This document shows, piece after piece, positions 1 through 64,000 of a DNA stretch of 64,000 bases. The DNA lies in assembly GCA_034002785.1 (NCBI GenBank), contig JAVEZX010000002.1, forward strand, positions 1,526-65,525, written 5' to 3'. Source of the stretch: Bacteroidales bacterium (GTDB taxonomy: Bacteria > Bacteroidota > Bacteroidia > Bacteroidales > VadinHA17). The notes beneath the pieces are model-generated. The model was not told where the DNA came from. It was given only the letters and a program-made list of their open reading frames with translations, and did no database searches. Each line of letters opens with the position of its first letter. Within the stretch, counting starts at the first letter, position 1. Position numbers and translations under genes: made by a program.

Positions 1-665
1 ACCAGTGCGGCCAGTTGCTGCTTCAGCTCCGGGTCAGGCCAGATCCTGTAAAGGGCGGTATATGCCTCAAGGACATGAAGATGAGTGTTCATTGTCTTCT
101 TCTCATTGGCATCCTTCGCGCTCAGGCGCAGGTCAGCGATCTCACCCCACTCACGGGTAAAGGCTTCGAAATAACCGCCACGCTCACGGTCAAAGCTGTA
201 CTTCTCAATCAGCCTGAACAGATCGATTGCCCTGTCAAGCGCCTCCCTGTCGCCCGTGCCCATATGATAAGTACTCAGCGCATAGATGAAAAAGGCCTGA
301 GAGTAGATCTGCTTTTTGGTATCCAGAGGCTCGCCGTTGCTCTTCAGGCACCAGTAAGTGCCGCCGTACTCTTCATCAAAGAAGTGCCGGAAAACGTAAT
401 CGCGGGCCCGCATGGCCATCTCCAGGTAAAGCGGGTCGGGCTTCCAGATATACGCTGCCGCAAAGCTCCACAGGATACGGGCATTCAGTATTCCACCCTT
501 AGGTGCGCCGGGAACGACGTTATCCCTGCCATCTCTCCGACCGTAAAATCCGCCGTTGTCCGGGTCTGGCATCTTCCGTATCCACCAGGGCAGGATATTG
601 CGCGTAAGCTCATCCGCAGCAGCAGCCTTCATCCCTGCGAGTATCATTGCAGCATCTTTTTTCAT
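1..665 (-). CDS. Cellobiose 2-epimerase (AGE / N-acylglucosamine 2-epimerase superfamily); N-terminal ~221 codons, with the 3' end beyond the left window edge
   Basis: Absent from the supplied ORF track because it runs off the window. My translation of the minus strand from the ATG at 665..663 gives MKKDAAMILAGMKAAAADELTRNILPWWIRKMPDPDNGGFYGRRDGRDNVVPGAPKGGILNARILWSFAAAY...EEYGGTYWCLKSNGEPLDTKKQIYSQAFFIYALSTYH...ERGGYFEAFTREW...NTHLHVLEAYTALY. This is colinear with characterised cellobiose 2-epimerases. It lies 46 nt downstream of the GH130 gene, its canonical partner. Confidence 0.85.
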   Translation of the reverse strand, partial: MKKDAAMILAGMKAAAADELTRNILPWWIRKMPDPDNGGFYGRRDGRDNVVPGAPKGGILNARILWSFAAAYIWKPDPLYLEMAMRARDYVFRHFFDEEYGGTYWCLKSNGEPLDTKKQIYSQAFFIYALSTYHMGTGDREALDRAIDLFRLIEKYSFDRERGGYFEAFTREWGEIADLRLSAKDANEKKTMNTHLHVLEAYTALYRIWPDPELKQQLAAL

Positions 666-711
666 CCTTAGAAGGTGAATTTTGCGATAAAGTATCTTTC
701 GGAAGTCACTC

Positions 712-1899
712 TCACTTTTTCCCTGCCATGAACTCCCGGTTGCGACTGATTATTGAGTTGAGTGATCTCACTGATTCCGCAGAGCGAAATCCGTCCGCCG
801 GCGTGTTCATGCAATAATCGATCAGACGTTCAACCGATGACACAGCCACGTGCATCCTTGTATCCGACGATGCGTAATAGATATAGACCGTTCCGTCATC
901 ATCAGCTATCCACCCGTTGGAGAAGAGCACGTTCGAGACGTCGCCGATGCGTTCCTCATCCACCGGGGCCATGAAATAGCCTCCCGGCTCAGCTATAATC
1001 CTGGACGGGTCATCAAGTGCAGTCATGTAGAGGTAGAGCACATACCGCAGCCCCGCGGCGCATCCCCTTACACCGTGGGCAAGATGCAGCCACCCGGCAG
1101 GCGTTTTTATCGGGTGAGGGCCCTCACCGTTCTTCATCTCCTTGATTGTGTGATAGTGCCTGAAGTTGATAATCTTCTCATCCCCCTCAGCTATCACTGC
1201 CCGGGTAATGTCATCAACCAGGGCCCATCCTATCCCTCCTCCGCTGCCGGCATCGATGAAGCCGTCCTGCGGGCGGGTGTAAAGGGCATATCTGCCGTTG
1301 ACGAACTCCGGATGAAGAACAACATTGCGTTGCTGGCTGGCCGAGACCAGGTCAGGCAGGCGTTCCCATGTCACCAGGTCTCTTGTACGGGCAATGCCGG
1401 CAGCGGCGACAGCGGATGAGAGGTCACCGGGAGCAGCTTTCGGATCCTTTCTCTCGCTGCAGAAGACCCCGTAGATCCAGCCATCCTCATGGTGTGTCAG
1501 CCTCATGTCGTACACATTAGTATCCGGATCATCAGTCTCCGGCATAGTTACAGGATAATCCCGGAACCGGAAGCTATCCACACCGTTCTGGCTTTCTGCA
1601 ATAGCGAAAAACGATTTTCTGTCGTAGCCTTCCACCCTTACAGCAAGAATATACTTACCGTTGAACCTCATTGCACCGGCATTGAATGCTGCATTGATGC
1701 CAAAGCGCTCCATCAGGTGCGGGTTGGTGTCCGGGTTGAGGTCATACCTCCATTCAAGCGGTGCATGTGCCCCTGTAAGTACAGGATATGAATACCTGTC
1801 AAATATCCCGTTTCCCGTCCCGGCCTTGATATTGCTGCGCTTAATCAATGCCTCGTGCTCTTCAGTGAGCTTCGCAAGGCGTATTTTGAAATTATCCAT
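712..1899 (-). CDS. 4-O-beta-D-mannosyl-D-glucose phosphorylase (GH130, subfamily-1 type)
   Basis: 395-aa ORF with no signal peptide. It resembles the Bacteroides fragilis-type mannosylglucose phosphorylase end to end as I recall it ([96 protein letters not shown]). It is flanked by a GH26 mannanase and the epimerase. Confidence 0.9.
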
Positions 1900-1912
1900 T
1901 CTGCTTTGCTGA

Positions 1913-3043
1913 TTATTCCTGTTTATAGATTTCCAGTGCCGTCACATCCTTCTGGAAAAGTGATTCGGGCAGATTATAAAAGTCAATGAAGTCCTGTGCG
2001 CTCATATGTCCCGGATGGGGAGCATAGAAGTGTCCCGGTTTGTTGTGGGCATTGCGCCACACAAGTGCATAGGATATGCGGTGATCCCTCATGGCAGGCC
2101 AGAATGTTCCTGTCCACCATGTTGAATCGGGAATTCCTTCGTACCCGGCCTCGGTCAGCGCCGCCAGTTTACCATGAGCGGCAGCTGCTTCGGTGACGAT
2201 ACCCAGCACCCGGTGCACATTATCAGTAAACGACCTGTTGCCTGCTACCGGCATCTGGTAGTAGTCGAATCCCATGAGGTCAACATATTCATCACCCGGG
2301 TAGCGCTCAAGATACTGCTCCGTGCTGCTGATATCGCCACCGCTTGAATAGGCGAAGAGCAGGTTGTGAAGGTTCTTCTCTCCGCAGAGGTACTCGAAGG
2401 TGAATCGCCACAGGGCGATGAACTCTTCTGTTGTGCACAGATCCTGTCCCCACCAGAACCAGCTTCCCGTATGCTCATGCCAGGGGCGGAAAATCACCGG
2501 AATTGCCACACCTTTATCATCCTTCAGTGATGCAATAAATTCAGCCAGGTTATCAAGCCAGGCCCTGAACTCTTCATGTTTCTCCCCTCCGGGCAGCACC
2601 GAAGCCACCACCCTGTCAGAAGTTACATCCCAAGAGCTGCCGCCGGTAAGCGGGTTATCAACATGCCAGCTGAAGGTTATAACGCCTCCGCGTGCCCATA
2701 TCTCACCTGCCCACTTCTTCATGTCACCGAAGGGCACGGAATCGAGGTTAACTGCTGAACGGTGTTCGATATCGCCGAGATCCATGCCGTATACGGCAGG
2801 GAAGTCACCGGTGACCCGTTTTACATCAGACTCACCTCCCGGATGAATCCAACCGATACCGTAAGCCAGGTCATCCTGGTGTCCGAACATAATGCCCTGC
2901 CCGGCAGCATGCTTCAGTCCTGCCAGCATGTTTACTGTCTCAGGGGTAGCCGATCTGTCGGCAGGACCTGTTCTTCCGGCGTCTCCCGTATTGCAGGCTG
3001 TCAAAAACAGCATCGCCACGGTCAGATTGAGTATCCTGTTCAT
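1913..3043 (-). CDS. Endo-beta-1,4-mannanase, GH26, lipoprotein
   Basis: Lipobox (MLFLTAC). GH26 motifs are present: [23 protein letters not shown] (acid/base Glu) and ALTEAGYEG (nucleophile Glu). Confidence 0.85.
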
Positions 3044-3050
3044 GTGAGGG

Positions 3051-4352
3051 TTATTTTTTAGTAAGAGATGAGAGGCGAAGGCTGAAATCAGAAATTATGC
3101 CTACAGTGGAGTCAGTGTCAAACACCGAGTTCAGTCCCTGTTCCTCCTGGGGCGGGTCTCCCAGGTAGTCATCACCGGGAAGCCAGTGGATCCTGCCTTC
3201 AGCAGCCCTTCCCTCTCCGGCGTAGGCCCATATATTGCAACCTGCAAGCGGCCCGAGGCGACCGGCATGGTCAAGCACCTGTCCGAACGCATTGCCGTAA
3301 TAGGTGTCACGGGCCACTGTCGGCTCATCAGGCGAGAATCCGTGAAAATCGCGAGGCAGTCCGAATTCCTCTAGAACTATCGGCTTGTTCAGCCTCTCAG
3401 CCACCTCCAGGTGGTCATTTATATACCTGTTGGTCAGCACAATAGCCGTATCAAGGGTGCCCCCTATATTCCTGATATCCAGCCAGCCCCAGTTTTTCGG
3501 CCATATATGCATAACCAGATAATCGATGTTCGGATCAGCATGGATACGTTCAAAGACCTCCATCTTCTGCTCGCAACCGTGCCGGCCCTCGGTACCGGTT
3601 GTCACCAGGTGGTTTTCATCGAGTTCCTGAAGCAATGCCGCAATGCGGGCAATCATAGCCTCGAATGCCGGGATATTTTCATCCGAGAATGCCCTCGGTT
3701 CATTGGCGATCTCCCATGTCATTATTGCGGGGTCCTCAGTATACTTCAATCCTGTATAACCGTTTGTCCGCCCCACAATGAATCTTATGAACTCCTCGAA
3801 CTGGCTGATGCATGGCTCGCAGCTGTTGAACTGCCCGGAGAAGCTCATGAACTGAGACCAGGTGTTGGGCGCCAGATTGGGATTGGGTATGGGGCCGTAA
3901 CCGTTCCAGCTGAGGTACTGCGAGAATCCCCCGCTCCAGTCCCATGCGTTGTTGAGGAAGAGGATTGCATGCATCCCCCTTTTGCCCATCTCGGCCAGCA
4001 GGAAGTCGAGTCCGGCAAGCATTTCCTCACTGTATTCACCCGGAGCGACCTGCAGCGCCGGAGTAACCCTGTAAGGCTCATTGTCAGGCCCTTCCGGACC
4101 AACCATCACCCTCAGGTTGGTGATACCTATGCTCTTCATATGGTCAAGTTCCCTGAGCAGCCGTCCACGGTCACCATACTCGCCCTCCGTGCCAATGATG
4201 GCCCCGTACCAGTAGTTGGCGCCAATGAAATACAAGGGCTCCCCGGCTAACCGGAAGATCCCGTCTTCAACGATAACATAATTCTGTTCCTGACTGCGGC
4301 CGCAGCCGGAAAGGGCAATCATCAGCAGCAGCCCCGGCAATACTCTTCTCAT
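3051..4352 (-). CDS. GH5 endo-beta-1,4-mannanase-like glycoside hydrolase, lipoprotein
   Basis: Lipobox (ALSGC). GH5 clan-A motifs are present: LFLNNAWDWSGGFSQY, MTWEIANEPR (acid/base) and VLEEFG (nucleophile). First gene of the GH5-GH26-GH130-epimerase string. Confidence 0.75.
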   Translation of the reverse strand: MRRVLPGLLLMIALSGCGRSQEQNYVIVEDGIFRLAGEPLYFIGANYWYGAIIGTEGEYGDRGRLLRELDHMKSIGITNLRVMVGPEGPDNEPYRVTPALQVAPGEYSEEMLAGLDFLLAEMGKRGMHAILFLNNAWDWSGGFSQYLSWNGYGPIPNPNLAPNTWSQFMSFSGQFNSCEPCISQFEEFIRFIVGRTNGYTGLKYTEDPAIMTWEIANEPRAFSDENIPAFEAMIARIAALLQELDENHLVTTGTEGRHGCEQKMEVFERIHADPNIDYLVMHIWPKNWGWLDIRNIGGTLDTAIVLTNRYINDHLEVAERLNKPIVLEEFGLPRDFHGFSPDEPTVARDTYYGNAFGQVLDHAGRLGPLAGCNIWAYAGEGRAAEGRIHWLPGDDYLGDPPQEEQGLNSVFDTDSTVGIISDFSLRLSSLTKK

Positions 4353-4377
4353 AGAATGCGCTTTGTACGATCTATAT

Positions 4378-4385
4378 CAAAAATA
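4378..4385 (-). promoter_or_regulatory. Candidate Bacteroidota -7 promoter box (TATTTTTG on the minus strand) for the GH5-GH26-GH130-epimerase operon
   Basis: The reverse complement of caaaaata matches the TAnnTTTG consensus. It lies 26 nt upstream of the GH5 ATG (4352). Confidence 0.35.
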
Positions 4386-4651
4386 AGAAATCACCCATTC
4401 GGTGATATAATATCATTCGTTTAAATAGTGATACTATAATGCCATTGTTAAACTTCAGATGGCATAATCTGAACTGCTGACCGGTACATTTTTGATCAAT
4501 AATGCACCCTTAATACGGGTATAAACATTAACCCAATATGCATACATCTGAACTATTGCATTTTGAAAAATATGGAACCCCCTGATTTGATCTATAGGAT
4601 TTTTGCTGTAACTTTATATCGCTGATCATCCGGAGTACAAGAAAGCGAGCA

Positions 4652-5533
4652 ATGACCGAAAATATCCTGAAAGAGATTACCCCGCTGACCCAGTCAGACT
4701 GCTTTACATATTTCCACCGGGCAAAGTCTGAATTTGATTTCCCCCTTCACTACCATGATGAGATTGAACTCAATTTCATACGAAATGCCAGGGGCGCAAA
4801 GCGAATAATCGGTGATCACGTAGAGGAGATTGGCGATATGGAGCTTGCTCTTGTGGGGCCGGGACTGCCTCACGGCTGGTTCGGATCAGGATTCGGATCT
4901 GACCAGGTGCAGGAGATAACCATTCAGTTTCATAAGGATTTCTTTGACGAGAAATTCCTCCAGAAGAACCAGCTGAACTTTATCCGCAACATGCTGCGCA
5001 GGTCTCTTCGCGGTATACTCTTCTCGCCGGAGACCACAGCCCGTCTGGAGACGCGCATATTAAACCTGGAGAAGAAGCAGGGCTTCGACTCTGTCCTCGA
5101 ACTGATGAGTATCCTTCATGATCTTTCAATATCACGTGATTACCGGGTGTTGTCTGATTCAGGATTCAGCGATGCAGAGGTCTTCTCTTACAACAGCCGG
5201 CGGATAGAGAAGGTGATGGAGTTCATCCACACCTCCTTTGACAGGCAGATCACGCTTGGCGAGGCTGCCAGGATTGCAAGCATGACCGAGTCTGCCTTCA
5301 GCCGCTTCTTCAAGCTGAGGACAGGCATGACCTTCATAGACTGTGTTACGGAGGTGCGCCTGGGGCATGCCTCAAGGATGCTGATCTCAACAACAAAGAC
5401 GATAGCTGAGATTGCCTATTCATGCGGATTCAACAACATATCCAACTTCAACCGTATATTCAGGAGGAAGAAGGGATGCACGCCCAGGGAACTCCGTGAT
5501 AGCTATGATCAGGGGACAAGGGTCTTCATCTGA
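4652..5533 (+). CDS. AraC-family transcriptional regulator (N-terminal cupin sensor + C-terminal double HTH)
   Basis: The cupin-like N-terminus reads FPLHYHDEIELNFIRNARGAKRIIGDHVEEIGDMELALVGPGLPHGW. The C-terminal AraC HTH reads ITLGEAARIASMTESAFSRFFK...IAEIAYSCGFNNISNFNRIFRRKKGCTPRELR. It is divergent from the mannanase operon. Confidence 0.9.
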   Translation: MTENILKEITPLTQSDCFTYFHRAKSEFDFPLHYHDEIELNFIRNARGAKRIIGDHVEEIGDMELALVGPGLPHGWFGSGFGSDQVQEITIQFHKDFFDEKFLQKNQLNFIRNMLRRSLRGILFSPETTARLETRILNLEKKQGFDSVLELMSILHDLSISRDYRVLSDSGFSDAEVFSYNSRRIEKVMEFIHTSFDRQITLGEAARIASMTESAFSRFFKLRTGMTFIDCVTEVRLGHASRMLISTTKTIAEIAYSCGFNNISNFNRIFRRKKGCTPRELRDSYDQGTRVFI

Positions 5534-5634
5534 CAACAAAAGATGACACCAGGGCACAAGGATCTTCATCTGACCTTCGCAAATGCGTCATGGTCAGGAC
5601 CCGTGGCCCGCACGCCAGACCATAACCCTGTCTG

Positions 5635-8064
5635 TTATCTTACCCTTAGAGTACAGACAGTGTCAGGCAGGCCGTCTGATGAGGCAGTAATTTTAACCTC
5701 CCCTTTTTCCTTTCCTGCCTTCACAACCACAAGGCACTTCCCGTTGTAAGCTTTCCTGTAGTCAGCCTTGAATGGTTCCATGCTTGTCTGGCTGCCATTG
5801 TCAACACCTGCAATCATACCGGGACCTTCAACGGAAAAGTTCACCATATTACCTGCATGAGGCAAGGTATTTCCGTTACGGTCAATAACAGTAACTGTAA
5901 TAAACGAAAGATCTGCATCGTCTGCATTTATCTCACTGCGGTCAGGCGTCAGCACCAATCCGGCAGGCTCACCGGCTGTGGAAACCGTCTTTCTCATTAT
6001 CTCGGTACCGTTCCTGTAACCGACACCCAGTAAGGTACCCTCTTCAAACGGCACTTTCCAGACAAGGTTATAATCGTTCTCTCCCCTGGTCTGCCTCCCG
6101 AGAGATACGTCGTTAAGGAACAGCTCAACCTCATCACAGTTTGTAAATGCCCACACATCCACCGTCTGACCGGGATTCCAGTTCCAGTGCGGGAAGATAT
6201 GTAGCACATCCTTGTCGGTCCATTCACTCTGGTAGAACCAGTAGACATCTTTCGGGAAGCCGGCCAGATCAATGATGCCGAAATAGGAGCTTCGTGCCGG
6301 CCACCAGTAGGGAGTGGGTTCGCCCAGGTAGTCAAAGCCGGTCCAGATATACATCCCCGTGAGGTAGGCATTCTCCTTTATCAGCCTCCAGCTGTCACGA
6401 TGGGTTGTACCCCACGGTGCCGAGCAGTTGTCATATGCCGAGCATGTCAGGTCCGGATTACCGTCCTTGAAGGGCTGATCCCAGCGTACAGGCCAGCGCC
6501 GGATGATCTCTGACGGCAAATCGTAGCTGCCACGTGTGGCAAGCGCCGAAGTGGTCTCCGTGCCAATATATTTGCCGCCGGGGAACATCTCCGGCAACCT
6601 TGTCCAGAGCGTATCACGGTAATTGAATCCTATGAGATCAAGGGCGCCTGAGGCGATGACCGGGTTGTGCGGCATCGGGTCATTGCATGCCGCCGTCACT
6701 GGCCTGGTATCATCCAGGGAACGGACAATGCCTGCCAGTTCGGTGGCGATGGCTTCACCGCTGCCGTTCCGCTCCCACTGTTCCATCACTTCATTACCGA
6801 TGCTCCAGATGAAAACCGAAGGATGATTGCGGTCGCGAAGCACCATTGCCTCCAGATCCCTCCTGTGCCAATCGTCAAAGTCCAGACCGTAGTCGAATTC
6901 TGTCTTTTTCACCTTCCATATGTCGAAAGCCTCATCCATGACTATGAAGCCCATCCTGTCACACAGATCAAGCAGTTCCGGAGCAGGGGGGTTATGCGAT
7001 GTGCGAATACCGTTGCACCCCATCTCCTTTAGTATCTCCAGCTGCCTCTCAATAGCACGGGTGTTGACTGCAGCACCCAGGCACCCCAGGTCATGATGAT
7101 TGCATACCCCCTTTATGACTACCGGCTCACCGTTGAGGATGAATCCCTTTTCAGCATCAAATTCAAACGACCTGATGCCGGTTACCGTCTCATATACGTC
7201 GGCCAGCAGCTGTCCTGACCGGATCCTGGTTTCAACCCTGTAAAGCTGAGGGTTCTCCACTGACCAGAGCCGGGGAGAATCTATCTTCAGTTCCTGCGTC
7301 ACCGTGGTACCTGCATCAGTAAGCTCAACCTGATCAGTCTCCGCTTTAGCCACTTTCCTGTTTTCAGGATCATAGACCGTTGTCTCAAGTCTTATGCCAG
7401 CCCTGCCCCCGGTGGCGTTACTCACCTGCGTAGTCACTCTCAGGAGGGCAGCTTCGGCTGACACTTCCGGTGTGGTAACAAAGGTACCCCAGTGGTCAAC
7501 AGCAATCTTTCCGGTGATTGTCAGCCAGACATTGCGATAGATACCTGACCCTGAATACCACCTGGAGTTGGGCTGCTTCGAATTGTCAACCTTTACGGCA
7601 ATCACGTTAGCCTCATCACCATAATTGAGCCAAGGCGTCATGTTATACCTGAAGGAACTGTAGCCGTATGGCCTTTTCCCAAGATAGTTCCCGTTAATCC
7701 ATACCTCGCTGTTACGGTAAACACCGTCAAATGAAATGTATGTCAGCTTCTCCCTGTCATCACTGCTGATCCTGAATGTCTTGCGGTACCATCCTATACC
7801 GCCTGGCAGGGCCCCGCCGCCGGGAGAGGCCGGATGATTCTCGCTGAACTCCCCCTCGATGCTCCAGTCGTGCGGCAGATCAAGTTCTCTCCATCCGCTG
7901 TCATCATAACCCGGCTGAAAAGCCTCATCTCCTGCAGTAAGCGAAAACTTCCACCCGTCATTGAAACTGACATGATTTCGCGGCTCAGGCTGTGAACAGC
8001 CTTGAATAACAGCCGCCAACGCGATTGCCATCAGCAATCGTGACACTGTTTGTCTTCCCTCCAT
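5635..8064 (-). CDS. GH2 glycoside hydrolase (beta-galactosidase-like architecture), lipoprotein
   Basis: Lipobox (VIQGC). The GH2 N-terminal sugar-binding region reads FNDGWKF...WRELDLPHDWSIEG. The TIM-barrel motif is NHPSVFIWSIGNEV. The C-terminal Ig-like/DUF4982-type tail reads DLSFITVTVIDRNGN. Confidence 0.8.
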   Translation of the reverse strand: MEGRQTVSRLLMAIALAAVIQGCSQPEPRNHVSFNDGWKFSLTAGDEAFQPGYDDSGWRELDLPHDWSIEGEFSENHPASPGGGALPGGIGWYRKTFRISSDDREKLTYISFDGVYRNSEVWINGNYLGKRPYGYSSFRYNMTPWLNYGDEANVIAVKVDNSKQPNSRWYSGSGIYRNVWLTITGKIAVDHWGTFVTTPEVSAEAALLRVTTQVSNATGGRAGIRLETTVYDPENRKVAKAETDQVELTDAGTTVTQELKIDSPRLWSVENPQLYRVETRIRSGQLLADVYETVTGIRSFEFDAEKGFILNGEPVVIKGVCNHHDLGCLGAAVNTRAIERQLEILKEMGCNGIRTSHNPPAPELLDLCDRMGFIVMDEAFDIWKVKKTEFDYGLDFDDWHRRDLEAMVLRDRNHPSVFIWSIGNEVMEQWERNGSGEAIATELAGIVRSLDDTRPVTAACNDPMPHNPVIASGALDLIGFNYRDTLWTRLPEMFPGGKYIGTETTSALATRGSYDLPSEIIRRWPVRWDQPFKDGNPDLTCSAYDNCSAPWGTTHRDSWRLIKENAYLTGMYIWTGFDYLGEPTPYWWPARSSYFGIIDLAGFPKDVYWFYQSEWTDKDVLHIFPHWNWNPGQTVDVWAFTNCDEVELFLNDVSLGRQTRGENDYNLVWKVPFEEGTLLGVGYRNGTEIMRKTVSTAGEPAGLVLTPDRSEINADDADLSFITVTVIDRNGNTLPHAGNMVNFSVEGPGMIAGVDNGSQTSMEPFKADYRKAYNGKCLVVVKAGKEKGEVKITASSDGLPDTVCTLRVR

Positions 8065-8079
8065 AACAGTTATATTTAG

Positions 8080-9816
8080 TTAATTCAATCCCAGTTTACT
8101 TCTGATCCATTTCATTTTGGCATTGTAGAAATGGTCAGGCAGACCGTGGCCCGCATAAGGATAAACAATATATTTCTTTTCCGCCGTCACCAGGTTGTAG
8201 GCCGCAAAATTGATATGCGGGGGACAAACCTCATCCATCAGCCCCACTCCCATTAACATCGGAGCCTTTATCATGTGTGCAAGGTTCTTTATGTCAAAGT
8301 AACTCAGGGTGTAAAAGGCCTCATCCCAGGTCAGCTTTTTCTGCTGGTCAATCAGCTCGACGAACTCGTTGCCGGGCCAGAGTGCAACTTTAAAGTAATC
8401 CCTGAAGTCTGACAGGAAGGGCACCTGTGGCGCGCATACTGCTATCCTGTCGTTGTTCAGGGCCGCAGTCGCGAAGGTGAGGGCACCGCCCTGACTGGCT
8501 CCTTCCACGGCGATGCGTGAGGCATCCACCTCGGGCCTTGAGGAGAGGAAATCAACAGCCCTGACACAGTCCATATAGGCACCGCGATAGATATACTTCT
8601 CCCTCTCTTCCAGGTTGGAGAGTATATATCCGGGGAAGCCGGGGCTGACATCGTCGGTGCTGTTGCCGTGACCCCTGATATTCAGTCCGAATCCGATTAT
8701 ATCATCACCATAATTGACGTATGAGGGTACCATTACGGAGCTGTATCCCTGCACCTGCATGATTGCAGGATAACGGCCCGGTTTGACCGGCACCCTGTAC
8801 CAGCCCCTGATGAGAGCGTTGCCGAGAGATCTCATCTCCACAAGGTATACATTGTGCTTCTCTGTACAGAGACTGTCAATGCGTATAAGGTTAAACTGCG
8901 GATCCACGGTTGCCAGCTCGGCCTTCGCCCTCTGCCAGAACTCAGCAAAATCGGGCTGCGGATCAGCCGGTGAAACAATCTTTTCAGGCTCATAGCCGAA
9001 GTTGAAGCTGTACTTATTGTTGCCCATCTTGCTCTCGAGGGCGACTGTGGCCTTGTAGAATCCGGGTTTGAGGTCCTTCACCCTGAAAACAAAGCGGCCG
9101 GTGCTCATTTTTTTGACAGCTACATCCCGGTAGGACCTGTCAAACTCCTCTCCGAAATCTGTCATGATCTTTAGGGTAATGGCGCCCCGGTACTTTTTCC
9201 TGAACTCGCTTTTGATAATTACGGGAATATCCAATTCGGGCGATCCGAGCACAATCCTGTCTTCTGCCGCAAATTCAACTCCCAGGCTCAGAAGATCAGG
9301 ATTGCCCCTGTTCGTCAGTTCTGCAGGGCCACCATACAGGCCTCCGTCGCCTCCGGCATCATACACTCTGACGGCAACTGTATTCTTTTTGCCCCATTGA
9401 ACATACTCCGGGGGGATGAGATATGAGCGCTGCACATCGTAGGCCCCGGCATAATCAGGCGGCATCTTCCCGGTAGCCCCGATCATGTGACCGTTGAAGA
9501 AGGTCTCATCAGCATCATCAATCTTGCCCAGGTTAAGCATCAGGCCGCCATACTTTAATGCATTCTTTTTCATCTTTACAGGGATGACAACTTTCACCCT
9601 GTACCAGGCATAGCCGTCACCCTTTATCCCCTGCCGCTCCCAGACGGTCAGAGGAGAGATGTCGTTCCACCAGTAGTCGTTCAGCGCGGAATCAATGTAC
9701 TGAGGCTTGTCGCCCTGCAGGAATTTCCATTCTGCGGGTATAATGCTCTGTGCAAGGCAGGATGCTGCCGCCACCAGCAGGACAACAGTGACCAGAAACA
9801 CTCTCTTTATCATCAT
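8080..9816 (-). CDS. Acetyl esterase of the AXE1/CE7-like family, fused to an N-terminal galactose-binding-like beta-sandwich domain
   Basis: Signal peptide present. The N-terminal ~170 aa resemble the GH2/sialate-esterase-type sugar-binding domain (WYRVKVVIP...FFNGHMIG...VAVRVYD). The C-terminal alpha/beta hydrolase has the GASQGG nucleophile elbow, IRGHGNS and YPYAGHG. Confidence 0.7.
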   Translation of the reverse strand: MMIKRVFLVTVVLLVAAASCLAQSIIPAEWKFLQGDKPQYIDSALNDYWWNDISPLTVWERQGIKGDGYAWYRVKVVIPVKMKKNALKYGGLMLNLGKIDDADETFFNGHMIGATGKMPPDYAGAYDVQRSYLIPPEYVQWGKKNTVAVRVYDAGGDGGLYGGPAELTNRGNPDLLSLGVEFAAEDRIVLGSPELDIPVIIKSEFRKKYRGAITLKIMTDFGEEFDRSYRDVAVKKMSTGRFVFRVKDLKPGFYKATVALESKMGNNKYSFNFGYEPEKIVSPADPQPDFAEFWQRAKAELATVDPQFNLIRIDSLCTEKHNVYLVEMRSLGNALIRGWYRVPVKPGRYPAIMQVQGYSSVMVPSYVNYGDDIIGFGLNIRGHGNSTDDVSPGFPGYILSNLEEREKYIYRGAYMDCVRAVDFLSSRPEVDASRIAVEGASQGGALTFATAALNNDRIAVCAPQVPFLSDFRDYFKVALWPGNEFVELIDQQKKLTWDEAFYTLSYFDIKNLAHMIKAPMLMGVGLMDEVCPPHINFAAYNLVTAEKKYIVYPYAGHGLPDHFYNAKMKWIRSKLGLN

Positions 9817-9845
9817 TTCTCTAAAATTTTAAAACAACACTATTC

Positions 9846-12701
9846 TTAAAACTGCAATTTCATCTCCTCTCCCGCATAGGTGACCGTCCTGTCAGGTGTT
9901 CTTCCGAAATCGAGTTTAACGGGTTTGCCCTTTGAAACCATCACCACATTGATCACACGCTCCGGCAGCATACCCTGGAATCCGCCGCTCCTTGTCCCTA
10001 TTGTAAGGGTAAGTTCATTCTCGCTCCATTTAAGGGGGATGAGTGAATATGCTCCCTCTTCATAGTTGTAGTTGTCTCCCTCGTCCTCATAGAGCGTAAA
10101 GCTGCCGTCTGACCCGGCATAGACCCAGAGGGTAAGTGGATCAGCCTGTTTTTCAGTACTGTATTGAATTTCCGGGCCAAAGGGGATAACTGATCCTTCC
10201 CTGACAAATACCGGCATATAATCATATGGAGCCTCTGCTTCAGTAACAGCGCCTCCGGCGAAGTATATACCGGAACGCATATCATACCATCCGTAGGCAG
10301 CAGGGAGATATACACTGCGCGACCGGGCTTTGTACTCGGTTACCGGGTTTATCATCAGTGACGGCCCGAACATATACTGGTCAGGGATATCGAAGACGGC
10401 CGTATCACCGCTGAAGTCCATCGTGAGGCCACGCATTATTGTGTAGTCATTCAGCCATGCATTACCAGCAAGGGAATATATGTAAGGCATAAGCCTGTAT
10501 CTCAGTTGATTGTATTCAACCATCGTTTTATAGGCAGGATGTCCGGCCGGGGCGGTATTATACATCTCACGGAAGGGGAATTCGCCGTGCGATCTGAACA
10601 GCGGCACGAAGGCGCCATACTGGTGCCAGCGGGTCATCAGCTCGCGCCATTCCTCGAGGTCAGCCGGTGACGGGTTGTGGTATCGGCTCTCAACCGAGAA
10701 TCCTCCGATGTCCATTGTCCACCAGGGTATCCCTGACATCGAGAAGTTCAGACCGCAGGGTATCTGCGCCGCCATATCGTGCCATCTTGCTGCTATATCT
10801 CCACTCCAGTTGGCGGCGGAGTAGCGCTGCAGCCCTCCGAAAGCTGAGCGTGTCAGGATGAAGACCCTGTTCTCCGGATCTGTTGCACGCTGCCCCTCAA
10901 AGACCCCCTGTGCCTGTACCAGGGCATAGGCATTGAAATACCTGTCAGCCGATCCGAGGGCAGTCGGATGCATCATCGCCTTGCGCTCATCCATCGGCAG
11001 GTTGGAGGTTATATCAGGCTCTGTGGCATCCAGCCACCAGGCGTCGATCCCCTTGCTGTAAAGTGCGGTGTTGATCTGTTCCCAGAAGGCTGCGCGGGCA
11101 TCAGCGTTGAATGCATCGTAGAAGGTTGAGAGGTAACCGATCCAGTCTTTACGCTCCTTCTCTACATTACGCATGTAGAGATAACCCTTGCTTTTCATTG
11201 CCTCATAGTTTTCTGTGCCGACATAATACTTGGGCCAGACAGAGATCATTATGTTTGCATTAAGCTCATTATGCAATGTGCTGATCATTGCGTCAGGATC
11301 AGGGAAACGGTCAGGGTCAAACTGGTGGTCACCCCATTTGTCTATGGGCCAGTACTGCCAGTCGAGCACAATGTTGTCAAAGGGTATCTGCCGCTTCCGG
11401 TACTCCCTGACCACATCAAGAAGTTCCTGCTGGTTTGTGTATCGCTGACGGCTCTGCCAGAATCCCATGGCCCATTTCGGCATCACCGGGGCCTTCCCGG
11501 TTACTGTACGATAACCGCTGATAACCTCATCCATGCTCTCGCCGCTGATGAAGTAATAGTCAATCTGGTCAGCCACTTCGGACCAGAATGAGATGCGCTG
11601 CTGTTCTTCCTCATCCAGAGGGGTAAGATACCTGAGTGCTATATATGACTCGCCTCCGTCAGGGATCCATTCGATCTTCACAGGGTAGCGTCTGCCTGGC
11701 TCAAGGTTAAGGTTGAAATAGTTTGTGGAGGCGTTCCAGCACTGTCTCCAGCGGTCGAAGATCAGCCTGCCGTCAATCCACAGCTTTGCATACCCTGCCG
11801 AATTGAACATGAACTTATGCTCCCCTGAGGTATCTGATTCAAACTCCCCCTCCCAGGTGACCATGCCGTCACCCAGGCTGAAGCCCTGCGGAAATTTCAC
11901 CAGGTCAGGAATGAACTGGTAACTGATCTCCTTCTCCTGGCGGGTGGTAAAAATATTCCTGCCGCTCTTCCTGTCGGCATACACAGCCGTCAGGCCACCT
12001 TCCGCCCCGCCCCTGTCATAGAGCTTCAGTGCCGACAGTTCGCTCCACTCCCGGATATCGCCATATTTTGTATGTGAGTTGTTATCCCAGAGGATTCCGA
12101 AGTTCCGGTTTGAGATGATGAAAGGTACCACCGCCATGGTGTTATATTGGAAAAGATCGGCGTCCTTTCCCTTCAGGTTCATGAAGGAGGTCTGGTTTGC
12201 TCCCAGACCATAGATGGCCTCGTCAGGATGCGACTCAAACTGTTGCCTGACTGGGTGGCCGTTCTCGTTGATTGCCATGACAGGTGAGAAGCCTCTTCCT
12301 CCTCCTTCCTGTTCAGCAAGAAAGAGGTTTCCGTCTCGGTCAGTGAACCGGACTTCACCGGTTTTCAGGAATACTTCTGCGCTGAGCGAAGAGGTGCTCA
12401 GGGTGATGAGACCCTCTCCCTTTTCGATTGTAAAATCGGATTTGCCGGAAGGCATAGGAAGAGCCATCAGACTCACCGATTCCGGAAATTCACCGGAGGG
12501 TACAGCCGTGACCCTGATGATCCGGTCATTGACAACCTGAAGTCTCACGGCCTGACCCGGATAATCAGATTTGCCGTTGAGACGGACTGTCATTCCATTG
12601 TCAGTCCGCTCGTAGGGTTCGCCTGAACAGGAGACCATCGCAATGGCGATTATGAGGGCAGCTGAAGCGCCGATTGCCGGTAGTATTCGTGCAAGTTTCA
12701 T
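9846..12701 (-). CDS. GH31 glycoside hydrolase with inserted PA14 domain (alpha-xylosidase-like; alpha-glucosidase/galactosidase not excluded), lipoprotein
   Basis: Lipobox (MVSC). GH31 nucleophile motif KGIDAWWLDATEPD. Acid/base region NWSGDIAARW. The PA14-like insert reads GLTAVYADR...GEHKFMFNSAGYAKLWIDGRLIFDRW. Confidence 0.8.
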   Translation of the reverse strand: MKLARILPAIGASAALIIAIAMVSCSGEPYERTDNGMTVRLNGKSDYPGQAVRLQVVNDRIIRVTAVPSGEFPESVSLMALPMPSGKSDFTIEKGEGLITLSTSSLSAEVFLKTGEVRFTDRDGNLFLAEQEGGGRGFSPVMAINENGHPVRQQFESHPDEAIYGLGANQTSFMNLKGKDADLFQYNTMAVVPFIISNRNFGILWDNNSHTKYGDIREWSELSALKLYDRGGAEGGLTAVYADRKSGRNIFTTRQEKEISYQFIPDLVKFPQGFSLGDGMVTWEGEFESDTSGEHKFMFNSAGYAKLWIDGRLIFDRWRQCWNASTNYFNLNLEPGRRYPVKIEWIPDGGESYIALRYLTPLDEEEQQRISFWSEVADQIDYYFISGESMDEVISGYRTVTGKAPVMPKWAMGFWQSRQRYTNQQELLDVVREYRKRQIPFDNIVLDWQYWPIDKWGDHQFDPDRFPDPDAMISTLHNELNANIMISVWPKYYVGTENYEAMKSKGYLYMRNVEKERKDWIGYLSTFYDAFNADARAAFWEQINTALYSKGIDAWWLDATEPDITSNLPMDERKAMMHPTALGSADRYFNAYALVQAQGVFEGQRATDPENRVFILTRSAFGGLQRYSAANWSGDIAARWHDMAAQIPCGLNFSMSGIPWWTMDIGGFSVESRYHNPSPADLEEWRELMTRWHQYGAFVPLFRSHGEFPFREMYNTAPAGHPAYKTMVEYNQLRYRLMPYIYSLAGNAWLNDYTIMRGLTMDFSGDTAVFDIPDQYMFGPSLMINPVTEYKARSRSVYLPAAYGWYDMRSGIYFAGGAVTEAEAPYDYMPVFVREGSVIPFGPEIQYSTEKQADPLTLWVYAGSDGSFTLYEDEGDNYNYEEGAYSLIPLKWSENELTLTIGTRSGGFQGMLPERVINVVMVSKGKPVKLDFGRTPDRTVTYAGEEMKLQF

Positions 12702-12704
12702 CTG

Positions 12705-15700
12705 TCAGTGTTTTTTGATTATTAATTTTTTTGTCACCATGTAACTTTCGCCGGAAAAGTTAATGAAATAAATCCCCGGTTCAAAACCTGTAATGAGAGG
12801 GATGTCTGATCCGTCACTCACCAGTTCATTTCTAAGGAGGATGGCTCCCCGGATATCACTTACGGCGATACGTACAACACCGGATGGGATGTTCTCAACG
12901 GTAATGTTTCCGTCCGAGGGATTGGGCCGGATAGATATGCCGTCATCTGTCGCAATCAGTTCCGAGGAGGTTATCTCATTGTTAATTGCCAGTTGCTTCG
13001 TCCCCGGTTCGACCAGGATGTACAGTGCCGAGAGGGGCGGAAGTATTACCTTCATCTCTTCACCAATGACAACCGCACTGGCTTTGAGGGTCTCATAATC
13101 AGCCGGTCCGCCTGCCTCCAGGCTGTTGCCGGCGCCATTGACGAAAACCTTCCGGGAGAAATCACTGCCTTCACTTCCTGTCAGCGTGTATGTATAGAAC
13201 CGTTCTCCCACACCGTAATCCTTCAGGTTGATTCTCACCACCTTGCGGACCTTTGTGGTGTTCACAAGCGAGGCACCGATATGCCCGGAGCTGAAGGCTG
13301 TGGAAGTGATTACCACTCCCGGGGCACCGGTGACGGTTGATTTAAGCAGTACATCTCCGGTGTGGCGGCGCATATAGTAGAGATGGTAGAATGCCGGGTG
13401 CGGTTCGTACTTTGGTATGCCTGGTTCGTTATAGGCATACATACCGTGATCATTACCGTTATCCCAGCCATTTGCGAGGTCCCAGCGGCAGGCGGCGCCG
13501 TAGCCTGACCTGATCATCTCGCCCGTTGCCAGCACAGCCTGCATGCCGTTGGCGTGAGAGACTGCCTGGCTGGAGCCTGTGGCGAAGATATTGTACTCAG
13601 TCAGTGCCACCGGCAGCATCGGCATTCCGGCAGCCTCAACGGTTGACCGGACATAGTTCCTGTACCCTTCAGTATAGCTGTAGGAGCCCAGCACCGTTGC
13701 CACATCCGAGTTAGTGTTATAGGGTGTATAGTAGCTGTGAACCACGTAGAAGTCGGCAATATCACCGACCTGAGCCGCCACCCCTGTATTCCACGAATTG
13801 TGGGTAGAGGCTGCCTCCACCATTACCACTCCTATCTTTATTTCCTTGCCGGTCTCAGCAGCGGCAGCCTTCATCGAGTCAATGAAGACACGGCAGTGCT
13901 GACCGTAGAGCTGAGGCGTGATATATTCCGGCTGGCCGTCCTTATTCAGGGACCGGTCAATGCGGTATCCTGCCTCCCAGCTGCCGAAGACCTCGTTGCC
14001 TATCTCCCAGAATTTCGTCCTGCCGTTGTCATAGCGCACCCAATCTGCTGCCAGGTGTGCTGCCTGAGCCACAGGGTTGTCACTCGTGCCATATCTGGCA
14101 TAACCATAGTTTACTGTTATCATGCCTGTGAGGCTGGTCTTGCTGAGTATGCTGTAGAAGGAATCTACATGCATCGTCCAGTCCTCCGGTCTCTGCCCGT
14201 ACCAGGGCCACCAGGTGTTTGAGGGATCGTTGAGCAGTGTTTGCGGCACATCCTGAGGGCGCTGATTGGTCGCCTTGTTCCAGAAAAAGGCGTCGGATGT
14301 GCTGCCCCCGGGACCGCGCATCAGACCCTGATCACGATTGGAAATATGCTTCATCAGGGCGGCATTGTCAGACATCGGTCCTGTCCAGAGATTGGCATTG
14401 TCACCAAACAGGTAGGGTGACACTTTTGTGATTGTGTCGGAAAAGTCAATTGTAGCGGCAACTGTTACCGGATCTGTCACTGCAGGCACATCGGTATAGT
14501 CAGGCACAATGGCTGTGCGGGGCTTCCATCCGGCCATGAAGAATCCCTGGGGATATGCGCTGTAGTCAGGCTCGTCGCTAAGGGGATAGCTCTTCAGATC
14601 AGGCATCTCATCGAGGGTAACCACATAGTCATGGGCCATCACCTTCTGCCAGTGACTGAGCGGGTTCTTGATACCGTCACGGATAAAGGAGCCGTACCAG
14701 GGCATGAACCACGACCAGTATGCTCTGTCATCCACAAGCCTGTCAGGGTCAGGAACAGGTCCGTTCTCACTGAGGGTGATCAGCTTTCTGCCACCGAACT
14801 TTTCCTTGATCGAATTATAGGTAAGCACCTGTGAGCTGAAGTCGCCGTCCGCTGCGTAGATGTCAGCGCCCAGAATATCAACATAATCATCTCCGGGATA
14901 CCAGTCGAGGTTATTGGCCGCGGCATCGGTGGTCCAGACCCAGATCAGGTTCTTAAGACCGTGATAGTTGACAAGGCGGTCAAACATGAGCCGCCAGAGC
15001 GCCTTGCAGGGTTCGGGACCTTTTGCTCCCCACCAGAACCAGCCTCCGGAAGCTTCATGAAGAGGCCTGAAAAGGACAGGGATGTTTTCATTGTTCAGCT
15101 GTTTCAGATAACCGGCAATGATGTCAATATCACTCAGCATGGCCTGGTATTCAACCGAGGTGGTCTCGTAGATCTTCGTGACGTCAAACTGAGTATCTGC
15201 CGTGTAAAATGCCTCCGTGGCACGTGACGGATCGCGCCAGTGCCAGCAGATGGCTACCAGGCCGTTCCTGTTGTACCAGTTTCTTGCCTCGGTGACCAGG
15301 ACTGACTTGTCAAACCAGCTGTAATTGCGGTTATGGTTCATGAAGTCGAGACCGATGAGTGCCGGGTATTTGCCGGTCTGGGAGAAAAGCCATTCAGCCT
15401 CCTCCTTTGCATTGAGGCTCATGGCACCCGAGTGTGTTTTCCTGGTGAAACTATCCATGAGATAGCTCCAGAGCCGCCTAGTCTCACTGTGAGGTGAAGG
15501 GGATGCCAGGGGATATGGCAGTTGCACGGTCACTTCAGGATCGGTATCGGGCTCTATACGGAAATAATCGAACAGGAACCATCCCCAGCTCTTGGTCATT
15601 GAGAGGGTATTGATGCCCTCCTTCAACCATATCTTTCCGAAAGAGACCTCAGTAAAGGATGCGCTGGCGGGGAATGAGGCCTCGGAGCTGTTGCCGTTGA

Positions 15701-15983
15701 TCCCGACGATGTTCTTCTTGTCCCCGTACGGGGCGGCATACCCCAGGTAGAGTTTATACCAGCCTCCCTGAGCGAGTGTTATGGCAACGGATACTGCATC
15801 TCCGTCATTCTGAAATATTCCTGCGTAACCTGTTCCGGAATAGCCGGCGACGGTATTCAGAACTGAAATTCCCCCTGTTAAGGTGCCGTTCTCGGCCTCA
15901 TATGCAGTGCTTTGTGCATAAACTGCAACAGTGAGTGACAGAAGCAACGCCGGGTATAGCAACAATCTGAAAGTTAATCTCAT
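12705..15983 (-). CDS. Secreted multidomain enzyme: CBM6/35-like module + GH26 mannanase + second unassigned clan GH-A-like (beta/alpha)8 domain + T9SS C-terminal sorting domain
   Basis: Signal peptide (aa 1-23). CBM-like aa ~25-145 (AYEAENGTL...GYSGTGYAG...DYFRIEP). GH26 aa ~160-455 (CWHWRDP, FRPLHEASGGWFWWG, ITLSENG). Domain X aa ~505-995 (MRGPGGSTSDAFFWN, KFWEIGNEVFGSWE with Glu664 at 13992-13994, VALTEYNIF with Glu796). Por_Secre_tail-like end aa ~1012-1092 (IRPNPSDGNITVE...GIYFINF...KKLIIKKH). Confidence 0.8.
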   Translation of the reverse strand: MRLTFRLLLYPALLLSLTVAVYAQSTAYEAENGTLTGGISVLNTVAGYSGTGYAGIFQNDGDAVSVAITLAQGGWYKLYLGYAAPYGDKKNIVGINGNSSEASFPASASFTEVSFGKIWLKEGINTLSMTKSWGWFLFDYFRIEPDTDPEVTVQLPYPLASPSPHSETRRLWSYLMDSFTRKTHSGAMSLNAKEEAEWLFSQTGKYPALIGLDFMNHNRNYSWFDKSVLVTEARNWYNRNGLVAICWHWRDPSRATEAFYTADTQFDVTKIYETTSVEYQAMLSDIDIIAGYLKQLNNENIPVLFRPLHEASGGWFWWGAKGPEPCKALWRLMFDRLVNYHGLKNLIWVWTTDAAANNLDWYPGDDYVDILGADIYAADGDFSSQVLTYNSIKEKFGGRKLITLSENGPVPDPDRLVDDRAYWSWFMPWYGSFIRDGIKNPLSHWQKVMAHDYVVTLDEMPDLKSYPLSDEPDYSAYPQGFFMAGWKPRTAIVPDYTDVPAVTDPVTVAATIDFSDTITKVSPYLFGDNANLWTGPMSDNAALMKHISNRDQGLMRGPGGSTSDAFFWNKATNQRPQDVPQTLLNDPSNTWWPWYGQRPEDWTMHVDSFYSILSKTSLTGMITVNYGYARYGTSDNPVAQAAHLAADWVRYDNGRTKFWEIGNEVFGSWEAGYRIDRSLNKDGQPEYITPQLYGQHCRVFIDSMKAAAAETGKEIKIGVVMVEAASTHNSWNTGVAAQVGDIADFYVVHSYYTPYNTNSDVATVLGSYSYTEGYRNYVRSTVEAAGMPMLPVALTEYNIFATGSSQAVSHANGMQAVLATGEMIRSGYGAACRWDLANGWDNGNDHGMYAYNEPGIPKYEPHPAFYHLYYMRRHTGDVLLKSTVTGAPGVVITSTAFSSGHIGASLVNTTKVRKVVRINLKDYGVGERFYTYTLTGSEGSDFSRKVFVNGAGNSLEAGGPADYETLKASAVVIGEEMKVILPPLSALYILVEPGTKQLAINNEITSSELIATDDGISIRPNPSDGNITVENIPSGVVRIAVSDIRGAILLRNELVSDGSDIPLITGFEPGIYFINFSGESYMVTKKLIIKKH

Positions 15984-16016
15984 ACTAAATTATAAGCTTC
16001 TCTTTTAAAAAATGCA

Positions 16017-16057
16017 AAGGGTATCTCAATTTAGTGATAAAATCCGAGATACCCCTT
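16017..16057 (-). terminator. Intra-locus hairpin plus T-run between the surface-protein genes and the enzyme genes (attenuator/terminator candidate)
   Basis: On the minus strand this reads AAGGGGTATCTC-(18-nt loop)-GAGATACCCTT, followed by TGCATTTTTT. It sits in the 109-nt gap between the stop at 16093 and the next ATG at 15983. Confidence 0.4.
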
Positions 16058-16092
16058 GCGCTGAATTAAATGGATAACCTAATCAATCTCCA

Positions 16093-18225
16093 TCATTTAT
16101 GCTCAAATCTGATGTTGTCAATGTAAAGACCTGTGAGGTCCATGTTCACTCCGGTCCAGAGGGTCATACCCCAGTCGCCGCTGGAAGGAATTACTGCCGG
16201 CAGTGCCGAATAGGTGGCCAGGTCGATGGTGATCGTGATCCATCCCGGTGTTGACCAGCTGCCGTCATCATTCTGAAGACCAAGATGTCCGATATCGAAA
16301 TCCGTTCCTGCCAGCTTCATAGTAAACGACCCTGTGCCGGGAGCAAACGGTTTGGTAATATTAACGTCCATCTTCAGGTAGTGGTCTGCCTTTGTCACGG
16401 AAGGCTTTGGAAGTTGGCTATGGTTGCAACCCCAGATCCAGGTCCAACCGTTAAGTGCAGGAAGGACGCCATGCATATAATTGCCTGATATTGCTATTGA
16501 AGGATCGCTGCCAAGTTCCACTGCACCACTCCAATTATCCCAGTTGAGATCATGACCGTCAAGTCCAACCTCGAAGTCGTTGATCATCAGTGCAGGATCC
16601 ACTATCGGGTCTGTAGCGCCGAAGAAGATCTGCGGGAAGATACCCTGTTCACCTTCATATGTCAGGAGTCCGATTGTACCGTATCCACGCGTAACGTTCA
16701 CCGGTACATAAACTTCAATCCTGGTATCGGTCTTGACGCCATAGGCTGTGGCAGGTACATTTCCGGGGAAGATTAGTTCCTTGACAAGCAGCAGGTTGGT
16801 GCCGTTGATTGTAAGAATCTTGCCGGGCTCACCGCGGAACTCGGTGTAAGAACCAAAGGTCGGAAGGTTTGCCAGAAGTGTAAAGTCAATGGCAGATACC
16901 ACCTGTGTGCCGTTTTTGGTTGTAAGGGTTATCTTGCCTGATTTGGCCCCCACAGGCACAGTCACTGCAAGCGAGGTCTCCGTTCTTGTCCCTATGGTGC
17001 CGTCGATGCCTCCCGTGAAGGTTACTTTGGTTACAAGATCAAGATCAGTACCTGAAATTGTGACAGTGGTTCCTGCCCTGGAGGAAGTGGGGCTGAATGA
17101 GGAGAAGGCAGGGACTATCATTGTCAGATTTGGACCTGTAATCTCTTTGTCTGCTCTTGTGAAGAAGCTCACAACACCGTCAACGGCGTCATCCGGAACA
17201 GTTACCAGTATCTCGGTGGCGGTTCCGCCGGCCTTGATCGTACCCTGCTTGTTCCCGCCGAAGACAACACGTGAAATCAGGTCAAGGTTAGTTCCCGTGA
17301 CGGTTATATCCTCTCCGTTCTTCAGTGTCACCGGGGTAACTGCAACCGTGGGGATAACCATAACCAGATCATTTGCAGAGGTCACCTCGACTCCTGAAGC
17401 CGGCACCATGATAACCTTGCCGTCCTTTGTGTCCTCAGGCACGGAGATTACAATCTGGGTGGCATTGTGGGAGCCGAAATCTTCGGCATCGATTTCCTTT
17501 CCTCCTCCAAGTTTGACACTGAGCACCAGGTCAAGGTTGGTTCCGGCAATCGTCAGGTTTGTACCGGCCTTGACAGGATTCGGTGTCACTGAGGTGAAAG
17601 CAGGCAACGTCACGTTGAGTGTTGCGGCTGAGTATACTATAATCGGCTCCTCCTCTCCGTTGGAAACTGCTATCTTGCCTGTCTGTGCCGTTGCAGGCAC
17701 CTCCAGCTTGATTTCGGTACGTGTGTGACTCGTGAAATCATCCTCAGAGACCACAATACGGTCGGAGAGTATTACCTCACCGACAAGATTGAGATAGTCA
17801 CCTGTTATTGTCAGCACATCTCCTGCCTTTACTGTTGCAGGGGTGAAACTTGCAATCGAAATGGGCTCCGAGAAGCCGATTGTGGTCTTGGTGGTTATGT
17901 CGCCGTCAGGTGTCTTAAGGGTCACATAGCCCGGCATTGCCTCCTGTGGAACAGTGAGGGTCAGCAGGGTGGGCTCCTTCTTTGTGAAGGCGGTGATTGT
18001 GATGTCATTTGGCAACACCACGGAGGTTACCTTGTCAAGATTCAGCCCGATGAATTTCAGTTCGGCTCCCCTGGCAATAGGCATTGGCCCGAAGCTCTGG
18101 AGAACCACCTTGGTATCTTCCTCTTCCTTGCCCTCGCATGAGGTGACAAGGAGACCGGCGCTGACAACGCAGAGTGTCGCGATGAGCAGAGCCCAGTTGT
18201 GGAATTTTATCTGAATTTTATGCAT
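16093..18225 (-). CDS. Surface glycan-binding-type lipoprotein with ~6 tandem IPT/TIG domains and a C-terminal beta-sandwich (CBM-like) domain
   Basis: I chose the start at MHKIQIKFHNWALLIATLCVVSAGLLVTSC (lipobox; ATG at 18225..18223, 23 nt after the upstream stop) rather than the track's 18297. There are repeated ~80-aa units with the signature P..VKAG..LTI.GTNLDLV..V. The position immediately downstream of susD is typical of SGBPs. Confidence 0.8.
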   Translation of the reverse strand: MHKIQIKFHNWALLIATLCVVSAGLLVTSCEGKEEEDTKVVLQSFGPMPIARGAELKFIGLNLDKVTSVVLPNDITITAFTKKEPTLLTLTVPQEAMPGYVTLKTPDGDITTKTTIGFSEPISIASFTPATVKAGDVLTITGDYLNLVGEVILSDRIVVSEDDFTSHTRTEIKLEVPATAQTGKIAVSNGEEEPIIVYSAATLNVTLPAFTSVTPNPVKAGTNLTIAGTNLDLVLSVKLGGGKEIDAEDFGSHNATQIVISVPEDTKDGKVIMVPASGVEVTSANDLVMVIPTVAVTPVTLKNGEDITVTGTNLDLISRVVFGGNKQGTIKAGGTATEILVTVPDDAVDGVVSFFTRADKEITGPNLTMIVPAFSSFSPTSSRAGTTVTISGTDLDLVTKVTFTGGIDGTIGTRTETSLAVTVPVGAKSGKITLTTKNGTQVVSAIDFTLLANLPTFGSYTEFRGEPGKILTINGTNLLLVKELIFPGNVPATAYGVKTDTRIEVYVPVNVTRGYGTIGLLTYEGEQGIFPQIFFGATDPIVDPALMINDFEVGLDGHDLNWDNWSGAVELGSDPSIAISGNYMHGVLPALNGWTWIWGCNHSQLPKPSVTKADHYLKMDVNITKPFAPGTGSFTMKLAGTDFDIGHLGLQNDDGSWSTPGWITITIDLATYSALPAVIPSSGDWGMTLWTGVNMDLTGLYIDNIRFEHK

Positions 18226-18248
18226 TGCAATTCTTTTTTCAGTTGATA

Positions 18249-19478
18249 TTACTTCGGTACAACGCGTATGTTGTCTATGCATATGTGCGGGGTGCATTCC
18301 TTACCATCCACACCACCATGCCATACAAGGAAAGTAAGGCCGCGAATCATGTCAGCAGTGAGCTTGTCGGAGTGAACCGAGCCGTCAGGGCCGTAGTTGA
18401 ATTCTGACAGTGGGTATGAGACGGTTGTCCACCCGTTGGTCTTGTAGGTTCCGGTCTCCTTCCACGGGATCCAGAGACCTCTTGGCAAGGGGACATCAGC
18501 AATGTAGCTGTTTGCTCCCGTGATGGAGTATGGGGTGAAGATCATCTGCAGTGCACCTGACTCCCATGCTTCAACCACGTTAACTTCAAACTTGATCTCG
18601 CCGTCTTTCAGTTCACCGGTATATACCGGTACATCGGGCCTGCCGTTTGCCTGTGGCCAGTAATTGAAGCTGACGCCGTCCTCATTCCATACACTGCCTG
18701 CTTTAGCGGGCAGTGTGCCGGAAAAACGGACATAATTACCGGAAATGCCAGCAGGGTTGGAATTTCCTATCACTCCCGAACGCCATCCTCCTGCAGCGGT
18801 CAGATCATCAAAGTTGAGGATGATGTTCCTGTCATCGCGGAAGAAGAAGCGTGAACGGGTGGTACCGTAAAGCGACTTGACCTGTATCTGACCCGGACCT
18901 ACACCCGGAGGAACTGTCACATGAATCTCGTTTATTGTGAAGTTCACGATCGTTCCGGGTATGTTCCCCGGAAACAGTACAGTCAGCGGTGATGCAGGGT
19001 CATCAACGAAGTAGTTACCCCTGATTACAGCCGTACCACCGTCTTCAACATACTCGCACACCATCCTGTCAACCAGCGGAGCAGGAACGTCTACCCCGAA
19101 AGTATATTTCAGAGTATCCTTCTTGTTCATGTTGATAAGGTACAGGTAGTTGGTAACAGTGGCCGGGATAACCTCCGGCACGGAGACCAGGATGGATGTC
19201 GCAGTCACCAGGTTGGGATTCAGCGCAGCCCTCTGATCATTGAACCAGACCTCATCGACAAAACCCAGGTTTTTCCCTATGATGGCGATGTTGTCTCCCA
19301 TAAAGGCATGAGCCACCAGTGAGTCAGATTTGACAGGATCTGTCTTGCGGATGTAGAAGATCTCAGGCATCAGCATCTCTTCCTCATTGCCTTCGCATGC
19401 CTGGAATAACATTCCTGCAGCTCCCGTAACAAGCAGAAGCAGGAATGCCGATAATGTATTGTTGATTATCTTTTTCAT
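18249..19478 (-). CDS. Surface glycan-binding-type lipoprotein (2 IPT/TIG domains + C-terminal CBM-like domain)
   Basis: Lipobox (MLFQAC). IPT-like segments are present (IAIIGKNLGFVDEVWF; AVIRGNYF...VTVPPGVGPGQIQV). The C-terminal domain shares ISGNY and IDNIR motifs with the downstream paralogue. Confidence 0.75.
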   Translation of the reverse strand: MKKIINNTLSAFLLLLVTGAAGMLFQACEGNEEEMLMPEIFYIRKTDPVKSDSLVAHAFMGDNIAIIGKNLGFVDEVWFNDQRAALNPNLVTATSILVSVPEVIPATVTNYLYLINMNKKDTLKYTFGVDVPAPLVDRMVCEYVEDGGTAVIRGNYFVDDPASPLTVLFPGNIPGTIVNFTINEIHVTVPPGVGPGQIQVKSLYGTTRSRFFFRDDRNIILNFDDLTAAGGWRSGVIGNSNPAGISGNYVRFSGTLPAKAGSVWNEDGVSFNYWPQANGRPDVPVYTGELKDGEIKFEVNVVEAWESGALQMIFTPYSITGANSYIADVPLPRGLWIPWKETGTYKTNGWTTVSYPLSEFNYGPDGSVHSDKLTADMIRGLTFLVWHGGVDGKECTPHICIDNIRVVPK

Positions 19479-19483
19479 ATCAT

Positions 19484-21091
19484 CTATTTTGTGTAATAGT
19501 GTTCTGGTTCCTCATCAAGCAAGGGGTCCTGAAGCACCTCTGAGGCAGGTATCGGAAGGAACATCTTGTCCTCAGTAAAATCAGTTACACGGACCAGATT
19601 GCCTGGAATTGTTCCCCTGTTCTGAGCCTCGATGATCTGCTTTGCCCTGGCGAAGCCCTGGCGGGTAATATCAAACCAGTAATCGCCTTCAAAGGCAAAC
19701 TCCACGCGGCGTTCCTTCATTATGTCATCAATTGTGAGAACACTTTTTGTCGGCAGTCCGGCGCGCAGACGAACCTTGTTGAAGGCATCGAGAGCCGTTG
19801 CATCGGCGGTTGTCGCATCTGAGCCCAGGGTGGCTTCAGCATAGATAAGAAGAATATCCGCATAGCGAAGCATCATGAAATTGATGCCTGTATTCATGCC
19901 AATGACCTGTTCGCCGCCGTACTTCTGACCCGGACCGACAACATACTTGGCTATTGTCGACCTGGTGCCGTTGAGAGAGCCTCCCTGGTTGGCCGGCTGG
20001 ATTGTATCATACCTGTACCCGTTCTTCATGAACTCATTGTATGCCGCATCATTGACAGCGAAGGAGCCGTCAGCCTGTGGCAGCTTCTGGGGTACCCACT
20101 GTGGCATGGTCCATCCGTGCTCCATGATTGATCCTGCCCGCCTCTTGTCATTGGGTTCATAGGCAGCCCTGATATCCAGCGAGGGTCTGTAAAGCTCCCA
20201 CATCTGTGCCTCATCTGTCTGCAGGCTTCCGGGACCGCGGTCAGGATTAAGCTGGTTGCCTGAGCCCCATGGATTCATTGTAGGCTGATGCTGAACCGCA
20301 AACAGCGTTTCAATATTGTTGTTGTTGGCGCTCGAGTTGAACATTGCACGGTAATCGGGGAAGAGATCATACTGTTCTGACTCAATCACCTCCCATGCCT
20401 TGGCCTTTGCATTGGCATAGTCCTTATTATAGAGATAAAGCTTGGCCATCATCCCTTTTGCCGAGTATTTGGTTACCCTTCCCGGAACATCAGTCTCGGG
20501 AAGACCTGCTTCTGCAAGCTGAAGCTCCTCAAGGGCGAAGCGGAGAACATCCTCCTGGAAATAACGGGGGATGTTGAAATCGCCTGTAAGAGCTATTGAA
20601 CCCGGATCAGTTACGATGGGGGCATGACCCCATATGCGGGCAATGTAGAAATAGACCGTTCCCCTCAGGAAATGACACTCGGCAATTGCCGGATCAAGAA
20701 TCGAAGCGTCACCGCCGTCAGCCTTCTTCTGTTCGAAGGTGGCAATCAGTGCACTTGTCCACCCGTTAACCTTGTAAAAGGCTTTCCATGAGTCGGAAAG
20801 ACGCACCGAGGTGGCAGAGACAGTCATCTGCGAAAACGGAGTATCATCACCATTCCAGGTGTGCTCGTTGCCTGCCATGATCTCGCCAATGCAGTCCAGG
20901 GCACGGGCCTCATAGCCTGACCATGCCAGTCCTGAATAGATGGTGCTCGTCGCAGCCCTCACCTCGTCTGCAGTGTTGTAATAGTTGCTCACCGTGAGGC
21001 CGGAAAGTGACGGGCGCTCGATGAACGACTCGCTGCATGATGCAAGTGTTGCGGCCAGGATTGCAATAAAATATATAAATCTGTTTTTCAT
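19484..21091 (-). CDS. susD: SusD/RagB-family outer-membrane glycan-binding lipoprotein
   Basis: Lipobox (LASC). The length (535 aa) and TPR-like content are typical (YFLRGTVYFYIARIWG, ILLIYAEA, ERRVEFAFEGDYWFDITR). It lies directly downstream of susC. Confidence 0.9.
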   Translation of the reverse strand: MKNRFIYFIAILAATLASCSESFIERPSLSGLTVSNYYNTADEVRAATSTIYSGLAWSGYEARALDCIGEIMAGNEHTWNGDDTPFSQMTVSATSVRLSDSWKAFYKVNGWTSALIATFEQKKADGGDASILDPAIAECHFLRGTVYFYIARIWGHAPIVTDPGSIALTGDFNIPRYFQEDVLRFALEELQLAEAGLPETDVPGRVTKYSAKGMMAKLYLYNKDYANAKAKAWEVIESEQYDLFPDYRAMFNSSANNNNIETLFAVQHQPTMNPWGSGNQLNPDRGPGSLQTDEAQMWELYRPSLDIRAAYEPNDKRRAGSIMEHGWTMPQWVPQKLPQADGSFAVNDAAYNEFMKNGYRYDTIQPANQGGSLNGTRSTIAKYVVGPGQKYGGEQVIGMNTGINFMMLRYADILLIYAEATLGSDATTADATALDAFNKVRLRAGLPTKSVLTIDDIMKERRVEFAFEGDYWFDITRQGFARAKQIIEAQNRGTIPGNLVRVTDFTEDKMFLPIPASEVLQDPLLDEEPEHYYTK

Positions 21092-21109
21092 GATCTTGTC
21101 TTTTAGTCA

Positions 21110-24100
21110 TTAAAACTCAACACTCACACCGCCCATGAATGTGCGCGGGTTTGGATAGTGGCCTGCATCAACGTTCATAAGCCGGATGCTGTTGTTGTAT
21201 GCACCAACCTCAGGATCGTAACCGGAATAATTGGTGAAGGTATAGAGGTTCTGAACAGTAACGTAGAACCTCAGGCTGTTCATCTTCACCCTGTTGATCA
21301 GAGTTCCCGGGAGCCTGTAACCAAGAGTTATGTTTTGAATGCGGACAAAGGAACCATCTTCAACATAACGGTCTGACATAGCCGTGTTGTTGGTGTTTGT
21401 ATTGGTGAACCTTGGTAGCTCACCATCCCTGTTGGTTGCAGTATAGCGGTCCATGACAGCAGTCGACTGGTTGTAATAGACGTTGTTCATCCTCTCGAGC
21501 TGCCACTTCATGAAGTTGAAGACCTCGGCACCGTAACTCCCCTGCAGGAAGATAGAGAGATCGATGTTCCTGTACCGGAGATTGTTTGTGAAACCGAAGG
21601 TGAAGTCAGGTATCGGGCTCCCGATGAAGGTCAGATCCTTTGAGTCAATTATCTGGTCACTGTTCTGATCCTTGTACCTGACATCTCCGAGCCATGTCTC
21701 ATTCTCAGCCACTGCCGACCCAAACTGCGGGTATGAGGCTGCCAGCTCTGCCTCCGTGCGGAAGAGTCCGTCGGTCTCAAGGCCCCAGAATGTACCGACT
21801 GCATAGCCGGGCACCGTATGGGTGATCAGGTAGTTGTCATAGTAGAGCTTCCCGTCAATCGAGGAGGATTCGTTTATCAGCTTGTCAAGCACGTTCCTGT
21901 AGTGAGAGAAGATGACCGAGGTGTTCCACGAGAAGTTGGGCTTCACAATGTTACGTGTCGTAAGGCTGAGATCGATACCGGTGTTGGTCATCTGACCGAC
22001 ATTGCCTATAGGAGCCTTGAGGTCATTCCATGCGTCACCTATACCCAGCAGTGCGGGGCCGGTGCTGAAGAGAAGCATGTTCGAGGTTATCTTCTTATAG
22101 AGGTCAACCGTCAGGTCAATCCTTCCGTTGATGAACCCGAAGTCAATACCACCGTTGTATGTGATTACCGATTCCCATCCGAGATCAGGGTTGGCAATAC
22201 CTGCAATGAAGTTGGTCGATGCCGTTCCCACCTGGCCGAAGCCTGTCGGTCCGGGCCAGAAGTTGACGTTCGATGTATAAGGCGGGTTTGGTGCTCCGCC
22301 AGGCAGGTTCTGGTTACCTACGGCACCGGCGCCAAGCCTGATCTTCATGTAGTTCATCACATTGGCCCAGTTCGCGGCAAACTTTTCATTTGTCACCGTC
22401 CAGCCGACCGATGCCCCGGGGAAGAAACCCCATTTATTGTTGGGACCGAAGTTTGCGGATCCGTCACCTCTGTAGCTCAGTGATAATGAGTAGCGGTCAT
22501 CAAAGGTGTAATTCCCCCGGACGAAGTATGACTCCATCGCCCAGTCTCCCTTGCCACCGGTCAGGTCCCATGTAAGCTTGTCAGTGCCGCCTGCATTCAT
22601 GTCAAGGATATTGTTTTGCAGATCGACCTTCTTGCCGCCCATTTGCTCCCAGTATGAATACTGAGCCTCATGTCCGCCGGTGAATGCCAGCTTGTGCTTG
22701 CCAATAGTCTTGTTGTAGTTCAGGTAGTTCCTGACAGCATAATAATATGAGTTGTTGCGGTTGTCATAAAGCTGAGCCTGCAGCGACCGCGTGCCTATGT
22801 TTGCCTCATACTGAAAAGCAATGCTGTTTCGCATTCCGATCTGGTAAGAGAATTCGTTCCTGAGAGACAGCCCCTCCATGAAGATGATATCAGCATAGAT
22901 ATTACCGAATATCTGGCTCTGTACCGTCTTGTTGCCCCTGCTGCTGCTTGTTGCCACGGGGTTATCGGCAGTGTATGCATAGCCTCCAACCGTATAGTTC
23001 CCTGCCCAGGTCCCGTCAAGGTTCCTTACAGGGATGAGGGGGTTCTGAAGTGTTGACCACCATATTGTACTCTCTGCCGCATCGGCAAGTGTAACATTCT
23101 GGATGCTCCTTGTAATGTTCGAGCTTACCCCTGCCCTCAGCCAGCTCTTGACCTGGCTGTCAAGATTGAAGCGGGTGGAGTAACGCTTGAAGTCGGAACC
23201 GATAAGGATACCCTTCTGGTCAAAGTAGCCTGCGGAGAAGTAATAACTGGTGTTATCCTTGCCTCCTGATATGCCAAGCTGGTGATCCGTTGTGTATCCC
23301 TGGCGGAAGATAGCATCCTGCCAGTCGGTGCCTTCACCAAGCAGTGACGGGTCGGCAAACTCCTCGGTGGGAGTGTAACCCGGGCCGAGCTCTGCAATGA
23401 CCTCGTTCTGATACGCGGCAAACTCCCGGAGATTCATGACATCCAGGGTCCTGTAAACATCCTGTATCCCGTAGGAGGCATCATACGTGACCTTGCCGTC
23501 ACCAGCCTTCCCCTTCTTGGTAGTAATGAGAAGCACCCCGTTGGCAGCCTGTGATCCGTAAATAGCCTGTGCCGAGGCATCCTTGAGCACATCAATCGAT
23601 TCAATGTCATTGGGGTTCAGTGTCGCCAGGAAGCTGTTCTGCGTCTGTCCGTCCGAACCACCAAGGCCGTCATAGCCCGTATTTTCAACATTGTTGGAGG
23701 TGAAAGGAACACCGTCAATCACTATCAGCGGATCATTGCTGTTGATGGAGGTGATACCTCTTACCCTTACGGAGACTCCTCCTCCGGGCTGACCGCTGTT
23801 GTTCATTACCTGAAGGCCCGCAACCTTGCCCTGCAGGGCCTGGTCAATGCCTGTCACAACGAGATCCTTTATCTCCTCCGACTTCACGGAGGCAATGGCC
23901 GATGTTACTTCCGACCTTCTTATGGTGCCGTATCCTATCACAACAACAGCATCGACCTCCTCGGCCGCCATCGTCATCCTGATACTCATCGGTCCGTCCG
24001 TGATCGGCACCTCAATGATATCCATCCCTACGAACGTTACCACCAGGGTGGTGGCATCCGAAGGTACCTGAAACGAGAAATTCCCGTTCAGATCTGTAGC

Positions 24101-24268
24101 TGTTCCTATGGTCGTGCCCTTAACCACAACCGAGGCTCCGGGCAGGCCAGCATTGCTGTCATCCAGTACCCTTCCGGTAACAGTCCTCTGCTGCGCGAAG
24201 AGAACTGCAGATGACATTACAGCTGCCAGACAAATAAGAATAGTTTTTCTAAAGAGCTTGTTTTGCAT
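21110..24268 (-). CDS. susC: SusC/RagA-family TonB-dependent outer-membrane transporter
   Basis: 1052 aa. A signal peptide is followed directly by a carboxypeptidase-regulatory-like domain (VTGRVLDDSNAGLPGASVVVKGTTIGTATDLNGNFSF), so there is no STN signalling domain. It has a plug (IVIDGVP, GSQAANGVLLITTKKG) and a terminal beta-barrel ending in ...GGVSVEF. Confidence 0.95.
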   Translation of the reverse strand: MQNKLFRKTILICLAAVMSSAVLFAQQRTVTGRVLDDSNAGLPGASVVVKGTTIGTATDLNGNFSFQVPSDATTLVVTFVGMDIIEVPITDGPMSIRMTMAAEEVDAVVVIGYGTIRRSEVTSAIASVKSEEIKDLVVTGIDQALQGKVAGLQVMNNSGQPGGGVSVRVRGITSINSNDPLIVIDGVPFTSNNVENTGYDGLGGSDGQTQNSFLATLNPNDIESIDVLKDASAQAIYGSQAANGVLLITTKKGKAGDGKVTYDASYGIQDVYRTLDVMNLREFAAYQNEVIAELGPGYTPTEEFADPSLLGEGTDWQDAIFRQGYTTDHQLGISGGKDNTSYYFSAGYFDQKGILIGSDFKRYSTRFNLDSQVKSWLRAGVSSNITRSIQNVTLADAAESTIWWSTLQNPLIPVRNLDGTWAGNYTVGGYAYTADNPVATSSSRGNKTVQSQIFGNIYADIIFMEGLSLRNEFSYQIGMRNSIAFQYEANIGTRSLQAQLYDNRNNSYYYAVRNYLNYNKTIGKHKLAFTGGHEAQYSYWEQMGGKKVDLQNNILDMNAGGTDKLTWDLTGGKGDWAMESYFVRGNYTFDDRYSLSLSYRGDGSANFGPNNKWGFFPGASVGWTVTNEKFAANWANVMNYMKIRLGAGAVGNQNLPGGAPNPPYTSNVNFWPGPTGFGQVGTASTNFIAGIANPDLGWESVITYNGGIDFGFINGRIDLTVDLYKKITSNMLLFSTGPALLGIGDAWNDLKAPIGNVGQMTNTGIDLSLTTRNIVKPNFSWNTSVIFSHYRNVLDKLINESSSIDGKLYYDNYLITHTVPGYAVGTFWGLETDGLFRTEAELAASYPQFGSAVAENETWLGDVRYKDQNSDQIIDSKDLTFIGSPIPDFTFGFTNNLRYRNIDLSIFLQGSYGAEVFNFMKWQLERMNNVYYNQSTAVMDRYTATNRDGELPRFTNTNTNNTAMSDRYVEDGSFVRIQNITLGYRLPGTLINRVKMNSLRFYVTVQNLYTFTNYSGYDPEVGAYNNSIRLMNVDAGHYPNPRTFMGGVSVEF

Positions 24269-24567
24269 AGCTGTACAGTTTTTAGGTTTTTAAAGTTACA
24301 CCAACTTATCAGGGCGGCATTGATACTATTTTGTCTCATTATTGTAATAATTTGATTAGTACACCCTGGAAAATGTCAAAAACAGGGTCTCAAAGTGTAC
24401 CTTATACACATAGATAATATATATGTATACCGGTATCCCTTCTCACCTGCATGAAAGGACATTCAATCTTTTTTTTCTTTTGTGGTTGATAATAAAATAT
24501 ATTTGAGATACCTTTGAATTCTTACATTGTACACTAAGTCATTTTATCACTTACCTGGTATAATAAA

Positions 24568-25314
24568 ATGATATCTCACAAGATCGTTCCCAACATCTCA
24601 GTCGACTGCGTGATCTTTGGTTTCGACTTTGAAAAGCTGAATGTCCTGCTTGTCGAAAGAGAGATGAAAGACAAAAAAAACGGCGAGATACTGATTAAGG
24701 ACCACACCCTGGCCGGATACCATATCTTCGAGGATGAAGACCTTGACAGTGCAGCTGCCAGGATCCTGAAAGGACTTACCGGACTCGACAATATTTTCCT
24801 TGAACAGTTCGGCGCCTTCGGCCAGCTAGACCGCGTCTCATCACCAAAGGACAAGATGTGGCTCGATTATATCAACAAGGGATTTGCTGACCGCGTTGTC
24901 ACAGTGGGATACCTCGCTCTGATAGACAATACAAAGGTTACCCTCACGCTGAAGGACAGGAATGTGGCATGGTTTCCCGTATCGGCAGTGCAGGAGATGG
25001 AGATGGCATTTGACCACAGATACCTCTTCCACACCGCCCTGGAGGCTCTCCAGCGCAAGGTGAAGGTGGAACCAATCGTATTTGAACTGCTGCCTGATTA
25101 CTTTACGATCTCACAGCTGCAGAAAGTTTACGAGGCAGTGCTTGGAACATCGTTCGACAAGCGTAACTTCAGGAAAAAAGTGGCACAGATGCACTACGTC
25201 ATCCCGTTGCGGAAGAAACAGCAGGGCGTGCCGCACAAACCTGCACAGTTCTATCTCTTCAGCCGGGAGGTGTACGAAAAAACCAGAAAAGGACGCATCT
25301 CTTTCATTATCTGA
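24568..25314 (+). CDS. NrtR/AraR-like transcriptional regulator (degenerate Nudix sensor domain + C-terminal winged helix)
   Basis: The N-terminus ISVDCVIFGFDFEKLNVLLVER is typical of the family. The Nudix-box region reads SAAARILKGLTGL, where a catalytic box would read AAxRELxEETGL, so the catalytic Glu residues are replaced. The C-terminal part reads FTISQLQKVYEAVLGTSFDKRNFRKK. Confidence 0.8.
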   Translation: MISHKIVPNISVDCVIFGFDFEKLNVLLVEREMKDKKNGEILIKDHTLAGYHIFEDEDLDSAAARILKGLTGLDNIFLEQFGAFGQLDRVSSPKDKMWLDYINKGFADRVVTVGYLALIDNTKVTLTLKDRNVAWFPVSAVQEMEMAFDHRYLFHTALEALQRKVKVEPIVFELLPDYFTISQLQKVYEAVLGTSFDKRNFRKKVAQMHYVIPLRKKQQGVPHKPAQFYLFSREVYEKTRKGRISFII

Positions 25315-25342
25315 TATATAACCCATTTAACCAACCATAACC

Positions 25343-27217
25343 ATGAATGTACACTTCATTGACCTGGGCATAGTCATCCTGTACCTTGTGGCCACCATCT
25401 TCATAGGCAACTGGGTGTCAAAGAGAGCTTCGCGAAACATCCAGTCTTACTTCCTCGGGGGCAACACTCTTCCCTGGTACTTCCTTGGCATCTCTAACGC
25501 CTCCGGGATGTTTGATATCGCCGGAACCATGCTGCTCGTCTACTGGCTATCCGTTTACGGCATGAAGAGCCTCTGGATACCCTGGCTCTGGCCTGTCTTC
25601 AACCAGATATTCCTGATGGTCTACCTCTCCGCCTGGCTCAGACGATCCAACGTAATGACAGGCGCAGAGTGGATCAAGACCCGGTTCGGCGACGGGAGGG
25701 CCTCGAACCTGTCCCATGTCATAGTGGTTGTCTTCGCCCTGGTAAGCGTGATAGGCTTCCTCTCCTATGGCTTCAAGGGTATCGGCAAATTCGTGGCGGC
25801 CTTCCTTCCTCCTCTCGTGTCAAATCCCGACTACCTGCTGGCACACCCGCAGATAAATGTCAACCTCTATGCATTGATCCTGATGGCCATAACCACCTTC
25901 TACGTCGTGAAGGGCGGTATGTTCAGCGTGGTGATCACTGAAGTCATCCAGTACGGAATACTCACAATAGCATCAATTGCCGTAGGTATCATCGCCATAA
26001 AACAGGTCTCCCCCGATGCACTCAACTCGGTCATACCTGAAGGATGGAAGAGCCTCTGGTTCGGGAGGACCACGGGTCTCGACTGGCACGCCATCTCCTC
26101 TGTGGGTTCGCCGAAGCTGCACTCGTTCAACGACTGGATAAAAACTGACGGTTATGAGCTCTTCGGCCTCTTCTTCGTTATGATGCTCTTCAAGGGTATC
26201 CTTGTCTCTGCGGCAGGCCCGGCGCCCAACTACGACATGCAGCGCGTCCTTGCCACCAAAAACCCGAAGGAGGCCTCGAAGATGAGCTCGCTGGTGAGCG
26301 TGGTACTCAACCCGACACGTTACTTTATGGTTGCCGGTCTCACAATCCTCGCCCTGGTGAACTTTGACAAGCTATATACCGGCTCACTGACCAATCCCGA
26401 CTTCGAGAGCATCCTGCCCGAAGTGCTGGCGACTTATGTTCCCGTGGGGCTCCTCGGATTCCTTCTCGCCGGTCTTATCGCAGCCTTCATGAGCAACTTC
26501 GCAGCTACGGTGAACGCCGCCCCCGCCTACCTGGTCAATGACATCTACAAGAGATACATCAATCCCAACGCCAGCGAAAAGACATATGTGCGGATGAGCT
26601 ATGCCGCCTCACTCCTTATTGTGGTTGTTGGAATAGTTGTCGGATTCCTGGTGACTTCAATAAATGACGTGGTGCTCTGGATCACTGCAGCCCTCTGGGG
26701 TGGCTACACCGCCCCCAACTTCCTGAAGTGGTACTGGTGGCGATTCAACGGTTACGGTTACTTCTGGGGCATGCTCTCAGGCATCATAGCCGCACTCATC
26801 CTGCCGGCACTGAATATAGGCCTGCTGCAGAACTGGCCGCTGACAGAGAACTTCAGTATGAACGCATTCCCCGTCATCTTCCTCTTCTCACTCATCGGCA
26901 GTATCCTCGGTTCACTCCTTACAAAGAGGGAGGATGACGCTACCCTGAAAAAATTCTACAGGCAGGTCCGCCCCTGGGGATTCTGGAAACCGGTTGAGAG
27001 AATGGTTCTCGCCGAAGATCCTTCATTTAAAGCCAACCGCGACTTCTGGAGGGATATGTTCAACATTGCTGTGGGAATCGTTTGGCAGATATCACTTATG
27101 GCATTCCCTGTGTTCCTGGTGATGAGGGAATGGACCCAGTTCTATGTTGCCGTGGCCGTGATGATCGTTACCACAATCATCCTGAAATTCAGCTGGTGGG
27201 ATAAACTTAAAGACTGA
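25343..27217 (+). CDS. Sodium:solute symporter (SSS) family sugar transporter
   Basis: 624 aa and highly hydrophobic, with about 13-14 predicted TM segments. The N-terminus is typical of the SSS family (LGIVILYLVATIFIGNWVSKRASRNIQSYFLGGNTLPWY). Confidence 0.85.
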   Translation: MNVHFIDLGIVILYLVATIFIGNWVSKRASRNIQSYFLGGNTLPWYFLGISNASGMFDIAGTMLLVYWLSVYGMKSLWIPWLWPVFNQIFLMVYLSAWLRRSNVMTGAEWIKTRFGDGRASNLSHVIVVVFALVSVIGFLSYGFKGIGKFVAAFLPPLVSNPDYLLAHPQINVNLYALILMAITTFYVVKGGMFSVVITEVIQYGILTIASIAVGIIAIKQVSPDALNSVIPEGWKSLWFGRTTGLDWHAISSVGSPKLHSFNDWIKTDGYELFGLFFVMMLFKGILVSAAGPAPNYDMQRVLATKNPKEASKMSSLVSVVLNPTRYFMVAGLTILALVNFDKLYTGSLTNPDFESILPEVLATYVPVGLLGFLLAGLIAAFMSNFAATVNAAPAYLVNDIYKRYINPNASEKTYVRMSYAASLLIVVVGIVVGFLVTSINDVVLWITAALWGGYTAPNFLKWYWWRFNGYGYFWGMLSGIIAALILPALNIGLLQNWPLTENFSMNAFPVIFLFSLIGSILGSLLTKREDDATLKKFYRQVRPWGFWKPVERMVLAEDPSFKANRDFWRDMFNIAVGIVWQISLMAFPVFLVMREWTQFYVAVAVMIVTTIILKFSWWDKLKD

Positions 27218-27225
27218 CTTGAAAC

Positions 27226-29658
27226 ATGAAATTCGGATATTTTGATGACGCTGCAAGAGAGTATGTCATCACACAGTACAAAACGCCATGGCCCTGGATC
27301 AATTACCTGGGCAACAAGGACTTCTTCTCGATAATCTCGAACACCGCAGGAGGCTACAGCTTCTACCGCGATGCCCGGCTCCGTAGGATAACCCGGTACA
27401 GGTACAACAACGTGCCGATGGACGACGGCGGCAAGTACTTTTATATCAATGATAACGGTTCTGTCTGGTCCCCGGGATGGAAACCGGTGAAGACAGATGT
27501 CGAAGACTACTCCTGCCGTCACGGCATGGGCTACACGATGATCGGCTCAGCCAGGGACAGTCTGAGGGCGGACATACTCTACTTCGTTCCGCTGGATGAC
27601 ACCTGCGAGGTGCAGCGCGTCATACTGCGCAATACAGGTACAATGCCGAAGCATATCAAGCTCTTCTCGTTTACCGAGTGGTGCTTCTGGAATGCGCATG
27701 ATGACCAGACCAACTTCCAGCGTAACTTCTCAACCGGTGAGGTGGAGGTGGAGGAGGGTGTCATCTATCACAAGACAGAGTACCGTGAGCGCCGTAACCA
27801 CTATGCATTCCATTCGGTCAACAGCCCTGTGGCTGGCTTCGACACCGACCGTGAGACGTTCCTGGGAATCTATAACGGCTTTGACCGTCCCGAGACTGTC
27901 TTCTCCGGCCGGCCACGAAACAGCATAGCCCACGGATGGTCACCAGTGGCATCGCACTGCCTGGAGACCATCCTGGAGCCGGGCGAGGTGAAGGAATACA
28001 TCTTCGTCCTTGGATATATCGAGAATCCTGACAACGAAAAATTCATCGCTCCGAAGGTGATAAACAAAGTCAGGGCAAAGGCAATGATCGGCAGGTATGA
28101 CACCTCTGAGAAGGTCGATATCGCCTTCGCGAAGCTGAAGGAATACTGGGACAGCCAGCTTTCGGTTATCAGCCTGAACCACCCGGACCCACGCCTCGAG
28201 CGTATGGTCAACACCTGGAACCCCTACCAGTGCATGGCTACATACAACTTCTCACGGAGTACCTCCTATTTCGAATCCGGCATTGGCCGCGGGATGGGGT
28301 TCCGCGACTCTAACCAGGACCTTGTGGGATATGTTCAGATGATCGGCCAGCAATCGCGCGACAGGATCATTGACATTGCCTCAACGCAGTTGAACGACGG
28401 CAGCGCATACCACCAGTACCAGCCTCTGACAAAGAGGGGCAACGCCGAGATAGGCGGCAATTTCAACGATGACCCGCTGTGGCTCATCTTCGGTGTGGCT
28501 GCATACCTCAAGGAGACGGGCGACTGGTCAATACTTGACGAGACGGTGCCGTTCAACAACAACCCGGATGATGCGGCAAGCCTCTTCGAGCACCTGCACC
28601 GTTCCTTCATGCACGTGGTGAACCACCTCGGACCTCACGGCCTGCCGCTGATAGGGCGCGCTGACTGGAACGACTGTCTTAACCTGAACTGCTTCTCATC
28701 AAACCCCGATGAGAGCTTCCAGACAACTGAGAACCAGAAGGGAGGCCAGGCGGAATCACTGTTCATTGCCGCCATGTTCGTGCTCTACGGTGCTGATTTT
28801 GTTACAATTGCCCGTCGCAGGGGCGAGACACAGATGGCAGATGAGGCCACAGATCATATTGATGCTATGGTCCGGGCTGTCAATGAGCACGGCTGGGACG
28901 GCGACTGGTTCCTGCGGGCATACGATTTTTACGGACGCAAGGTTGGCAGTCGTGAAAACGAGGAGGGTAAGATCTTCATTGAATCACAGGGTATGTGTAT
29001 CATGGCTGGTATAGGGCTCGACGACGGCAGGGCGCTGAAGGCGCTGACATCAGTCAATAAGCACCTGGCATGCGAGCACGGCATTGTTCTCAACAACCCC
29101 GCCTTCACGAAGTACTACCTCCACCTGGGTGAAATATCAAGCTACCCTGAAGGATATAAGGAAAACGCCGGCATCTTCTGCCATAACAACCCGTGGATAA
29201 TCATAGCCGAGACACTTGCCGGCAACGGACACAGGGCCTTTGACTACTACAGCAGGATAACACCCTCGTACCTCGAGGATATTAGTGATCTTCACAAGAC
29301 GGAGCCATATGTCTACTCACAGATGATTGCAGGCAAGGATGCCTTTCGTCCCGGTGAGGCAAAGAACAGCTGGCTGACCGGTACGGCCTCATGGTGCTAT
29401 TATGCGATCACACAGTATATCCTGGGCATCAGACCCGATTATGACGGGCTGCTGGTTGATCCGTGCATACCGCCCGACTGGGGAGGATTTACTGTCAGGC
29501 GTAAATTCAGGGGAGCGGTTTACAACATCGAGATCATCAACCCGGAGCACAAGTCCAAGGGTGTCTGGGAGATCACGGTTGACGGAAAGAAAGTCGATTC
29601 GTGCCTACTCCCGGTCTTCGCCGCGGGGACTGAACATGAAGTCAAAATAATAATGTAA
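27226..29658 (+). CDS. GH94 disaccharide phosphorylase (cellobiose-phosphorylase-like)
   Basis: 810 aa with no signal peptide. The hallmark N-terminus is [29 protein letters not shown]. The catalytic-region motif is [12 protein letters not shown]. Also present are [12 protein letters not shown] and SWLTGTASW. The size fits cellobiose/chitobiose phosphorylases rather than cellodextrin phosphorylases. Confidence 0.85.
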
Positions 29659-29662
29659 TATC

Positions 29663-31402
29663 ATGAAAATAAAGAGACTGTTTTTGATCACTGGCGCAGT
29701 AATGATGCTTGCATGCGCAGGTTGCGGCAGCAAGACGCTGATAACGGCCAGGCTTGCAGCCCCCGCTGATACTGATATCATCCTGGTGAACCAGACCGGA
29801 TATCTTCCCGGAGCCGAAAAGGTGGCCCTTCTGAGGACAGACACTGACATTTTCGAGTTGATCGATGCTGTCACCGGGAAAAATGTATTCGGCGCTGAAC
29901 CCGGCGCACCGGTTTTCTGGGAGATGTCGGGCGACACAGTCCGTGCAGCTGATTTTTCAGCTTTTACAACACCCGGCACCTACAGGGTCTGCCTGACAGG
30001 AACCGATATCTGCTCCGCACCCTTCCGCATCGGGGAGGACGTCTACGGCGAGATCACTGCAGCGGCAGTACGCTCTTATTATCTAAACCGCTCCGGCATT
30101 GAGATAACGGAAGTCCATGGCGGTAAATGGGCGCGCCCGGCAGGCCACCCTGATACGGCAGTGATAGTGCATTCCTCAGCCGCCTCAGCCAGACGGCCGG
30201 CAGGTACTGTGATCTCCAGCCCTGGCGGATGGTATGATGCAGGCGACTACAACAAGTACATAGTCAACAGCAGCATCACCAATTATACCCTGCTTCTGTT
30301 CTACCAGATGTTCCCGGAGTATTGCCGGTCGCTTGACCTTAACATCCCTGAAAGCGGTAATGATATTCCTGACCTGGTTGATGAGCTGCTCTGGAACCTG
30401 AGATGGTACCTGACAATGCAGGACCCGGCTGACGGTGGGGTGTACCACAAGCTGACGAACCTGTACTTCTGCGGGTTTGTGATGCCTCTTGAGGCCACCG
30501 ATCCGAGATATGTGGTGATGAAGAGCACCGCCGCCACCCTTGACTTTGCTGCCTTCACTGCCATGGCACACCGCATATTTGCCAGTGACCCGTCAGAGGA
30601 GCTCAGGGCACTGGCCGCCACCTGTCTTGAGGCATCCGGCAAAGCGATGAAATGGGCTGAGGCTCATCCCGATGTGATTTACAAACAGCCTGCGGATGTG
30701 AGCACCGGCGCCTACGGCGATGACAACCTCTCCGACGAGCTCTTCTGGGCTATGGCAGAGAGGGCGCTGGCCACGGGAACTGTTCCGGGGCCGGGCTTCC
30801 TCGACGGTGTGGCAGCAGTAACCCCGACGTGGAACCAGTCGGCAACGCTGGGTCTCATCTCCCTTGCACTCAGCAGTGATGAAGCATTTGCTACAATTCG
30901 CGATGAAGCTGCCGGGATGCTTGTTTCGTATGCTGACGCCCTGCTTGAGAAATCCGGGATGTGCCCCTACCGCATCAGCCTCGACAGGTTTGACTGGGGC
31001 AGCACCTCAGATGTTGCCAACCAGGCCATGATCAAGATCGTTGCAATGAAACTATCGGGCAGCGACAGGTTCCTGCCATCCGTTCAGGCCGACCTGAACT
31101 GGCTGCTTGGAACGAATCCTACAGGGTACTGCTTCGTCACAGGGTTCGGGACCCTTACACCGATGTTTATCCATCACCGTCCATCAGGCGCTGACGGCGT
31201 ACCTGAGCCGGTGCCGGGGTTCCTTGTTGGCGGTCCGAACACAGTTGTAATGAATGACTGTCAACCGCCGGTTGAAAGGTCAACATTTCCTGCGAAGTCA
31301 TACTCTGATGTAGAGTGCAGCTACTCCACAAATGAGATCGCAATAAACTGGAACGCCCCGCTGGTGTTCCTGCTTGGCGCGATGGACAGCATGCGGCAAT
31401 AA
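29663..31402 (+). CDS. GH9 endo-beta-1,4-glucanase with N-terminal Ig-like (CelD_N-type) domain, lipoprotein
   Basis: Lipobox (LACAGC). GH9 motifs are present: GGWYDAGDYNKY, GGVYHKL, IHHRPSGADG, LVGGPN and YSTNEIAINWNAPLVF. Confidence 0.9.
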   Translation: MKIKRLFLITGAVMMLACAGCGSKTLITARLAAPADTDIILVNQTGYLPGAEKVALLRTDTDIFELIDAVTGKNVFGAEPGAPVFWEMSGDTVRAADFSAFTTPGTYRVCLTGTDICSAPFRIGEDVYGEITAAAVRSYYLNRSGIEITEVHGGKWARPAGHPDTAVIVHSSAASARRPAGTVISSPGGWYDAGDYNKYIVNSSITNYTLLLFYQMFPEYCRSLDLNIPESGNDIPDLVDELLWNLRWYLTMQDPADGGVYHKLTNLYFCGFVMPLEATDPRYVVMKSTAATLDFAAFTAMAHRIFASDPSEELRALAATCLEASGKAMKWAEAHPDVIYKQPADVSTGAYGDDNLSDELFWAMAERALATGTVPGPGFLDGVAAVTPTWNQSATLGLISLALSSDEAFATIRDEAAGMLVSYADALLEKSGMCPYRISLDRFDWGSTSDVANQAMIKIVAMKLSGSDRFLPSVQADLNWLLGTNPTGYCFVTGFGTLTPMFIHHRPSGADGVPEPVPGFLVGGPNTVVMNDCQPPVERSTFPAKSYSDVECSYSTNEIAINWNAPLVFLLGAMDSMRQ

Positions 31403-31496
31403 CCTCTGCCGGAGGAGGACATGCTGCCCAACATTTTCTGATTCCCTTCAGAACCGGATCCAAATGCATAACTTAGTGGATCAAAGGAATCATAAG

Positions 31497-32732
31497 ATGA
31501 GCACAAGAAGAACCTTTATCAAACAGGGCGGACTGACTGCAGGAGGTCTTGCAACGGCAACAGCACTGGGAGCAGCCGTGTTGCCGGCGGGGGCCAGTTA
31601 CTCCGGACCCGATGCAGCCGTGTTGCCGGCGGGCGGAAACATTTACCCCGGACCTGGTGCAGCCGATGGCATTAAGATCAGCAAGATGTTTGTTGAACCC
31701 CTCAGCATCGAGATGGATCCTTTCCCGATTGCACTGGGGGTGATGACACATCTTGACAATGCCTTTGTCAGGATCGTCCTCGAGAACGGGGTTGAAGGAT
31801 ATGGTGAGGCCGCTCCGATAATGACAATCAGCGGCGAGAATCAGCAGACAATTCTCGGAACTATAAACAGCTGCCGGGAATTCATTGTAGGTCAGGATAT
31901 AAACAACTACAGGGCAATCTCATACACGCTGAAAAGTGCATTCTGGGCACAAGCGACAGCCCGGTGCGCCATCGAGATGGCTCTGCTTGATGCATACACA
32001 AAAACCCTGAAGATCCCCTTCAGCCGTTTTCTTGGGGGAACGGAAACAAGGGTCGAGACCGATTACACAATCGCTATTGTGCCTGCCGACCAGGCGAAGA
32101 AGGAAGCTATCCATCTTGCAGCTGAAGGATACAGGGTGATAAAGACAAAGGTGGGTACCAGTCTGAAAGAGGATGTTGACAGGGTTCTGGCAATAAGGGA
32201 CGGCGCCCCTGACTGCGGAATACTCATTGATGCCAACCAGGGTTATTCGCCGAAAACGGCTCTCCGTTTCATCAATGAAGTGGTCGGTCATGGCATTTAC
32301 CCGGTGATGTTTGAGCAGCCTGTACACAAGAATGACCTTGCCGGGATGAAGTATGTACGTGACAATACCGAGATCCTCGTAGGTGCGGACGAGTCGGTCT
32401 TCACACGTGCTGATGCCATCAACATTGTACGGACCGGTTGTGCTGATGCAATCAACATCAAGCTGATGAAGTCATGCATAATTGAGGCGCTGGATATAGC
32501 CGCCATCGCACGCAGCGCCAACCTGAAGCTCATGATCGGCTGTATGGTTGAGACCAGCCTGGCGCTGGGGTGTGCGGTTCATTTTGCTGCCGGTGTGGGA
32601 GGGTTTGAATTCGTTGATCTCGACCCGTCGTTTGATATCTCGGAGTGTCCGGTCAGCGGCGGACCTGTTTACAAGGCCCCATTCTGGACCATTGGCCCGG
32701 AACCGGGGCTGGGGTTTGCATCCAGAAAATAG
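31497..32732 (+). CDS. Enolase-superfamily (MLE subgroup, dipeptide-epimerase-like) protein with a twin-arginine (Tat) signal peptide
   Basis: I chose the start at MSTRRTFIKQGGLTAGGLATATALGA (Tat motif S/T-R-R-x-F-[IL]-K) rather than the track's 31374, which overlaps the GH9 3' end. Catalytic scaffold: VIKTKVG (KxK), LIDANQGY, MFEQPV, LVGADES, INIKLMK and FVDLDPSF (DxD). Confidence 0.75.
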   Translation: MSTRRTFIKQGGLTAGGLATATALGAAVLPAGASYSGPDAAVLPAGGNIYPGPGAADGIKISKMFVEPLSIEMDPFPIALGVMTHLDNAFVRIVLENGVEGYGEAAPIMTISGENQQTILGTINSCREFIVGQDINNYRAISYTLKSAFWAQATARCAIEMALLDAYTKTLKIPFSRFLGGTETRVETDYTIAIVPADQAKKEAIHLAAEGYRVIKTKVGTSLKEDVDRVLAIRDGAPDCGILIDANQGYSPKTALRFINEVVGHGIYPVMFEQPVHKNDLAGMKYVRDNTEILVGADESVFTRADAINIVRTGCADAINIKLMKSCIIEALDIAAIARSANLKLMIGCMVETSLALGCAVHFAAGVGGFEFVDLDPSFDISECPVSGGPVYKAPFWTIGPEPGLGFASRK

Positions 32733-32746
32733 AGGGCCGACCGTAA

Positions 32747-32769
32747 GAAATTGCCCGGTGGGCAATTTC
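32747..32769. terminator. Perfect 9-bp stem hairpin downstream of the enolase-family gene (no U-run; weak terminator candidate)
   Basis: GAAATTGCC-cggtg-GGCAATTTC, starting 15 nt after the stop codon at 32730-32732. Confidence 0.3.
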
Positions 32770-32796
32770 AGGGAGGAGCCAGGTTGCAGGGGAGGC

Positions 32797-32852
32797 AGCA
32801 GTCGCCAGTCTTCTGTCAGCAGTCTAAAGTCGGCAGTCTCCAGTCGGCAGTC
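32797..32852. repeat. Four tandem copies of a 14-nt unit (consensus t..AGTCgGCAGTC)
   Basis: The units are agcagtcgccagtc, ttctgtcagcagtc, taaagtcggcagtc and tccagtcggcagtc. They are contiguous and lie in the convergent intergenic region. Confidence 0.7.
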
Positions 32853-32914
32853 ACAGCTGACCGCAAGATTGCAGAACTGCATAACGGAGCGTAGAGACTG
32901 CACCAAATCCAAAA

Positions 32915-32935
32915 TCGCAATTCGCAATTCGCAAA
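32915..32935. repeat. Three tandem copies of the heptamer TCGCAA(T/A)
   Basis: tcgcaat tcgcaat tcgcaaa, ending 3 nt before the stop codon (32939-32941) of the minus-strand regulator gene. Confidence 0.7.
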
Positions 32936-32938
32936 TCC

Positions 32939-33235
32939 TCAAGTCCCGGGTCTGAGATAATCCCCCAGCGCTGCCACATACTCCGCAAACTTCTGTCGCC
33001 CCAGCCCGGTGATTGCACACATCGTCTGAGGGTAACTCTCGCCGAAGCTCTTCTTCACCGTGATGTAACCCGCATCCTTAAGCTTGCCTATTTGAACACT
33101 GAGATTGCCCGCTGTCGCTTCGGTCTTCTCCTTCAGATAGCTGAAACCGGCGCTGTCAACACTGATGAGTACTGACATTATCGCCAGCCTGAGCTGCGAA
33201 TGCAGCAGCGGATCAAGCTCCCTGAACGGTGTCAT
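32939..33235 (-). CDS. Winged-helix transcriptional regulator (HTH_34-type)
   Basis: 98 aa. LDPLLHSQLRLAIMSVLISVDSAGFSYLKEKTEATAGNLSVQIGKLKDAGYITVKKSF...TGLGRQKFAEYVAAL matches the small wHTH family pattern. Its start overlaps the upstream membrane-protein gene by 23 nt. Confidence 0.8.
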   Translation of the reverse strand: MTPFRELDPLLHSQLRLAIMSVLISVDSAGFSYLKEKTEATAGNLSVQIGKLKDAGYITVKKSFGESYPQTMCAITGLGRQKFAEYVAALGDYLRPGT

Positions 33236-33809
33236 GGCTGCCCCTTTTTCTTAGAAGATAACCCGGAACAAGATACCCGATAACCATGGCCACCGGCATT
33301 GCCAGCCCCGAGACGGTCTCACCGCCGAAATGTGCCACCAGGGCAAGTAACCAGAAGGATCCGGCACCCCACATGAGGGGCCTGAAACTTAGCACAACCC
33401 CGGAGATTAACAGCGGCATGGCAGCTAACAGCAACATGTATTTGCTTATGCTGCCGGATTCCATCGGATAGACAATAAAGAATATTACCGATGAGACCAG
33501 AAACGCTATCCAGGTCCATAAATGAACTGCCGTCCCATAGGTAAAAACCTTCTCCCTCTTTCCTTTGACAAACCCGTAGATCAACGATACAAATACCCCC
33601 GGGATGACAAAGAGCCAGACATACCACACATTGGTCCAGTCTGTCAGCTTCCATAAAAGAAATTCTGACAGGCTGCAGGCAAAAATCAGCCACCCCCACA
33701 GGAGCAGATGAAAACTCGCCTGAGCGATACTCACCCTCGTCTTGTTAATCATTTCCGTGATGACCCTGAGGCTCTCCTCCCCTGTCATCAATTTTTCTTC
33801 ATTTTCCAT
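33213..33809 (-). CDS. Integral membrane protein of unknown function (about 5 TM segments), co-transcribed with the wHTH regulator
   Basis: 198 aa. An amphipathic N-terminus is followed by hydrophobic segments (FHLLLWGWLIFACSL, VWYVWLFVIPGVFVSLIYGF, LWTWIAFLVSSVIFFIV, MLLLAAMPLLISGVVL, FWLLALVAHF...). I recognise no family motif. Confidence 0.6.
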   Translation of the reverse strand: MENEEKLMTGEESLRVITEMINKTRVSIAQASFHLLLWGWLIFACSLSEFLLWKLTDWTNVWYVWLFVIPGVFVSLIYGFVKGKREKVFTYGTAVHLWTWIAFLVSSVIFFIVYPMESGSISKYMLLLAAMPLLISGVVLSFRPLMWGAGSFWLLALVAHFGGETVSGLAMPVAMVIGYLVPGYLLRKRGSHDTVQGA

Positions 33810-33971
33810 GGCTTTTGTTAATTTTACATTTACTATTCAAACAAACAATTTAATACAAATGTAAACTAGTTTATGTTATAAACCTAATTTAATTGAAGGT
33901 TTTTTCGCCATAAATGAGTAATACAATGTATCTGATTGTTTATCTGTAATTTAAAAGATTGATAAAAAGTC

Positions 33972-34322
33972 ATGGGAGTGATCAGGATTGAGGATATGGA
34001 GTTTTATGCCTTTCACGGGCATTACCGCGAGGAACAGATTGTCGGGAGCCACTTCATAGTGGACGTGACAATTGATACTGACACGGACAAAGCCGGGAAG
34101 AGTGACGAGTTGCATGACACGGTCAACTACCAGGCAGCCTACCTGATTGTAAAGCGGGAGATGGAAAAGACATCCAACCTGCTGGAGCATATTGCCACAC
34201 GTATAATGGACGCGCTTTACAATGAGATGGCCGGCATCCGCAAGGCCACCGTCAGGGTTGCGAAGCTCAATCCCGTCATGGGCGGCAGGATTGGCCGCGT
34301 AAGCGTGGAAGTCACAAGATAG
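33972..34322 (+). CDS. folB: Dihydroneopterin aldolase
   Basis: 116 aa. IRIEDMEFYAFHGHYREEQIVGSHFIVDVTIDTD...DELHDTVNYQAAY is the typical FolB pattern. Confidence 0.85.
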   Translation: MGVIRIEDMEFYAFHGHYREEQIVGSHFIVDVTIDTDTDKAGKSDELHDTVNYQAAYLIVKREMEKTSNLLEHIATRIMDALYNEMAGIRKATVRVAKLNPVMGGRIGRVSVEVTR

Positions 34323-34388
34323 GCCTTCCCCGGCTTCGGAATCAGGGCAAAAAAGTATCACATCTGCATTTCGTGCCTCATTTCCGTA

Positions 34389-34396
34389 TACTTTTG
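34389..34396 (+). promoter_or_regulatory. Candidate -7 promoter box TACTTTTG for glnS
   Basis: Matches TAnnTTTG, 22 nt upstream of the glnS ATG. Confidence 0.4.
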
Positions 34397-34418
34397 TACG
34401 GTCAATTTAACATATCAA

Positions 34419-36110
34419 ATGAAAGAGTCTGAAGAGATAAACAAACCCGAATCACAGCACTTTATTGAGCAGGCCATTGAGAAGGACCTTGCCGAGGGCA
34501 GGAACGGCGGACGCATACACACCCGCTTCCCGCCCGAACCGAACGGCTACCTCCATATAGGGCATGCCAAGGCCATCTGCCTCGATTTCGGCATGGCGGA
34601 GAAGTACGGCGGTAAGTGCAACCTGCGGTTTGATGACACCAATCCGACAAAGGAGGATGTAGAATACGTCGACTCGATCAAGGAGGACATTCAGTGGCTG
34701 GGATTCACCTGGGAGGAGAGGGAATTCTATGCTTCGGACTATTTCGGGAAGCTGTGGGAATTTGCCGTGTCACTCATAAAGCGTGGGCTGGCATATGTTG
34801 ATGACCAGAGCGCAGAGGCGATCTCCGGACAAAAGGGCACAACAACACAGCCCGGTACGGAGAGCCCTTACAGGAGCCGGAGTATTGAGGAGAACCTCGA
34901 TCTGTTTTACCGAATGAATGAAGGTGAATTCGAGGAGGGCAGCCGCGTGCTCAGAGCCCGCATTGACATGGCCTCCCCGAACATGCACATGCGTGACCCG
35001 ATCATCTACCGCATCCTTAATACTCCTCATCATCGTACCGGAACGAAGTGGAAGGTTTATCCCATGTACGACTTCGCCCACGGGCAGAGCGACTACTTCG
35101 AGGGGATAACCCACTCGCTCTGCACCCTTGAGTTTGAGGTGCACAGGCCTCTGTACGACTGGTTCATTGATCAGTTGAAGACAGACGATTACAGACCCCG
35201 CCAGATCGAATTCAACCGCCTGAATCTAACTTATACCGTGATGAGCAAGCGCAAACTGCTCGAGCTGGTTAAGGACAATGTAGTCAGCGGATGGGATGAT
35301 CCGCGTATGCCAACACTCTGCGGGTTGCGCAGGCGCGGTTATACTCCCGAATCGATCAGGCGTTTTGTAGATCTCATCGGCTATACAAAGGTCGAAGCCA
35401 TAAATGATGTCTCCCTCCTCGAATATGCAATCAGGGAAGATCTCAACAAGCGTGCTCCTCGTGTTTTCGGCGTGCTCAATCCGCTGAAGGTGATAATCAC
35501 CAACTATCCTGAGGGTGAAACCGAGAATATGGAGATACTCAACAATCCGGAGGATGAGACGCAGGGGAAACGCCTTGTACCATTCAGCAGGGAGATTTTT
35601 ATTGAAAAGGAGGACTTCATGGAGAATCCTCCTCACAAGTTCTTCCGGCTTGCACCCGGTCAGGAGGTACGTCTCAAGGGAGCATACATTATCAAATGTA
35701 ACGGTGTGAAGAAGAGTGATGTGGGTGAGATTGAGGAGGTGCATTGCACCATGGACCCGGCAACACGCAGCGGAGGTCCGGATTCGGACCGCAAGGTCAA
35801 GGGCACCCTTCACTGGGTATCGGCTGCACATGCGCTTGATGCAGAGGTAAGGCTGTATGACAGGCTCTTCAGCGATGAAGATCCCTCCGGTCACAAGGAT
35901 GTTGATGCCAGGGAGTTTCTTAATCCCGGTTCACTGTCTGTGCTCACCGGATGCAAGGTTGAACCATCACTGGCAGGATCCGGACCACTCACCAGGGTAC
36001 AGTTCCAGAGAATCGGTTATTTCTGTACCGATTATGACAGCCGTCCGGGGAAACTGGTGTTCAATCGTACGGTTGGATTGAAGGACAGCTGGGCTAAGCA
36101 GAACAAGTAG
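34419..36110 (+). CDS. glnS: Glutamine--tRNA ligase
   Basis: 563 aa. The class I HIGH region is [17 protein letters not shown] and the KMSKS variant is VMSKRKL. The GlnRS-type N-terminus is [14 protein letters not shown] and the C-terminal anticodon-binding region is present. Confidence 0.95.
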
Positions 36111-36192
36111 CAGCCTCATTGGACCTTCAGACTTTCAATCCCGGCTGAAGGATTAAAAAAGTATAAGTTTCAATAATAAGTTGGAAATTTTA

Positions 36193-36200
36193 TATATTTG
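36193..36200 (+). promoter_or_regulatory. Candidate -7 promoter box TATATTTG for tRNA-Gln
   Basis: Matches TAnnTTTG and ends 14 nt before tRNA position 1. It is embedded in the 13-mer TATATTTGCAGCC, which recurs at 56795. Confidence 0.45.
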
Positions 36201-36214
36201 CAGCCTCAAATAAC

Positions 36215-36287
36215 TGTCCCGTGGTGTAATTGGCAACACGTCTGATTCTGGATCAGAAGAGTTCAGGTTCGAGACCTGACGGGACAA
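36215..36287 (+). tRNA. tRNA-Gln (anticodon CUG)
   Basis: Hand-folded cloverleaf. Acceptor TGTCCCG/CGGGACA (U1:A72). D stem GTGT/ACAC. Anticodon stem TCTGA/TCAGA with loop TTCTGGA (CTG at 36248-36250). Variable loop AGAGT. T arm TCAGG-TTCGAGA-CCTGA. Discriminator A. CCA is not encoded. Confidence 0.9.
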
Positions 36288-36288
36288 C

Positions 36289-36319
36289 AAAAGCCGGCCT
36301 GTGTGGCCGGCTTTTGTTT
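36289..36319 (+). terminator. Rho-independent terminator after tRNA-Gln
   Basis: A perfect 11-bp stem AAAAGCCGGCC-tgtgt-GGCCGGCTTTT, followed by GTTT. Confidence 0.8.
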
Positions 36320-36364
36320 AGGAGCAGATTTAAACTGAGATCATGCATCGGAGGGCAGGTTCCC

Positions 36365-37243
36365 TCATCTCTTCAATTCCTCAAATCCCCTTCCGTAAAC
36401 TCCCATGACGTTCGCCACGGTGATAAATGCCTTGTCATCAATATGTTTTATGATGCGGTACAAGTCACTCGCCTCATTCTTTCTCACCAGTGTGATGATC
36501 ACCTTCTGGTTTTCCTTTGTGTACCAGCCAGTTCCTTCAACCACAGTAACTCCCCTGTGCAGCTTTTGGGTTATCTGATCAGCTATCGTGTCAAAATGTC
36601 TTGAGAATATAAATACCTGAACTGACTGCCTGTTACCCGAGAGTATTGTGTCAAGGGTATAGGCCTGAATGGCCATGGTAACAAAACCGTATACCATGGT
36701 CTCAACCCTCTGAGCCGGCTCAAGGTCTGTGAGTATCAGATAAGATGAACCAATTATGATGACGTCACAGTAGAGTATAACCCTTCCGAGGCTGATATTG
36801 CGGTATTTGGTAACTATCATTGCTATGATGTCCGTCCCTCCGGTGCTGCCCCCCTGGGTAAAGATGATGGCCAGTCCCACCCCGCACAGACCTCCTCCGA
36901 TCAGTGCTGACATGAATTTCTCCTGTACTACGGCATCAGGGATCAGCGGCTGCAGCACAGACAACATAGCAGCGCCAAGCAGAATCCCGTAGATCGATTT
37001 GATTCCGAATCCGGCCCCTAATATCTTCAGTCCTATGATTATAAGTACTACGTTTATTGCGAAGTAGGTGTATCCCATCGGTATACCGGTGGCATAGAAG
37101 ATGATGGCGGCAAGCCCTGACACGCCACTGCCCGATATCTGGTGCGGAAGCAGAAATGCGGTCCATGCCAGGGAGAATATCAGCAGACCAAGTGCTATCA
37201 CAACATAGGTCCTGATGCTGTCAACAATCGTACGTAGTACCAT
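36365..37243 (-). CDS. YitT-family membrane protein (DUF2179 C-terminal domain)
   Basis: 292 aa. N-terminal TM region (VVIALGLLIFSLAWTAFLLPHQISGSGVSGLAAIIFY, GGSTGGTDIIAMIV). The C-terminal soluble domain is characteristic of YitT (VTVVEGTGWYTKENQKVIITLVRKNE...IDDKAFITVANVMGVYGRGF). Confidence 0.8.
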   Translation of the reverse strand: MVLRTIVDSIRTYVVIALGLLIFSLAWTAFLLPHQISGSGVSGLAAIIFYATGIPMGYTYFAINVVLIIIGLKILGAGFGIKSIYGILLGAAMLSVLQPLIPDAVVQEKFMSALIGGGLCGVGLAIIFTQGGSTGGTDIIAMIVTKYRNISLGRVILYCDVIIIGSSYLILTDLEPAQRVETMVYGFVTMAIQAYTLDTILSGNRQSVQVFIFSRHFDTIADQITQKLHRGVTVVEGTGWYTKENQKVIITLVRKNEASDLYRIIKHIDDKAFITVANVMGVYGRGFEELKR

Positions 37244-37261
37244 AAGCAGTTAAAATTCGCG

Positions 37262-37269
37262 CAAAGGTA
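37262..37269 (-). promoter_or_regulatory. Candidate -7 promoter box (TACCTTTG on the minus strand) for the YitT-family gene
   Basis: The reverse complement of caaaggta matches TAnnTTTG, 19 nt upstream of the ATG at 37243. Confidence 0.35.
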
Positions 37270-37475
37270 GATCGCAGACGCCTTATTACCAAACGATGGT
37301 GCATTAAGAATACCGGCCGGTGATCACCCTGTAATAATATCTGATTCCATATGGCACGCACTCCCGATTGCCATTTCCGGACTTCACGACATTAATCATC
37401 AGATTATACCACAGGGCACTCCCGGTAATTTTCCGGGAGAGCCTGATGTTTGTTAAACTTACCGGGAGGAACGCG

Positions 37476-38297
37476 TTACTGTCCCTGGCGGAATTGAAGA
37501 TCGCGCAGGGCGATGTTGTACTCATTTCCCTTTTGAGAGTATGAGATCTCATACTTCATCGGGTACCATCCATCCCTTTTAAAGGATGCCGGCTGCGGAA
37601 GGTTAATCACCTCATTAGGAAGGGTCAGGAGGTAATCACGGGTCATCATCGGCTCCCAGAATACAAATTCCCCGTCATACGAGCCCCAGATGAATGTTCT
37701 GGTAAAAGTTGCCCCGCCCAGCTCAGGCGAGGCCCCGTCGAGCCAGTGCACACCCATAAACGGTACGAATCCCGGCGCAGGGAAATACCCCGGCGGAACG
37801 TATCCCGGAGCAGGGAGATTCCCGAATTCGGCCAGCTTGTCCGGAGTCATTGCAAGCCGTTCCTCATCAGGAATGGTGTAGAAGTGCACGTCGAAGTGTG
37901 GCAATCCGTAGATTTGAGGAGGTTCATGCCCCTGCGGATTCCAGTCGAGCATCACGAAGGTGTAGAAGCCTTTCCCTCTGTTCTCCGGCAGTTCCATGAC
38001 AAACCCCGTCATGTCATCAGGAAGGTTGTTCAGGGCCTCTGCAGAGATGGTCAGCCCTACAGATGTCGGCTCACCATTCCTGTCCTCCGTTATCCATGCC
38101 TGTGCCCTCCCGTTTCCGATATGCCGTGCACTGCTGTAAAATGTCCGTTCAGGCCTGGCGCTGTTTTCAAGCGCCTTGCCATTTTTTAGATCAACTGCGG
38201 ATTCAATGACAAATCCGTCCTCCTTCTGACAAGCCTGAAGAAATGCAAATACACCGGCTGCCAGCAATAGCGCTAGTACTCTGCTAGTTCTTTTCAT
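37476..38297 (-). CDS. Lipoprotein of unknown function
   Basis: Lipobox (FLQAC), 273 aa. Conserved-looking His-containing motifs are present (GLPHFDVHFY, FMGVHWLD). I cannot assign a family with confidence. Confidence 0.55.
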   Translation of the reverse strand: MKRTSRVLALLLAAGVFAFLQACQKEDGFVIESAVDLKNGKALENSARPERTFYSSARHIGNGRAQAWITEDRNGEPTSVGLTISAEALNNLPDDMTGFVMELPENRGKGFYTFVMLDWNPQGHEPPQIYGLPHFDVHFYTIPDEERLAMTPDKLAEFGNLPAPGYVPPGYFPAPGFVPFMGVHWLDGASPELGGATFTRTFIWGSYDGEFVFWEPMMTRDYLLTLPNEVINLPQPASFKRDGWYPMKYEISYSQKGNEYNIALRDLQFRQGQ

Positions 38298-38549
38298 AAT
38301 TGGAAAATTTAGATAATTCCTACTCTTATGGCTTTTCAGTTCTGCCCCGGTTTTGATGTGGTTTTCCGGTTACACAATGAAATTGAAACATGTTTCTGAT
38401 TAAAAGGAACAAAATTGAATTTAAAATGTTCAATGCGGTCAGACAATCAGAAACAATTGAGAATCAGGTCATACAAACATGATAGCATGAAGCCCCTTCT
38501 AATCAGATATTCCTTCAATATGAGACCCGGGGAGGAGACCGGAAGCAAC

Positions 38550-39404
38550 CTATTGGATGGTCAGTATTCCATCAGCACGTATCTCGCCGAGCCATACCCT
38601 CGCACCCTGCTGGAAGAGCTCGTCAAAATCCACCTGGAATGACAGGCCCGGATATTCAAATGATGCCCTGTATTCGCCGGGTTGCAGCGGCGTTCCGAGT
38701 GTATATACAAAAGTAAATTCTCTCGATTCTCCCGAATCAAGCCTGGTCAGCCATTCCATGCTCCAGCTGTTCCAGGGTTGAGGCGCTGCTGGCTGAATGT
38801 TATCTGCAAACACCTCCTCATTGTTGTCCCGTCCGTAGAGGTACAGTCCGTTTGTAAAATACCTGAACAGGCCAGGTCCGGTCTTATCCGGATCAAGAAT
38901 GAGCAGGTCGGTCTGATCCATATTCGTCAGGGTGAAACTGAAGACCAGCTCAGAGCCGGCCACGGATGCCTCAACTGAAGATACAGCCAGCCCGGAATGC
39001 AAAAGGCCATGCTTGTTCAGCAGATCTGTAAGCCTGCTGTTGTTCAGCATTGAGCTCTGGTCATGTGACCATGACTGGATTTTCAGAGCATACCTCTGAA
39101 GCGCAAGGGGAGCAGTCATAATTACCGGACCGTTCGGGATTGAACTGAGATAACCGGGCCAGAATTCACCGGAGAGAACAGGTTCACCCTTATCATAAAA
39201 GGCGAAGGTGCCTCTTTCTATGTCATCAAACTCACTGTGGATGTGCTTCAGATAAAGAATGTGTGCTGAGGTGTCATAGAGACTTATATCGTCAGCTGAA
39301 AACTCAGTTTTACCGTTTATTACGAAAAGGGAATCTCTGCCGATCTTATCACATGAGCTCAGGATTAAGAGAGCAATCATCCATGAAATCAGGGAGTTTT
39401 TCAT
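38550..39404 (-). CDS. Lipoprotein of unknown function
   Basis: I chose the start at MKNSLISWMIALLILSSC (lipobox; ATG at 39404..39402) rather than the track's 39455. 284 aa, no recognisable catalytic motifs. Confidence 0.5.
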   Translation of the reverse strand: MKNSLISWMIALLILSSCDKIGRDSLFVINGKTEFSADDISLYDTSAHILYLKHIHSEFDDIERGTFAFYDKGEPVLSGEFWPGYLSSIPNGPVIMTAPLALQRYALKIQSWSHDQSSMLNNSRLTDLLNKHGLLHSGLAVSSVEASVAGSELVFSFTLTNMDQTDLLILDPDKTGPGLFRYFTNGLYLYGRDNNEEVFADNIQPAAPQPWNSWSMEWLTRLDSGESREFTFVYTLGTPLQPGEYRASFEYPGLSFQVDFDELFQQGARVWLGEIRADGILTIQ

Positions 39405-39556
39405 AACTACGACGGAATTGGTTAGACGGAGAATTTCGCTCAAATTCCATGCCAACCTGCAGGCTATAACAGTGAAATTACCCGCTCCTGTTTCTGCAAC
39501 CGGCTCTGCAGTTTAGTCGTCTCCTTTTTTTTATACTGCAATACAGGGGTTACAAT

Positions 39557-39564
39557 TATCTTTG
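39557..39564 (+). promoter_or_regulatory. Candidate -7 promoter box TATCTTTG for the DUF2264-like gene
   Basis: Matches TAnnTTTG, 43 nt upstream of the ATG at 39608. Confidence 0.35.
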
Positions 39565-39607
39565 TCTGCTGATCAATATGAATGTCATTTCATAAGAAAC
39601 ACCAGAA

Positions 39608-41662
39608 ATGAAAAGGAAATTTGAAGTTGAGGACCCGGATCTGAACCTGAGTCCCTTTACGGGGATGACGAAGAGGCATTATATCGAACTGGCGAAATAC
39701 CTGCTGGAGCGAGCTTTCACACATGTCAAGTCCATCAGTGACCCCCTCACCTTCCCGATAGTACCGGGCAAGAGTTATCCACAGGAGGGATCACCTGACT
39801 GGCGGTTCCGGTCGCTGGAGTTCGAGGCCCTTGAGAGGACCTTCACACTTGCCGGGCCCCTCATCCACGTAAACCCTGACACAGAGATAAAAGGAATCAG
39901 GCTGCGTGATTACTACAAGTTGCACCTCTACAACGCCCTCACACCGGGTCACGCCAACTCCCTTCCGATGCCGGAAGACCTACCCGACTCTACCTACCAG
40001 TTCACATGTGAATTCGGGGGGCTCTTCAAGACGCTTTTACTGATGCCTGACACTCTCTGGTCTGCATATACACAAAAGGAGAAGGACGAAATGGCCGTCG
40101 CCATCTCAAGATGGGGGCATCACCGAACAACCCAGAACAACTGGCGTATCTTCAACATCGTGACCCTCTCCTTCCTGAAGAAACACGGGTACGACATTGA
40201 TGATGAAGCCCTTAAGAGTCATCTCCTCTGGGTGGCCTCCTACCACTCAGGCAACGGCTGGTACCTGGAGCAGACCTACAATTACTATTCTATAAGCCTC
40301 TTCATTGTCTACACCACAATCTGGTGCAGGGCTTTCGGCGACGAGTATTACCCTGAGATTGCGGTTGTCATAGAGCGTTCTGCCCAGAAGCTGATGGAGT
40401 CAATAACCTCCTTCTTCGGCCGTGACGGATACATCAACATGTGGTCAAGGAGCATCTGTTACCGCACATGGGTCTCGGGCGCCTTCCCGGTGGCTTTCAT
40501 GCTGAAGGACAGGGAACTGATTGATCCGGGCTTCGCACGCAGGCTTTGCTCGGGATCACTGCTGCAGTTCACATCCCGTGAGGACTTTTATCACAATGAC
40601 ATTCCCAGCCTCGGCTTTTACGGCCGCAGGGAGTACATGATCCAGAACTACAGCTGCCCTGCCAGCCCCTTCATAATGTTTCTTCCGTTCATCTGCCTGG
40701 CCCTGCCGGACGATTCTCCATTCTGGACTGAACGAGAGAATGAGGGTTTCTGGCCGGAACTGAATGACAGAACACAGATAACGGTCCTCGAGAATCCAGG
40801 CCTGGTGCTGACCAATCACGGATTGACAGGCACCTCGGAGATCATTCCGGGAAAGGTCTTTTATGATGACCCAAACTACTCGAAGCTGGTCTATAACACC
40901 CATTTTCCCTGGGAGGATCATGATACCCGGGGAGGCACTTCAATGGAGTACAGTTTCAGGAGCCTTGACCCCAGGGACGTAAGGGGTGATGACATCAATT
41001 TCTACCTCACCGGGGCCACCCTGGAAAACACCTCCGACAAAAGCCGGTTCTTTTCAACCTCGCAAAGCATGGTCTTCAACGGCGTGCGTGACGGTGTGCT
41101 TTACAGGCAGGCGCTGATGAGAAGGCCGCCAAACAACGGGGTGGGCTATATCATAGATCTTGCAGACATAATCATTCCGGGAGGGGTGATACGGGTTGAC
41201 CGGAGCCGGATGGCATTCGAGCATGAGCTGACACTTGGTCACTTCGGCCTGCCCCATCCGGACGGAAAGCCGGCGGAGGTACAAAGCTTCGAAAAGGACG
41301 GCAGGAAAGTGATCACCGCCTCAATAAAGGGGAGACGGTTAGCCCTGATAACATATTCAGGCTGGGACAGCGTTGGTTCACTTATTCATACAAACCATAA
41401 TGCCGAGAGTGACGAGAGTACGGTGATTTATGCTTCCCGGAAACGTACATCCAAAAATCCGCCCATGGAACTCATGGTCTCCGTTCTTCTCCACCGTACT
41501 GACGACTGCGAATGGAGCCCTGAAGAGCTTGATCCGGTCAGGGAGATCAGGATAATGGATGTGACTCCGCTCTTTACTCCGCTTGGAGCCGAAGTCACAC
41601 TGAGGGATGACACCCTCTACAGGATCTATTTTGAGGAGATTGACGGCAACCGTCGCACATGA
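39608..41662 (+). CDS. DUF2264-like protein (uncharacterised, putatively glycan-active) with a long C-terminal extension
   Basis: 684 aa with no signal peptide. The N-terminal region (PFTGMTKRHYIELAKYLLERAF...LEFEALERTFTLAGPLI...WRIFNIV...SGNGWYLE) resembles the DUF2264 pattern as I remember it. The assignment is tentative. Confidence 0.4.
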   Translation: MKRKFEVEDPDLNLSPFTGMTKRHYIELAKYLLERAFTHVKSISDPLTFPIVPGKSYPQEGSPDWRFRSLEFEALERTFTLAGPLIHVNPDTEIKGIRLRDYYKLHLYNALTPGHANSLPMPEDLPDSTYQFTCEFGGLFKTLLLMPDTLWSAYTQKEKDEMAVAISRWGHHRTTQNNWRIFNIVTLSFLKKHGYDIDDEALKSHLLWVASYHSGNGWYLEQTYNYYSISLFIVYTTIWCRAFGDEYYPEIAVVIERSAQKLMESITSFFGRDGYINMWSRSICYRTWVSGAFPVAFMLKDRELIDPGFARRLCSGSLLQFTSREDFYHNDIPSLGFYGRREYMIQNYSCPASPFIMFLPFICLALPDDSPFWTERENEGFWPELNDRTQITVLENPGLVLTNHGLTGTSEIIPGKVFYDDPNYSKLVYNTHFPWEDHDTRGGTSMEYSFRSLDPRDVRGDDINFYLTGATLENTSDKSRFFSTSQSMVFNGVRDGVLYRQALMRRPPNNGVGYIIDLADIIIPGGVIRVDRSRMAFEHELTLGHFGLPHPDGKPAEVQSFEKDGRKVITASIKGRRLALITYSGWDSVGSLIHTNHNAESDESTVIYASRKRTSKNPPMELMVSVLLHRTDDCEWSPEELDPVREIRIMDVTPLFTPLGAEVTLRDDTLYRIYFEEIDGNRRT

Positions 41663-41671
41663 GAGGCGTCA

Positions 41672-42625
41672 TCAGCTGAACAGGTTCAGGCTGAGGAGTA
41701 TCAGCGGGAGGGTAATAATGCTGAATATTGTTGATATAAAGACATTTGCCGTTGCCGTGCCGTCATCCTCCCCAAGTATGTTAACCATTATCACCACGTT
41801 TACCATGCATGGCATTGCCGCCTGCATCAGCATCACTGATACAACCTCCTTGCGGAGCACTCCGGGGAAGAGCATGTTGAACAGAATGAACAGCCCGAGC
41901 AGCAGCATCGGTACCAGCAGCAGTCTGTTGAAAGAGAGCAGGTAGGCATTCCTGTTCCTGATCATCTTCTTCCCGTCGGCAAACCAGATTACAGAAGCAA
42001 TGAATATCATTGACAGCCATGTGTTGGTCTTGCCCAGCGCCCCAACTGAATCAAGTACAAACTGCGGAAGCTTCACAGAGAAGAGAAACAGGGTAAACCC
42101 CGTAAGAATAGCTATTGTATTGATATTGAATATTCTTCGCAGCCCGTCCTTAAGACTGAACGACTTGCCGGGGGTGATGATTGCCACACCCAGGGTCCAC
42201 ATCAGGATGTTGGAAACCAGCACGAACAGGCTACCGTATAGCAGTCCCTCCTGCCCGAACTGAACCGCAATAACCGGCAATCCGAGGTAGATTATGTTTC
42301 CCAGCATGCTGTGCAAACGGAAGATGGAGGCATGGCCTCCCTCAATCTTAAAGATCCGGGTGGTAAGCCATCCGGCGAAGAGCATGAAGAGCATTGTCAG
42401 GGCGGCGAGAAGAAGCGTCTGAAGGCTGTTCGCAAGCAGCCTGGGGGTGACCTCTATGGCGCTGAAGCTTGTAAGCAGCATGGAGGGAAGAGTAACGTAA
42501 AAGATCAGCTTTGCAAGGAAATCCTTTGTGCCGGCGGTGATCACTTTTGCGCGGCAGGCCAGGAGACCTATCACTACTACAGTTGCCAGGATGCCGATCT
42601 GCCGAAGTATCAGGAGTGAGGTCAT
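41672..42625 (-). CDS. AEC (auxin efflux carrier) family membrane transporter
   Basis: I chose the start at MTSLLILRQIGILATVVVIGLLA (ATG at 42625..42623; 318 aa, the normal AEC length) rather than the track's 42805. About 10 TM segments. FYVTLPSMLLTSF and the C-terminal half repeat are typical of the family. Confidence 0.65.
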   Translation of the reverse strand: MTSLLILRQIGILATVVVIGLLACRAKVITAGTKDFLAKLIFYVTLPSMLLTSFSAIEVTPRLLANSLQTLLLAALTMLFMLFAGWLTTRIFKIEGGHASIFRLHSMLGNIIYLGLPVIAVQFGQEGLLYGSLFVLVSNILMWTLGVAIITPGKSFSLKDGLRRIFNINTIAILTGFTLFLFSVKLPQFVLDSVGALGKTNTWLSMIFIASVIWFADGKKMIRNRNAYLLSFNRLLLVPMLLLGLFILFNMLFPGVLRKEVVSVMLMQAAMPCMVNVVIMVNILGEDDGTATANVFISTIFSIITLPLILLSLNLFS

Positions 42626-42812
42626 GGACAGGGTATAAGCGGTTAAGGTTATATGAGGCTCCGGGAAAAACCCCGGCAAAGATAACGAGCAAAAAGCGAA
42701 ACGAAGAAACCGGAAATACTTTATCCATGAAATAGTTTTGTTAAATTTGAACGGCAACCTGTTCAGGCCTGGCAGAAGACCCGGAGGAACAGCATAATTT
42801 TTCAATTATCCC

Positions 42813-43490
42813 ATGAAGATACTCATCATTGAAGACGAACCCAGGGTAGCCTCTTTCATCAAGGAAGGGCTTGAGGAGAAGGAGTATGAGACCATGGTGG
42901 CGTATGACGGACTCGCCGGTGAACAGGCTGCGTTGCTCGAGTCAATAGACCTGGTTATACTTGATCTGATCCTTCCCGGCAAAGGGGGAATCGACGTCTG
43001 CCGCTCAGTCAAGGAGAAGAAGCCTGACCTGCCCATCCTGATGCTGACAGCAATGAGCACTACCGTTGACAAGGTCAAGGGGTTCGATGCCGGTGCCGAT
43101 GATTACCTCGTCAAACCTTTCGACTTTCCCGAGCTGCTGGCCCGTATCAAATCGCTTCTTAAAAGACGAAGCGTGGCAAGGCATCAGCCGGAATCGCTTC
43201 GCGTAGCCAACCTTGAGCTGGATCTGAGGAGAAAAGTGGCCATTCGCGCAGGTCATACCATCGAACTGACAGCCAAGGAGTTTGCACTGCTGGAATACTT
43301 TATGAGCAACAGTGGTAAGGTTCTGTCCCGGTCTGACATCTCCGAAAAGGTCTGGGATATAACCTATGACACCGGAACGAATATCGTTGAGGTCTATGTA
43401 AATATCCTGCGAAAGAAGATAGACAGGGACTATGAACCCAAGCTCATACATACAAGGGTTGGATTAGGATATATTCTCACCGATTCATAA
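42813..43490 (+). CDS. OmpR-family response regulator
   Basis: The receiver domain reads MKILIIEDE...LVILDLILPG...LMLTA...DDYLVKPF. The winged-helix effector domain reads LELDLRRKVAIRAGHTIELTAKEFALLEYF...RVGLGYIL. Confidence 0.95.
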   Translation: MKILIIEDEPRVASFIKEGLEEKEYETMVAYDGLAGEQAALLESIDLVILDLILPGKGGIDVCRSVKEKKPDLPILMLTAMSTTVDKVKGFDAGADDYLVKPFDFPELLARIKSLLKRRSVARHQPESLRVANLELDLRRKVAIRAGHTIELTAKEFALLEYFMSNSGKVLSRSDISEKVWDITYDTGTNIVEVYVNILRKKIDRDYEPKLIHTRVGLGYILTDS

Positions 43491-44858
43491 ATGAAGATAA
43501 GGCAAAAACTGACGCTTCAGTTCTTCCTGATGGCCAGCGTGATTCTGCTGCTGTTTTCACTGGCGGTATATGTAGCCTCAGCCACCTACCGGAGAGACGA
43601 TTTCTACCAGCGTCTTGAGAGCAGGGCTATCAGCACCGCAAGACTCCTGATTGAGGTTGATGAGATTGACACTGATCTTCTTACAAAGATCGAAGAAGAC
43701 AACCCGGTTTCTCTCCCTGATGAGAAGATTATCATCTTCAATTACAAGAATGAGATTCTCTATTCTACTGATACCAGGAACGTCATTATTTATGATGATG
43801 ACCTGCTGACAAGGATCAGGACCTCGGGCGCTGTACGCACCACCAGCGGGCGGTATGAGCTGCTGGGGATACTCTTTCCCGAGGAGTTCAACCGTTTTGT
43901 GGTTCTCAGTGCAGCACGCGACATATACGGGTTTGACAAGATGAAGAACCTGAGGGTGATATTATTGCTTCTGACCAGTCTTTTCCTGCTTCTCTTCTAC
44001 CCGGCCGGATGGCTCTTTGCCGCACGGTCGCTCTCCCCCATATCAAAGGTTGTGGAGCGTGTGGAGGAGATCTCAATCACCAGTCTCGACCTGAGGGTTG
44101 ATGAGGGCAACGGCAGGGATGAGCTTGCTCACCTGGCTCATACTTTCAACCGGATGCTTGAACGTCTTGAGACAGCATTCGAAGTACAGAAGGATTTTAT
44201 CTCGAATGCATCACACGAGCTACGGACGCCGCTTACGGCGGTTACCGGGCAGCTTGAGGTGCTGCTGATGAAGGAGCGGCCGGAGAGGGAATACCGGGAG
44301 GCGACTGAAGCAGTCCTTGAAGACATAAAAAAACTTAATCGCCTGCTGGACAGGCTGCTGCTGATGGCTCATGCAAGCTCCGAGGGAGCAACTGCAGGCT
44401 TCAGCGATGTACGGATCGATGAGACCCTGTGGGAGGCAAGGGAAGAGATTATCAAGCACGCGAAGGAATACACGGTGAACATTGCCCTTGATGAAACAAT
44501 CTCTGACATTGAAAACCTGACAATTCACGGTGATGATCAACTGCTTCTGTCAGCCATCATCAATATAATGGAGAACGGATGCAAGTACTCGCCCGATAAA
44601 ACCGTAAGGGTATATCTGACACATGACAGCCGGAACATCCTGGTACGGTTCAGTGACAACGGTCCGGGAATAGCCGAGGAAGAGATGGAGCGCATCTTTG
44701 AATCTTTTTACCGCAGCAAACTGACATCCTCAGTCAGGGGTCACGGCATAGGGCTCTCCCTGGCAAAGAAGATTATAGACATTCACCATGGTGAGATCAG
44801 CGTGGCATCAATTCCCGGAGAGGGAACAACAATCACCCTCGCCCTTCCGGCTGAGTAA
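43491..44858 (+). CDS. Sensor histidine kinase (2 TM, HAMP, HisKA, HATPase_c)
   Basis: The ATG abuts the regulator's stop codon. H-box FISNASHELRTPL. N-box MENGCKYSP. G-boxes DNGPGI and GHGIGLSL. The C-terminus reads GEGTTITLALP. Confidence 0.95.
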   Translation: MKIRQKLTLQFFLMASVILLLFSLAVYVASATYRRDDFYQRLESRAISTARLLIEVDEIDTDLLTKIEEDNPVSLPDEKIIIFNYKNEILYSTDTRNVIIYDDDLLTRIRTSGAVRTTSGRYELLGILFPEEFNRFVVLSAARDIYGFDKMKNLRVILLLLTSLFLLLFYPAGWLFAARSLSPISKVVERVEEISITSLDLRVDEGNGRDELAHLAHTFNRMLERLETAFEVQKDFISNASHELRTPLTAVTGQLEVLLMKERPEREYREATEAVLEDIKKLNRLLDRLLLMAHASSEGATAGFSDVRIDETLWEAREEIIKHAKEYTVNIALDETISDIENLTIHGDDQLLLSAIINIMENGCKYSPDKTVRVYLTHDSRNILVRFSDNGPGIAEEEMERIFESFYRSKLTSSVRGHGIGLSLAKKIIDIHHGEISVASIPGEGTTITLALPAE

Positions 44859-44966
44859 TTTGGTCCCAATCTGAAACGAAACTAAGACCCCTATCTTTTT
44901 TTCTGAAATTCCCTGATTTCAAACCACTTGATGCCTGATATCATTTGTAATCAGGGAATAATTATA

Positions 44967-44974
44967 TATATTTG
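44967..44974 (+). promoter_or_regulatory. Candidate -7 promoter box TATATTTG for the beta-barrel/lipoprotein pair
   Basis: Matches TAnnTTTG, 52 nt upstream of the ATG at 45027. It is followed by a short palindrome GATGCA-cacta-TGCATC. Confidence 0.35.
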
Positions 44975-45026
44975 TCTCTGGATGCACACTATGCATCAGG
45001 TCTGTACTACATAAAGTCGTTTAATC

Positions 45027-45941
45027 ATGAAGCTAAATCTGCTGATTGTATTGTGCCTTGCCGGATTTGTCACCGGGCTTTCAGGGCAGGACAGGATCAT
45101 AACACGCAGTAATGACACCATTGACTGCAGGATCGACCGGATCACACGAAGCGAAATTCATTTTGAGCTTATTACCCGTGGAGTGAAGACCACGGGACGC
45201 TTACCCATGGGTGAGGTACTCAGTTACTCTGTCGCCCCTGCCGCACTTCCGGTGCAGGAATACAAGCCTTCAAAGACCGGGCTCGCCGGGACTCTCCGGA
45301 TCGGGCTGAACGGCGGGATGGGTTACATCACAAGCAGCACTGAAGCGGCAGAGGAGGCAATGATCAGCCTGGGCCTGTTGCCATCTGCTTCCGGGAACTA
45401 TTACTCTAACCTCAAATCCGGATGGTACGGCAGTGCTGATGCAACCTGGCTCTTCAACGGGAGGTACGGGGCGGGCCTTAAGTACAAATTCTTCTTTACC
45501 GGAGCCTCCACGGAAGGGTATTTCCTTCCCGAGGACCCGCTGAACCTTTATTATTCCTCATACAGTGAGAACATGTATGTTAACTATGGTGGTGTATCAA
45601 TTTTCTACATGGAACCGATAGGTAATAAAGGAAAATTCAGCCTCTTCTCCAGCTTCTCAGGCGGTATAACACTCTATCGTAACGAAATGGAGTTTATGGC
45701 CGAGAACGTTCTTATAACCGGAAGAGCACCCGGCATGGACGGTACCATCGGTTTTGAGTATGATATCACCCCGTTTTTTTCAGCAGGAGCGGAAGCCTCA
45801 GTGTTTGCTTCAAGACTAAAAAAAATAAATCTCACAAACGGGGTGGAAGAGCAGACTCAGGAGCTGGATGAGGAAACCTATGAGAACCTCTCAAGACTGG
45901 AGGTTTCTGTCGGAATCAGATTTAAACTGTGGAACAGATGA
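45027..45941 (+). CDS. Outer-membrane beta-barrel protein of unknown function
   Basis: Signal peptide present. A small N-terminal domain reads DRIITRSNDTIDCRIDRITRSEIHFEL. It is followed by alternating-hydrophobicity strands rich in aromatic residues and Gly. The C-terminus has an aromatic near its end (VGIRFKLWNR). Confidence 0.55.
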   Translation: MKLNLLIVLCLAGFVTGLSGQDRIITRSNDTIDCRIDRITRSEIHFELITRGVKTTGRLPMGEVLSYSVAPAALPVQEYKPSKTGLAGTLRIGLNGGMGYITSSTEAAEEAMISLGLLPSASGNYYSNLKSGWYGSADATWLFNGRYGAGLKYKFFFTGASTEGYFLPEDPLNLYYSSYSENMYVNYGGVSIFYMEPIGNKGKFSLFSSFSGGITLYRNEMEFMAENVLITGRAPGMDGTIGFEYDITPFFSAGAEASVFASRLKKINLTNGVEEQTQELDEETYENLSRLEVSVGIRFKLWNR

Positions 45942-47572
45942 AAAGGTCAGCTTATATCTACGGGTTCATCCTCCTGCTGATTACAGGCACATCCTGCAGT
46001 GATGAATTCCTTGAGAAAAACAATGCCGACATGTACAGCCTGCCGGACACCCTCTTGCTGGATAATTACAATACGGATGCCACCATAATGTTTGAGCTCC
46101 CGGAAAACATAAATTCAGAGTTCAGGGTGTTTATGCGCCCAAAGTGGCTTTCAGTGGAATCGCCCCGTGGCAAGGTCGAGGCAGGGATGGTGGAATTCAC
46201 GCTGAGCATTGATGGCAGCAATCTCCCCGCAGGCTATTTCAGCCACACGGGACTGGTGATTGTTCAGATCGAAGATTTCGGGTTTGTTTCATTCACCGTG
46301 ATATTTACAAACTATGGATTCCCGTCCATTCACTGCAACCCTTCCGGTCTGATCTTTGAAGGCACCACATCGCAGTCATTCTCACTTATCACTCCAACAG
46401 AGGGTATGCTTGACTGGACCATAACAGAGATCCCTGAATGGCTGTCCTTTTCGGAAACTTCAGGCACACTTTGGCCAGGGCAGACAGCATGGATTACCGC
46501 TTACCTGGATCCAGGCAAGATCACCCAGGGCATCCAGATACTGGATACAGTTAAAATCATCAGTCCGCATGCTCAGTACCCGTTTATGCTGAGCATACGG
46601 GTGACACCGGACATTGTGCCTCCTCCTCAGGACTTCAAATTAGGCAGCATACTTATGGATGCCGAGTATCATCATGACTCAGGGCTGATGGCGGTCTGCA
46701 CCAAATCACCCAATCAACTCATACTCTTCAATACTGTTTCAGGGGATTCAGATACAATTGCCCTTGAAAAGACGCCATCCTGCATAAGTATCTCTTCAGA
46801 CGGCCATAAGGCAGTTATCGGATATACAGTTGCATCAGTGAGTTACATCGACCTTGATGCCTGCGAGATAATCGATGATTATGATATCGACTGTATGCCG
46901 TTTGACATTGTTTTCGGGGAGGCAGGCTGGTGTTATATTACACCTACGGAAGATCAGTGGGTCTATATGCGAAACCTTAACCTGACCACAGGACAGGTCA
47001 GCTCGGGCACTTACCAGATATATGAGAAGACTCTCATCAGAAAAGTGCCGGCTGAGGATTACCTGATCGGATCCTCCCTGGGCCTGAGCCCGAGCGGTCT
47101 GATGGTTTTTGATGTGACGACAGGAGAGGTGAAGCCTGAGGTGACCAGTTATCATGAATCTGTCGGGCATTTCTGGCTCTCGAAGGACGGCAAAAAGGTG
47201 TACTCCGCTTATGGAAAGATCTACTGGGTTCCGGAATACGTGGGTTCATCCCACGGGACAGATGCACCCTCATTCGGCAATTTCAACCTGAACTACGCCT
47301 ACATCACGGCACTTGATGACTGCCCGGCTATCAGCAGCGTATTCTACAGTACTTCATCTCTTATTGAGCAGTACAATTCAACAAACCTCAATAAGATAAA
47401 GTCTTACAATGTGTCTCCGGCACATCTGACCATACACGGTACAGTGGTTCCTTATGAGACAACACCCCGGCTTATCTTTATCAACAAGGAGGGAAACAGG
47501 ATGCATGTTATCAAGGTTCTAAGGCCGGATTACAATATTGACGGCTGGCTTGTCGAAACCATAGCACTTTAG
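45938..47572 (+). CDS. Lipoprotein with BACON-like Ig domains and a probable C-terminal beta-propeller
   Basis: I prefer the ATG at 45938, which forms an ATGA overlap with the upstream stop (the track uses the GTG at 45929). Lipobox (ITGTSC). BACON-like segments are present (PKWLSVESPRGKVEAG; IPEWLSFSETSGTLWPGQTAWITAYLDPG). Propeller-like repeats follow (SISSDGHKAVIGY; WLSKDGKKVYSAYGKIYWV). Confidence 0.5.
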   Translation: MKRSAYIYGFILLLITGTSCSDEFLEKNNADMYSLPDTLLLDNYNTDATIMFELPENINSEFRVFMRPKWLSVESPRGKVEAGMVEFTLSIDGSNLPAGYFSHTGLVIVQIEDFGFVSFTVIFTNYGFPSIHCNPSGLIFEGTTSQSFSLITPTEGMLDWTITEIPEWLSFSETSGTLWPGQTAWITAYLDPGKITQGIQILDTVKIISPHAQYPFMLSIRVTPDIVPPPQDFKLGSILMDAEYHHDSGLMAVCTKSPNQLILFNTVSGDSDTIALEKTPSCISISSDGHKAVIGYTVASVSYIDLDACEIIDDYDIDCMPFDIVFGEAGWCYITPTEDQWVYMRNLNLTTGQVSSGTYQIYEKTLIRKVPAEDYLIGSSLGLSPSGLMVFDVTTGEVKPEVTSYHESVGHFWLSKDGKKVYSAYGKIYWVPEYVGSSHGTDAPSFGNFNLNYAYITALDDCPAISSVFYSTSSLIEQYNSTNLNKIKSYNVSPAHLTIHGTVVPYETTPRLIFINKEGNRMHVIKVLRPDYNIDGWLVETIAL

Positions 47573-47609
47573 GATAAGAAAATTTTGCGGTAAACTGATT
47601 GCCGGTCTG

Positions 47610-48236
47610 TCAGGCAGCCGGCTTGTCCTTCCTGGTGTGGAAATAGGTGAGCCCGTTGATCTCGGTCATACCCACCAGCTCCAGGCCGTTCTCCTTCAGC
47701 AGGCTGGTAACGCTCCTCCTGGTCAGGTACCGGTTGGTCCTTGAATCAATGAAACTGTACATCCTGTTGATGAAGGGGATTCTTGATTCGATGCCGTTCT
47801 CGTAAGCCTCGGCCCTCTCTGACTGCTGCTTCGGCAAGTTGCCGTATTTGTCAGTGAATCCGCTCTGTGACCGGTTGTCTATGAAACAGCCGATAAAATT
47901 GCTGTCAGAAGGAAGCAGGCCGGTGATCTGTTTGAGAAAATCCTTAATCTCTCTGATATGGTTCAGCTGCCTAAGTGTAATCACAGTCCTGACACCCTTC
48001 AGGTCATCTGCATCATAAAAATAGTGTCTGGATGACGGGATGACTAGCACGCCCGATTCCTTGACCAGGCCCATGCGGTCAAGGTAATCAATCAGACTCT
48101 GACGCACCTCGAGGTCAAGCTCGTCAAACAGGTGAATAAGGCCGCTGTCTCTTAACGACAGCCTCCTCGGGCTCACCTTGATGACGGGCTGATCCGATAT
48201 TGTGTCCCTGTTCAGTCCGATTGTTTCTTTTTCCAT
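47610..48236 (-). CDS. Hypothetical cytoplasmic protein (possibly a degenerate methyltransferase-like fold)
   Basis: 208-aa ORF with no signal peptide or TM segment. It has no canonical GxGxG motif. The fold suggestion rests only on the C-terminal pattern (LLKENGLELVGMTEINGLTYFH). Confidence 0.4.
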   Translation of the reverse strand: MEKETIGLNRDTISDQPVIKVSPRRLSLRDSGLIHLFDELDLEVRQSLIDYLDRMGLVKESGVLVIPSSRHYFYDADDLKGVRTVITLRQLNHIREIKDFLKQITGLLPSDSNFIGCFIDNRSQSGFTDKYGNLPKQQSERAEAYENGIESRIPFINRMYSFIDSRTNRYLTRRSVTSLLKENGLELVGMTEINGLTYFHTRKDKPAA

Positions 48237-48553
48237 TTGTTAAGTCAGATGCTTATTCTTAAGCAATTTCTGTGCCACCAGTGTTAGACAGTCACCCTTT
48301 TCAAGGATTTTCATGCCGAAGTTATTGACTCTTTATTACAACAACCAAACAATTTTGATGTTCACCAGCCACCTTTTGACCAACGGAACGAATAGTGAGA
48401 CAACCAATGAAACTGATGTGCCGAAACCTGCAAAATCCAATTTTCATGGCATGAGAATGGCTGTGGAGACATAATGTTATTTTTACGTCAGAATTGAGTT
48501 TTATTCTGCATTTTTGAAATTCAATAATAAACAGAGAGAAGAGAATCAGGCGA

Positions 48554-50665
48554 ATGAAGAAGGGATTGAAGATATCGATAGTGGCAACTGCCGTGGTCAT
48601 TTTCATACCGCTCTTCTTTGTCAGTTCTGTCTACGCCGGATTGTTCGGCCACCTGCCAGGGAAGAAGGAGCTGCGTAATTACAGGAATTCCACGGCATCA
48701 CTGGTCCTCTCCTCTGAAGGGGAGCTGATCGGCAAGTTTTTTTCCGAAAACCGTACTGCCATCACCCTTGACCAGGTGCCCGATCATCTGATCAATGCAC
48801 TTATAGCCACGGAGGACGCCCGTTTCTATGATCACTCCGGGGTTGACACCAGGAGTCTTGTCAGGGTCCTGTTCAAAACGATACTTTTCAGTGACCGCAG
48901 TGCCGGAGGAGGCAGCACAATCACTCAGCAGCTGGCAAAAAACATGTACGGACGCCGGGATTACCTGGTTATGTCCGTGTTCCTGAACAAAACCCGTGAG
49001 GCTCTTCTCGCAGGGCGAATCGAAAAGGTTTTCACCAAGGATGAGATACTGACCCTTTATCTGAACACTGTCTCTTTCGGGGAGAACCTCTACGGCATCG
49101 AGGCCGCCGCCCGGAGATATTTCAGTTGCCATGCCTCTGACCTTAAGAGGGAGGAGGCAGCCCTGCTCATCGGGATGCTCAAGGCGAACACCTTGTTCAA
49201 TCCGCGACTTTATCCTGACAACGCACTCAGGAGGCGTAATGTGGTATTCGGACAGATGGAGAAGTACGGTTACCTCAACGCAGCGCAGACCGACTCGCTC
49301 AGCGCGTTGCCGTTGAAGCTCAACTACAATAAAACAGATCTTGCCGGTCCTGCAGACTACTTCCTCGTCCGTGTGAGGGCAGAGGCTGACCGTATCCTTA
49401 AGGAGGCTGCCGGCTATCGCGGGAAAGCCCCGGATATAGAGCGTGACGGGCTCATAATCACAACCACCCTCAGTATGCCGCTGCAGCTTGCCGCCGGTGA
49501 AGCCTTCAGTGCCCACCTCTCCAGGATGCAGAAGCGGCTCGACGAGCAGTACAGCACCTCCTCGGGCCGAAGAGCCCTGAAAGAGATCCCTGACAGCCTC
49601 AGGAAGATGATGACTACTCTCCATGCCGGACTGCTTGCAATCGACCCCTTTACCGGCGCGGTGATGGCATGGGCCGGAGGCATCGACTTCAAAACACAGC
49701 CTTATGACCAGATAATGGCACGCCGGCAGCTGGCATCAGTATTCAAACCATTCATCTTCGCCGCCGCACTTGAAGACGGGATTGAGCCCTGCCGCTACCT
49801 GGACAATGACTCGGTAACACTCTCAGGTTTCAACAACTGGAGCCCGGAGAACTACAACCACTCTTACGGAGGCAAGTATTCTCTTGCCGGAGCACTGGCG
49901 CAGTCGATGAACATACCTACCTTCAGCCTCTTCCTCATGATAGGATTTAATAAGGTTGACCGCCTCTGGAGGGAGATGGGCTTTACATATCCGCTGGACG
50001 ACATGCCTTCCCTGGCAATGGGCACGGCGGAAGCCAGCATCCTGGAGGTGGCGCTCGCCTATGCCTCCTTCGCCAACGGCGGAGAGAAAATATCACCATA
50101 TATGATTGAGTCCGTCAAAGCACATGACGGAAGTATAATCTGGCAGTATGACCCGCCAGACCGAAGGGAGAGAGTCCTGTCCGAACGGTCCGCAACGCTT
50201 ATGGCGGCAATGCTACATAAGGCCATCAGGGAAGGCACCGGCGCCGCTGTCCACAGTATCTATGGGGTCAGGATCCCCCTGGCAGGAAAAACCGGTACCT
50301 CTCAGAACTACGCTGATGCATGGTTCGCCGCCTTCAATCCCGGAATAGTGATCGTCAGCAGGGTGGGAGCCTCAACACCCTCAATCCACTTCAATAACGG
50401 AAGCTATGGCTCAGGAAGCGCACTGGCACTGCCGCTGGTGGCACTGACCCTCAGAAAGGTTGAGAAGGAGAAGGAACTGATGAACAGGATCAACATACCC
50501 TTCGAACCGTTGTCCCCCGAACTGGCGATGGCGCTGGAATGTCCCGACTTCAGGGATAAAACATTCTTTGACAGGCTCTTCGACATCTTCAAGGAAAAGG
50601 AAATCGACTACAGTGAGGCAGGCAAAAGGAGGCGCATTATCCGCAGCCGGATCTTCAGAAGGTGA
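48554..50665 (+). CDS. Class A penicillin-binding protein (GT51 transglycosylase + transpeptidase)
   Basis: N-terminal TM anchor. GT51 motifs ATEDARFYDHSGVD and GGSTITQQLAKN. Transpeptidase motifs SVFKPF (SxxK), SMN (SxN) and KTGTS (KTG). Confidence 0.9.
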   Translation: MKKGLKISIVATAVVIFIPLFFVSSVYAGLFGHLPGKKELRNYRNSTASLVLSSEGELIGKFFSENRTAITLDQVPDHLINALIATEDARFYDHSGVDTRSLVRVLFKTILFSDRSAGGGSTITQQLAKNMYGRRDYLVMSVFLNKTREALLAGRIEKVFTKDEILTLYLNTVSFGENLYGIEAAARRYFSCHASDLKREEAALLIGMLKANTLFNPRLYPDNALRRRNVVFGQMEKYGYLNAAQTDSLSALPLKLNYNKTDLAGPADYFLVRVRAEADRILKEAAGYRGKAPDIERDGLIITTTLSMPLQLAAGEAFSAHLSRMQKRLDEQYSTSSGRRALKEIPDSLRKMMTTLHAGLLAIDPFTGAVMAWAGGIDFKTQPYDQIMARRQLASVFKPFIFAAALEDGIEPCRYLDNDSVTLSGFNNWSPENYNHSYGGKYSLAGALAQSMNIPTFSLFLMIGFNKVDRLWREMGFTYPLDDMPSLAMGTAEASILEVALAYASFANGGEKISPYMIESVKAHDGSIIWQYDPPDRRERVLSERSATLMAAMLHKAIREGTGAAVHSIYGVRIPLAGKTGTSQNYADAWFAAFNPGIVIVSRVGASTPSIHFNNGSYGSGSALALPLVALTLRKVEKEKELMNRINIPFEPLSPELAMALECPDFRDKTFFDRLFDIFKEKEIDYSEAGKRRRIIRSRIFRR

Positions 50666-50733
50666 AATTTCATCAAAACTTCATAGTGCGGATTCTATTT
50701 TCGCCTGTGAATTGCAAATCGTAAAAAAACGAA

Positions 50734-51561
50734 ATGATGAAAAAGAGATTAACTGTATTGTTGACAGCCGCATTGATACTGATTGCGGGCGCATGCAACC
50801 GAATAGGCAACGGCGATGACCAGGGAAGGATTGTTCTGAAAGTCACCGATGCCCCGTTTGACATCAGTAATATCGAATCGGCAATGGTTACAATCACAAA
50901 GGTTGAACTCAGGAAAGCCGGTGACGGAATCAGTGACGGTAACCCGTTCATAACTCTTTCTGAGGATACTGTGACTGTAGACCTGATTGACCTGCGGAAC
51001 GGCGTCACTGAAACCCTCCTTGACATGGAGATCCCCACAGGAACATATGACCTTGTCAGGCTTTATGTGGAGGAGGCAGGGCTGAAACTCAAGGACTCAG
51101 AAGAGATTCACCGCGTGAAGGTTCCCAGCGGAGGTCAGACAGGCATTAAGATATTCCTGCGTCCTGCACTGGAAGTATCGGAAGGTAACCTTGAGGAGGT
51201 GCTTCTTGACATCGATCTCTCCAGGTCATTCATCCTGAGGGGTAACCCGGCACACAACAACGGATTCATCTTCAAGCCGGTTATCAGGGCAGCCAACATG
51301 GCAAAGGCCGGTTGCGTAAGGGGCTTTGTATCAGATACTGCCGGTGTTAAAATCACTGAAGCAACCGTCTGGATTGAAAAGGACACCGTTCTTGCAACTG
51401 CCTTCACCGATACCCTTGGAATATACGCAATCATTGGAGTGCCTGCCGGTGAATATTCGGTATCAGCCACAAAAGAGGGCTATGATACGGTCCGTTTTGA
51501 CGGGGTTGATATAATAGCAGGCAACAAAACCGTGGTCGATTTTGAGCTTACGAAAAAGTAA
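50734..51561 (+). CDS. DUF4382-type lipoprotein with C-terminal carboxypeptidase-regulatory-like domain
   Basis: Lipobox (IAGAC). The DUF4382-like pattern is present (LKVTDAPFD...VTITKVELR...VDLIDLRNG...TYDLVRLYV...VKVPSGGQTGIKI). The C-terminal CarboxypepD_reg-like region reads GFVSD...GIYAIIGVPAGEYSVSATKEGYDT. Confidence 0.65.
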   Translation: MMKKRLTVLLTAALILIAGACNRIGNGDDQGRIVLKVTDAPFDISNIESAMVTITKVELRKAGDGISDGNPFITLSEDTVTVDLIDLRNGVTETLLDMEIPTGTYDLVRLYVEEAGLKLKDSEEIHRVKVPSGGQTGIKIFLRPALEVSEGNLEEVLLDIDLSRSFILRGNPAHNNGFIFKPVIRAANMAKAGCVRGFVSDTAGVKITEATVWIEKDTVLATAFTDTLGIYAIIGVPAGEYSVSATKEGYDTVRFDGVDIIAGNKTVVDFELTKK

Positions 51562-51592
51562 ACTGCTGATTGAATTCAATATGGCTTGAATT

Positions 51593-51627
51593 AAAGCCGT
51601 GCCTGTGCAGGCACGGCTTTTGTTTTT
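51593..51627 (+). terminator. Rho-independent terminator
   Basis: AAAGCCGTGCCTG-tg-CAGGCACGGCTTT (13-bp inverted repeat), followed by TGTTTTTG. Confidence 0.8.
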
Positions 51628-51641
51628 GTGATAATAATTGC

Positions 51642-51649
51642 TAAATTTG
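51642..51649 (+). promoter_or_regulatory. Candidate -7 promoter box TAAATTTG for the M48 peptidase-hflKC unit
   Basis: Matches TAnnTTTG. It lies 14 nt after the terminator and 67 nt upstream of the ATG at 51717. Confidence 0.4.
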
Positions 51650-51716
51650 ATCTCAGTCTTCAGTTAAGAGCCGGAAACCTAACCCGGTTGTTTAATGAAC
51701 TAAATCAAAGGAAGTA

Positions 51717-53183
51717 ATGAAAAAGAGACGCGTACTGATCTTTGTTGCATTGATTTCAGTCGCACTGGCAGCGGTGATCTCCTGTGCGGTCAACCCCGTC
51801 ACCGGTAAGAAACAGATCATGCTTATGTCAGAAGCACAGGAAGTACAGATGGGACTTTCATATCACCCCCAGGTGATGGCAAGTTTCGGAGAATATGCAG
51901 ATCCGGCAATGCAGGTTTTTGTGCAGACGAAGGGAACGGAGATGGGAAAGCTCTCTCACAGGCCGACCCTGCAATATACTGTCAAGGTGGTTGATTCTCC
52001 GGTTATAAATGCTTTTGCAGTTCCGGGAGGATACATTTATCTCACAAGAGGAATAATGGCCAACTTCAATAATGAGGCTGAATTCATGGGTGTCCTTGGC
52101 CATGAGATGGGTCACATAGCAGCCCGCCACTCGGTAAGCCAGCAGACCAAGCAGCAGCTTGGCACCTTACTTCTGATTGGCGGAATGATTGCATCTGAGA
52201 AGTTTGCCAACTATGCCGAGCAGGCCATGCAGGGCCTCCAGCTTCTCTTCCTGAGTTTCAGTCGGGATGATGAGCGTCAGGCTGACCAGCTCGGCGTTGA
52301 GTACGCATCAAGGACTGGTTACGATGCAGCTAGAATGGCTGATTTTTACAAGGTACTTATTAAGATGAATCTCTCCGAGTCTGAAGGGGGTGTTCCCACC
52401 TTCCTCTCCACCCACCCTGATCCGGGTGACCGCTACAACGCGGTGCTGAGGGACTCAAAACGGTGGCAGGACAGCCTCAGGCTTCAGTCTTACAAGGTAG
52501 GAGCCGATTCATACCTTCAGATGATTGACGGGATGATCTACGGCGAAGATCCCAAGCAGGGTTATACAAGGGATAACACTTTCTATCATCCCGAAATGAG
52601 ATTCAAGTTCTCCTATCCTCTGGGATGGGAGCTCACCAATGCTCCGACGCAGGTAACCATTCAGCCGTCTGACGGAAGAGCCCTGATGCTCTTCACCCTC
52701 TCAAACCAGAAATCGCTTCAGGCAGCAGCAGACACCACCCTTGCGATGTACGGCCTGCAACTGCAGCGCGCAGAGAGAAGAACTGTCAACGGCCTGCCGG
52801 CAATAGTCACTCTCTCGAAACAGCAGGCCCAGGATCAGCAGACAGGCGCTACAGGTTCAAATGCCGTAATCTCCTATTTCATCGAGTACGGTGGCCTGAT
52901 CTATATATTTCACGGAGTCTCCACCGAAGCTGACTTTGCAGCATTTGCCCCGACGATGGAAGCATCGATGAAGACCTTTGCACAACTGACCGATCTCTCA
53001 AGGATCAATGTCAAGCCCATGAGGGTTCATGTGAAGAAGGCACCGCGTGCCGGTACACTTGCAAGTACACTTTCCTATTTCAACATGCCGCAGGGAATGA
53101 TGGCGGAACTGGCGCTTCTGAACAACATGGAACTGAATGAGCCGGTTCCTGCAGGAAAATATATTAAAATTGTATCTGAATAA
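51717..53183 (+). CDS. M48-family zinc metallopeptidase (secreted/lipoprotein) with C-terminal accessory domain
   Basis: Signal/lipobox (VISC). The HExxH motif is in LGHEMGHIAARH, and a downstream Glu ligand region reads SRDDERQADQLG. Confidence 0.85.
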   Translation: MKKRRVLIFVALISVALAAVISCAVNPVTGKKQIMLMSEAQEVQMGLSYHPQVMASFGEYADPAMQVFVQTKGTEMGKLSHRPTLQYTVKVVDSPVINAFAVPGGYIYLTRGIMANFNNEAEFMGVLGHEMGHIAARHSVSQQTKQQLGTLLLIGGMIASEKFANYAEQAMQGLQLLFLSFSRDDERQADQLGVEYASRTGYDAARMADFYKVLIKMNLSESEGGVPTFLSTHPDPGDRYNAVLRDSKRWQDSLRLQSYKVGADSYLQMIDGMIYGEDPKQGYTRDNTFYHPEMRFKFSYPLGWELTNAPTQVTIQPSDGRALMLFTLSNQKSLQAAADTTLAMYGLQLQRAERRTVNGLPAIVTLSKQQAQDQQTGATGSNAVISYFIEYGGLIYIFHGVSTEADFAAFAPTMEASMKTFAQLTDLSRINVKPMRVHVKKAPRAGTLASTLSYFNMPQGMMAELALLNNMELNEPVPAGKYIKIVSE

Positions 53184-53194
53184 ACTGACGCAAA

Positions 53195-54172
53195 TTGGCA
53201 TACCAGACAAACGGTAAATCAGGCTACAGAGCCTGGATGGACAAAAACGGGCTTTACCTGAGATACGGTCTCATTGCCCTGTTCGTCCTCATCCTGCTCG
53301 CCACCACTCTCTTCCAGGTTCAGCCTGAGGAAGTGGGTATCATCACCAGATTCGGGAAATATGTACGAAAGGTTGAATCAGGTCTCAACATGAAAGTCCC
53401 GATAATTGAAAGACTCTACAAGGTAGCCGTCGAGAGGCAGCAGAAGGAGGAGTTCGGATTCCGTACCACGGCACCCGGCATAAGGTCGGAGTACACCAAG
53501 GAGGGCACTGTGGATGAGTCGCTTATGCTGACGGGTGATCTCAATCTTGCTGATGTTGAGTGGGTGGTACAGTACAGGATAGAAGACCCCTACAGCTTTC
53601 TTTTCAGGGTAAGGGAGCCTGTAGTAGCGCTTCGGGACATCTCGGAGGCTTCAATGCGCGAGATTGTAGGTGACCGCACGGTAAATGAAGTGTTGACGGT
53701 GGGCAGGGCTGAGATAGCCTCCAGCGCCCAGCAGAAGATACAGGCACTATGCACGGAATACTCCCTCGGTATAAGGATTGAACAGGTGGTGCTGCAGGAT
53801 GTCAATCCCCCGGATCCGGTCAAGGATGCTTTCAATGATGTCAACCAGGCACAGCAGGAGCGCGAGACGCTTATCAACCAGGCCCGCTCGGAATACAACA
53901 AGGTTGTACCCAGAGCAAAGGGACAGGCGGAAGAGACGATACAGCGCGCAGAAGGATATGCCACCGAGAGAGTAAACAATGCTCTCGGAGAAGCCTCCCG
54001 CTTCAATGCCCTTTACCTTGAATATATCAAGGCTCCCGAAGTCACTAAACGAAGGATATACCTCGAAACGATGGAGGAGATACTTCCCCGGGCCGGAAAC
54101 AAGATCATAACTGACGAGAGCGGCACTAACCTGCTGCCTCTGCTCCAGATGCAGCTCACACCAAAGAAGTAA
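53195..54172 (+). CDS. hflK: FtsH protease modulator HflK (SPFH/band-7 family)
   Basis: TM anchor followed by an SPFH domain (VQPEEVGIITRFGKY...GLNMKVPIIE...VEWVVQYRI...VLQDVNPP...AFNDVNQAQQERE). The track start is a TTG. An in-frame ATG at 53237 is an alternative start. Confidence 0.85.
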   Translation: MAYQTNGKSGYRAWMDKNGLYLRYGLIALFVLILLATTLFQVQPEEVGIITRFGKYVRKVESGLNMKVPIIERLYKVAVERQQKEEFGFRTTAPGIRSEYTKEGTVDESLMLTGDLNLADVEWVVQYRIEDPYSFLFRVREPVVALRDISEASMREIVGDRTVNEVLTVGRAEIASSAQQKIQALCTEYSLGIRIEQVVLQDVNPPDPVKDAFNDVNQAQQERETLINQARSEYNKVVPRAKGQAEETIQRAEGYATERVNNALGEASRFNALYLEYIKAPEVTKRRIYLETMEEILPRAGNKIITDESGTNLLPLLQMQLTPKK

Positions 54173-54175
54173 ACC

Positions 54176-55129
54176 ATGCGTACTAATAATACAAAACTGA
54201 TTGTAACGGCCGCAGTGCTCCTGGTGACGCTTCTGCTCATCCTCGAGTGCGTGTTCAAAGTAAAGGAGACCGAACAGGTGGTTGTGACACAGTTCGGAAA
54301 ACCGGTCGGAAAAGCAAAGGTCACTCCCGGTCTCAAGCTCAAAATGCCATTCATCCAGCGTACCAACTACTTTGAAAAGAGATACATGGAGTGGGACGGC
54401 GATCCCAACCAGGTGCCTACCAAGGATAAGAAGTTTATCTTCGTTGACACATACGCCCGCTGGCAGATTACCGATCCGCTTCAGTTCTTCAAGCGACTGA
54501 CCGACGAGCGGGGGGCACAGTCAAGACTGGCTGACATCCTGGACGGTGAAACACGTGACCATATAGCCGGTCATAACCTTGAAGAGATAGTAAGATCCGT
54601 TAACAGGACCCCCGTTTCATCAGGCCTGATAGGCGAAGAGACGGGAGACTCACTCAATAATATCACAACCGGCAGGCAGAAGATCGAGGATATGATTCTG
54701 ATCTCAGCCAATGATAAGGCGAAGGACCTGGGAATTGTAATCCTTGACGTGCGGATCAAGCGCCTGAACTACGTGGAAGAGGTCAGGACGCAGATCTATG
54801 AGCGAATGAAGAGCGAGCGCTATCGCATTGCCGAGCGGTTCAGGTCGGAAGGCCAGGGAGAAGCCTCGAAGATCAACGGAGAGAAGGAACGCGATCTTAA
54901 GACAATCCAGTCGGAAGCATACCGTAAGGCTGAAGAGATACGAGGGAAGGCCGATGCCAGGGCAGCAGCAATCTATGCGGGCGCCTATGACCAGTCTGCA
55001 GCGTCCCGAAACCTCTACGGTTTCATGAAGTCGATGGAAACCTTCAGGATGACATTCGATTCGACAACCACTATCATTCTGTCTACTGACAGTGAGCTGT
55101 ACAGGTACCTGACAGGGTTCAACCATTGA
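54176..55129 (+). CDS. hflC: FtsH protease modulator HflC (SPFH/band-7 family)
   Basis: TM anchor followed by an SPFH domain (VKETEQVVVTQFGKP...PGLKLKMPFIQ...ILDVRIKRLNY...ERMKSERYRIAERFRSEG). It follows hflK after 3 nt. Confidence 0.85.
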   Translation: MRTNNTKLIVTAAVLLVTLLLILECVFKVKETEQVVVTQFGKPVGKAKVTPGLKLKMPFIQRTNYFEKRYMEWDGDPNQVPTKDKKFIFVDTYARWQITDPLQFFKRLTDERGAQSRLADILDGETRDHIAGHNLEEIVRSVNRTPVSSGLIGEETGDSLNNITTGRQKIEDMILISANDKAKDLGIVILDVRIKRLNYVEEVRTQIYERMKSERYRIAERFRSEGQGEASKINGEKERDLKTIQSEAYRKAEEIRGKADARAAAIYAGAYDQSAASRNLYGFMKSMETFRMTFDSTTTIILSTDSELYRYLTGFNH

Positions 55130-55171
55130 CCCCGACCTTATCTGGCTACGTAAGAGGCATGATTACATATA

Positions 55172-55207
55172 AAAGGCCGCAGTCTTCCGACTGCAGCCTT
55201 TATTTTT
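55172..55207. terminator. Bidirectional Rho-independent terminator between the convergent hflC and mscL genes
   Basis: AAAGGCCGCAGTC-ttcc-GACTGCAGCCTTT (one mismatch), with a T-run on the plus strand (TATTTTTAT) and an A-run on the 5' side (a T-run on the minus strand). Confidence 0.7.
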
Positions 55208-55342
55208 ATACCTGTTGTGACATTCCGGTCAGCCCCTGTCAGGGAAGAACCTTCGCCACCAGAAATATTTTCTTATTCTTGCCATAATTCAATTGGTTGC
55301 AAATATGCAAACAATTTTCTTTATGGATTATTGTTTCTGAGC

Positions 55343-55774
55343 CTATTTTTTCAGAAGATCACGTATCTCCTTCAACAGCACAACCTCATCACTCGGGGGC
55401 GGAGGTGTTGCCGGAGCAGCCTCTTCCTTCTTCTTCAGGCTGTTCATGCCTTTGATGACAAAGAAGATGCAAAGGGCTACAATCAGGAAGTCAATGATGT
55501 TCTGGATAAACATCCCGTAGTTTATTGATACTTCACTTACCGCAGGCTGAATACCGTTTGCCCCGTCCATTACTGCATCCTGCCCTTTCTGCAGTATTGC
55601 TTTCAGGCTTGTGAAATCTACCTTGCCCAGTGCCATGCCAAGAGGCGGCATAAGTACGTCATTCACCAACGAGGTGATGATCTTTCCGAATGCCCCGCCA
55701 ATGATGATACCAACGGCCATGTCAAGCATGTTGCCCTTTACGGCAAACTCCTTGAATTCTTTGACTATTCCCAT
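55343..55774 (-). CDS. mscL: Large-conductance mechanosensitive channel
   Basis: 143 aa. MGIVKEFKEFAVKGNMLDMAVGIIIGGAFGKIITSLVNDVLMPPLG is the canonical MscL N-terminus and TM1. Confidence 0.95.
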   Translation of the reverse strand: MGIVKEFKEFAVKGNMLDMAVGIIIGGAFGKIITSLVNDVLMPPLGMALGKVDFTSLKAILQKGQDAVMDGANGIQPAVSEVSINYGMFIQNIIDFLIVALCIFFVIKGMNSLKKKEEAAPATPPPPSDEVVLLKEIRDLLKK

Positions 55775-55820
55775 AATCTGTAAGTGTTTAAGTTAGAATT
55801 ACAATCAGGTTAACGAATAT

Positions 55821-55828
55821 CAAATATA
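55821..55828 (-). promoter_or_regulatory. Candidate -7 promoter box (TATATTTG on the minus strand) for mscL
   Basis: The reverse complement of caaatata matches TAnnTTTG, 47 nt upstream of the mscL ATG. Confidence 0.4.
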
Positions 55829-55985
55829 CAAAAATGTATGACATAAATATTTTAGAGCGCTCGATTTGGTTTTGTCTTCTAAAGTTATGCCTGACCGTTT
55901 TTTTTTATTATCTTACACATTCTTAAACAAAAGCCTTTGGCAATCGTTTATCTTATTAAAGATTAATCCATTAAAATTACAAAAC

Positions 55986-56186
55986 ATGGCAGTACTGAAA
56001 GTAATTGAAGTCCTTGCATCATCACCCGTTAGCTGGGAGGATGCTGCAGCTTCCGCCGTCAAGACGGCAGGGAAAACAGTCAAGGAGATACGCTCTGTAT
56101 ATGTAAAGGAACAGAGTGCGGTTGTTGTAAAGAACAAGATTACCGAATACCGCGTAAATCTGAAAGTAACGTTTGAAGTAATTTAA
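55986..56186 (+). CDS. Dodecin-family (flavin-binding) small protein
   Basis: I chose the start at MAVLKVIEVLASSPVSWEDAAASAVKTAGKTVKEIRSVYVKEQSAVVVKNKITEYRVNLKVTFEVI (66 aa, ATG 55986). This matches the dodecin pattern, and the track's 5' extension looks non-coding. Confidence 0.75.
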   Translation: MAVLKVIEVLASSPVSWEDAAASAVKTAGKTVKEIRSVYVKEQSAVVVKNKITEYRVNLKVTFEVI

Positions 56187-56201
56187 AAACCGGAAAAAAC
56201 T

Positions 56202-56663
56202 ATGGGACTAATTTCATTTATTAAAAATGCGGGAGCAAAAATATTCAAATCCGAAGAGAGACGGGAAGAAGAAAAAGCCAGTCTGATCCTCGGGCACATC
56301 AAAAAGTTCGGATTTGATGTCAGCAAAGTCAGCGTGGTTGTTGATGATGAGAAGGTGATTCTGAAAGGATCTGTTGACACACAGGCAAACAAGAACAAAA
56401 TCATCGTTACTGCCGGTAACATCGAAGGTATTTCACTGGTTGAGGATCACCTGACGGTCACCGTGCCTGAGCCTGTTGCACCTCCCGAACCGGAGAAGCA
56501 GTTCTACACGGTCAAGAAAGGTGATTACCTGTCGAAGATCGCCAAGGCAGTTTACGGCGACGCGAAGAAATACCCGATAATCTTTGAAGCCAACAAACCG
56601 ATGCTCAAGGATCCTGATCTCATTTATCCCGGGCAGGTACTGGTAATTCCTCCCATCAAATAG
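56202..56663 (+). CDS. kbp: BON + LysM domain protein (K+-binding protein Kbp/YgaU homologue)
   Basis: 153 aa, colinear with E. coli Kbp: MGLISFIKNAGAKIF...(BON) VILKGSVDTQANKNKIIVTAGNIEGISLVEDHL...(LysM) YTVKKGDYLSKIAKAVYGDAKKYPIIFEANKPMLKDPDLIYPGQVLVIP. Confidence 0.9.
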   Translation: MGLISFIKNAGAKIFKSEERREEEKASLILGHIKKFGFDVSKVSVVVDDEKVILKGSVDTQANKNKIIVTAGNIEGISLVEDHLTVTVPEPVAPPEPEKQFYTVKKGDYLSKIAKAVYGDAKKYPIIFEANKPMLKDPDLIYPGQVLVIPPIK

Positions 56664-56730
56664 GGTAACGGTGATTTGTTCCGGGTGGCAATAACCGGCC
56701 ATGCCGGTTACCGGATTTAACCTTATTTCC

Positions 56731-56766
56731 GTAGCGACGGGTCTGAAGACCTGTCGCTGCTGTTTT
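56731..56766 (+). terminator. Rho-independent terminator after kbp
   Basis: GTAGCGACGGGTC-tgaa-GACCTGTCGCTGC (G-U wobbles), followed by TGTTTT. A second short palindrome TAACCGGC-cat-GCCGGTTA lies at 56692-56710. Confidence 0.65.
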
Positions 56767-56794
56767 ACATACAACCATCGAACAAATTTCATGT

Positions 56795-56802
56795 TATATT
56801 TG
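56795..56802 (+). promoter_or_regulatory. Candidate -7 promoter box TATATTTG for the Cys/His-rich protein - TonB receptor - HMA unit
   Basis: Matches TAnnTTTG within TATATTTGCAGCC, the same 13-mer found in front of tRNA-Gln. It ends only 5 nt before the GTG start at 56808, implying a leaderless or near-leaderless mRNA. Confidence 0.4.
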
Positions 56803-56807
56803 CAGCC

Positions 56808-57266
56808 GTGAAGAGTATTCGCACCATATCACCCCTCATCTCACTTTTCCTGATCATGCTGATGCTGGCGGGAAGCTCCGGCTTTACCCTCATTCATCAT
56901 ACATGCTTCCACTGCGGTACCGATGAGACAATAGCCACCCTGACCGGTGACCCGATTAAGGCAGACTGCTGCGTCCATCATGAGAGTGCTGCCTGCCGCC
57001 ACGGGGAGTGTGACATAAACCATTATCACAGTACCGGTGCACCGGTCATCTCAGACGATTGCTGCACCCATGAGGCTGAGCGGATCGTTACCGACGAGCT
57101 GGTTCGCACCGAGGTTCCGAGTGAGATTATACCCTACTTTATTGCAGCAACGGTGGTCGCCGTCATCGGTGTCGAGGCGGACAGGAACATCCATTCCTTT
57201 ATTTCCGACAAACCGGTACACCACAACTTCGACCTGACAACAATCCTTTGCAGGCTGCAATCCTGA
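56808..57266 (+). CDS. Small membrane-anchored Cys/His-rich protein (resembles what I recall being annotated as the HYC_CC_PP family)
   Basis: 152 aa with a GTG start. An N-terminal TM segment (ISLFLIMLMLAG) is followed by HHTCFHCG, DCCVHHESAACRHGECDINHYH and DDCCTHE (9 Cys and 12 His in total). A second hydrophobic segment reads IIPYFIAATVVAVIGV. Confidence 0.55.
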   Translation: MKSIRTISPLISLFLIMLMLAGSSGFTLIHHTCFHCGTDETIATLTGDPIKADCCVHHESAACRHGECDINHYHSTGAPVISDDCCTHEAERIVTDELVRTEVPSEIIPYFIAATVVAVIGVEADRNIHSFISDKPVHHNFDLTTILCRLQS

Positions 57267-57404
57267 TTTTTTCATAGAGATACAACATAACCGGGGCAAG
57301 GACTCAGATCCTTCACCCCTGCATATGTTGCGACTGATGCGCAGGCTCCGGGCAAACATCCCGAAGCAGACGCAGGAATTCAATAAGCATTTAATTTATT
57401 CTCT

Positions 57405-59663
57405 ATGAAAAATCTGATAATAATACTTTTACTGATTCTATCACCTTCCCTTGCCTTCACTCAGGGCCACATCGAGGGCAAGATCATGGTTGCAGACGAG
57501 GATGGAACAGGCAGCACTGAGATTCTTCCCGGCGCGAACGTAGTCTGGGCGGGAACCACCACCGGCACCTCTGCCAACGCTGCCGGCTATTTTACACTCA
57601 AAAGGGCCAGGGGACACAACCTTCTTGTGGCCAGCTTTGTCGGCTATAACACTGATACAGTCAGTATAGACTCTGATACTGAATACATCGAAATTTTCCT
57701 CAGGGAGAGCAGCATGATCAGCGAGATCACTGTCATCGGAAGGGCAACAGGAGCACACATTGACAGGGATGCAACTGTCGCCACTGTGAAAATAACTGCC
57801 GCCGAACTCTGCAAGGCAGCCTGCTGCAACCTTTCGGAAAGCTTTGTCACCAATCCCTCCGTCGACGTCAATTATGCCGATGCCGCCACGGGGGCCAAAC
57901 AGATACAGCTTCTGGGACTTGCCGGCTCATATGTGCAGATACTTACTGAAAACATCCCGTCCGTTTACGGGCTCGGGGCAGCTTACGGCCTCAGCTATGT
58001 TCCGGGCCCCTGGATGGAGTCAATCCAGGTATCAAAGGGAACCTCTTCTGTCCGTAACGGCAACGAATCAATAACCGGTCAGATAAATGTCGAATACAAG
58101 AAACCTGCTTCAAGTGAGCTGGTCTTTGTGAACGGCTTCGTAAGCGATGCGGGTAAGATAGAGACCAACGCCAATGCTTCGGTCAGGCTCAGCGACTACT
58201 GGAGCACTATGATCCTCGGACACGGTGAAACTCAATCCGGCGCCAGTGATCATAACCACGACGGTTTCCGTGATGAGCCTGATGTAAGGCAGTACAGCTT
58301 CATGAACCGTTGGGATTACCTGAGCAACAACCTTACCTTCCGGGCAGGAATCAAGTATATGCAGGAAGAGAGGATCGGCGGTGAGTTCGATTATGACCCC
58401 GGTGACAACAACACCTGGGACAGCGGCTACGGGATAAATATCGGTACGGAGAGAGCTGAAGCCTTTACAAAGCTTGGAGGCATGTTCGGCCCGTCAGACA
58501 ACATGTCGGTGGGCTGGATCCAGAGCATGACCTTCCATGACATGAAATCATGGCTCGGCTTCAACAGGTATGACGCTACCCAGAGGAGCTATTACACCAA
58601 CCTGCTCTACCAGTACTTCCCGGCCGAGAAACACACAATTGACGCCGGAGCCAGCTATCGTTATGACCATTATGATGAACTGCACGGCATCTACAGACCG
58701 CTGGTCGGACAGACCGTGGCAGCCCTTGACGCGGAGACTGTTGAGTCTGTTCCCGGTGTCTTTATGCAGTACACCTACACTGATTCGGCAAAGGTGACCC
58801 TTCTTGCAGGGGTACGTTATGATTTCTACAGGAACCATGGAGCACAATTCACTCCACGGATTCACCTTCGTTATGAGATCCTGCCGAAACTGACCCTCAG
58901 GGCATCGGCGGGCAAAGGTTACAGAACCGTGCATGTGCTTGCAGAAAACATGTATTTCCTGGCCAGCAGCCGGGAGATGATCATTGACAGTGACCTGGAT
59001 ATCGAAGAGGCATGGAATGCCGGTATCAACCTGACAGGCTATATCCCCGTGGGGGGACGTGAACTCCGGCTTACAGGCGAGGCATACCGCACCAGCTTTA
59101 TAAAGCAGATAGTGACGGATTTCGACACGGATATCGACCGTGTGCACTTCTATAACCTCGATGGCAGATCATGGTCAAATGTGTTCCAGATCGAAGCACA
59201 GATACAGCCGGTTACCGGACTGGACATTACTGCCGCCTGGAGATGGAATGACGTGTGGCAGACAATCGGCGGAGAACTTCGCGAAAAGCCTCTCTCCTCG
59301 CGCTATAAGGGACTGCTGACTGCCTCATACACAACCAGGATGAGGAAATGGCAGGTTGACTATACGCTGCAGTACAACGGCCCCGGAAGGATCCCATCCA
59401 CCATGGCCAATCCCGAACCTTACAGGAGACACGAGAGCTTCAGCGCATATCCGGTCATGAACGCCCAGGTGACAAAGTACTTCAGGAAATGGAGCGTATA
59501 TATCGGCTCCGAGAACATCACAGGCTCAAGACAGCATGAGGCGCTGATCGCACCGGAAGATCCCTTTGGCCCGTATTTTGACGGGGCAATGATATGGGGT
59601 CCGGTACATGGCAGAAAGCTCTATGCAGGATTCAGGTTCGCACTGGACCACCCGCAAAATTGA
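57405..59663 (+). CDS. TonB-dependent outer-membrane receptor with N-terminal carboxypeptidase-regulatory-like domain
   Basis: 752 aa with a signal peptide. CarboxypepD_reg-like region (IEGKIMVADEDG...GANVVWAGTTTGTSANAAGYFTL). Plug region (SPSVDVNYADAATGAKQIQLLGL...VSKGTSSVRNGNESITGQINV). The barrel has an aromatic near its C-terminus (YAGFRFAL). Confidence 0.85.
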   Translation: MKNLIIILLLILSPSLAFTQGHIEGKIMVADEDGTGSTEILPGANVVWAGTTTGTSANAAGYFTLKRARGHNLLVASFVGYNTDTVSIDSDTEYIEIFLRESSMISEITVIGRATGAHIDRDATVATVKITAAELCKAACCNLSESFVTNPSVDVNYADAATGAKQIQLLGLAGSYVQILTENIPSVYGLGAAYGLSYVPGPWMESIQVSKGTSSVRNGNESITGQINVEYKKPASSELVFVNGFVSDAGKIETNANASVRLSDYWSTMILGHGETQSGASDHNHDGFRDEPDVRQYSFMNRWDYLSNNLTFRAGIKYMQEERIGGEFDYDPGDNNTWDSGYGINIGTERAEAFTKLGGMFGPSDNMSVGWIQSMTFHDMKSWLGFNRYDATQRSYYTNLLYQYFPAEKHTIDAGASYRYDHYDELHGIYRPLVGQTVAALDAETVESVPGVFMQYTYTDSAKVTLLAGVRYDFYRNHGAQFTPRIHLRYEILPKLTLRASAGKGYRTVHVLAENMYFLASSREMIIDSDLDIEEAWNAGINLTGYIPVGGRELRLTGEAYRTSFIKQIVTDFDTDIDRVHFYNLDGRSWSNVFQIEAQIQPVTGLDITAAWRWNDVWQTIGGELREKPLSSRYKGLLTASYTTRMRKWQVDYTLQYNGPGRIPSTMANPEPYRRHESFSAYPVMNAQVTKYFRKWSVYIGSENITGSRQHEALIAPEDPFGPYFDGAMIWGPVHGRKLYAGFRFALDHPQN

Positions 59664-59687
59664 AACACAAATCAATAAATCAATACA

Positions 59688-60017
59688 ATGAAAAGAAACA
59701 GTCTATTTACAGCTCTTCTTCTGTTTATCTTCTCATCAGTGGCACTGAATGCACAGGAGAAAACCAAAAAGGAACTTCAGACAGTCAGGTTCGAAACCAG
59801 CATCGACTGTGAGAACTGTGTTAACACAATAATGAAGAATATCCCGTACATCAAGGGGGTAAAGGATGTGAAATGTGATCTCGCTACTAAGGAGGTCACC
59901 GTTAAGTACCAGGACGGCAAGACCAGTTCCGAAGTGCTTAAAAGGTCGATCGAGAAGCTGGGATATACCGCAAAGGAAGTGACTGAAAAGAAAAAAGAAG
60001 AAGGGACACAGCAGTAA
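59688..60017 (+). CDS. Secreted heavy-metal-associated (HMA) domain protein
   Basis: Signal peptide (LLFIFSSVALNAQE). HMA fold with a CxxC motif (VRFETSIDCENCVNTI...VKCDLATKEVTVKY...IEKLGYTAKE). Lys/Glu-rich tail. Confidence 0.8.
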   Translation: MKRNSLFTALLLFIFSSVALNAQEKTKKELQTVRFETSIDCENCVNTIMKNIPYIKGVKDVKCDLATKEVTVKYQDGKTSSEVLKRSIEKLGYTAKEVTEKKKEEGTQQ

Positions 60018-60034
60018 AACCGGCTGTAAAGTTT

Positions 60035-60042
60035 TACTTTTG
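60035..60042 (+). promoter_or_regulatory. Candidate -7 promoter box TACTTTTG for the serine hydrolase gene
   Basis: Matches TAnnTTTG, 32 nt upstream of the ATG at 60075. Confidence 0.35.
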
Positions 60043-60074
60043 GGTATCGACAGAAAACCCGTAACTGATACCCT

Positions 60075-61628
60075 ATGAAACTCTTCTCTTTCTCTTCATT
60101 CATCGCAGCTTTGATACTCCTTGCCCTTTCAGGAGGATGTAAGAACCCGGCTCCCGCCAATACTTCTCTGCCCCGAAGCACTCCGGAGGCTGAAGGGGTT
60201 TCGTCTGAAGAGCTGCTTACATTTCTTGATTCAGTGGCAACCGGAAGTCACGAGTTTCACAGCATAATGATTCTCCGTCACGGGAAGGTGATAGCCGAGG
60301 GATGGTGGAATCCTTACAGCCCGGAGCTGAGGCATACCCTTTACTCCGTGAGCAAAAGCTTCACATCTACCGCTGTTGGCTTCGCCGTCACGGAAAAACT
60401 GCTCAGCACTGATGATAAAGTGGTGTCGTTCTTCCCTGATCAGCTTCCGGATACAGTGTCACCCTTCCTTGCAGACATGACTGTCAGGGATCTCCTGACG
60501 ATGACTGCCGGCCAGGATCCCGATCCGTCCAATGATATTACCTCCTCGGGTGGCAACTGGGTACCGGCATTTCTCAGCCTTCCTGTAGTAAACGATCCTG
60601 GAAGCAAGTTCCTGTACAATTCAATGGCCACATTCATGCTGTCAGCCATAGTGCAGAAGGCAACCGGAGAAAAGGTGGCCGACTATCTCCAGCCTCGCCT
60701 CTTCGGGCCGCTGGGTATTGAGGGGATAGACTGGGAATCGAGTCCTGAAGGCATTAACGCCGGCGGATGGGGCCTGCGTGTAAAAACCGAGGATATGGCC
60801 AAATTCGGCCAGCTCTATCTTCAGAAGGGATTATGGAACGGGAAACAGTTAATCCCGGCAGAATGGGTTGAGGAAGCCACCTCGTTCAAGATTGACCAGG
60901 CGCCGGATGCCACACCGGAGACAAGGGCCGGCAACGACTGGGTCCAGGGATACTGCTACCAGTTCTGGCGCAGCCGTAACAACAGCTACAGGGCTGACGG
61001 AGCCTTCGGCCAGTACATCATGGTGATACCTGAGAAGGATGCCGTGGTTGCCATAACCTCTGAATCACATGACATGCAGGATGTAATGAATATGGTCTGG
61101 AACCAGATACTGCCTGCAATGAAAGAGGAAGCGCTGCCGGAGAACCGGTCAGCAGCAGAAGAGCTGAAGACAAGACTTGCCTCACTGGTATTGCCGGTCC
61201 CGGCAAAAGCGGAAGACTCTCCCATCGCCGAAACCATCCGGAACAAAAGATTCCTGCTGGAAGATAACAACCTTAAACTCAAATATCTCACCCTTGACTT
61301 TGCCGGGGATGCCTGCAGCTTGTCACTCGGAAACGGAGAGACCGTCCGGACGATACCCTTTGGCAGAGGTGAGTGGATAACCTCCAGTACGGAGATGGGG
61401 GGACCCGGCATTCTGCGTAAGCCCGGAGCATCTCCCGCAAACCTGGTGGCAGGAGCCTGCACATGGGAGGATGACTCTACCTTCGTGCTTATACTCAGGT
61501 ATCTAGAGAGTCCTCATCACTTGAAAATTACCTGTAGTTTCGGAGGTGATACGGCCGTGGTAAAAATCAGGCAGAGCACACCTCCCGGCTATGACCTGCC
61601 GGTATTAAAGGGGGTGATGGCCAGGTAG
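60075..61628 (+). CDS. Serine hydrolase of the beta-lactamase (class C / PBP4*-like) family, lipoprotein
   Basis: Lipobox (LSGGC). SxxK motif in YSVSKSFTSTAVG and a YxN motif (LYNSMATF). It has an extra ~150-aa C-terminal beta-rich domain. Confidence 0.8.
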   Translation: MKLFSFSSFIAALILLALSGGCKNPAPANTSLPRSTPEAEGVSSEELLTFLDSVATGSHEFHSIMILRHGKVIAEGWWNPYSPELRHTLYSVSKSFTSTAVGFAVTEKLLSTDDKVVSFFPDQLPDTVSPFLADMTVRDLLTMTAGQDPDPSNDITSSGGNWVPAFLSLPVVNDPGSKFLYNSMATFMLSAIVQKATGEKVADYLQPRLFGPLGIEGIDWESSPEGINAGGWGLRVKTEDMAKFGQLYLQKGLWNGKQLIPAEWVEEATSFKIDQAPDATPETRAGNDWVQGYCYQFWRSRNNSYRADGAFGQYIMVIPEKDAVVAITSESHDMQDVMNMVWNQILPAMKEEALPENRSAAEELKTRLASLVLPVPAKAEDSPIAETIRNKRFLLEDNNLKLKYLTLDFAGDACSLSLGNGETVRTIPFGRGEWITSSTEMGGPGILRKPGASPANLVAGACTWEDDSTFVLILRYLESPHHLKITCSFGGDTAVVKIRQSTPPGYDLPVLKGVMAR

Positions 61629-61636
61629 GTGATTAA

Positions 61637-62371
61637 CTATATTGCCTCAGCTGTTCCCGCCAGTTCCCTGATGACAACCGAGGCGCAGGCTATGCCGAAC
61701 GCGGCAGGCATGTAAGACATCGTCCCCACGCTGGATGCCTTGTTGCTCTCATCAGAGCCTCTTACTATGAGATTCTTGTCAACCACCTCCGGGCTGTAAA
61801 CAGCTGTGAACCCCTCATGTACGCCAAGCTTATGAAGCTTCTTGCGCAGCATCCTTGCCAGGTTGCAGAAGTTTGTCTCAGAGATATCGGCTATCCTTAT
61901 GGCGGTGGGGTCATATTTGCCCCCTGCTCCCATCGAACTTACAACCCGGAGGTTCAGTCTCAGGGAATGGTAAACCAGGAAAACCTTGGGCGACAGGGTG
62001 TCAATTGCATCCACCACAAAGTCATACTTCTCCTCCTCAAGGATGTCTGTCATCCTCTGATCGCGGATGAACTCCGGTAGGATCCTCAGCCGGAGCTCAG
62101 GGTTTATGTCTAGCAACCTCTCCCCCATCACTTCAGCCTTCTTCCTGCCAGTTGTTGATGTGAGTGCCGGCAACTGCCTGTTCCGGTTTGCAGCAGTCAC
62201 CACATCACCGTCGATGATTGTCATGGCCCCCACCCCGGCCCTGCATATCATCTCTGCCGCCCATGAGCCTACGCCGCCCAGCCCTGCCACCAGGACATGT
62301 GAACTCTTCAGCCTTTCCAGGGCCTCGGGGCCAAGGAGCATCTCGGTGCGTGAAAGCCATCCCTCCGTCAC
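61637..62371 (-). CDS. tcdA: tRNA threonylcarbamoyladenosine dehydratase (ThiF/MoeB-type E1-like)
   Basis: 244 aa. Rossmann motif VLVAGLGGVGSWAAEMICRAGVG. Also present are IIDGDVVTAANRNRQ and the TcdA-type C-terminal part. Its start overlaps the TatD-like stop by 4 nt. Confidence 0.8.
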   Translation of the reverse strand: MTEGWLSRTEMLLGPEALERLKSSHVLVAGLGGVGSWAAEMICRAGVGAMTIIDGDVVTAANRNRQLPALTSTTGRKKAEVMGERLLDINPELRLRILPEFIRDQRMTDILEEEKYDFVVDAIDTLSPKVFLVYHSLRLNLRVVSSMGAGGKYDPTAIRIADISETNFCNLARMLRKKLHKLGVHEGFTAVYSPEVVDKNLIVRGSDESNKASSVGTMSYMPAAFGIACASVVIRELAGTAEAI

Positions 62372-63039
62372 AGGCTGAAGTTTAAGAGTGAGTTGAAATT
62401 CTTGCGGATAAGTCCCTCTGTGCCTGGCTCATCATACCCGGCAGCAGCCCCGAAGAGCCGGTATACCTCCCCTATCTGCCCGCCGGAATCGTCAGTCTCC
62501 AGCAGCATCTTTTCGTGGGAGACCGACCCAAGCACCTCAGCTGTCAGTCCTTTTGCTCCCAGCGAGAACCAGAATCCCTCCCCGGCCAGCGATGCTGCCA
62601 GGCTGCCGCTTCCTCTGAATCCGTGGATGACCCAGGGGCGGCCGGGTTTGACCTCCCTGCGCGCACGCCTCAGTTCATCCCACCCTTTGACACAATGGAT
62701 CACCAGAGGCTTCCCTATCTCCTCCGCAATGTGAGCCTGGAAAAGAAAGGCACGGTACTGCGTCTCCCCCTGCGCCCCGCGAAGCCGGTCGAACCCGGCC
62801 TCACCAATCATTACAACATGCGGGTGGGCAACGGTCAGCAGCAGCTCCGTCTGCAGCTCTGACAGGTTATCCTCAGTCAGCTGCCATGGGTGAATGCCTG
62901 CGGAAAAGAGAGTATTCGCAGGAAAATTGTCAGGCACCTCATCTCCGGCCATCAGGTTCACCATCCTGACCGTATCATCAGCGCCAGTTAGACTATGTGT
63001 ATGAAAATCGATAAATCGTATGTTGGCTGACTGCTTCAT
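62368..63039 (-). CDS. TatD-family metal-dependent hydrolase
   Basis: 223 aa. The N-terminal metal-binding motif is FIDFHTHS. Also present are IGEAGFD and PLVIHCV. There are 4-nt overlaps with both neighbours (gltX stop, tcdA start). Confidence 0.65.
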   Translation of the reverse strand: MKQSANIRFIDFHTHSLTGADDTVRMVNLMAGDEVPDNFPANTLFSAGIHPWQLTEDNLSELQTELLLTVAHPHVVMIGEAGFDRLRGAQGETQYRAFLFQAHIAEEIGKPLVIHCVKGWDELRRARREVKPGRPWVIHGFRGSGSLAASLAGEGFWFSLGAKGLTAEVLGSVSHEKMLLETDDSGGQIGEVYRLFGAAAGYDEPGTEGLIRKNFNSLLNFSL

Positions 63040-64000
63040 GAGGCAGATGCTGAGAGTCGCATGATACCGTTATCCATCCGGTGCAGCGTCTCCTCCCTGC
63101 CTATCAGGCCTGCAATGTCAAAAAGGTGCGGACCTCTTGAGGCTCCTACAAGCAGGAGCCTGAACAGGTTGAGCATGGCTCCGGTGTTGTATCCCTTTGA
63201 GGCAATCCACTCTTTTACTGCCGGCTCAAGCACCTCCGGGACGAAGGGATTCACGGATGCAACCATCTCTCGCAGCTCAGTCAGCTGCCGGGGAGCATCA
63301 GCATTCCACCGTTTCCTGACAACATCACCGTCATAGCTTTCCGGTGCAACAAAGAAGAAATCAGCCTCGTTCCAGAGATCCTTCACGAATCCGGCTCTCT
63401 CCTTTACAAGCGAGACTATCCTCACAAGTGTGGTATGATCAGGCCCGTATCCCTTTTGGTTCACCAGAGGCATGAAGAGCTCTGCCAGCTCCTCACTGCT
63501 CTTCATCTGGAAATATTTCGTATTGAACCACTTTGCCTTCTCGGGATCAAATCGCGAGCCCGACTTCCCCACCCTGTCAATTGTGAATGCATCAATCAGC
63601 TCGTTCATTGTGAAGATCTCCTGTTCCGTTCCCGGGTTCCATCCCAGGAGAGCGAGCATATTCACAAATGCTTCGGGGAAGTAGCCCTCTTCGCGGTATC
63701 CCGAGGCTGTTTCGCCGTATGGCCAGTAGAGCGGAAATACGGGAAATCCCATCTTGTCACCGTCACGCTTGCTCAGCTTCCCTTTCCCGGTGGGTTTGAG
63801 AAGCAGCGGCAGGTGTGCAAACAACGGCGCCTCCCAGCCAAAGCTCCGGTACAGCATCACATGCAGGGGAAGCGACGGAAGCCACTCCTCTCCCCTGATG
63901 ACATGCGAAATCTCCATCAGATGGTCATCAACTATGTTAGCCAGGTGGTAAGTCGGCATGCCATCTGACTTGTAGAGTACCTTATCATCCAGAGTGGAGG
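63036..64000 (-). CDS. gltX: Glutamate--tRNA ligase, C-terminal ~320 codons (5' end beyond the right window edge)
   Basis: The reading frame stays open to the window edge. Translation upstream of the track's Met reads ...STLDDKVLYKSDGMPTYHLANIVDDHLMEISHVIRGEEWLPSLPLH, which is the GltX signature, followed by KLSKRDG (KMSKS-type loop). Confidence 0.9.
   Translation of the reverse strand, partial: STLDDKVLYKSDGMPTYHLANIVDDHLMEISHVIRGEEWLPSLPLHVMLYRSFGWEAPLFAHLPLLLKPTGKGKLSKRDGDKMGFPVFPLYWPYGETASGYREEGYFPEAFVNMLALLGWNPGTEQEIFTMNELIDAFTIDRVGKSGSRFDPEKAKWFNTKYFQMKSSEELAELFMPLVNQKGYGPDHTTLVRIVSLVKERAGFVKDLWNEADFFFVAPESYDGDVVRKRWNADAPRQLTELREMVASVNPFVPEVLEPAVKEWIASKGYNTGAMLNLFRLLLVGASRGPHLFDIAGLIGREETLHRMDNGIMRLSASAS

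Follow-up and report, generated by a model that had tools for sequence, protein, structure and literature searches.

Closely comparable systems already described are the polysaccharide-utilisation loci (PULs) PUL7 and PUL8 of Segatella copri, which comprise a bimodular GH26|GH5_4 enzyme that cleaves both glucomannan and xyloglucan, a GH26, a CE7 that deacetylates glucomannan, a GH5_7, a GH130 and EpiA, which interconverts cellobiose and Glc-Man (PMC12704710). GH94 of S. copri is induced on glucomannan and was explicitly proposed in 2025 to act on cellobiose and Glc-Man, because no β-glucosidase is present in that genome (PMC12704710). Control of SusC/D systems by a Nudix-family regulator has a precedent in BtAraR (PMC4666351).

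The window analysed here, a 64-kb stretch of DNA from an uncultured, probably anaerobic Bacteroidales bacterium, was annotated by Pfam, NCBIfam and PDB searches. All 18 open reading frames agree in coordinates and strand with those of the earlier note, whose gene content and family assignments are upheld. In one 31-kb locus, genes for glucomannan and for xyloglucan stand together with those of a single sugar importer and two phosphorylases (Table 1). Positions 1-31402 are likely, although by no means certain, to form one composite hemicellulose-utilisation locus operating by the complete mechanism proposed below, in which xyloglucan side-chain enzymes and a cellobiose uptake and phosphorolysis module are integrated with a (gluco)mannan PUL core.

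Table 1. Features of the locus, in window coordinates
Feature	Position	Strand	Basis or remark
EpiA-type cellobiose/mannobiose 2-epimerase, 5' part	1..665	-	Gene start 665; runs past window edge
GH130_1 4-O-β-D-mannosyl-D-glucose phosphorylase	712..1899	-	Predicted cytoplasmic
GH26 lipoprotein, 376 aa, BoMan26A/CjMan26C-like (mannobiose-releasing type)	1913..3043	-	Predicted periplasmic; lipobox
GH5_7-like exo-β-mannosidase lipoprotein	3051..4352	-	PDB matches; Pfam of orthologues
AraC-family regulator	4652..5533	+	HTH_18/HTH_AraC; divergent from GH5_7-GH26-GH130-epimerase operon
GH2 β-galactosidase lipoprotein	5635..8064	-	NCBIfam GalB and PDB
CE7 acetyl esterase	8080..9816	-	AXE1; N-terminal β-sandwich-like extension, 286 aa
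GH31 α-xylosidase lipoprotein, PA14 insert	9846..12701	-	PDB matches
Secreted bimodular CBM35-GH26-X enzyme	12705..15983	-	Pfam CBM_35, GH26, Por_Secre_tail
T9SS C-terminal sorting domain	12714-12929	-	In CBM35-GH26-X enzyme
X domain	13002..14567	-	Clan GH-A-like (β/α)8 barrel plus β-sandwich; uncharacterised
GH26 endo-mannanase domain	14607-15500	-	In CBM35-GH26-X enzyme; 306 bits to 3ZM8
CBM35	15549-15908	-	In CBM35-GH26-X enzyme
Terminator-like hairpin, U-rich tail	16014..16059	-	Between SusC-SusD-SGBP genes and enzyme genes
TIG-repeat SGBP-like surface lipoprotein (SGBP2)	16093..18225	-	Pfam; C-terminal SGBP-B XBD-like domain
SGBP-B-like surface lipoprotein	18249..19478	-	Pfam SGBP_B_XBD 164 bits; lipobox
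SusD-like lipoprotein	19484..21091	-	Pfam SusD_RagB and SusD-like_3
SusC-like TonB-dependent transporter	21110..24268	-	TIGR04056 863 bits
Candidate operator GTGTA-N5-TACAC	24395..24409	.	Shared susC/regulator intergenic region
Bacteroidota-type -7 promoter box TACCTTTG	24509-24516	+	Upstream of regulator-SSS-GH94-GH9 operon
Conserved box TTGTACACTAAG	24527-24538	+	After TACCTTTG; exactly one match
Nudix-like NrtR/AraR-family transcription factor	24568..25314	+	Pfam NrtR_WHD, AraR_C, NUDIX
SSS-family sodium/solute symporter	25343..27217	+	Pfam SSF
GH94 cellobiose phosphorylase	27226..29658	+	Predicted cytoplasmic, no signal peptide
GH9 lipoprotein, CelD_N Ig-like domain, BoGH9A-like	29663..31402	+	Lipobox

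Layout and conservation of the three units

The locus comprises the surface uptake and debranching genes (unit a), the mannan operon beside its divergent AraC gene (unit b) and the Nudix regulator-SSS-GH94-GH9 operon (unit c). More than 10 species-level Bacteroidales genomes share this gene order, and the three-unit layout, kept in many uncultured Bacteroidales, persists to about 62-71% protein identity and is thus no chance adjacency. Two loci, L088 and L089, keep the whole architecture GH94-SSS-NrtR / SusC SusD SGBP X GH31 GH2 / AraC / GH5_7 GH26 GH130, with identities to the window proteins of 71% (GH94) and 62% (X), and the adjacency and orientation of the units are conserved while GH94 identity falls from 96% to 71%. 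The proposal that the modules form one evolutionarily stable locus is therefore sustained by synteny across Bacteroidales genomes. The three transcription units originally described represent a minimum, since unit a contains a conserved internal terminator-like hairpin, an inverted repeat with a predicted RNA fold of -31.2 kcal/mol (z = -4.5) that is kept in 15 orthologous spacers and displays a compensatory change in one locus.

In unit b, the epimerase fragment matches NCBIfam celb_epim_EpiA (234 bits over the 221 aa present); its orthologue in a 98%-identical relative (L090) has the full 397 aa with Pfam GlcNAc_2-epim and is the final gene of the operon. GH130 belongs to the Man-Glc phosphorylase subfamily, as anticipated, scoring 659.5 bits over its full length to the B. 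fragilis mannosylglucose phosphorylase BfMGP (3WAS) and 544 bits to 5AY9, and its N-terminus bears no signal peptide. The 376-aa GH26 (403 bits to 4ZXO, 267 bits to CjMan26C) contains the catalytic motifs RPWHE and LTE. For the gene originally called GH5, Pfam gives GH5_mannosidase in the orthologues but no match at E<0.001 in the window copy; its PDB scores are 352 bits against Man5A (1UUQ) and 259 bits against the exo-β-1,4-mannosidase 4LYP.

No inner-membrane sugar transporter other than the SSS symporter was found in the locus. Unit b has none of its own, the operon of L090 ending after the epimerase, and thus depends on the symporter of unit c. In mannan loci of Chitinophagaceae, homologues of this symporter (43-47% identity) are flanked by GH26 and GH130. 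The SSS gene links units b and c, its cargo being presumably the disaccharides considered below. These data bear on the possibility that three independent neighbours stand side by side without shared wiring, namely a mannobiose operon under AraC control, a SusC/D PUL for xyloglucan/mannan and, under Nudix control, an operon for uptake and phosphorolysis of cellobiose (cellodextrin) that handles cellulose-derived sugars. Mannan and xyloglucan PULs are separate in Segatella bryantii (PMC11107044), one locus has the NrtR-SSS-GH94 trio with no X-type PUL near it, and the window has two different regulators, with the candidate Nudix operator missing upstream of unit b. Such independence is nevertheless improbable when set against the conserved adjacency and orientation, the transporter lacking from unit b, the SSS homologues embedded in mannan operons elsewhere and the one footprinted intergenic region common to susC and the regulator.

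GH94 scores 1288 bits over residues 1-810 to CtCBP (3QDE) and 1162 bits to CgCBP, compared with 460 bits for chitobiose, 156 for cellobionate (4ZLE), about 86 for cellodextrin and 49 for laminaribiose specificities. By score it is thus of the cellobiose-phosphorylase type, as first suggested, and not of these other four. GH9 scores 420 bits to BoGH9A (6DHT). The enolase-family gene that had been placed in unit c is an MR/MLE gene outside the locus, which ends at 31402. With a real start near 31497, it encodes a dipeptide-epimerase-like protein with a Tat (twin-arginine) signal, matching L-Ala-D/L-Glu epimerase best (318 bits, versus 64 bits for gluconate dehydratase), and neither L086 nor L088, both syntenic loci, contains it. 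Its closeness to the GH94 operon, with GH9 between the two genes, could suggest a cellobionate route tied to oxidative cellulose breakdown, running from cellobionic acid phosphorylase to gluconate dehydratase. This route is scarcely credible, being effectively refuted by the GH94 and MR/MLE scores, the Tat signal and the synteny.

Surface uptake, debranching genes and the X domain

SusC contains only CarboxypepD_reg and Plug domains in Pfam, confirming that it lacks an STN domain. SusD displays 63-66% identity to its counterparts in Chitinophagaceae mannan loci (SusC-SusD-GH26-SSS-GH130-CE-X) and about 31% to those of xyloglucan loci, while the corresponding values for SusC are 59-63% and about 35%. 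Judged by these identities, SusC and SusD are orthologous to the mannan-locus proteins and not to the xyloglucan-locus ones. An SGBP-B xyloglucan-binding domain is present in both surface lipoproteins, and TIG repeats in one, SGBP2 (Pfam TIG 74 bits, SGBP_B_XBD 31 bits), which probably starts at 18225, where an internal Met is followed by a lipobox. Further along the same strand, the GH26 mannanase and CE7 genes alternate with GH31 and GH2 within one gene run. GH31 scores 1058 bits to BoGH31A (5JOU), 969 to 7KMP and 885 to CjXyl31A; GH2 scores 949 bits to NCBIfam GalB (cutoff 900) and 699 bits to the β-galactosidase 7CWD. CE7 matches AXE1 (218 bits) and cephalosporin-C deacetylase/AXE (183 bits), its residues 24-164 resemble part of the Xanthomonas esterase 7KMM, and it is fused to GH2 in one locus.

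The architecture reported for the CBM-GH26-X enzyme stands, and the fusion is retained in close relatives, but the catalytic nature of X, the second such domain of the protein, had been overlooked. X has no match in Pfam or NCBIfam. Its AF2 model (pLDDT 87, pTM 0.91) finds its best Foldseek matches in GH51, GH79 and GH44 (TM 0.6-0.7, 11-18% identity), and the predicted catalytic residues Glu664 (FWEIGNE) and Glu796 (LTEYN) are invariant in 57 sequences. On the modelled structure, X is a second catalytic domain of clan GH-A with a GH51-like fold. At least 3736 homologues exist, mostly T9SS proteins of about 640 aa, and the family recurs in mannan and xyloglucan loci across Bacteroidota. In 41 of 84 loci GH31 lies next to X, GH31 and GH2 are retained throughout the Bacteroidales clade, and GH9 co-occurs with X both in the glucomannan-type locus L077 and in L056, a genuine xyloglucan PUL that also holds GH74-like, GH95, GH31 and GH2 genes. 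X is the most original part of the locus and what truly marks loci of this type.

The activity of X admits a second explanation, that of a GH51-type exo-α-L-arabinofuranosidase or other debranching enzyme, with all endo-activity left to GH26 and GH9 and none to X as a backbone-cleaving endo-glycanase. The structures matched best are those of GH51 arabinofuranosidases (E = 2e-26), the catalytic region bears a faint sequence resemblance to GH51, the homologue WP_207429161.1 is named α-L-arabinofuranosidase in RefSeq, and the B. ovatus XyGUL possesses arabinofuranosidases for arabino-xyloglucan. However, identity to GH51 is low and the TM scores are modest (values above), the GH79 and GH44 glucanase/xyloglucanase folds come close to GH51 in score, and Pfam Alpha-L-AF_C gives no match even at E<=5. 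Moreover, X is T9SS-secreted in fusion with an endo-mannanase and a CBM, and it occurs in mannan operons of Chitinophagaceae, where arabinofuranose is not a known constituent of the substrate. Endoglucanases also exist within GH51, subfamily GH51_3 of dbCAN being cited as endo-β-1,4-glucanase (PMC13386854). A debranching role is therefore unlikely, though it deserves consideration.

Regulators and candidate control elements

An HTCS, SusR or ECF/anti-sigma sensor, which the earlier note had reported missing from the PUL, is found nowhere in the 64 kb. The Nudix regulator scores 133 bits over its full length to BtAraR (5BS6), stays beside SSS-GH94 down to 71-74% GH94 identity and lies beside SusC in further genomes. 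The arms of the candidate operator are invariant in 9 orthologous intergenic regions. It is the sole match in 64 kb, with about 0.8 expected by chance, so that conservation carries the weight. A repressor of the AraR/NrtR type would act on this shared intergenic region, where the stretch holding TACCTTTG and TTGTACACTAAG (24509..24538) is also conserved in orthologues. The promoter box TAnnTTTG occurs just 24 times in the window, including at 4385(-), upstream of the GH5_7 start. The AraC regulator, whose homologues (63-64% identity) adjoin SusC in Chitinophagaceae mannan loci, would control the mannan operon. As the candidate operator is confined to the susC/regulator spacer and absent upstream of unit b, the units may respond to different signals.

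Proposed pathway and comparison with known systems

Outside the cell, the CBM35-GH26-X enzyme would cut β-1,4 Man/Glc backbones, GH26 at mannose and X, putatively, at glucose, which would give X a role comparable to that of GH5_4 in the S. copri GH26|GH5_4 enzyme. The two SGBP-B-like lipoproteins and SusD would capture the oligosaccharides, and SusC would import them. In the periplasm, CE7 would remove acetyl groups, xyloglucan fragments would lose Gal and Xyl to GH2 and GH31, and the BoMan26A-like GH26, GH5_7 and GH9 would trim the chains to disaccharides. The single SSS symporter would carry Man-Man, Man-Glc, Glc-Glc and Glc-Man into the cytoplasm, where the epimerase would interconvert Man-Man with Man-Glc and Glc-Man with Glc-Glc, GH130_1 would release Man-1-P and Glc, and GH94 would release Glc-1-P and Glc (or Man). 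Phosphorolysis would save ATP, and those disaccharides would need no β-glucosidase. The dual-phosphorylase idea is plausible; as previously remarked, the 64 kb contain no GH1 or GH3 gene, and such genes may lie elsewhere in the genome.

The substrate first suggested was (acetylated galacto)glucomannan. The "galacto" part is not borne out, as the window has no α-galactosidase; GH2 is a β-galactosidase and GH31 an α-xylosidase, both of which point to xyloglucan. The xyloglucan route itself looks incomplete, since the window lacks a β-glucosidase that could take turns with GH31 and shows no endo-xyloglucanase recognisable as GH5_4 or GH74, and import of xyloglucan oligosaccharides is not assured by a mannan-type SusC/D pair. 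A PUL for glucomannan alone would accommodate these gaps, with GH31, GH2, GH9 and the XBD-type SGBPs as passengers or handlers of contaminating xyloglucan fragments from a promiscuous secreted enzyme, and GH94 serving only the Glc-Glc and Glc-Man of glucomannan. Orthology of SusC/D and AraC to those of mannan PULs is consistent with this, and glucomannan has a complete route in two GH26, GH5_7, CE7, GH130_1, the epimerase and SSS, comparable to that of S. copri. Passenger status is, however, hard to square with the clade-wide retention of GH31 and GH2 and the frequency of GH31 beside X; the similarity of GH31 and GH9 to BoGH31A, a xyloglucan α-xylosidase, and BoGH9A, and the xyloglucan-binding domain of both SGBPs, likewise argue against a single substrate, which is considered quite doubtful. 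The composite locus, handling both polymers, remains the favoured reading.

A Terrimonas glucomannan locus shares a common core with the present one and has GH3 at the place occupied by GH94 in this lineage. A close functional analogue is the S. copri system, in which PUL7/8 operate with an unlinked GH94, while here GH94 is physically linked. The earlier view that no characterised Bacteroidota PUL wired with two phosphorylases was known is weakened by the S. copri proposal (PMC12704710); the novelty is confined to GH94 being physically linked and to xyloglucan debranching genes being merged in at operon level.

Gene content and limits of the locus

The open reading frame map reproduced exactly the gene coordinates of the earlier note, and profile and structure-database searches upheld nearly all of its labels. 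The core of the polysaccharide utilisation locus (PUL) consists of adjacent susC and susD genes (SusC TIGR04056, 863 bits; SusD_RagB found) with eight co-oriented genes downstream. The long minus-strand run, termed unit a, encodes SusC, SusD, two surface glycan-binding protein-like lipoproteins (SGBPs) of the SGBP-B type with a xyloglucan-binding domain (XBD), a T9SS-secreted CBM35-GH26-X protein, in which X denotes the domain C-terminal to GH26, a GH31 with PA14 (1058 bits to BoGH31A), a CE7 esterase and a GH2 identified by profile search as a GalB-type β-galactosidase.

In unit b, an AraC regulator is divergent from four minus-strand genes, which encode GH5_7, GH26, GH130 and an EpiA-type cellobiose 2-epimerase. 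The GH130 is unambiguously a subfamily-1 mannosylglucose phosphorylase (MGP), aligning full-length with BfMGP (3WAS) at 659.5 bits and with a second solved MGP at 544 bits, against at most 101 bits to other GH130 specificities; it has no signal peptide and is thus predicted to be cytoplasmic. The GH26 lipoprotein of this unit is closest to two mannobiose-releasing enzymes, 4ZXO (BoMan26A of B. ovatus) and CjMan26C. The GH5_7 lipoprotein aligns with Man5A (1UUQ) at 352 bits and has orthologues that match Pfam GH5_mannosidase, while no Pfam match to the protein itself was found at E<0.001. The catalytic motifs RPxHE and (S/T)E are kept in both GH26 domains of the locus.

The plus-strand unit c comprises a Nudix (NrtR/AraR) regulator, an SSS symporter, GH94, a lipoprotein GH9 closest to BoGH9A (420 bits) and then an MR/MLE protein. 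GH94 gives, over residues 1-810, 1288 bits to the C. thermocellum cellobiose phosphorylase CtCBP and 1162 bits to CgCBP, compared with 460, 156, 86 and 49 bits to chitobiose, cellobionate, cellodextrin and laminaribiose phosphorylases, respectively. By similarity to characterised enzymes, it is therefore of the cellobiose-phosphorylase type.

As had been claimed, no GH1 or GH3 and none of the usual PUL sensors (HTCS, SusR or ECF/anti-sigma) occur within the 64 kb, and SusC has no STN domain; the AraC and Nudix/NrtR proteins are the only regulators of the locus. An HTCS is present in the related locus L003. Outside the locus, the other 31 kb carry housekeeping genes. An α-galactosidase is likewise missing from the 64 kb, which removes the galactose side chains from the glucomannan proposed in the earlier note. 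A single decorated polymer such as β-galactoglucomannan is not supported as the sole substrate on the same ground, and because GH31 is firmly α-xylosidase-like.

In the CE7 esterase, residues 24-164, within an N-terminal extension, resemble a domain that occupies residues 236-364 inside the Xanthomonas esterase 7KMM, a protein with the annotation sialic acid-specific 9-O-acetylesterase, and this domain may be common to hemicellulose acetyl esterases. The gene call of a related MAG (L004, 14814-18914) joins CE7 and GH2 in one fusion of 1366 aa, and several genes (GH31, GH26-X, SusC) are split in L001, L002 and L086, probably by assembly frameshifts.

The locus is taken to end at 31402 because the following gene, an enolase-family (MR/MLE) gene formerly counted as a member, is dipeptide-epimerase-like, Tat-signalled and absent from the more distant syntenic loci L086 and L088; it is retained in the 96% relative L085. 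Its product best matches an L-Ala-D/L-Glu epimerase (318 bits), with gluconate and mannonate dehydratases only weakly matched, and behind its plausible start comes what looks like a twin-arginine (Tat) signal for export, MSTRRTFIKQGG... It would be uncommon for a dipeptide epimerase to reside in the periplasm. These properties, together with the cellobiose-phosphorylase likeness of GH94, led us to reject a cellobionate route that would employ both proteins. Among the housekeeping genes downstream, a DUF2264 and a BACON_2 protein might be further glycan-related genes.

Positions of the features discussed (window coordinates)
Feature	Position	Strand	Remark
EpiA-type cellobiose 2-epimerase, 5' fragment	1-665	minus	at left window edge
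CE7 esterase	8080-9816	minus	N-terminal extension
CBM35-GH26-X-T9SS protein	12705-15983	minus	X C-terminal to GH26
Hairpin	16014-16059	minus	13-15 bp, U-rich tail
Palindrome GTGTA-N5-TACAC	24395-24409		candidate Nudix operator
Bacteroidota -7 box TACCTTTG	24509-24516		conserved by footprinting
End of locus	31402
MR/MLE gene	31497-32732	plus	plausible start ~31497
DUF2264 protein	39608-41662	plus	684 aa
BACON_2 protein	45929-47572	plus	547 aa

The X domain

X extends over residues ~473-994 of the secreted enzyme and contains the motifs FWEIGNE and LTEYN, both glutamates of which are invariant in 57 homologues. Its AlphaFold model (pLDDT 87, pTM 0.91) displays a (β/α)8 barrel with a C-terminal β-sandwich, and the best PDB matches of the model are GH51, GH79 and GH44 enzymes (11-18% identity, TM 0.6-0.7). 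The fold match to GH51 reaches E = 2e-26, yet TM is 0.63-0.68 at ~17% identity, and by sequence the PDB match reaches E = 0.007. These data argue that X is no mere spacer and is a second domain with a predicted catalytic Glu pair. In common with GH51, GH79 and GH44 of clan GH-A, it combines barrel and sandwich, with the NE acid/base and TE nucleophile motifs at the expected strands. In contrast with them, it matches no family HMM, and its genomic context points to β-1,4-glucan or mannan backbones rather than to arabinofuranosides or glucuronides. Profile searches of X matched no Pfam or NCBIfam model, and Pfam Cellulase (GH5) gave no match even at E<=5. With EngU of GH148, GH42-like with a CBM4 insertion (PMC5725463), the sole point in common, compared by description only, is the nucleophile motif (V/L)TEYN. 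RefSeq labels a Pedobacter homologue (WP_207429161.1; L056, 9857-11599) 'alpha-L-arabinofuranosidase', a name that looks transferred on the basis of a distant resemblance to GH51 and that may be mistaken throughout the X family.

X has at least 3,736 homologues, mostly stand-alone T9SS proteins of ~640 aa, and occurs in textbook PULs of two types. In the Pedobacter locus L056 it accompanies GH31, SusC/D, an SGBP with XBD, GH2, a GH74-like BNR protein, GH9 and GH95, as in xyloglucan PULs, and in the Terrimonas locus L077 it accompanies SusC/D, GH26, SSS, GH130, epimerase, GH3, CE2 and GH9, as in glucomannan PULs. In a neighbour-joining tree of X, the clades of mannan and xyloglucan context are separate within Chitinophagaceae, and the Bacteroidales clade with both toolkits, which includes the window, has a branch of its own assigned to neither context. 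Because both polymers have a β-1,4 backbone that contains glucose, we infer that X and GH9 would cut β-1,4-glucosidic bonds. X represents a large, widespread secreted family with no recognised family model, of which we found no description in the literature; it stands at the point of entry to mannan as well as xyloglucan loci and would, if the main model of the locus holds, be a good target for enzyme discovery.

Conservation, regulation and transport

A scan with the X alignment, at one genome per GTDB species, yielded 80 loci, the nearest of which belong to uncultured Bacteroidales MAGs with up to 92% identity in the best-aligned segment. Four loci fetched earlier, two of them duplicates of scan loci, complete a census set of 84, in which tblastn identified as neighbours of X GH31 (41 loci), GH26 (35), GH2 (31), CE7 (27), GH130 (15), SSS (15), epimerase (14) and GH9 (12). 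The usual order in the window's clade is SusC-SusD-SGBP-SGBP-[CBM35-GH26-X]-GH31-CE7-GH2, AraC and GH5_7-GH26-GH130. Neighbourhoods of GH94 homologues revealed the Nudix regulator-SSS-GH94(-GH9) unit divergent from SusC at 96%, 78% and 71% GH94 identity, and the entire three-unit architecture is present in L088/L089, at 71% identity for GH94 and 62% for X. The Nudix regulator lies beside SusC in seven further genomes, and in one genome (L087) the regulator-SSS-GH94 trio stands alone. The clustering is far beyond chance adjacency.

The SusC/D pair is 59-66% identical to that of Chitinophagaceae loci ordered SusC-SusD-(GH5_7)-GH26-SSS-GH130-epimerase-X, compared with only ~35/31% for xyloglucan-type loci, and AraC is 63-64% identical to the AraC beside the same mannan loci; the core of the locus is thus a mannan PUL. 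In the close relatives L001, L008-L011 and L025, which have the same enzymes (X 64-79% identical), SusC/D is a different pair, only 37-41%/28% identical to the window pair and 54-58% related to that of L045, L055 and L063 (labelled Prolixibacter/Prolixibacteraceae MAGs). In a locus that is otherwise conserved, one transporter pair appears to have replaced the other.

Regulation was addressed by phylogenetic footprinting of nine orthologous spacers between susC and the Nudix regulator gene. The palindrome GTGTA-N5-TACAC is invariant in all nine and is the sole match in the window, although ~0.8 matches are expected by chance, so that conservation rather than uniqueness carries the weight. Footprinting also identified a conserved Bacteroidota -7 box, with a second conserved box, TTGTACACTAAG, 11 nt downstream of it. 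The Bacteroidota pattern TAnnTTTG is rare (24 occurrences in the window, one of them 33 nt upstream of the GH5_7 start), and this search was more informative than scans of the window for sigma-70 promoters and intrinsic terminators, which produced about as many hits as shuffled sequence and were set aside. No second copy of the candidate operator was found upstream of unit b.

The Nudix regulator comprises an N-terminal NUDIX and a C-terminal NrtR_WHD, AraR_C domain (Pfam), and its closest characterised relative by sequence is BtAraR (133 bits over residues 10-241), a repressor of the NrtR family released by L-arabinose in B. thetaiotaomicron, the regulon of which includes SusC/D systems (PMC4666351). 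The two share, over the full length, a Nudix-like effector domain with a winged helix, and a gene position beside catabolic genes, whereas the window protein belongs to another branch (roughly 40% identity by eye) and its operator is only predicted. Cellobiose, mannobiose and xylose are candidate effectors. The Nudix protein would control the divergent susC and SSS-GH94 promoters, and AraC the mannan operon.

Between the SGBP and enzyme genes of unit a lies a terminator-like hairpin (z = -4.5), strongly conserved and with a compensatory change in L026; in the more distant L055 and L063 a different hairpin occupies the same place. It is likely a partial terminator or an element of RNA stability by which the proportion of SusC/D/SGBP to enzymes is set. 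The three gene runs described in the earlier note do exist, but with this hairpin inside unit a, three is a minimum for the number of transcription units.

In the 98% relative L090, the GH5_7-GH26-GH130-epimerase operon stops at the epimerase and is followed by unrelated genes, which indicates that unit b has no inner-membrane transporter. Just past the epimerase in L090 (13916-21188) lie restriction-modification or defence-type genes for an MmeI-type methyltransferase, a PLD/helicase protein and a ScoMcrA-like protein, so that the left boundary abuts a variable defence island. The SSS beside GH94 is the sole inner-membrane transporter of the locus, and its homologues (43-47% identity) are flanked by GH26 and GH130 in the mannan operons of Chitinophagaceae. 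All members of the mannobiose route (mannanase, transporter, epimerase, GH130_1) are hence present, with the transporter in the neighbouring operon. A functional wiring of units b and c is plausible, the lone transporter being the strongest argument, and the three-module wiring proposed earlier gains support from it and from synteny, with every substrate assigned through homology and context. The Terrimonas locus has GH3 in place of the GH94 of the window's lineage, an exchange consistent with the phosphorolytic replacement of β-glucosidase; phosphorolysis saves ATP, which would plausibly matter more to an anaerobe.

A broader reading, possible but doubtful as a whole, is that X founds or joins a functionally uncharacterised GH family or subfamily of upwards of 3,700 typically T9SS-secreted proteins folded like GH51. 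Among environmental Bacteroidota, X would then serve PULs for glucomannan and for xyloglucan alike as their shared backbone-cleaving 'vanguard'. In the window's lineage, where X is fused to GH26 and both debranching toolkits share one mannan-type SusC/D, a genuine dual-substrate PUL would result, with phosphorolysis completing the breakdown of all four Glc/Man disaccharides. If the main model, a single locus with wired units, holds, the gene linkage would support a proposal that is still speculative for S. copri, namely that Bacteroidota with no β-glucosidase complete glucomannan breakdown by GH130 and GH94 in concert. The SSS symporter would be a candidate disaccharide importer, and at operon level the 'one PUL, one glycan' rule could give way for two hemicelluloses found side by side in plant walls. 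For this model, synteny, signal peptides, the identity of the genes and the fold of X come from sequence or structure model, and the substrates would follow from homology and context. Its weak points are that the window lacks a β-glucosidase, which would alternate with GH31 on XXXG-type oligosaccharides, a recognised endo-xyloglucanase and an α-galactosidase. Nothing in the current understanding of PULs is overturned. To a PUL specialist the composition would hold few surprises in outline; of interest would be the X family, as yet uncharacterised, and the way in which genes for the breakdown of two hemicelluloses are merged at operon level behind a single SusC/D of mannan type.

Comparison with known systems

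The locus resembles the mannobiose route of B. fragilis and R. albus (GH26-GH130_1-symporter-cellobiose 2-epimerase) in its GH26, BfMGP-like GH130_1 and epimerase. It differs in that the SSS transporter belongs to the GH94 operon, in place of a GPH/MFS symporter inside the mannan operon, and in that a SusC/D PUL with T9SS secretion surrounds the pathway. R. albus has a cellobiose phosphorylase too, so that both sugar-1-phosphate-forming enzymes are found together in one organism there, as they are here. Mannan PULs of rumen and gut Prevotella contain CE7, GH26, GH130, epimerase and a GPH transporter (PMC6784887), and in S. bryantii the mannan and xyloglucan PULs are separate (PMC11107044). With the xyloglucan locus (XyGUL) of B. 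ovatus the window shares GH31 and GH9, related to BoGH31A and BoGH9A, as well as GH2, SGBP-B-type XBDs and SusC/D. This contrasts with the lack here of the GH5_4 vanguard, GH3, GH43 arabinofuranosidases and HTCS, with a SusC/D that is not orthologous to the xyloglucan type, and with the interleaved mannan enzymes. No GH5_4 or GH74 vanguard endo-xyloglucanase was recognised in the window, and only GH9 and the uncharacterised X could fill that role.

The closest described system is PUL7 and PUL8 of Segatella copri with its unlinked GH94. There, SusC/D accompanies a bimodular GH26|GH5_4 enzyme with activity on glucomannan, xyloglucan, arabinoxylan and mixed-linkage glucan, GH26A is periplasmic, GH5_7 is present, GH130 is a Man-Glc phosphorylase, CE7 was shown to deacetylate glucomannan, and EpiA interconverts cellobiose with Glc-Man and mannobiose with Man-Glc (PMC12704710, PNAS 2025). 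Xyloglucan-active GH5_4 enzymes neighbour these PULs, and a non-PUL GH94 is induced by glucomannan, for which the authors propose a role on cellobiose and Glc-Man in a genome with no β-glucosidase (PMC12704710). The central idea of the earlier note, GH130 combined with GH94, was therefore already published for a Bacteroidota and is not new. Our literature search found no characterised PUL combining GH31, GH26, GH130 and GH94.

The two systems share SusC/D, an enzyme at the surface or secreted in which an N-terminal GH26 is joined to a second catalytic domain of clan GH-A, a CE7 deacetylase, a mannobiose-forming periplasmic GH26, a GH5_7 β-mannosidase, cytoplasmic GH130 with EpiA, adjacent xyloglucan-active enzymes and GH94 as the proposed finisher of cellobiose and Glc-Man. 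The S. copri system includes an inactive GH26B that is absent here, and the window locus is known from sequence alone. What is different here is the physical linkage of GH94 to a Nudix regulator, the SSS symporter and GH9; the replacement of GH5_4 by X, which matches no Pfam model, in an analogous layout of two catalytic domains; T9SS secretion with CBM35, as opposed to the lipid anchor of the S. copri enzyme; and the GH31 α-xylosidase and GH2 β-galactosidase interleaved in the susC run.

Follow-up and report, generated by a model that had tools for sequence, protein, structure and literature searches.

The open reading frame at 12705..15983 (minus strand) of the window, the whole 64,000-nucleotide stretch of DNA that was analysed, begins with ATG and encodes a 1092-aa protein in which a signal peptide is followed in order by a CBM35, a GH26 endo-mannanase, a domain of about 520 aa (here called X), and a T9SS C-terminal domain. 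The original prediction had placed this ORF and its motifs correctly, and the ORF is no chance product, since its homologues number in the thousands with E-values down to 0. The Sec (SPI-type) signal peptide (aa 1-23; 15915..15983) was recognised by eye, with cleavage predicted between TVAVYA and QS. The CBM35 (aa 26-145; 15549..15908; Pfam PF16990, E 3.8e-26, 92.2 bits, cutoff 28) aligns with the CBM35 of Podospora PaMan26A (3zm8), and the same endo-mannanase is the best PDB match (E 1e-90) of the GH26 catalytic domain (aa 162-459; 14607..15500; Pfam PF02156, E 8.7e-74, 249 bits, cutoff 20.2). Within the latter, HE is at aa 309-310 and SENG at aa 405-408; the acid/base E310 (nt 15054-15056) and the nucleophile E406 (nt 14766-14768), placed from these motifs, line up with the corresponding HE and E motifs in 3zm8. 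By these alignments, CBM35 and GH26 together make up a canonical endo-mannanase of the CBM35-GH26 type. The T9SS type A sorting domain (Por_Secre_tail; aa ~1019-1090; 12714..12929) scored 29.1 bits with PF18962 (cutoff 27; match spanning aa 1020-1089) and 35.8 with TIGR04183 (cutoff 23). With a sorting domain above curated cutoffs and an SPI-like N-terminus, the protein is a predicted T9SS type A cargo, and the idea of a secreted bimodular enzyme was supported by the architecture, signal peptide and sorting domain. It was also thought to be the sole T9SS cargo of the locus, and no second Por_Secre_tail was found among window ORFs of at least 180 aa; genes for the T9SS machinery (PorK/L/M/N, SprA, PorU/V) were likewise not found within the 64-kb window.

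Residues 460-1019 gave zero matches to Pfam or NCBIfam models, in line with the original prediction, which had left the domain unassigned. The linker (aa 460-477, ending …MPDLKSYPLSDEPDYSAY; 14553..14606) was set between aa 459, where the GH26 model ends, and the conserved PQGFF with which X starts. It had been estimated at ~45 aa, and is shortened to ~18 aa because X begins at about aa 478 with the PQGFF..W.P motif, which is the mature N-terminus in stand-alone homologues; X itself, formerly ~490 aa (nt ~12999-14471), is extended to ~520 aa (aa ~478-1000; 12984..14552, minus strand). Three motifs within X were located: MRGPGGSTSDAFFWN (aa 555-569), KFWEIGNEVFGSWE (aa 657-670, including E664, nt 13992-13994), and VALTEYNIF (aa 792-800, including E796, nt 13596-13598).

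The fusion gene lies within a Bacteroidota polysaccharide utilisation locus (PUL), a SusC/SusD pair and two surface glycan-binding proteins (SGBPs) followed by enzymes, all co-oriented with gaps of 3-109 nt. Pfam matches on the minus strand identify SusC (21110-24268), SusD (19484-21091), two surface glycan-binding lipoproteins (18249-19478 and 16093-18297) that both have SGBP-B xyloglucan-binding-type domains and, after the lipobox, an acidic C-E-G-x-E-E-E motif, and, starting 3 nt downstream of the fusion gene, a lipoprotein GH31 alpha-xylosidase with a PA14 domain (9846..12701) that matches BoGH31A (PDB 5jou) over its full length with 1058 bits and is taken as its orthologue. An AXE1-type esterase (8080-9816) and a GH2 (5635-8064) follow and would form the periplasmic debranching part of the operon (5635..9816); GH31 adjoins X in many loci, and the X-GH31-esterase-GH2 synteny is conserved across loci. 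The mannan module (712..4352, minus strand) comprises a GH5-mannosidase-like lipoprotein (433-aa ORF, 3051-4352), whose orthologue in another assembly (L002) carries PF26410 GH5_mannosidase, a GH26 lipoprotein (1913-3043), and a GH130 (712-1899) whose N-terminus suggests a cytoplasmic enzyme. On the plus strand are an AraC regulator (4652-5533) and a divergent operon (24568..31402) with a NUDIX/NrtR-type regulator, an SSF symporter, a GH94 cellobiose-phosphorylase-type enzyme and a GH9 lipoprotein, all by Pfam. Judged by their N-termini, with surface-versus-periplasm calls for lipoproteins made by eye, all enzymes of this PUL except the fusion look periplasmic or cytoplasmic, so for the xyloglucan side X is the one candidate to act outside the cell.

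We considered whether the 1092-aa protein could be an assembly or frameshift artefact merging a CBM35-GH26 gene with a signal peptide-X-CTD gene; this is hardly credible. One locus (L024) does hold the two as separate adjacent genes, and the corresponding region of L002 is split differently. Against this, four independent assemblies (L004, L005, L010, L020) carry this architecture in unbroken ORFs of 1092-1101 aa, the cluster representative P0121 (1088 aa) is arranged alike, and X of the window lacks its own signal peptide and follows GH26 in frame after a short linker. The word chimera used in the original prediction holds in that GH26 and X are fused, but the fusion is not a one-off: it joins two neighbouring PUL genes, is conserved in a Rikenellaceae-like clade, and by the gene arrangements seen it originated from adjacent genes, GH26 and X being neighbouring genes in L024, L046 and L049.

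The AF2 model of X (pLDDT 83, pTM 0.88) is a (beta/alpha)8 barrel with a beta-sandwich to which the N-terminal strands contribute, and together with Foldseek it supports the clan GH-A-type fold previously proposed. The model contains the Glu pair that had been put forward as catalytic: strands 166-172 and 302-308 (domain numbering) terminate at N663-E664 and at E796, so numbered in the full protein, E664 ending beta4 and E796 ending beta7, and both residues align with the GH51 acid/base and nucleophile. As modelled, X thus has the features of a retaining clan GH-A glycosidase, with an Asn-Glu putative acid/base at the end of beta4 and a putative nucleophile Glu at the end of beta7. Across 78 species, at overall identities down to 46%, no variation is seen at R556, N663, E664, H749, Y751, E796 or W834. 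A catalytically dead carbohydrate-binding or scaffold module of glycosidase descent has a precedent in the inactive GH26, with both catalytic residues lost, of a Segatella copri PUL (PMC12704710). For X such a role is very improbable in view of the full conservation of both Glu residues with the Asn, His, Tyr and Arg constellation, and because most members are stand-alone T9SS cargo or lipoproteins in which X is the sole recognisable domain besides the sorting signal.

The original prediction could not place X in a specific family; it is placed here as a specific, deep-branching remote homologue of GH51, the alignments extending over catalytic domain and beta-sandwich. Foldseek of the model returned GH51 first (E 1e-26), then GH79 and GH44; a profile search against PDB (hmmsearch) gave GH51 at E 7e-7; and hhalign against GH51 gave 99.5% (global) and 98.5% (local) with E-values of 2e-15 to 3e-22 over 362-416 columns at ~21% identity, while the controls GH5, GH10, GH26 and GH2 were all below 6%. 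Confident assignment to a well-characterised, mannan-unrelated family would have countered the initial view of X. Only half of this applies: homology to GH51 is confident, but membership of GH51 and arabinofuranosidase specificity are not, because X has no GH51 Pfam match, is only 21% identical, and differs at three sugar-contacting positions. The Pfam models PF22848 (catalytic) and PF06964 (C-terminal), which do flag true GH51 fragments, matched none of 11 X sequences (that of the window and 10 others) even at E<=10. Nine residues which we take to bind arabinofuranose in the Geobacillus AbfA structure are E29, R69, N74, N174, E175, H244, Y246, E294 and Q351; in the hhalign alignment to a thin GH51 profile (4 sequences) six of the nine are kept (R556, N663, E664, H749, Y751, E796), and the others are replaced (E29 by N531, N74 by S561, Q351 by approximately D841/W840). 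A true GH51 in one X-bearing genome (L080) itself has Cys at the AbfA N74 position. The active site of X may be pocket-like, because the beta2-alpha2 loop region of GH51 is alignable in X, a point against endo-action.

These relationships bear upon whether X acts as a debranching exo-glycosidase like those of GH51, for example an alpha-L-arabinofuranosidase working on arabinoxyloglucan or arabinoxylan alongside GH31, esterase and GH2, which we regard as rather unlikely though still a serious rival. GH51 is the nearest family by both sequence profile and fold, it consists mostly of exo-alpha-L-arabinofuranosidases, and some X members already bear that name in RefSeq/UniRef, points which also count against an endo-glucanase; verified endoglucanases nevertheless occur in GH51 besides the arabinofuranosidases. 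The X-GH31-esterase-GH2 cluster can be read as a debranching cluster, and the Pedobacter xyloglucan PUL L060 (order GH31-SusC-SusD-SGBP_XBD-X-GH2-GH74-GH9-GH95) already has a GH74-like enzyme and a GH9 and has no obvious arabinofuranosidase. Elsewhere X lies beside a GH10 xylanase or is fused with one, or carries a fused CBM6 of the kind common in enzymes that debranch arabinoxylan; these arrangements resemble known xylanase/arabinofuranosidase combinations. The literature searched made no mention of GH26-GH51, GH10-GH51 or GH51-CBM6 architectures. Opposed to an arabinofuranosidase are the three replaced arabinose-contacting positions and the failure of both Pfam models; the presence of X in glucomannan operons, since glucomannan lacks arabinose; the bona fide GH51 genes that accompany X in L040 and L080, arguing against redundancy; and the fusion to an endo-mannanase, which such a role leaves hard to explain.

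The family had been suspected of being poorly sampled, but X was found in no fewer than 560 species genomes and 179 clusters (50% identity, E<=1e-30), from soils, sediments and guts, and is widespread among Bacteroidota that digest plant fibre. Export is always outward by sequence, with an SPI signal and T9SS domain in Bacteroidales, and a lipobox and Pro-rich linker in Pedobacter and Chitinophagaceae. In most copies the X gene directly follows the SusC/SusD/SGBP genes, the usual slot of the PUL outer endo-enzyme. The PULs are of a xyloglucan type (BoGH31A-orthologous alpha-xylosidase, GH2, GH74, GH95, GH9) and a glucomannan type (GH26, GH130, epimerase, CE2; order GH26-SSF-GH130-epimerase-X-CE2), and in one of the latter (L045) no backbone-cleaving enzyme besides X was found among the annotated PUL genes. 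Less favourable to an outer endo-role of X, some X loci also contain GH74, GH5 or GH9 candidates for backbone cleavage, and about one third of the stand-alone loci have uninformative neighbours.

The glucomannan contexts, and the fusion or adjacency of X to GH26 in several lineages, could also mean that X is a second mannan-directed enzyme cooperating with GH26 on the same chain, either an endo-beta-mannanase whose subsite needs differ or an exo-beta-mannosidase/mannobiohydrolase. Clan GH-A, to which X would belong, also includes the mannanase families GH5, GH26 and GH113. The beta-mannanase families are named in PMC9032380. We consider a mannan-directed X improbable, since a BoGH31A-type alpha-xylosidase accompanies X in 14 of 37 well-flanked stand-alone loci, 11 of these 14 being without mannan genes in range, L060 is a pure xyloglucan PUL, and the fold neighbours GH51, GH79 and GH44 are without any mannan link.

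Our best reading is that X would be a retaining endo-beta-1,4-glucanase or xyloglucanase partner of the mannanase; the argument for a glucan backbone is that beta-1,4-glucosyl backbone bonds are common to the xyloglucan and glucomannan contexts. We hold it about evenly balanced whether the fusion is a T9SS-exported bifunctional hemicellulase and, in a PUL of mixed mannan/xyloglucan type, the sole enzyme to act outside the cell, with X most likely cutting beta-1,4-glucosidic backbones. The analysis establishes the domain architecture, the fold, the relationship to GH51, the conserved catalytic residues and the genomic contexts; we infer the endo-action of X, its specificity for glucan, xyloglucan or glucomannan, and the cellular locations. 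After Sec export the C-terminal domain would direct the protein through type IX secretion onto the cell surface or into the medium, where CBM35 would dock it on the substrate and GH26 would cleave beta-1,4-mannan backbones; X, as a retaining glycosidase of clan GH-A in which E664 would serve as acid/base and E796 as nucleophile, would most likely hydrolyse beta-1,4-glucosidic backbone linkages of xyloglucan and/or glucomannan. SusC/SusD would import the resulting oligosaccharides. In the periplasm, the GH31 alpha-xylosidase, GH2 and the esterase would remove their side chains; GH9, GH26 and the GH5-like enzyme would shorten them, and GH130 and GH94 would complete their breakdown in the cytoplasm.

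More tentatively, and with somewhat less than even confidence, we suggest that X founds a new GH family, or a GH51 subfamily with a new function, made up of surface endo-beta-1,4-glucanases/xyloglucanases. Hundreds of environmental Bacteroidota species would then have X as the hitherto unrecognised outer enzyme of their xyloglucan and glucomannan PULs, and the GH26 fusion would provide one secreted enzyme for both mannosyl and glucosyl linkages in the hemicelluloses of primary walls. Glycan prediction for Bacteroidota PULs hinges on recognising the outer polymer-cleaving enzyme, and X, which occupies that position in both PUL types across so many species, has no Pfam or NCBIfam model; the automatic label "arabinofuranosidase" is probably misleading. 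Once defined, its activity would correct annotation at many loci and might bring clan GH-A a further specificity or family, and the natural mannanase-plus-X fusion has possible use in softwood or primary-wall hemicellulose processing. X is a good target for enzyme discovery, representing incremental enzymology rather than a new biological principle.

Among known systems, GH51 enzymes (the Thermotoga and Geobacillus alpha-L-arabinofuranosidases and the Fibrobacter succinogenes endoglucanases) share with X the barrel and C-terminal beta-sandwich including an N-terminal strand, and the motifs R-x-P-G-G, G-N-E (acid/base), H-x-Y and (D/T)-E-(W/Y)-N (nucleophile); the low identity, absent Pfam matches and three substitutions described above set X apart. 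Classic GH51 arabinofuranosidases are mostly intracellular oligomers, whereas X is predicted to be extracellular (T9SS cargo or lipoprotein) and is PUL-embedded. GH44 (Cel44A, Paenibacillus XG44, CelM2) and GH79 (beta-glucuronidases/heparanase) have the fold class of X and are among the top 50 Foldseek hits at TM ~0.55-0.75, but with weaker E-values than GH51, and PDB and Pfam searches gave no GH44 or GH79 sequence match for X; by PDB entry titles GH44 enzymes, one a glucanase-xylanase, act on xyloglucan and several other beta-1,4-glycans.

The Bacteroides ovatus xyloglucan locus, which we take to comprise BoGH5A as vanguard endo-xyloglucanase with BoGH31A, BoGH2A, BoGH9A and SGBP-B, resembles the PUL of the window in the BoGH31A orthologue, GH2, GH9 and SGBP-B xyloglucan-binding-type domains. 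Unlike that locus, the window yielded no GH5_4, GH3, GH43 or GH95, and it combines the xyloglucan-type genes with mannan genes (GH26, GH130, GH5-mannosidase-like) in one locus; X takes the outer-enzyme position beside SusC/D/SGBP in place of GH5_4. A functional precedent for GH26-X is the surface glucomannanase GH26|GH5_4 of S. copri, a single PUL protein (PMC12704710); Acetivibrio thermocellum CelH, as cited in that paper, likewise joins GH26 to a second clan GH-A domain. The S. copri activities were measured whereas that of X is predicted, the S. copri enzyme is believed to carry a lipid anchor whereas the window fusion is predicted to be T9SS-secreted, and the second domain is GH5_4 in the one and GH51-like in the other. 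Both are nonetheless surface-exposed PUL proteins, by prediction in the case of the fusion, that couple GH26 to a second clan GH-A catalytic domain, and both PULs contain SusC/D, further GH26 genes, GH130 and an esterase.

The fusion gene (12705..15983, minus strand, ATG start) encoded 1092 aa, and upon re-reading, the ORF coordinates and every motif quoted in the original prediction were exact residue and nucleotide matches: HE at aa 309-310, SENG at aa 405-408, MRGPGGSTSDAFFWN at aa 555-569, KFWEIGNEVFGSWE at aa 657-670 (with E664 at nt 13992-13994), and VALTEYNIF at aa 792-800 (with E796 at nt 13596-13598). Scanning with Pfam and NCBIfam models located a CBM35 at aa 26-145, a GH26 domain at aa 162-459 and, at aa ~1019-1090, a T9SS sorting domain of type A that exceeded the curated cutoffs of both libraries; aa 460-1019, which hold domain X, received no Pfam or NCBIfam assignment in the whole-protein scan. 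Scanned alone at E<=10, this region gave a single sub-threshold aspartate-decarboxylase match. The JGI label "aspartate 1-decarboxylase" on some homologues was considered spurious (17.7-19.4 bits compared to a cutoff of 25, within the beta-sandwich). The GH26 half closely resembled the Podospora CBM35-GH26 endo-mannanase PaMan26A (PDB 3zm8, E 1e-90), and both catalytic glutamates aligned. The linker that follows, earlier put at ~45 aa, was revised to ~18 aa, and X to ~520 aa, because the motif PQGFF..W.P that starts X (aa ~478) is located directly after the signal peptide in stand-alone homologues. An exact look-up of the window protein sequence found no match in public assemblies.

The fold of X was assessed from an AlphaFold2 model built with a 29-sequence alignment (pLDDT 83, pTM 0.88). 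In this confident model, eight beta-alpha repeats preceded an all-beta domain, into which the N-terminal strands were also incorporated; strand 4 ended at N663-E664 and strand 7 at E796, which is the clan GH-A arrangement. When the model was searched against the PDB with Foldseek, GH51 arabinofuranosidases came out at the top (E 1e-26, TM 0.64-0.69), followed by GH79 beta-glucuronidases/heparanase and GH44 glucanases/xyloglucanases, with identity of 10-18% for all. This AlphaFold-Foldseek check upheld the (beta/alpha)8 barrel plus beta-sandwich that had been predicted, with the Glu pair ending strands 4 and 7, and GH51 as the first family. GH51 was the only PDB family detectable from X by sequence (E 6e-4 with the single sequence, E 7e-7 with the family profile), and in these alignments GNE paired with GNE, H-x-Y with H-x-Y, and TEYN with DEWN.

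We compared a 78-species X alignment by hhalign with a GH51 profile, a thin one made from two bona fide genes (loci L040 and L080 of other genomes) and two GH51 fragments; the match probability was 99.5% over 416 columns (global) and 98.5% over 362 (local), at ~21% identity. Single GH51 sequences gave 95-97%, whereas the control clan GH-A domains (GH5, GH10, two GH26, and GH2) gave <=5%, and because of this difference X is, as judged by profile comparison, a specific deep-branching GH51 relative, and its likeness to GH51 goes beyond a shared TIM-barrel shape. The curated GH51 models PF22848 and PF06964, which do mark true GH51 fragments, did not match window X or ten other members even at E<=10. 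The bona fide GH51 genes adjoin X (7913-9877 in L040 and 10729-12588 in L080) and carry FxEH, RWPGG, GNE and DEW motifs; that of L040, a KSB1 MAG, lies directly upstream of X and has a ~180-aa insert between its beta1 and beta2.

Residues R556, N663, E664, H749, Y751, E796, W834 and N838 were 100% conserved in 78 species-level X sequences, down to 46% identity. The GH51 counterparts in the hhalign alignment are presumably R69, N174, E175, H244, Y246 and E294 of Geobacillus AbfA. X is very likely an active retaining GH51-like glycosidase, and the perfect conservation of its catalytic residues makes a non-catalytic module highly improbable. Three further sugar-contacting positions of GH51 were replaced in X (E29 to N531, N74 to S561, and Q351 to ~D841/W840, as aligned with the thin GH51 profile). 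This may represent a -1 subsite in X unlike that of an arabinofuranosidase, an interpretation which is soft because the profile is thin. These changed positions would speak against the reading of X as a GH51-style debranching enzyme, e.g., an arabinofuranosidase, to which GH51 being its nearest family would otherwise point.

A word-indexed search gave >3,588 X clusters at 90% identity, and an exhaustive search of 50%-identity representatives gave 825 at E<=1e-3 and 179 at E<=1e-30; X was encoded in at least 560 species-representative genomes. Among the matches listed, the hosts were Rikenellaceae-like Bacteroidales, Prolixibacteraceae, Chitinophagaceae (including cultured Chitinophaga chungangae and C. 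polysaccharea), Pedobacter, and a few KSB1 and Calditrichota, and the genome closest to the window was a Bacteroidetes MAG (L004, 92%). Most members were ~640 aa, with a signal peptide, X and a T9SS domain; the Pedobacter/Chitinophagaceae proteins were without a T9SS domain and had an N-terminal lipobox (…SC-KK…) and, after it, a linker rich in Pro. Longer proteins carried an extra CBM6/CBM35, GH10 xylanase, ricin-type lectin, Ig-like repeats or a pectate-lyase-like domain, and a T9SS tail was present in 16 of the 17 multidomain proteins scanned. X is a module reused widely among secreted plant-cell-wall enzymes, because it is present in the multimodular T9SS proteins P0134 (1450 aa, GH10-X-CTD), P0171 (1387 aa, pectate-lyase-like-X-CTD) and P0254 (3416 aa, with X at residues 1995-2448). 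RefSeq/UniRef names for Chitinophaga and Pedobacter members include "alpha-L-arabinofuranosidase" and "hypothetical protein"; metagenome members had no name, or a label taken from the T9SS domain only.

Some 20 of the 80 loci had CBM35 and GH26 matches directly abutting X on the same strand. Uninterrupted fusion ORFs of 1092-1101 aa were confirmed in L004, L005, L010 and L020, and the 1088-aa cluster representative P0121 had the same layout. In L024 the CBM35-GH26 and X units were separate adjacent genes, and in two Prolixibacteraceae loci (L046, L049) a SusC-SusD-SGBP-SGBP block was followed by a GH26 gene, and then by a lipoprotein X gene. Because of the full-length ORFs elsewhere and these separate adjacent genes, the window protein represents a fusion, specific to its lineage, of two PUL genes that were neighbours; it is kept in several species and is neither an artefact nor a singleton; that an assembly error produced it is scarcely credible given the independent full-length ORFs. 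In a near-identical metagenome locus (L002, 7615-13744) the fusion gene was split into 340 aa and 742 aa and the GH31 gene into 570 aa and 382 aa, which probably represents assembly frameshift errors and not biology. In a related PUL (L003, 14814-18914) an AXE1-type esterase and GH2 were called as a single protein of 1366 aa, which may represent either a second neighbour-gene fusion in the same locus type or a gene-calling or sequencing artefact.

The window operon was tightly packed (gaps of 3-109 nt) in the order SusC, SusD, SGBP, SGBP, fusion gene, GH31, AXE1-type esterase, GH2, followed by a divergent AraC regulator and then a GH5-mannosidase-like gene, GH26 and GH130. The first SGBP had a xyloglucan-binding-type domain, and the second had TIG plus the same domain type. 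The 734-aa SGBP ORF (16093-18297, minus strand) overlapped the upstream SGBP gene (18249-19478, minus strand) by 49 nt from its first ATG; its true start is probably a later Met (MHKIQIKF…) ahead of a lipoprotein signal peptide. GH31 was a full-length match to the B. ovatus xyloglucan alpha-xylosidase BoGH31A (1058 bits), and as this is a full-length orthologue, an alpha-galactosidase role, with the locus as a galactoglucomannan or alternating Glc-Man "beta-GGM" PUL, was set aside as the lead. A 433-aa lipoprotein ORF (3051-4352, minus strand) matched no model of the Pfam version searched. Its 86% identical L002 orthologue carries the newer model PF26410 (GH5_mannosidase), which makes a GH5 of the beta-mannosidase type its probable identity. 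The divergent operon upstream, adjoining SusC (24568-32732, plus strand), encoded a NUDIX/NrtR-type regulator, an SSF symporter, a GH94 of the cellobiose-phosphorylase type, a GH9 lipoprotein and a protein of the enolase superfamily (MR/MLE). This gene set suggests that cellobiose-type products are handled by phosphorolysis in place of a GH3 beta-glucosidase. Elsewhere in the window (45027-47572, plus strand, and 38550-39455, minus strand), two ORFs (304 aa and 301 aa) without a Pfam match and a 547-aa ORF with a BACON_2 domain only were flanked by a two-component system and a PBP1-type gene.

Signals and lipoboxes at the window N-termini were judged by eye. GH130 and GH94 were without a signal peptide; GH26b, GH5-like, GH2, GH31 and GH9 were lipoproteins in which no acidic motif follows the Cys, and an SPI signal was present on the esterase, so these six are probably periplasmic. 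Both SGBPs had C-E-G-x-E-E-E, which we take to be the Bacteroidota surface-export signature. Because the other enzymes looked periplasmic or signal-less, the fusion protein is the only window PUL enzyme with a clear predicted route out of the cell.

Of the 37 stand-alone X loci that had >=8 kb of flanking sequence on each side, 24 contained SusC; an alpha-xylosidase orthologue was present in 14 and mannan genes in 14, with both in 3 and neither in 12. The Pedobacter locus L060 (GH31-SusC-SusD-SGBP_XBD-X-GH2-GH74-like-GH9-GH95) was a textbook xyloglucan PUL. In L045 (AraC-SusC-SusD-TIG-SSF-GH130-X-CE2), X was the sole candidate backbone-cleaving enzyme among the annotated PUL genes, and L070 held GH5-like, GH26, SSF, GH130, epimerase, X, GH31, GH2, GH3 and CE2. 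A GH10 gene preceded X in three Prolixibacteraceae loci, and ~800-aa X variants lay outside PULs.

X, a predicted exported retaining glycosidase, occupies the outer-enzyme position in xyloglucan and glucomannan PULs alike and would cut hemicellulose backbones as an endo-beta-1,4-glucanase, the simplest explanation because beta-1,4-glucosyl linkages are common to both polymers; endoglucanases are known within GH51, and the GH44 fold neighbours include xyloglucanases and a glucanase-xylanase. We give even chances to X being an endo-glucanase/xyloglucanase. A debranching role, the chief alternative, would agree with the database names, with the debranching genes that adjoin X, with its GH10 and CBM6 associations, and with the GH74-like enzyme already present in L060, but it is unlikely: X is fused to a mannanase, it is found in glucomannan operons although glucomannan has no arabinose, and true GH51 genes lie alongside it in L040 and L080. 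A mannan-specific role is more doubtful still, leaving the pure xyloglucan PULs unexplained. An exo-beta-glucosidase replacing GH3 was set aside, as X is exported from the cell and the GH31 processing of xyloglucan oligosaccharides is periplasmic.

X is a member of a large, uncharacterised GH51-related family that has been passed over by curated HMM libraries, and the arabinofuranosidase label from automatic pipelines is probably wrong; in our literature search, no paper on the family or on a GH26-GH51-type architecture came up. The fusion and its X domain are a well-defined target for enzyme discovery. The fusion gene is real and conserved and, on its predicted domains, encodes a bifunctional secreted hemicellulase, a known kind of protein, that would supply mannanase and glucanase activities plus a CBM35 in a single T9SS cargo protein. 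The surface GH26|GH5_4 enzyme of S. copri, a mannanase plus glucanase that opens glucomannan (PMC12704710), is a close functional precedent for GH26-X, from a PUL that likewise includes GH26, GH130 and esterase genes.

Follow-up and report, generated by a model that had tools for sequence, protein, structure and literature searches.

What is sensed by a regulator with a degenerate Nudix domain that heads an operon for sugar uptake and breakdown, and which genes respond to it? This question is raised by a locus of a Bacteroidales bacterium, found within a window of 64,000 nucleotides (the whole stretch of DNA that was analyzed; Table 1). The regulator (REG), a sodium:solute symporter (SSS), a GH94 and a GH9 enzyme are encoded in this order with gaps of 28 nt (REG-SSS), 8 nt (SSS-GH94) and 4 nt (GH94-GH9), exactly as given in an earlier, sequence-only reading of this DNA, and no intrinsic-terminator-like sites were found in these three short gaps. 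The order is more than a matter of chance, since the identical one recurs in many species. The gene susC (21110-24268, minus strand) diverges from the regulator gene across a shared region of 299 bp (24269-24567). The best overall reading, which we consider about 70% probable, is that an AraR-type repressor, released by cellobiose, controls an operon for the uptake and phosphorolysis of this sugar and probably the divergent PUL too.

Table 1. Features of the regulator operon, the shared upstream region and the divergent PUL.
Feature	Position	Strand	Remarks
Divergent hemicellulose PUL	5635-24268	-	assigned by Pfam; probable second target of the operator
Conserved 40-bp block TTGATACTATTTTGTCTCATTATTGTAATAATTTGATTAG	24320-24359		kept in 7/7 close loci
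Candidate operator GTGTACCTTATACAC	24395-24409		perfect palindrome GTGTA-CCTTA-TACAC
Bacteroidetes-type -7 promoter box TAnnTTTG (TACCTTTG) of the regulator operon	24509-24516	+	TTTG invariant in alignment A3
Putative operator half-site TACACTAAG	24530-24538	+	just downstream of the -7 box; invariant in 7 loci
[quoted passage not shown]
Sodium:solute symporter (SSS)	25343-27217	+	624 aa; Pfam SSF 96 bits
GH94 cellobiose phosphorylase	27226-29658	+	cytoplasmic; full-length match to 3qde
GH9 endo-beta-1,4-glucanase lipoprotein, BoGH9A-like	29663-31402	+	Pfam GH9 and CelD_N

REG displays the architecture of the broad NrtR family, an N-terminal Nudix fold joined to a C-terminal winged helix of the NrtR type, and the claim of the sequence-only reading that it is an NrtR/AraR-like protein with a DNA-binding domain is borne out. 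Pfam assigns residues 171-231 to NrtR_WHD (PF21906, 87 bits) and also recovers AraR_C (PF19368, 41 bits) and NUDIX (PF00293, 26 bits vs. a cut-off of 21). The best solved relative is BtAraR (BT0354; PDB 5bs6, 5dd4, 5ddg, 5deq), the L-arabinose-responsive repressor of Bacteroides thetaiotaomicron (Chang et al., 2015, PMC4666351), with 36% identity and a sequence E-value of 1.6e-37 for 5bs6. BtAraR is also the top Foldseek match (E 3.5e-14), SoNrtR and NadQ being matched as well, and REG aligns over its full length to both 5bs6 and 3gz5. Read against the reference signature GX5EX7REUXEEXGU, the Nudix box of REG (G50-Y-H-I-F-E-D-E57 ... R65-I-L-K-G-L-T-G72-L) keeps the R, the first E and the final G and U, and the three catalytic glutamates of REUXEE are replaced by I66, G69 and L70 (R-I-L-K-G-L). 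The box had been read correctly before as SAAARILKGLTGL, including the loss of these glutamates. In orthologues the three positions are hydrophobic, G/D/E and hydrophobic, respectively. Judged from its residues, such an impaired signature, inactive as in BtAraR, would fit a ligand sensor rather than a hydrolase.

In order to place REG among its relatives, we compared 80 related loci, with the count for its clade limited to members with enough downstream DNA (n = 36). GH94-linked regulators form one clade in a neighbor-joining tree, a simple one without support values, and their loci span several orders of Bacteroidota. In 35 of the 36 informative members, the next genes after the regulator encode a transporter (SSS or GPH-type MFS) and GH94; the sequence-only reading had made its proposal depend on a linkage of orthologues to GH94 or symporter genes, and this linkage is present. 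None of the regulators outside the clade among the 80 loci has GH94 nearby. The slot between regulator and GH94 holds an SSS in 18 loci and a GPH-type MFS_2 in 16 others, so that the transporter is exchanged while GH94 stays constant, and the partners found clade-wide are the transporter, GH94 and either GH9 or GH3. Three features proposed to delimit this clade are found together, namely its unity in the tree, the pairing of a transporter with a cellobiose phosphorylase, and the signature residues T47 (36/38), H52 (38/38) and G114 (37/38). The clade apparently represents a new, undescribed subfamily of a known kind of regulator. In further clades of the family, the regulator is associated with alpha-glucan genes or with genes for mannitol dehydrogenase/PfkB kinase.

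NrtR proper (Shewanella oneidensis SO1979, PDB 3gz5/3gz6; Synechocystis) comprises ADP-ribose-responsive repressors of NAD metabolism (PMC2330246). With this family founder, a dimeric repressor released by a ligand in the Nudix cleft, REG shares the Nudix-like effector domain and the same wHTH. It is nevertheless highly improbable that REG is a canonical NrtR responding to ADP-ribose or NAD, or an active Nudix hydrolase merely located beside sugar genes. The NUDIX score above its cut-off, a weak match to the NtrR equivalog model and the public annotation of relatives as "NUDIX hydrolase", "8-oxo-dGTP diphosphatase" or "MutT" would speak for it, but the REUXEE glutamates have become I, G and L, the equivalog model NF050029 reaches 104 bits against a cut-off of 400, and the match to SoNrtR (E 6.9e-13) is far weaker than that to AraR. 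The phosphate and adenine contacts of ADP-ribose are lost (R98 and K76 of SoNrtR correspond to A107 and L70), regulon and operator motif differ, and no NAD-metabolism genes are adjacent, the genes nearby coding for sugar transporters and for glycoside hydrolases or phosphorylases in 35/36 loci. An ADP-ribose NrtR sensu stricto was therefore rejected on the basis of the equivalog score, the lost contacts and the lack of linkage to NAD genes.

Closer systems are the sugar-linked branches of the family. Like the BtAraR gene, the REG gene shares its operon with an SSS transporter and catabolic enzymes and has a predicted reach into SusC/D PULs; unlike it, it is the first gene of the operon and is linked to cellobiose phosphorolysis instead of arabinose catabolism. 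In the loci of the clade, none of the arabinose catabolic genes separates the regulator from GH94. REG as an AraR orthologue was rejected because of the 36% identity, the separate clade, a changed arabinose pocket and the lack of araMPRDAB clustering. Bacteroides XylR (BT0791) is an NrtR-family regulator predicted for xylose utilization, which clusters with xylRBAE (PMC3878776, PMC4666351). Like it, the GH94-linked clade is a sugar-linked Bacteroidota branch defined by comparative genomics; its clustering with a transporter and GH94 sets it apart, and a context whose identified partners are transporter, GH94 and GH9/GH3 argues against XylR membership. Those elements of the sequence-only reading that could be checked all proved correct. 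The wider ligand range that it had expected for the family is a smaller step than implied, because AraR (arabinose) and the previously described XylR (xylose, predicted) had already widened the family to sugars (PMC3878776, PMC4666351), and further sugar clades were found.

Recognition of DNA appears to follow BtAraR. The recognition helix D197-K-R-N-F-R-K203 is identical to D178-K184 of BtAraR (DKRNFRK), in which K179, R180, N181 and K184 contact DNA (PMC4666351); the equivalent K198, R199, N200 and K203 of REG are invariant in orthologues. Wing residues differ, K204-R205 of BtAraR being H223-K224 in REG. The GTGT-containing palindrome of the shared region lies upstream of both start codons, at 127 nt from the ATG of susC and 159 nt from that of REG, and is the sole match at up to one mismatch within the 64 kb. 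Its core, GTGTA-N5-TACAC with an A/T-rich spacer, equals that of the EMSA- and crystal-validated BtAraR operators GTGTATTTGATACAC, GTGTTACTTTTACAC and GTGTAAAAAAGACAC. In an alignment of seven close loci it is invariant while the flanks diverge. Across the GH94 clade, the operator is present upstream of the regulator in 32/39 loci, with the consensus cWWA-GTGTA-W5-TACAC-TWWg, and matches of at least 9/10 occur within 400 nt upstream of the regulator in 29/35 GH94-linked loci vs. 1.1% of 400-nt control windows. All loci together contain 64 matches in 152 kb of intergenic DNA vs. 30 in 1168 kb of coding DNA. The palindrome is thus a strongly enriched and conserved candidate operator for a REG dimer. 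We regard it as very probable that REG is an AraR-type sugar-responsive regulator of the SSS-GH94-GH9 operon that acts through this site.

By analogy, REG would repress rather than activate. TAnnTTTG is the -7 consensus of Bacteroides promoters, and in distant orthologues the full operator lies directly 3' of this box, a location typical of repressors. At the REG operon the full operator is located about 100 nt upstream of the -7 box, and the half-site alone overlaps the promoter. In loci L007-L009, a full operator is located where this half-site lies relative to the -7 box, and the half-site agrees with the right half and flank of that operator; the left half is degenerate in the REG lineage. 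Because the full operator does not overlap the promoter, the geometry of repression is less clear here, which counts against our best reading.

The enzymes point to the sugar involved. The GH94 product contains the GH94 catalytic and supersandwich domains (Pfam) and matches the cellobiose phosphorylase of C. thermocellum (3qde) over its full length with 1288 bits, compared with 460 for chitobiose phosphorylase, 157 for the cellobionic-acid phosphorylase type and 87 for cellodextrin phosphorylase. GH9 has BoGH9A (6dht, 420 bits) as its best solved relative, and its N-terminus MKIKRLFLITGAVMMLACAGC resembles a lipoprotein signal. The SSS symporter is predicted to be the inner-membrane importer of the GH94 substrate; monosaccharides are the usual cargo of SSS transporters, which counts against cellobiose.

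The divergent PUL encodes SusC, SusD, an SGBP-B-like protein, a TIG/XBD protein, a GH26-CBM35-T9SS mannanase matching the endo-mannanase 3zm8, a GH31 alpha-xylosidase (1058 bits to BoGH31A), an acetyl esterase and GH2, and no HTCS, SusR or ECF regulator was found in the PUL locus. Control of susC is plausible since the AraR-type operator sits in the shared region so close to its start codon, and REG probably controls the PUL. Its content would also suit another hemicellulose oligosaccharide as effector, such as Glc-beta-1,4-Man, Man-beta-1,4-Glc (both from glucomannan), isoprimeverose or a xyloglucan fragment: GH26 mannanases, the BoGH31A-like alpha-xylosidase, a domain resembling the xyloglucan-binding one of SGBP-B and the BoGH9A-like GH9 are all present, and GH31-AXE-GH2 borders directly on the same regulatory region in L003, L004 and L006. 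We consider such an effector quite improbable. PUL genes accompany the regulator in the closest relatives only, whereas the clade-wide constant is cellobiose phosphorylase with GH9 or GH3, and a separate AraC-type regulator (4652-5533) belongs to the mannan genes (GH130, GH26, GH5-like), which lack the operator. Since the conserved partner is a genuine cellobiose phosphorylase, cellobiose is also more likely than the gluco-manno disaccharide that the sequence-only reading had allowed.

The pocket, compared by sequence alignment only (the Nudix domain of the AF2 model is mediocre, pLDDT 63.7), covers R34, R86, H131, Y5, F36, G47, G48, F49, V92 and F129 of AraR. The triad R34/R86/H131, which hydrogen-bonds arabinose in BtAraR, corresponds to R31/R89/H150 and is invariant in all clades; G47, V92 and F129 (F148 in REG) are kept as well, G48-F49 has become Y51-H52, and F36 falls within an insertion. 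At the site of F49, a residue in contact with C5 of arabinose, REG carries H52. Compared with AraR, REG has two insertions, one of 6 aa after R31 and one of about 15 aa after R89 (with W98 invariant); they are no cellobiose-specific adaptation, as the sister clades (alpha-glucan-linked; mannitol/fructokinase-linked) carry them too. We give roughly even odds to the effector being cellobiose or a short cello-oligosaccharide. The same repressor and operator could respond to a pathway product instead, D-glucose or alpha-glucose-1-phosphate, which we regard as rather unlikely. Both effectors assigned in the AraR-like branch, arabinose (confirmed) and xylose (predicted), are monosaccharides (PMC3878776, PMC4666351), which raises the prior for glucose and counts against cellobiose. 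The fully kept triad binds a monosaccharide in AraR, the GH65 maltose phosphorylase and GH13 genes found with a sister clade have glucose as a product in common with GH94, and a derived sugar phosphate had also been allowed by the sequence-only reading. Glucose, however, would be a poor specific signal for a single disaccharide pathway, and would render the alpha-glucan- and GH94-linked clades redundant, yet these differ at pocket positions 47, 51, 52 and 114. What a local sugar repressor senses is usually the transported substrate, as in the case of AraR, and against the sugar phosphate, BtAraR side chains fill the phosphate subsites of NrtR, with the corresponding L70 kept in REG.

Because the pairing of AraR-like regulator, operator and GH94 recurs across Bacteroidota, REG is probably a cellobiose-responsive family member. 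In the mechanism that we propose, a REG dimer would bind GTGTA-N5-TACAC through its winged-helix domains, possibly together with the proximal half-site, and once bound would repress its own operon (regulator, SSS importer, cellobiose phosphorylase, GH9 endoglucanase) and probably the divergent SusC/D hemicellulose PUL. Cellobiose would be set free from hemicellulose with a beta-1,4-glucan backbone (xyloglucan, glucomannan) outside the cell and in the periplasm, and would then be imported by the SSS symporter. Its binding in the catalytically dead Nudix domain would make the wHTH domains rotate away from the DNA, the effect that L-arabinose has in BtAraR, and GH94 would split it into glucose-1-phosphate and glucose. 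CelR and CebR are LacI-family cellobiose repressors of Actinobacteria that control cellulase, transporter and cellobiose-splitting genes. The predicted logic of a cytoplasmic repressor freed by imported cellobiose is shared with them; fold and DNA-binding domain are unrelated, which makes this a functional analogy only.

With somewhat more doubt than belief, we speculate that the GH94 clade could be the first disaccharide-sensing Nudix-fold transcription factor, a cellobiose-responsive local repressor of a SusC/D hemicellulose PUL without HTCS, SusR or ECF/anti-sigma sensor, and one of several unrecognized sugar-specific clades, among them the alpha-glucan-linked and the mannitol/fructokinase-linked ones, that form a major sugar-regulator family of Bacteroidota. 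If true, PUL expression would be gated by a cytoplasmic end-product instead of periplasmic oligosaccharide sensing. The shared region also contains the conserved 40-bp block, which had no match in an Rfam search and is kept whether the divergent gene is susC or GH31.

In Bacteroidota, control over the use of polysaccharides is for the most part credited to hybrid two-component systems, SusR-like proteins and ECF/anti-sigma pairs. The present locus, where REG, a 248-aa protein, precedes genes for an SSS symporter, a GH94 phosphorylase and a GH9 enzyme, has no HTCS, SusR or ECF/anti-sigma regulator. The sequence-only reading had described REG as a degenerate Nudix domain joined to an NrtR-type winged helix, and profile searches bear this out (NrtR winged-helix PF21906, 87 bits; AraR_C, 41 bits; NUDIX, a weak but supra-threshold 26 bits). 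Within the Nudix box (GX5EX7REUXEEXGU), the REUXEE segment reads R65-I-L-K-G-L, and two of the three catalytic glutamate positions are hydrophobic throughout 51 orthologues, so that the proposed degeneration of the box also holds. The ADP-ribose NrtR equivalog model of NCBIfam reaches 104 bits on REG against a cut-off of 400. The readings of REG as a canonical NrtR or as an active hydrolase are essentially excluded.

The NrtR family, first defined in PMC2330246, includes two sugar-sensing members from Bacteroides, AraR for arabinose (experimental) and XylR for xylose (predicted), a path described as 'from NAD to pentoses' (PMC3878776, PMC4666351). BtAraR is the best solved relative of REG (E 1.6e-37; 36% identity over 233 residues), and SoNrtR and NadQ are far weaker ones. 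Foldseek matched a mediocre AF2 model of REG (pLDDT 63.7) to BtAraR with E 3.5e-14 and TM 0.61-0.69; the model derives from a shallow 51-sequence alignment, resolves the Nudix domain poorly and is adequate for the fold, not for pocket geometry. Residue roles known from BtAraR (PMC4666351) were placed on REG through sequence alignment. All DNA contacts of the recognition helix (BtAraR D178, K179, R180, N181, R183 and K184) recur as invariant D197, K198, R199, N200, R202 and K203, whereas the wing contacts K204 and R205 correspond to H223 and K224, which are invariant but unlike AraR. The arabinose hydrogen-bonding triad R34, R86 and H131 is kept as R31, R89 and H150 in all clades examined, and the pocket residue F129 is conserved as F148. 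REG differs from BtAraR by insertions that follow R31 (6 aa) and R89 (about 15 aa, with an invariant W98), both also present in sister clades, and by the pocket motif G47-G48-F49, which becomes G50-Y51-H52 with two positions changed. In AraR, F49 touches C5 of arabinose (PMC4666351); a histidine at this position may be compatible with the C6-OH of a hexose or with an additional sugar. H52 is, together with T47 and G114, a signature of the GH94-linked clade, and is common to this clade and one linked to mannitol dehydrogenase and PfkB kinase.

A genome scan recovered 80 loci with regulators 43-89% identical, whose neighbours were defined via tblastn and clustering. Every GH94-linked regulator falls into one clade of a neighbour-joining tree, rooted on a BtAraR fragment and drawn without support values. 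The sequence-only reading depended on linkage of orthologues to GH94 or symporter genes, and the order regulator-transporter-GH94 indeed occurs in 35 of the 36 clade members with enough downstream DNA, the exception being locus L012; GH9 (20 loci) or GH3 frequently comes next. The transporter slot is occupied by SSS symporters in 18 loci and by GPH-type MFS_2 proteins in 16, the two types replacing each other non-orthologously beside an unchanging GH94. The module occurs in Bacteroidales, Prolixibacteraceae, Salinivirgaceae, Lentimicrobiaceae, Flavobacteriaceae (Croceivirga), Cytophagales and, in Marinilabiliales, Labilibacter, Geofilum, Thermophagus, Saccharicrinis, Alkalitalea and Ancylomarina. 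Labilibacter sediminis CG51, Geofilum rubicundum JCM 15548 and Draconibacterium orientale are among its cultured carriers. None of the regulators outside the clade (at most 50% identical to the window protein) has GH94 nearby: some belong to clades that adjoin GH65 maltose phosphorylase, GH13, GH31 and beta-PGM genes, whereas others adjoin mannitol dehydrogenase, PfkB kinase and ABC transporter genes, or else other SusC/D pairs. Many of them share an identical operator core.

This core, the palindrome GTGTA-N5-TACAC, was revealed by cross-species comparison of upstream regions; a generic repeat finder applied to the intergenic region missed it. Its perfect copy between susC and REG is the sole match at up to one mismatch in the 64 kb, and a two-mismatch scan of the window gave 13 matches against 15.7 expected, so that further sites there are without support. 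The core is identical to that of the experimentally validated BtAraR operators GTGTATTTGATACAC, GTGTTACTTTTACAC and GTGTAAAAAAGACAC, which fits the identical recognition helix. Matches at 9 or more of 10 positions lie within 400 nt upstream of the regulator in 29 of 35 GH94-linked loci, against 1.1% of control windows, and over all 81 loci 64 matches fall in 152 kb of intergenic DNA versus 30 in 1168 kb of coding DNA, the intergenic ones nearly all directly upstream of the regulator. A symmetrised matrix of 39 sites reads cWWA-GTGTA-W5-TACAC-TWWg.

Coordinates of genes and putative regulatory elements in the window
Feature	Position	Strand	Remarks
GH130	712-1899		mannan module
GH26	1913-3043		mannan module
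GH5-like protein (weak), 433 aa	3051-4352	-	mannan module; sub-threshold GH5 match only
AraC-family regulator	4652-5533		divergent from the three mannan-module genes above; with them spans 712-5533
GH26 endo-mannanase, 1092 aa	12705-15983	-	N-terminal CBM35, C-terminal T9SS sorting domain
susC	21110-24268		divergent from REG across 299-bp region
40-bp block	24320-24359		TTGATACTATTTTGTCTCATTATTGTAATAATTTGATTAG
Candidate operator	24395-24409		GTGTACCTTATACAC; perfect copy; 127 nt from susC ATG
-7 box (presumed)	24509-24516		TACCTTTG
Half-site	24530-24538		TACACTAAG
REG	24568-25314	+	ORF map
SSS symporter	25343-27217		28-nt gap after REG; ORF map
GH94	27226-29658		8-nt gap after SSS; ORF map
GH9	29663-31402		4-nt gap after GH94; ORF map
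Enolase-superfamily protein	31497-32732	+	95 nt after GH9; true start ATG 31497; Tat-like signal MSTRRTFIKQGG
198-aa ORF	33213-33809	-	downstream of operon

In a footprint of the window and six close loci, the operator is invariant amid diverged sequence, as are the half-site, the leader adjoining the susC ATG and an element which we take to be the Bacteroidetes -7 promoter box. Distant orthologues carry the full palindrome directly after the -7 box, a repressor-like position; in the window lineage only the half-site is left of the proximal site, the perfect site being about 100 nt farther upstream. The 40-bp block is kept in each of the seven close loci irrespective of the divergent gene (susC or GH31); it matches neither the operator nor any Rfam family and may mark another promoter or the binding site of a different regulator. 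In locus L019, short direct repeats (CTTCGATCTTCCATCTT...) occupy the stretch about 90-175 nt upstream of the regulator (10001), between it and the preceding gene, and are missing from the closely related L028.

The sequence-only gene order and spacings of the operon agree exactly with the ORF map, and no terminator-like sites were found in its short gaps. A sigma-70 promoter and terminator scan, which does not model Bacteroidetes promoters, gave matches no more numerous than shuffle expectation, and an Rfam scan of 23500-33500 returned neither riboswitch nor leader RNA. GH94 aligns end to end with the Clostridium thermocellum cellobiose phosphorylase 3qde (1288 bits, versus 460 for chitobiose phosphorylase, 157 for the cellobionic-acid phosphorylase type and about 87 for cellodextrin phosphorylases); it is a cytoplasmic cellobiose phosphorylase. 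GH9, with a lipoprotein-like N-terminal signal, has its nearest relative in BoGH9A, from the xyloglucan locus of Bacteroides ovatus; together with the GH94 scores, this led us to reject a Vibrio-like chitobiose module.

The best-supported model is that of an AraR-type dimeric repressor on GTGTA-N5-TACAC that is released by a sugar. Binding of the sugar in the dead Nudix cleft would free the operator, which would switch on uptake (SSS), phosphorolysis (GH94) and backbone cleavage (GH9), and probably the divergent xyloglucan/mannan PUL too. Cellobiose is the most likely effector (probability about 0.5), since it is the substrate of GH94, the sole enzyme never parted from the regulator, and the presumed cargo of the interchangeable transporter, and since BtAraR too senses a transported substrate. 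Its main rival, glucose or G1P, seems rather unlikely. In favour of this rival, both sugar effectors so far assigned in the AraR-like branch are monosaccharides, the monosaccharide hydrogen-bonding triad is intact in REG, and a sister clade adjoins maltose phosphorylase. Manno-gluco disaccharides or fragments of xyloglucan are less probable effectors, as matching genes adjoin the regulator in the closest relatives only.

Should REG respond to cellobiose, sensing by the Nudix fold would reach beyond pentoses to a disaccharide of hexoses, and the conserved module with its defined operator makes this ligand prediction directly testable. Full-text searches turned up AraR and XylR alone as cytoplasmic sugar repressors of this type, and no NrtR/Nudix-type regulator tied to cellobiose, GH94 or beta-glucan PULs; such a regulator also goes unmentioned in papers about GH94 genes of Bacteroidota. 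Public annotations of REG relatives read NUDIX hydrolase, MutT or 8-oxo-dGTP diphosphatase. The clade thus seems not to have been described before. Fold, DNA recognition and logic are as in known members, the predicted ligand and regulon being new, and a specialist would see a useful, well-posed prediction, not a surprise. The signature residues and the operator would help to fix the widespread mis-annotation, the module opens a way to study how Bacteroidota of anaerobic digesters and sediments turn on an energy-saving phosphorolytic route for beta-glucan backbones, and REG with its operator could serve as a compact cellobiose-responsive switch in Bacteroidota genetics.

The divergent strand encodes SusC, SusD, an SGBP-B-like protein with a xyloglucan-binding-type domain, a TIG/XBD protein, the T9SS-tailed GH26-CBM35 endo-mannanase, a BoGH31A-like alpha-xylosidase (1058 bits), an acetyl esterase and a GH2. 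The endo-mannanase sits in a SusC/D locus that otherwise resembles a xyloglucan PUL (BoGH31A-like, BoGH9A-like, SGBP-B XBD, GH2, esterase). The locus is thus a xyloglucan/mannan hybrid in which T9SS secretion occurs alongside Sus-type uptake. That REG also controls the divergent unit is plausible from sequence, because independent lineages with a divergent susC (L013, L024, L031) have two sites in the shared region and the equivalent regulatory region faces GH31-AXE-GH2 directly in L003, L004 and L006. For same-strand SusC genes downstream in Marinilabiliales loci, a search for a separate operator found none above background. The mannan module is probably regulated independently of REG, because no GTGTA-N5-TACAC site lies near it.

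Thirteen loci form a sister clade of 43-48% identity (L043, L049, L056, L057, L060, L061, L063, L064, L066, L067, L072, L073, L077), mostly in MAGs labelled Flavobacteriales/Flavobacteriia (several Lishizhenia, Cryomorphaceae, Crocinitomix) and in a few Bacteroidia; in most of these loci the regulator lies near position 10001. Its divergent genes encode GH13 amylases, GH31, GH65 maltose phosphorylase, beta-phosphoglucomutase, an MFS transporter and a BadF-type kinase. The GTGTA-N5-TACAC core is found upstream of many members, and the clade looks like an undescribed NrtR/AraR-type alpha-glucan/maltose regulator. In another (L045, L050, L053, L054, L059, L074), neighbours encoding PfkB fructokinase, mannitol 2-dehydrogenase, an ABC sugar permease, a xylose-isomerase-like TIM-barrel protein and a LamB-type porin suggest a mannitol/fructose-linked regulator. 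Marinilabiliaceae loci (L020, 6121-6732; L027, 7651-8313; L029, 5479-6081; L034, 8623-9234) have a second, AraR-like paralogue, 33-34% identical to the window protein, which shows the GGF pocket motif, lacks the insertions and precedes the GH94-linked regulator by two to three genes; with an identical recognition helix in both neighbours, one may ask what prevents operator cross-talk.

The enolase-superfamily protein encoded after GH9 belongs to the L-Ala-D/L-Glu epimerase group and lies outside the sugar pathway. A link through it from GH94 to cellobionate/gluconate metabolism was rejected on account of this type and its Tat-like signal, and because GH94 is far nearer to cellobiose phosphorylase than to cellobionic-acid phosphorylase. 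An exported dipeptide epimerase adjoining a glycan locus is an odd pairing, kept at this position only in the closest relatives (L001, L002, L006). Pfam and NCBIfam gave no or marginal matches for the 433-aa and 198-aa ORFs, both of them conserved; the 198-aa ORF recurs in L001, L003 and L004.
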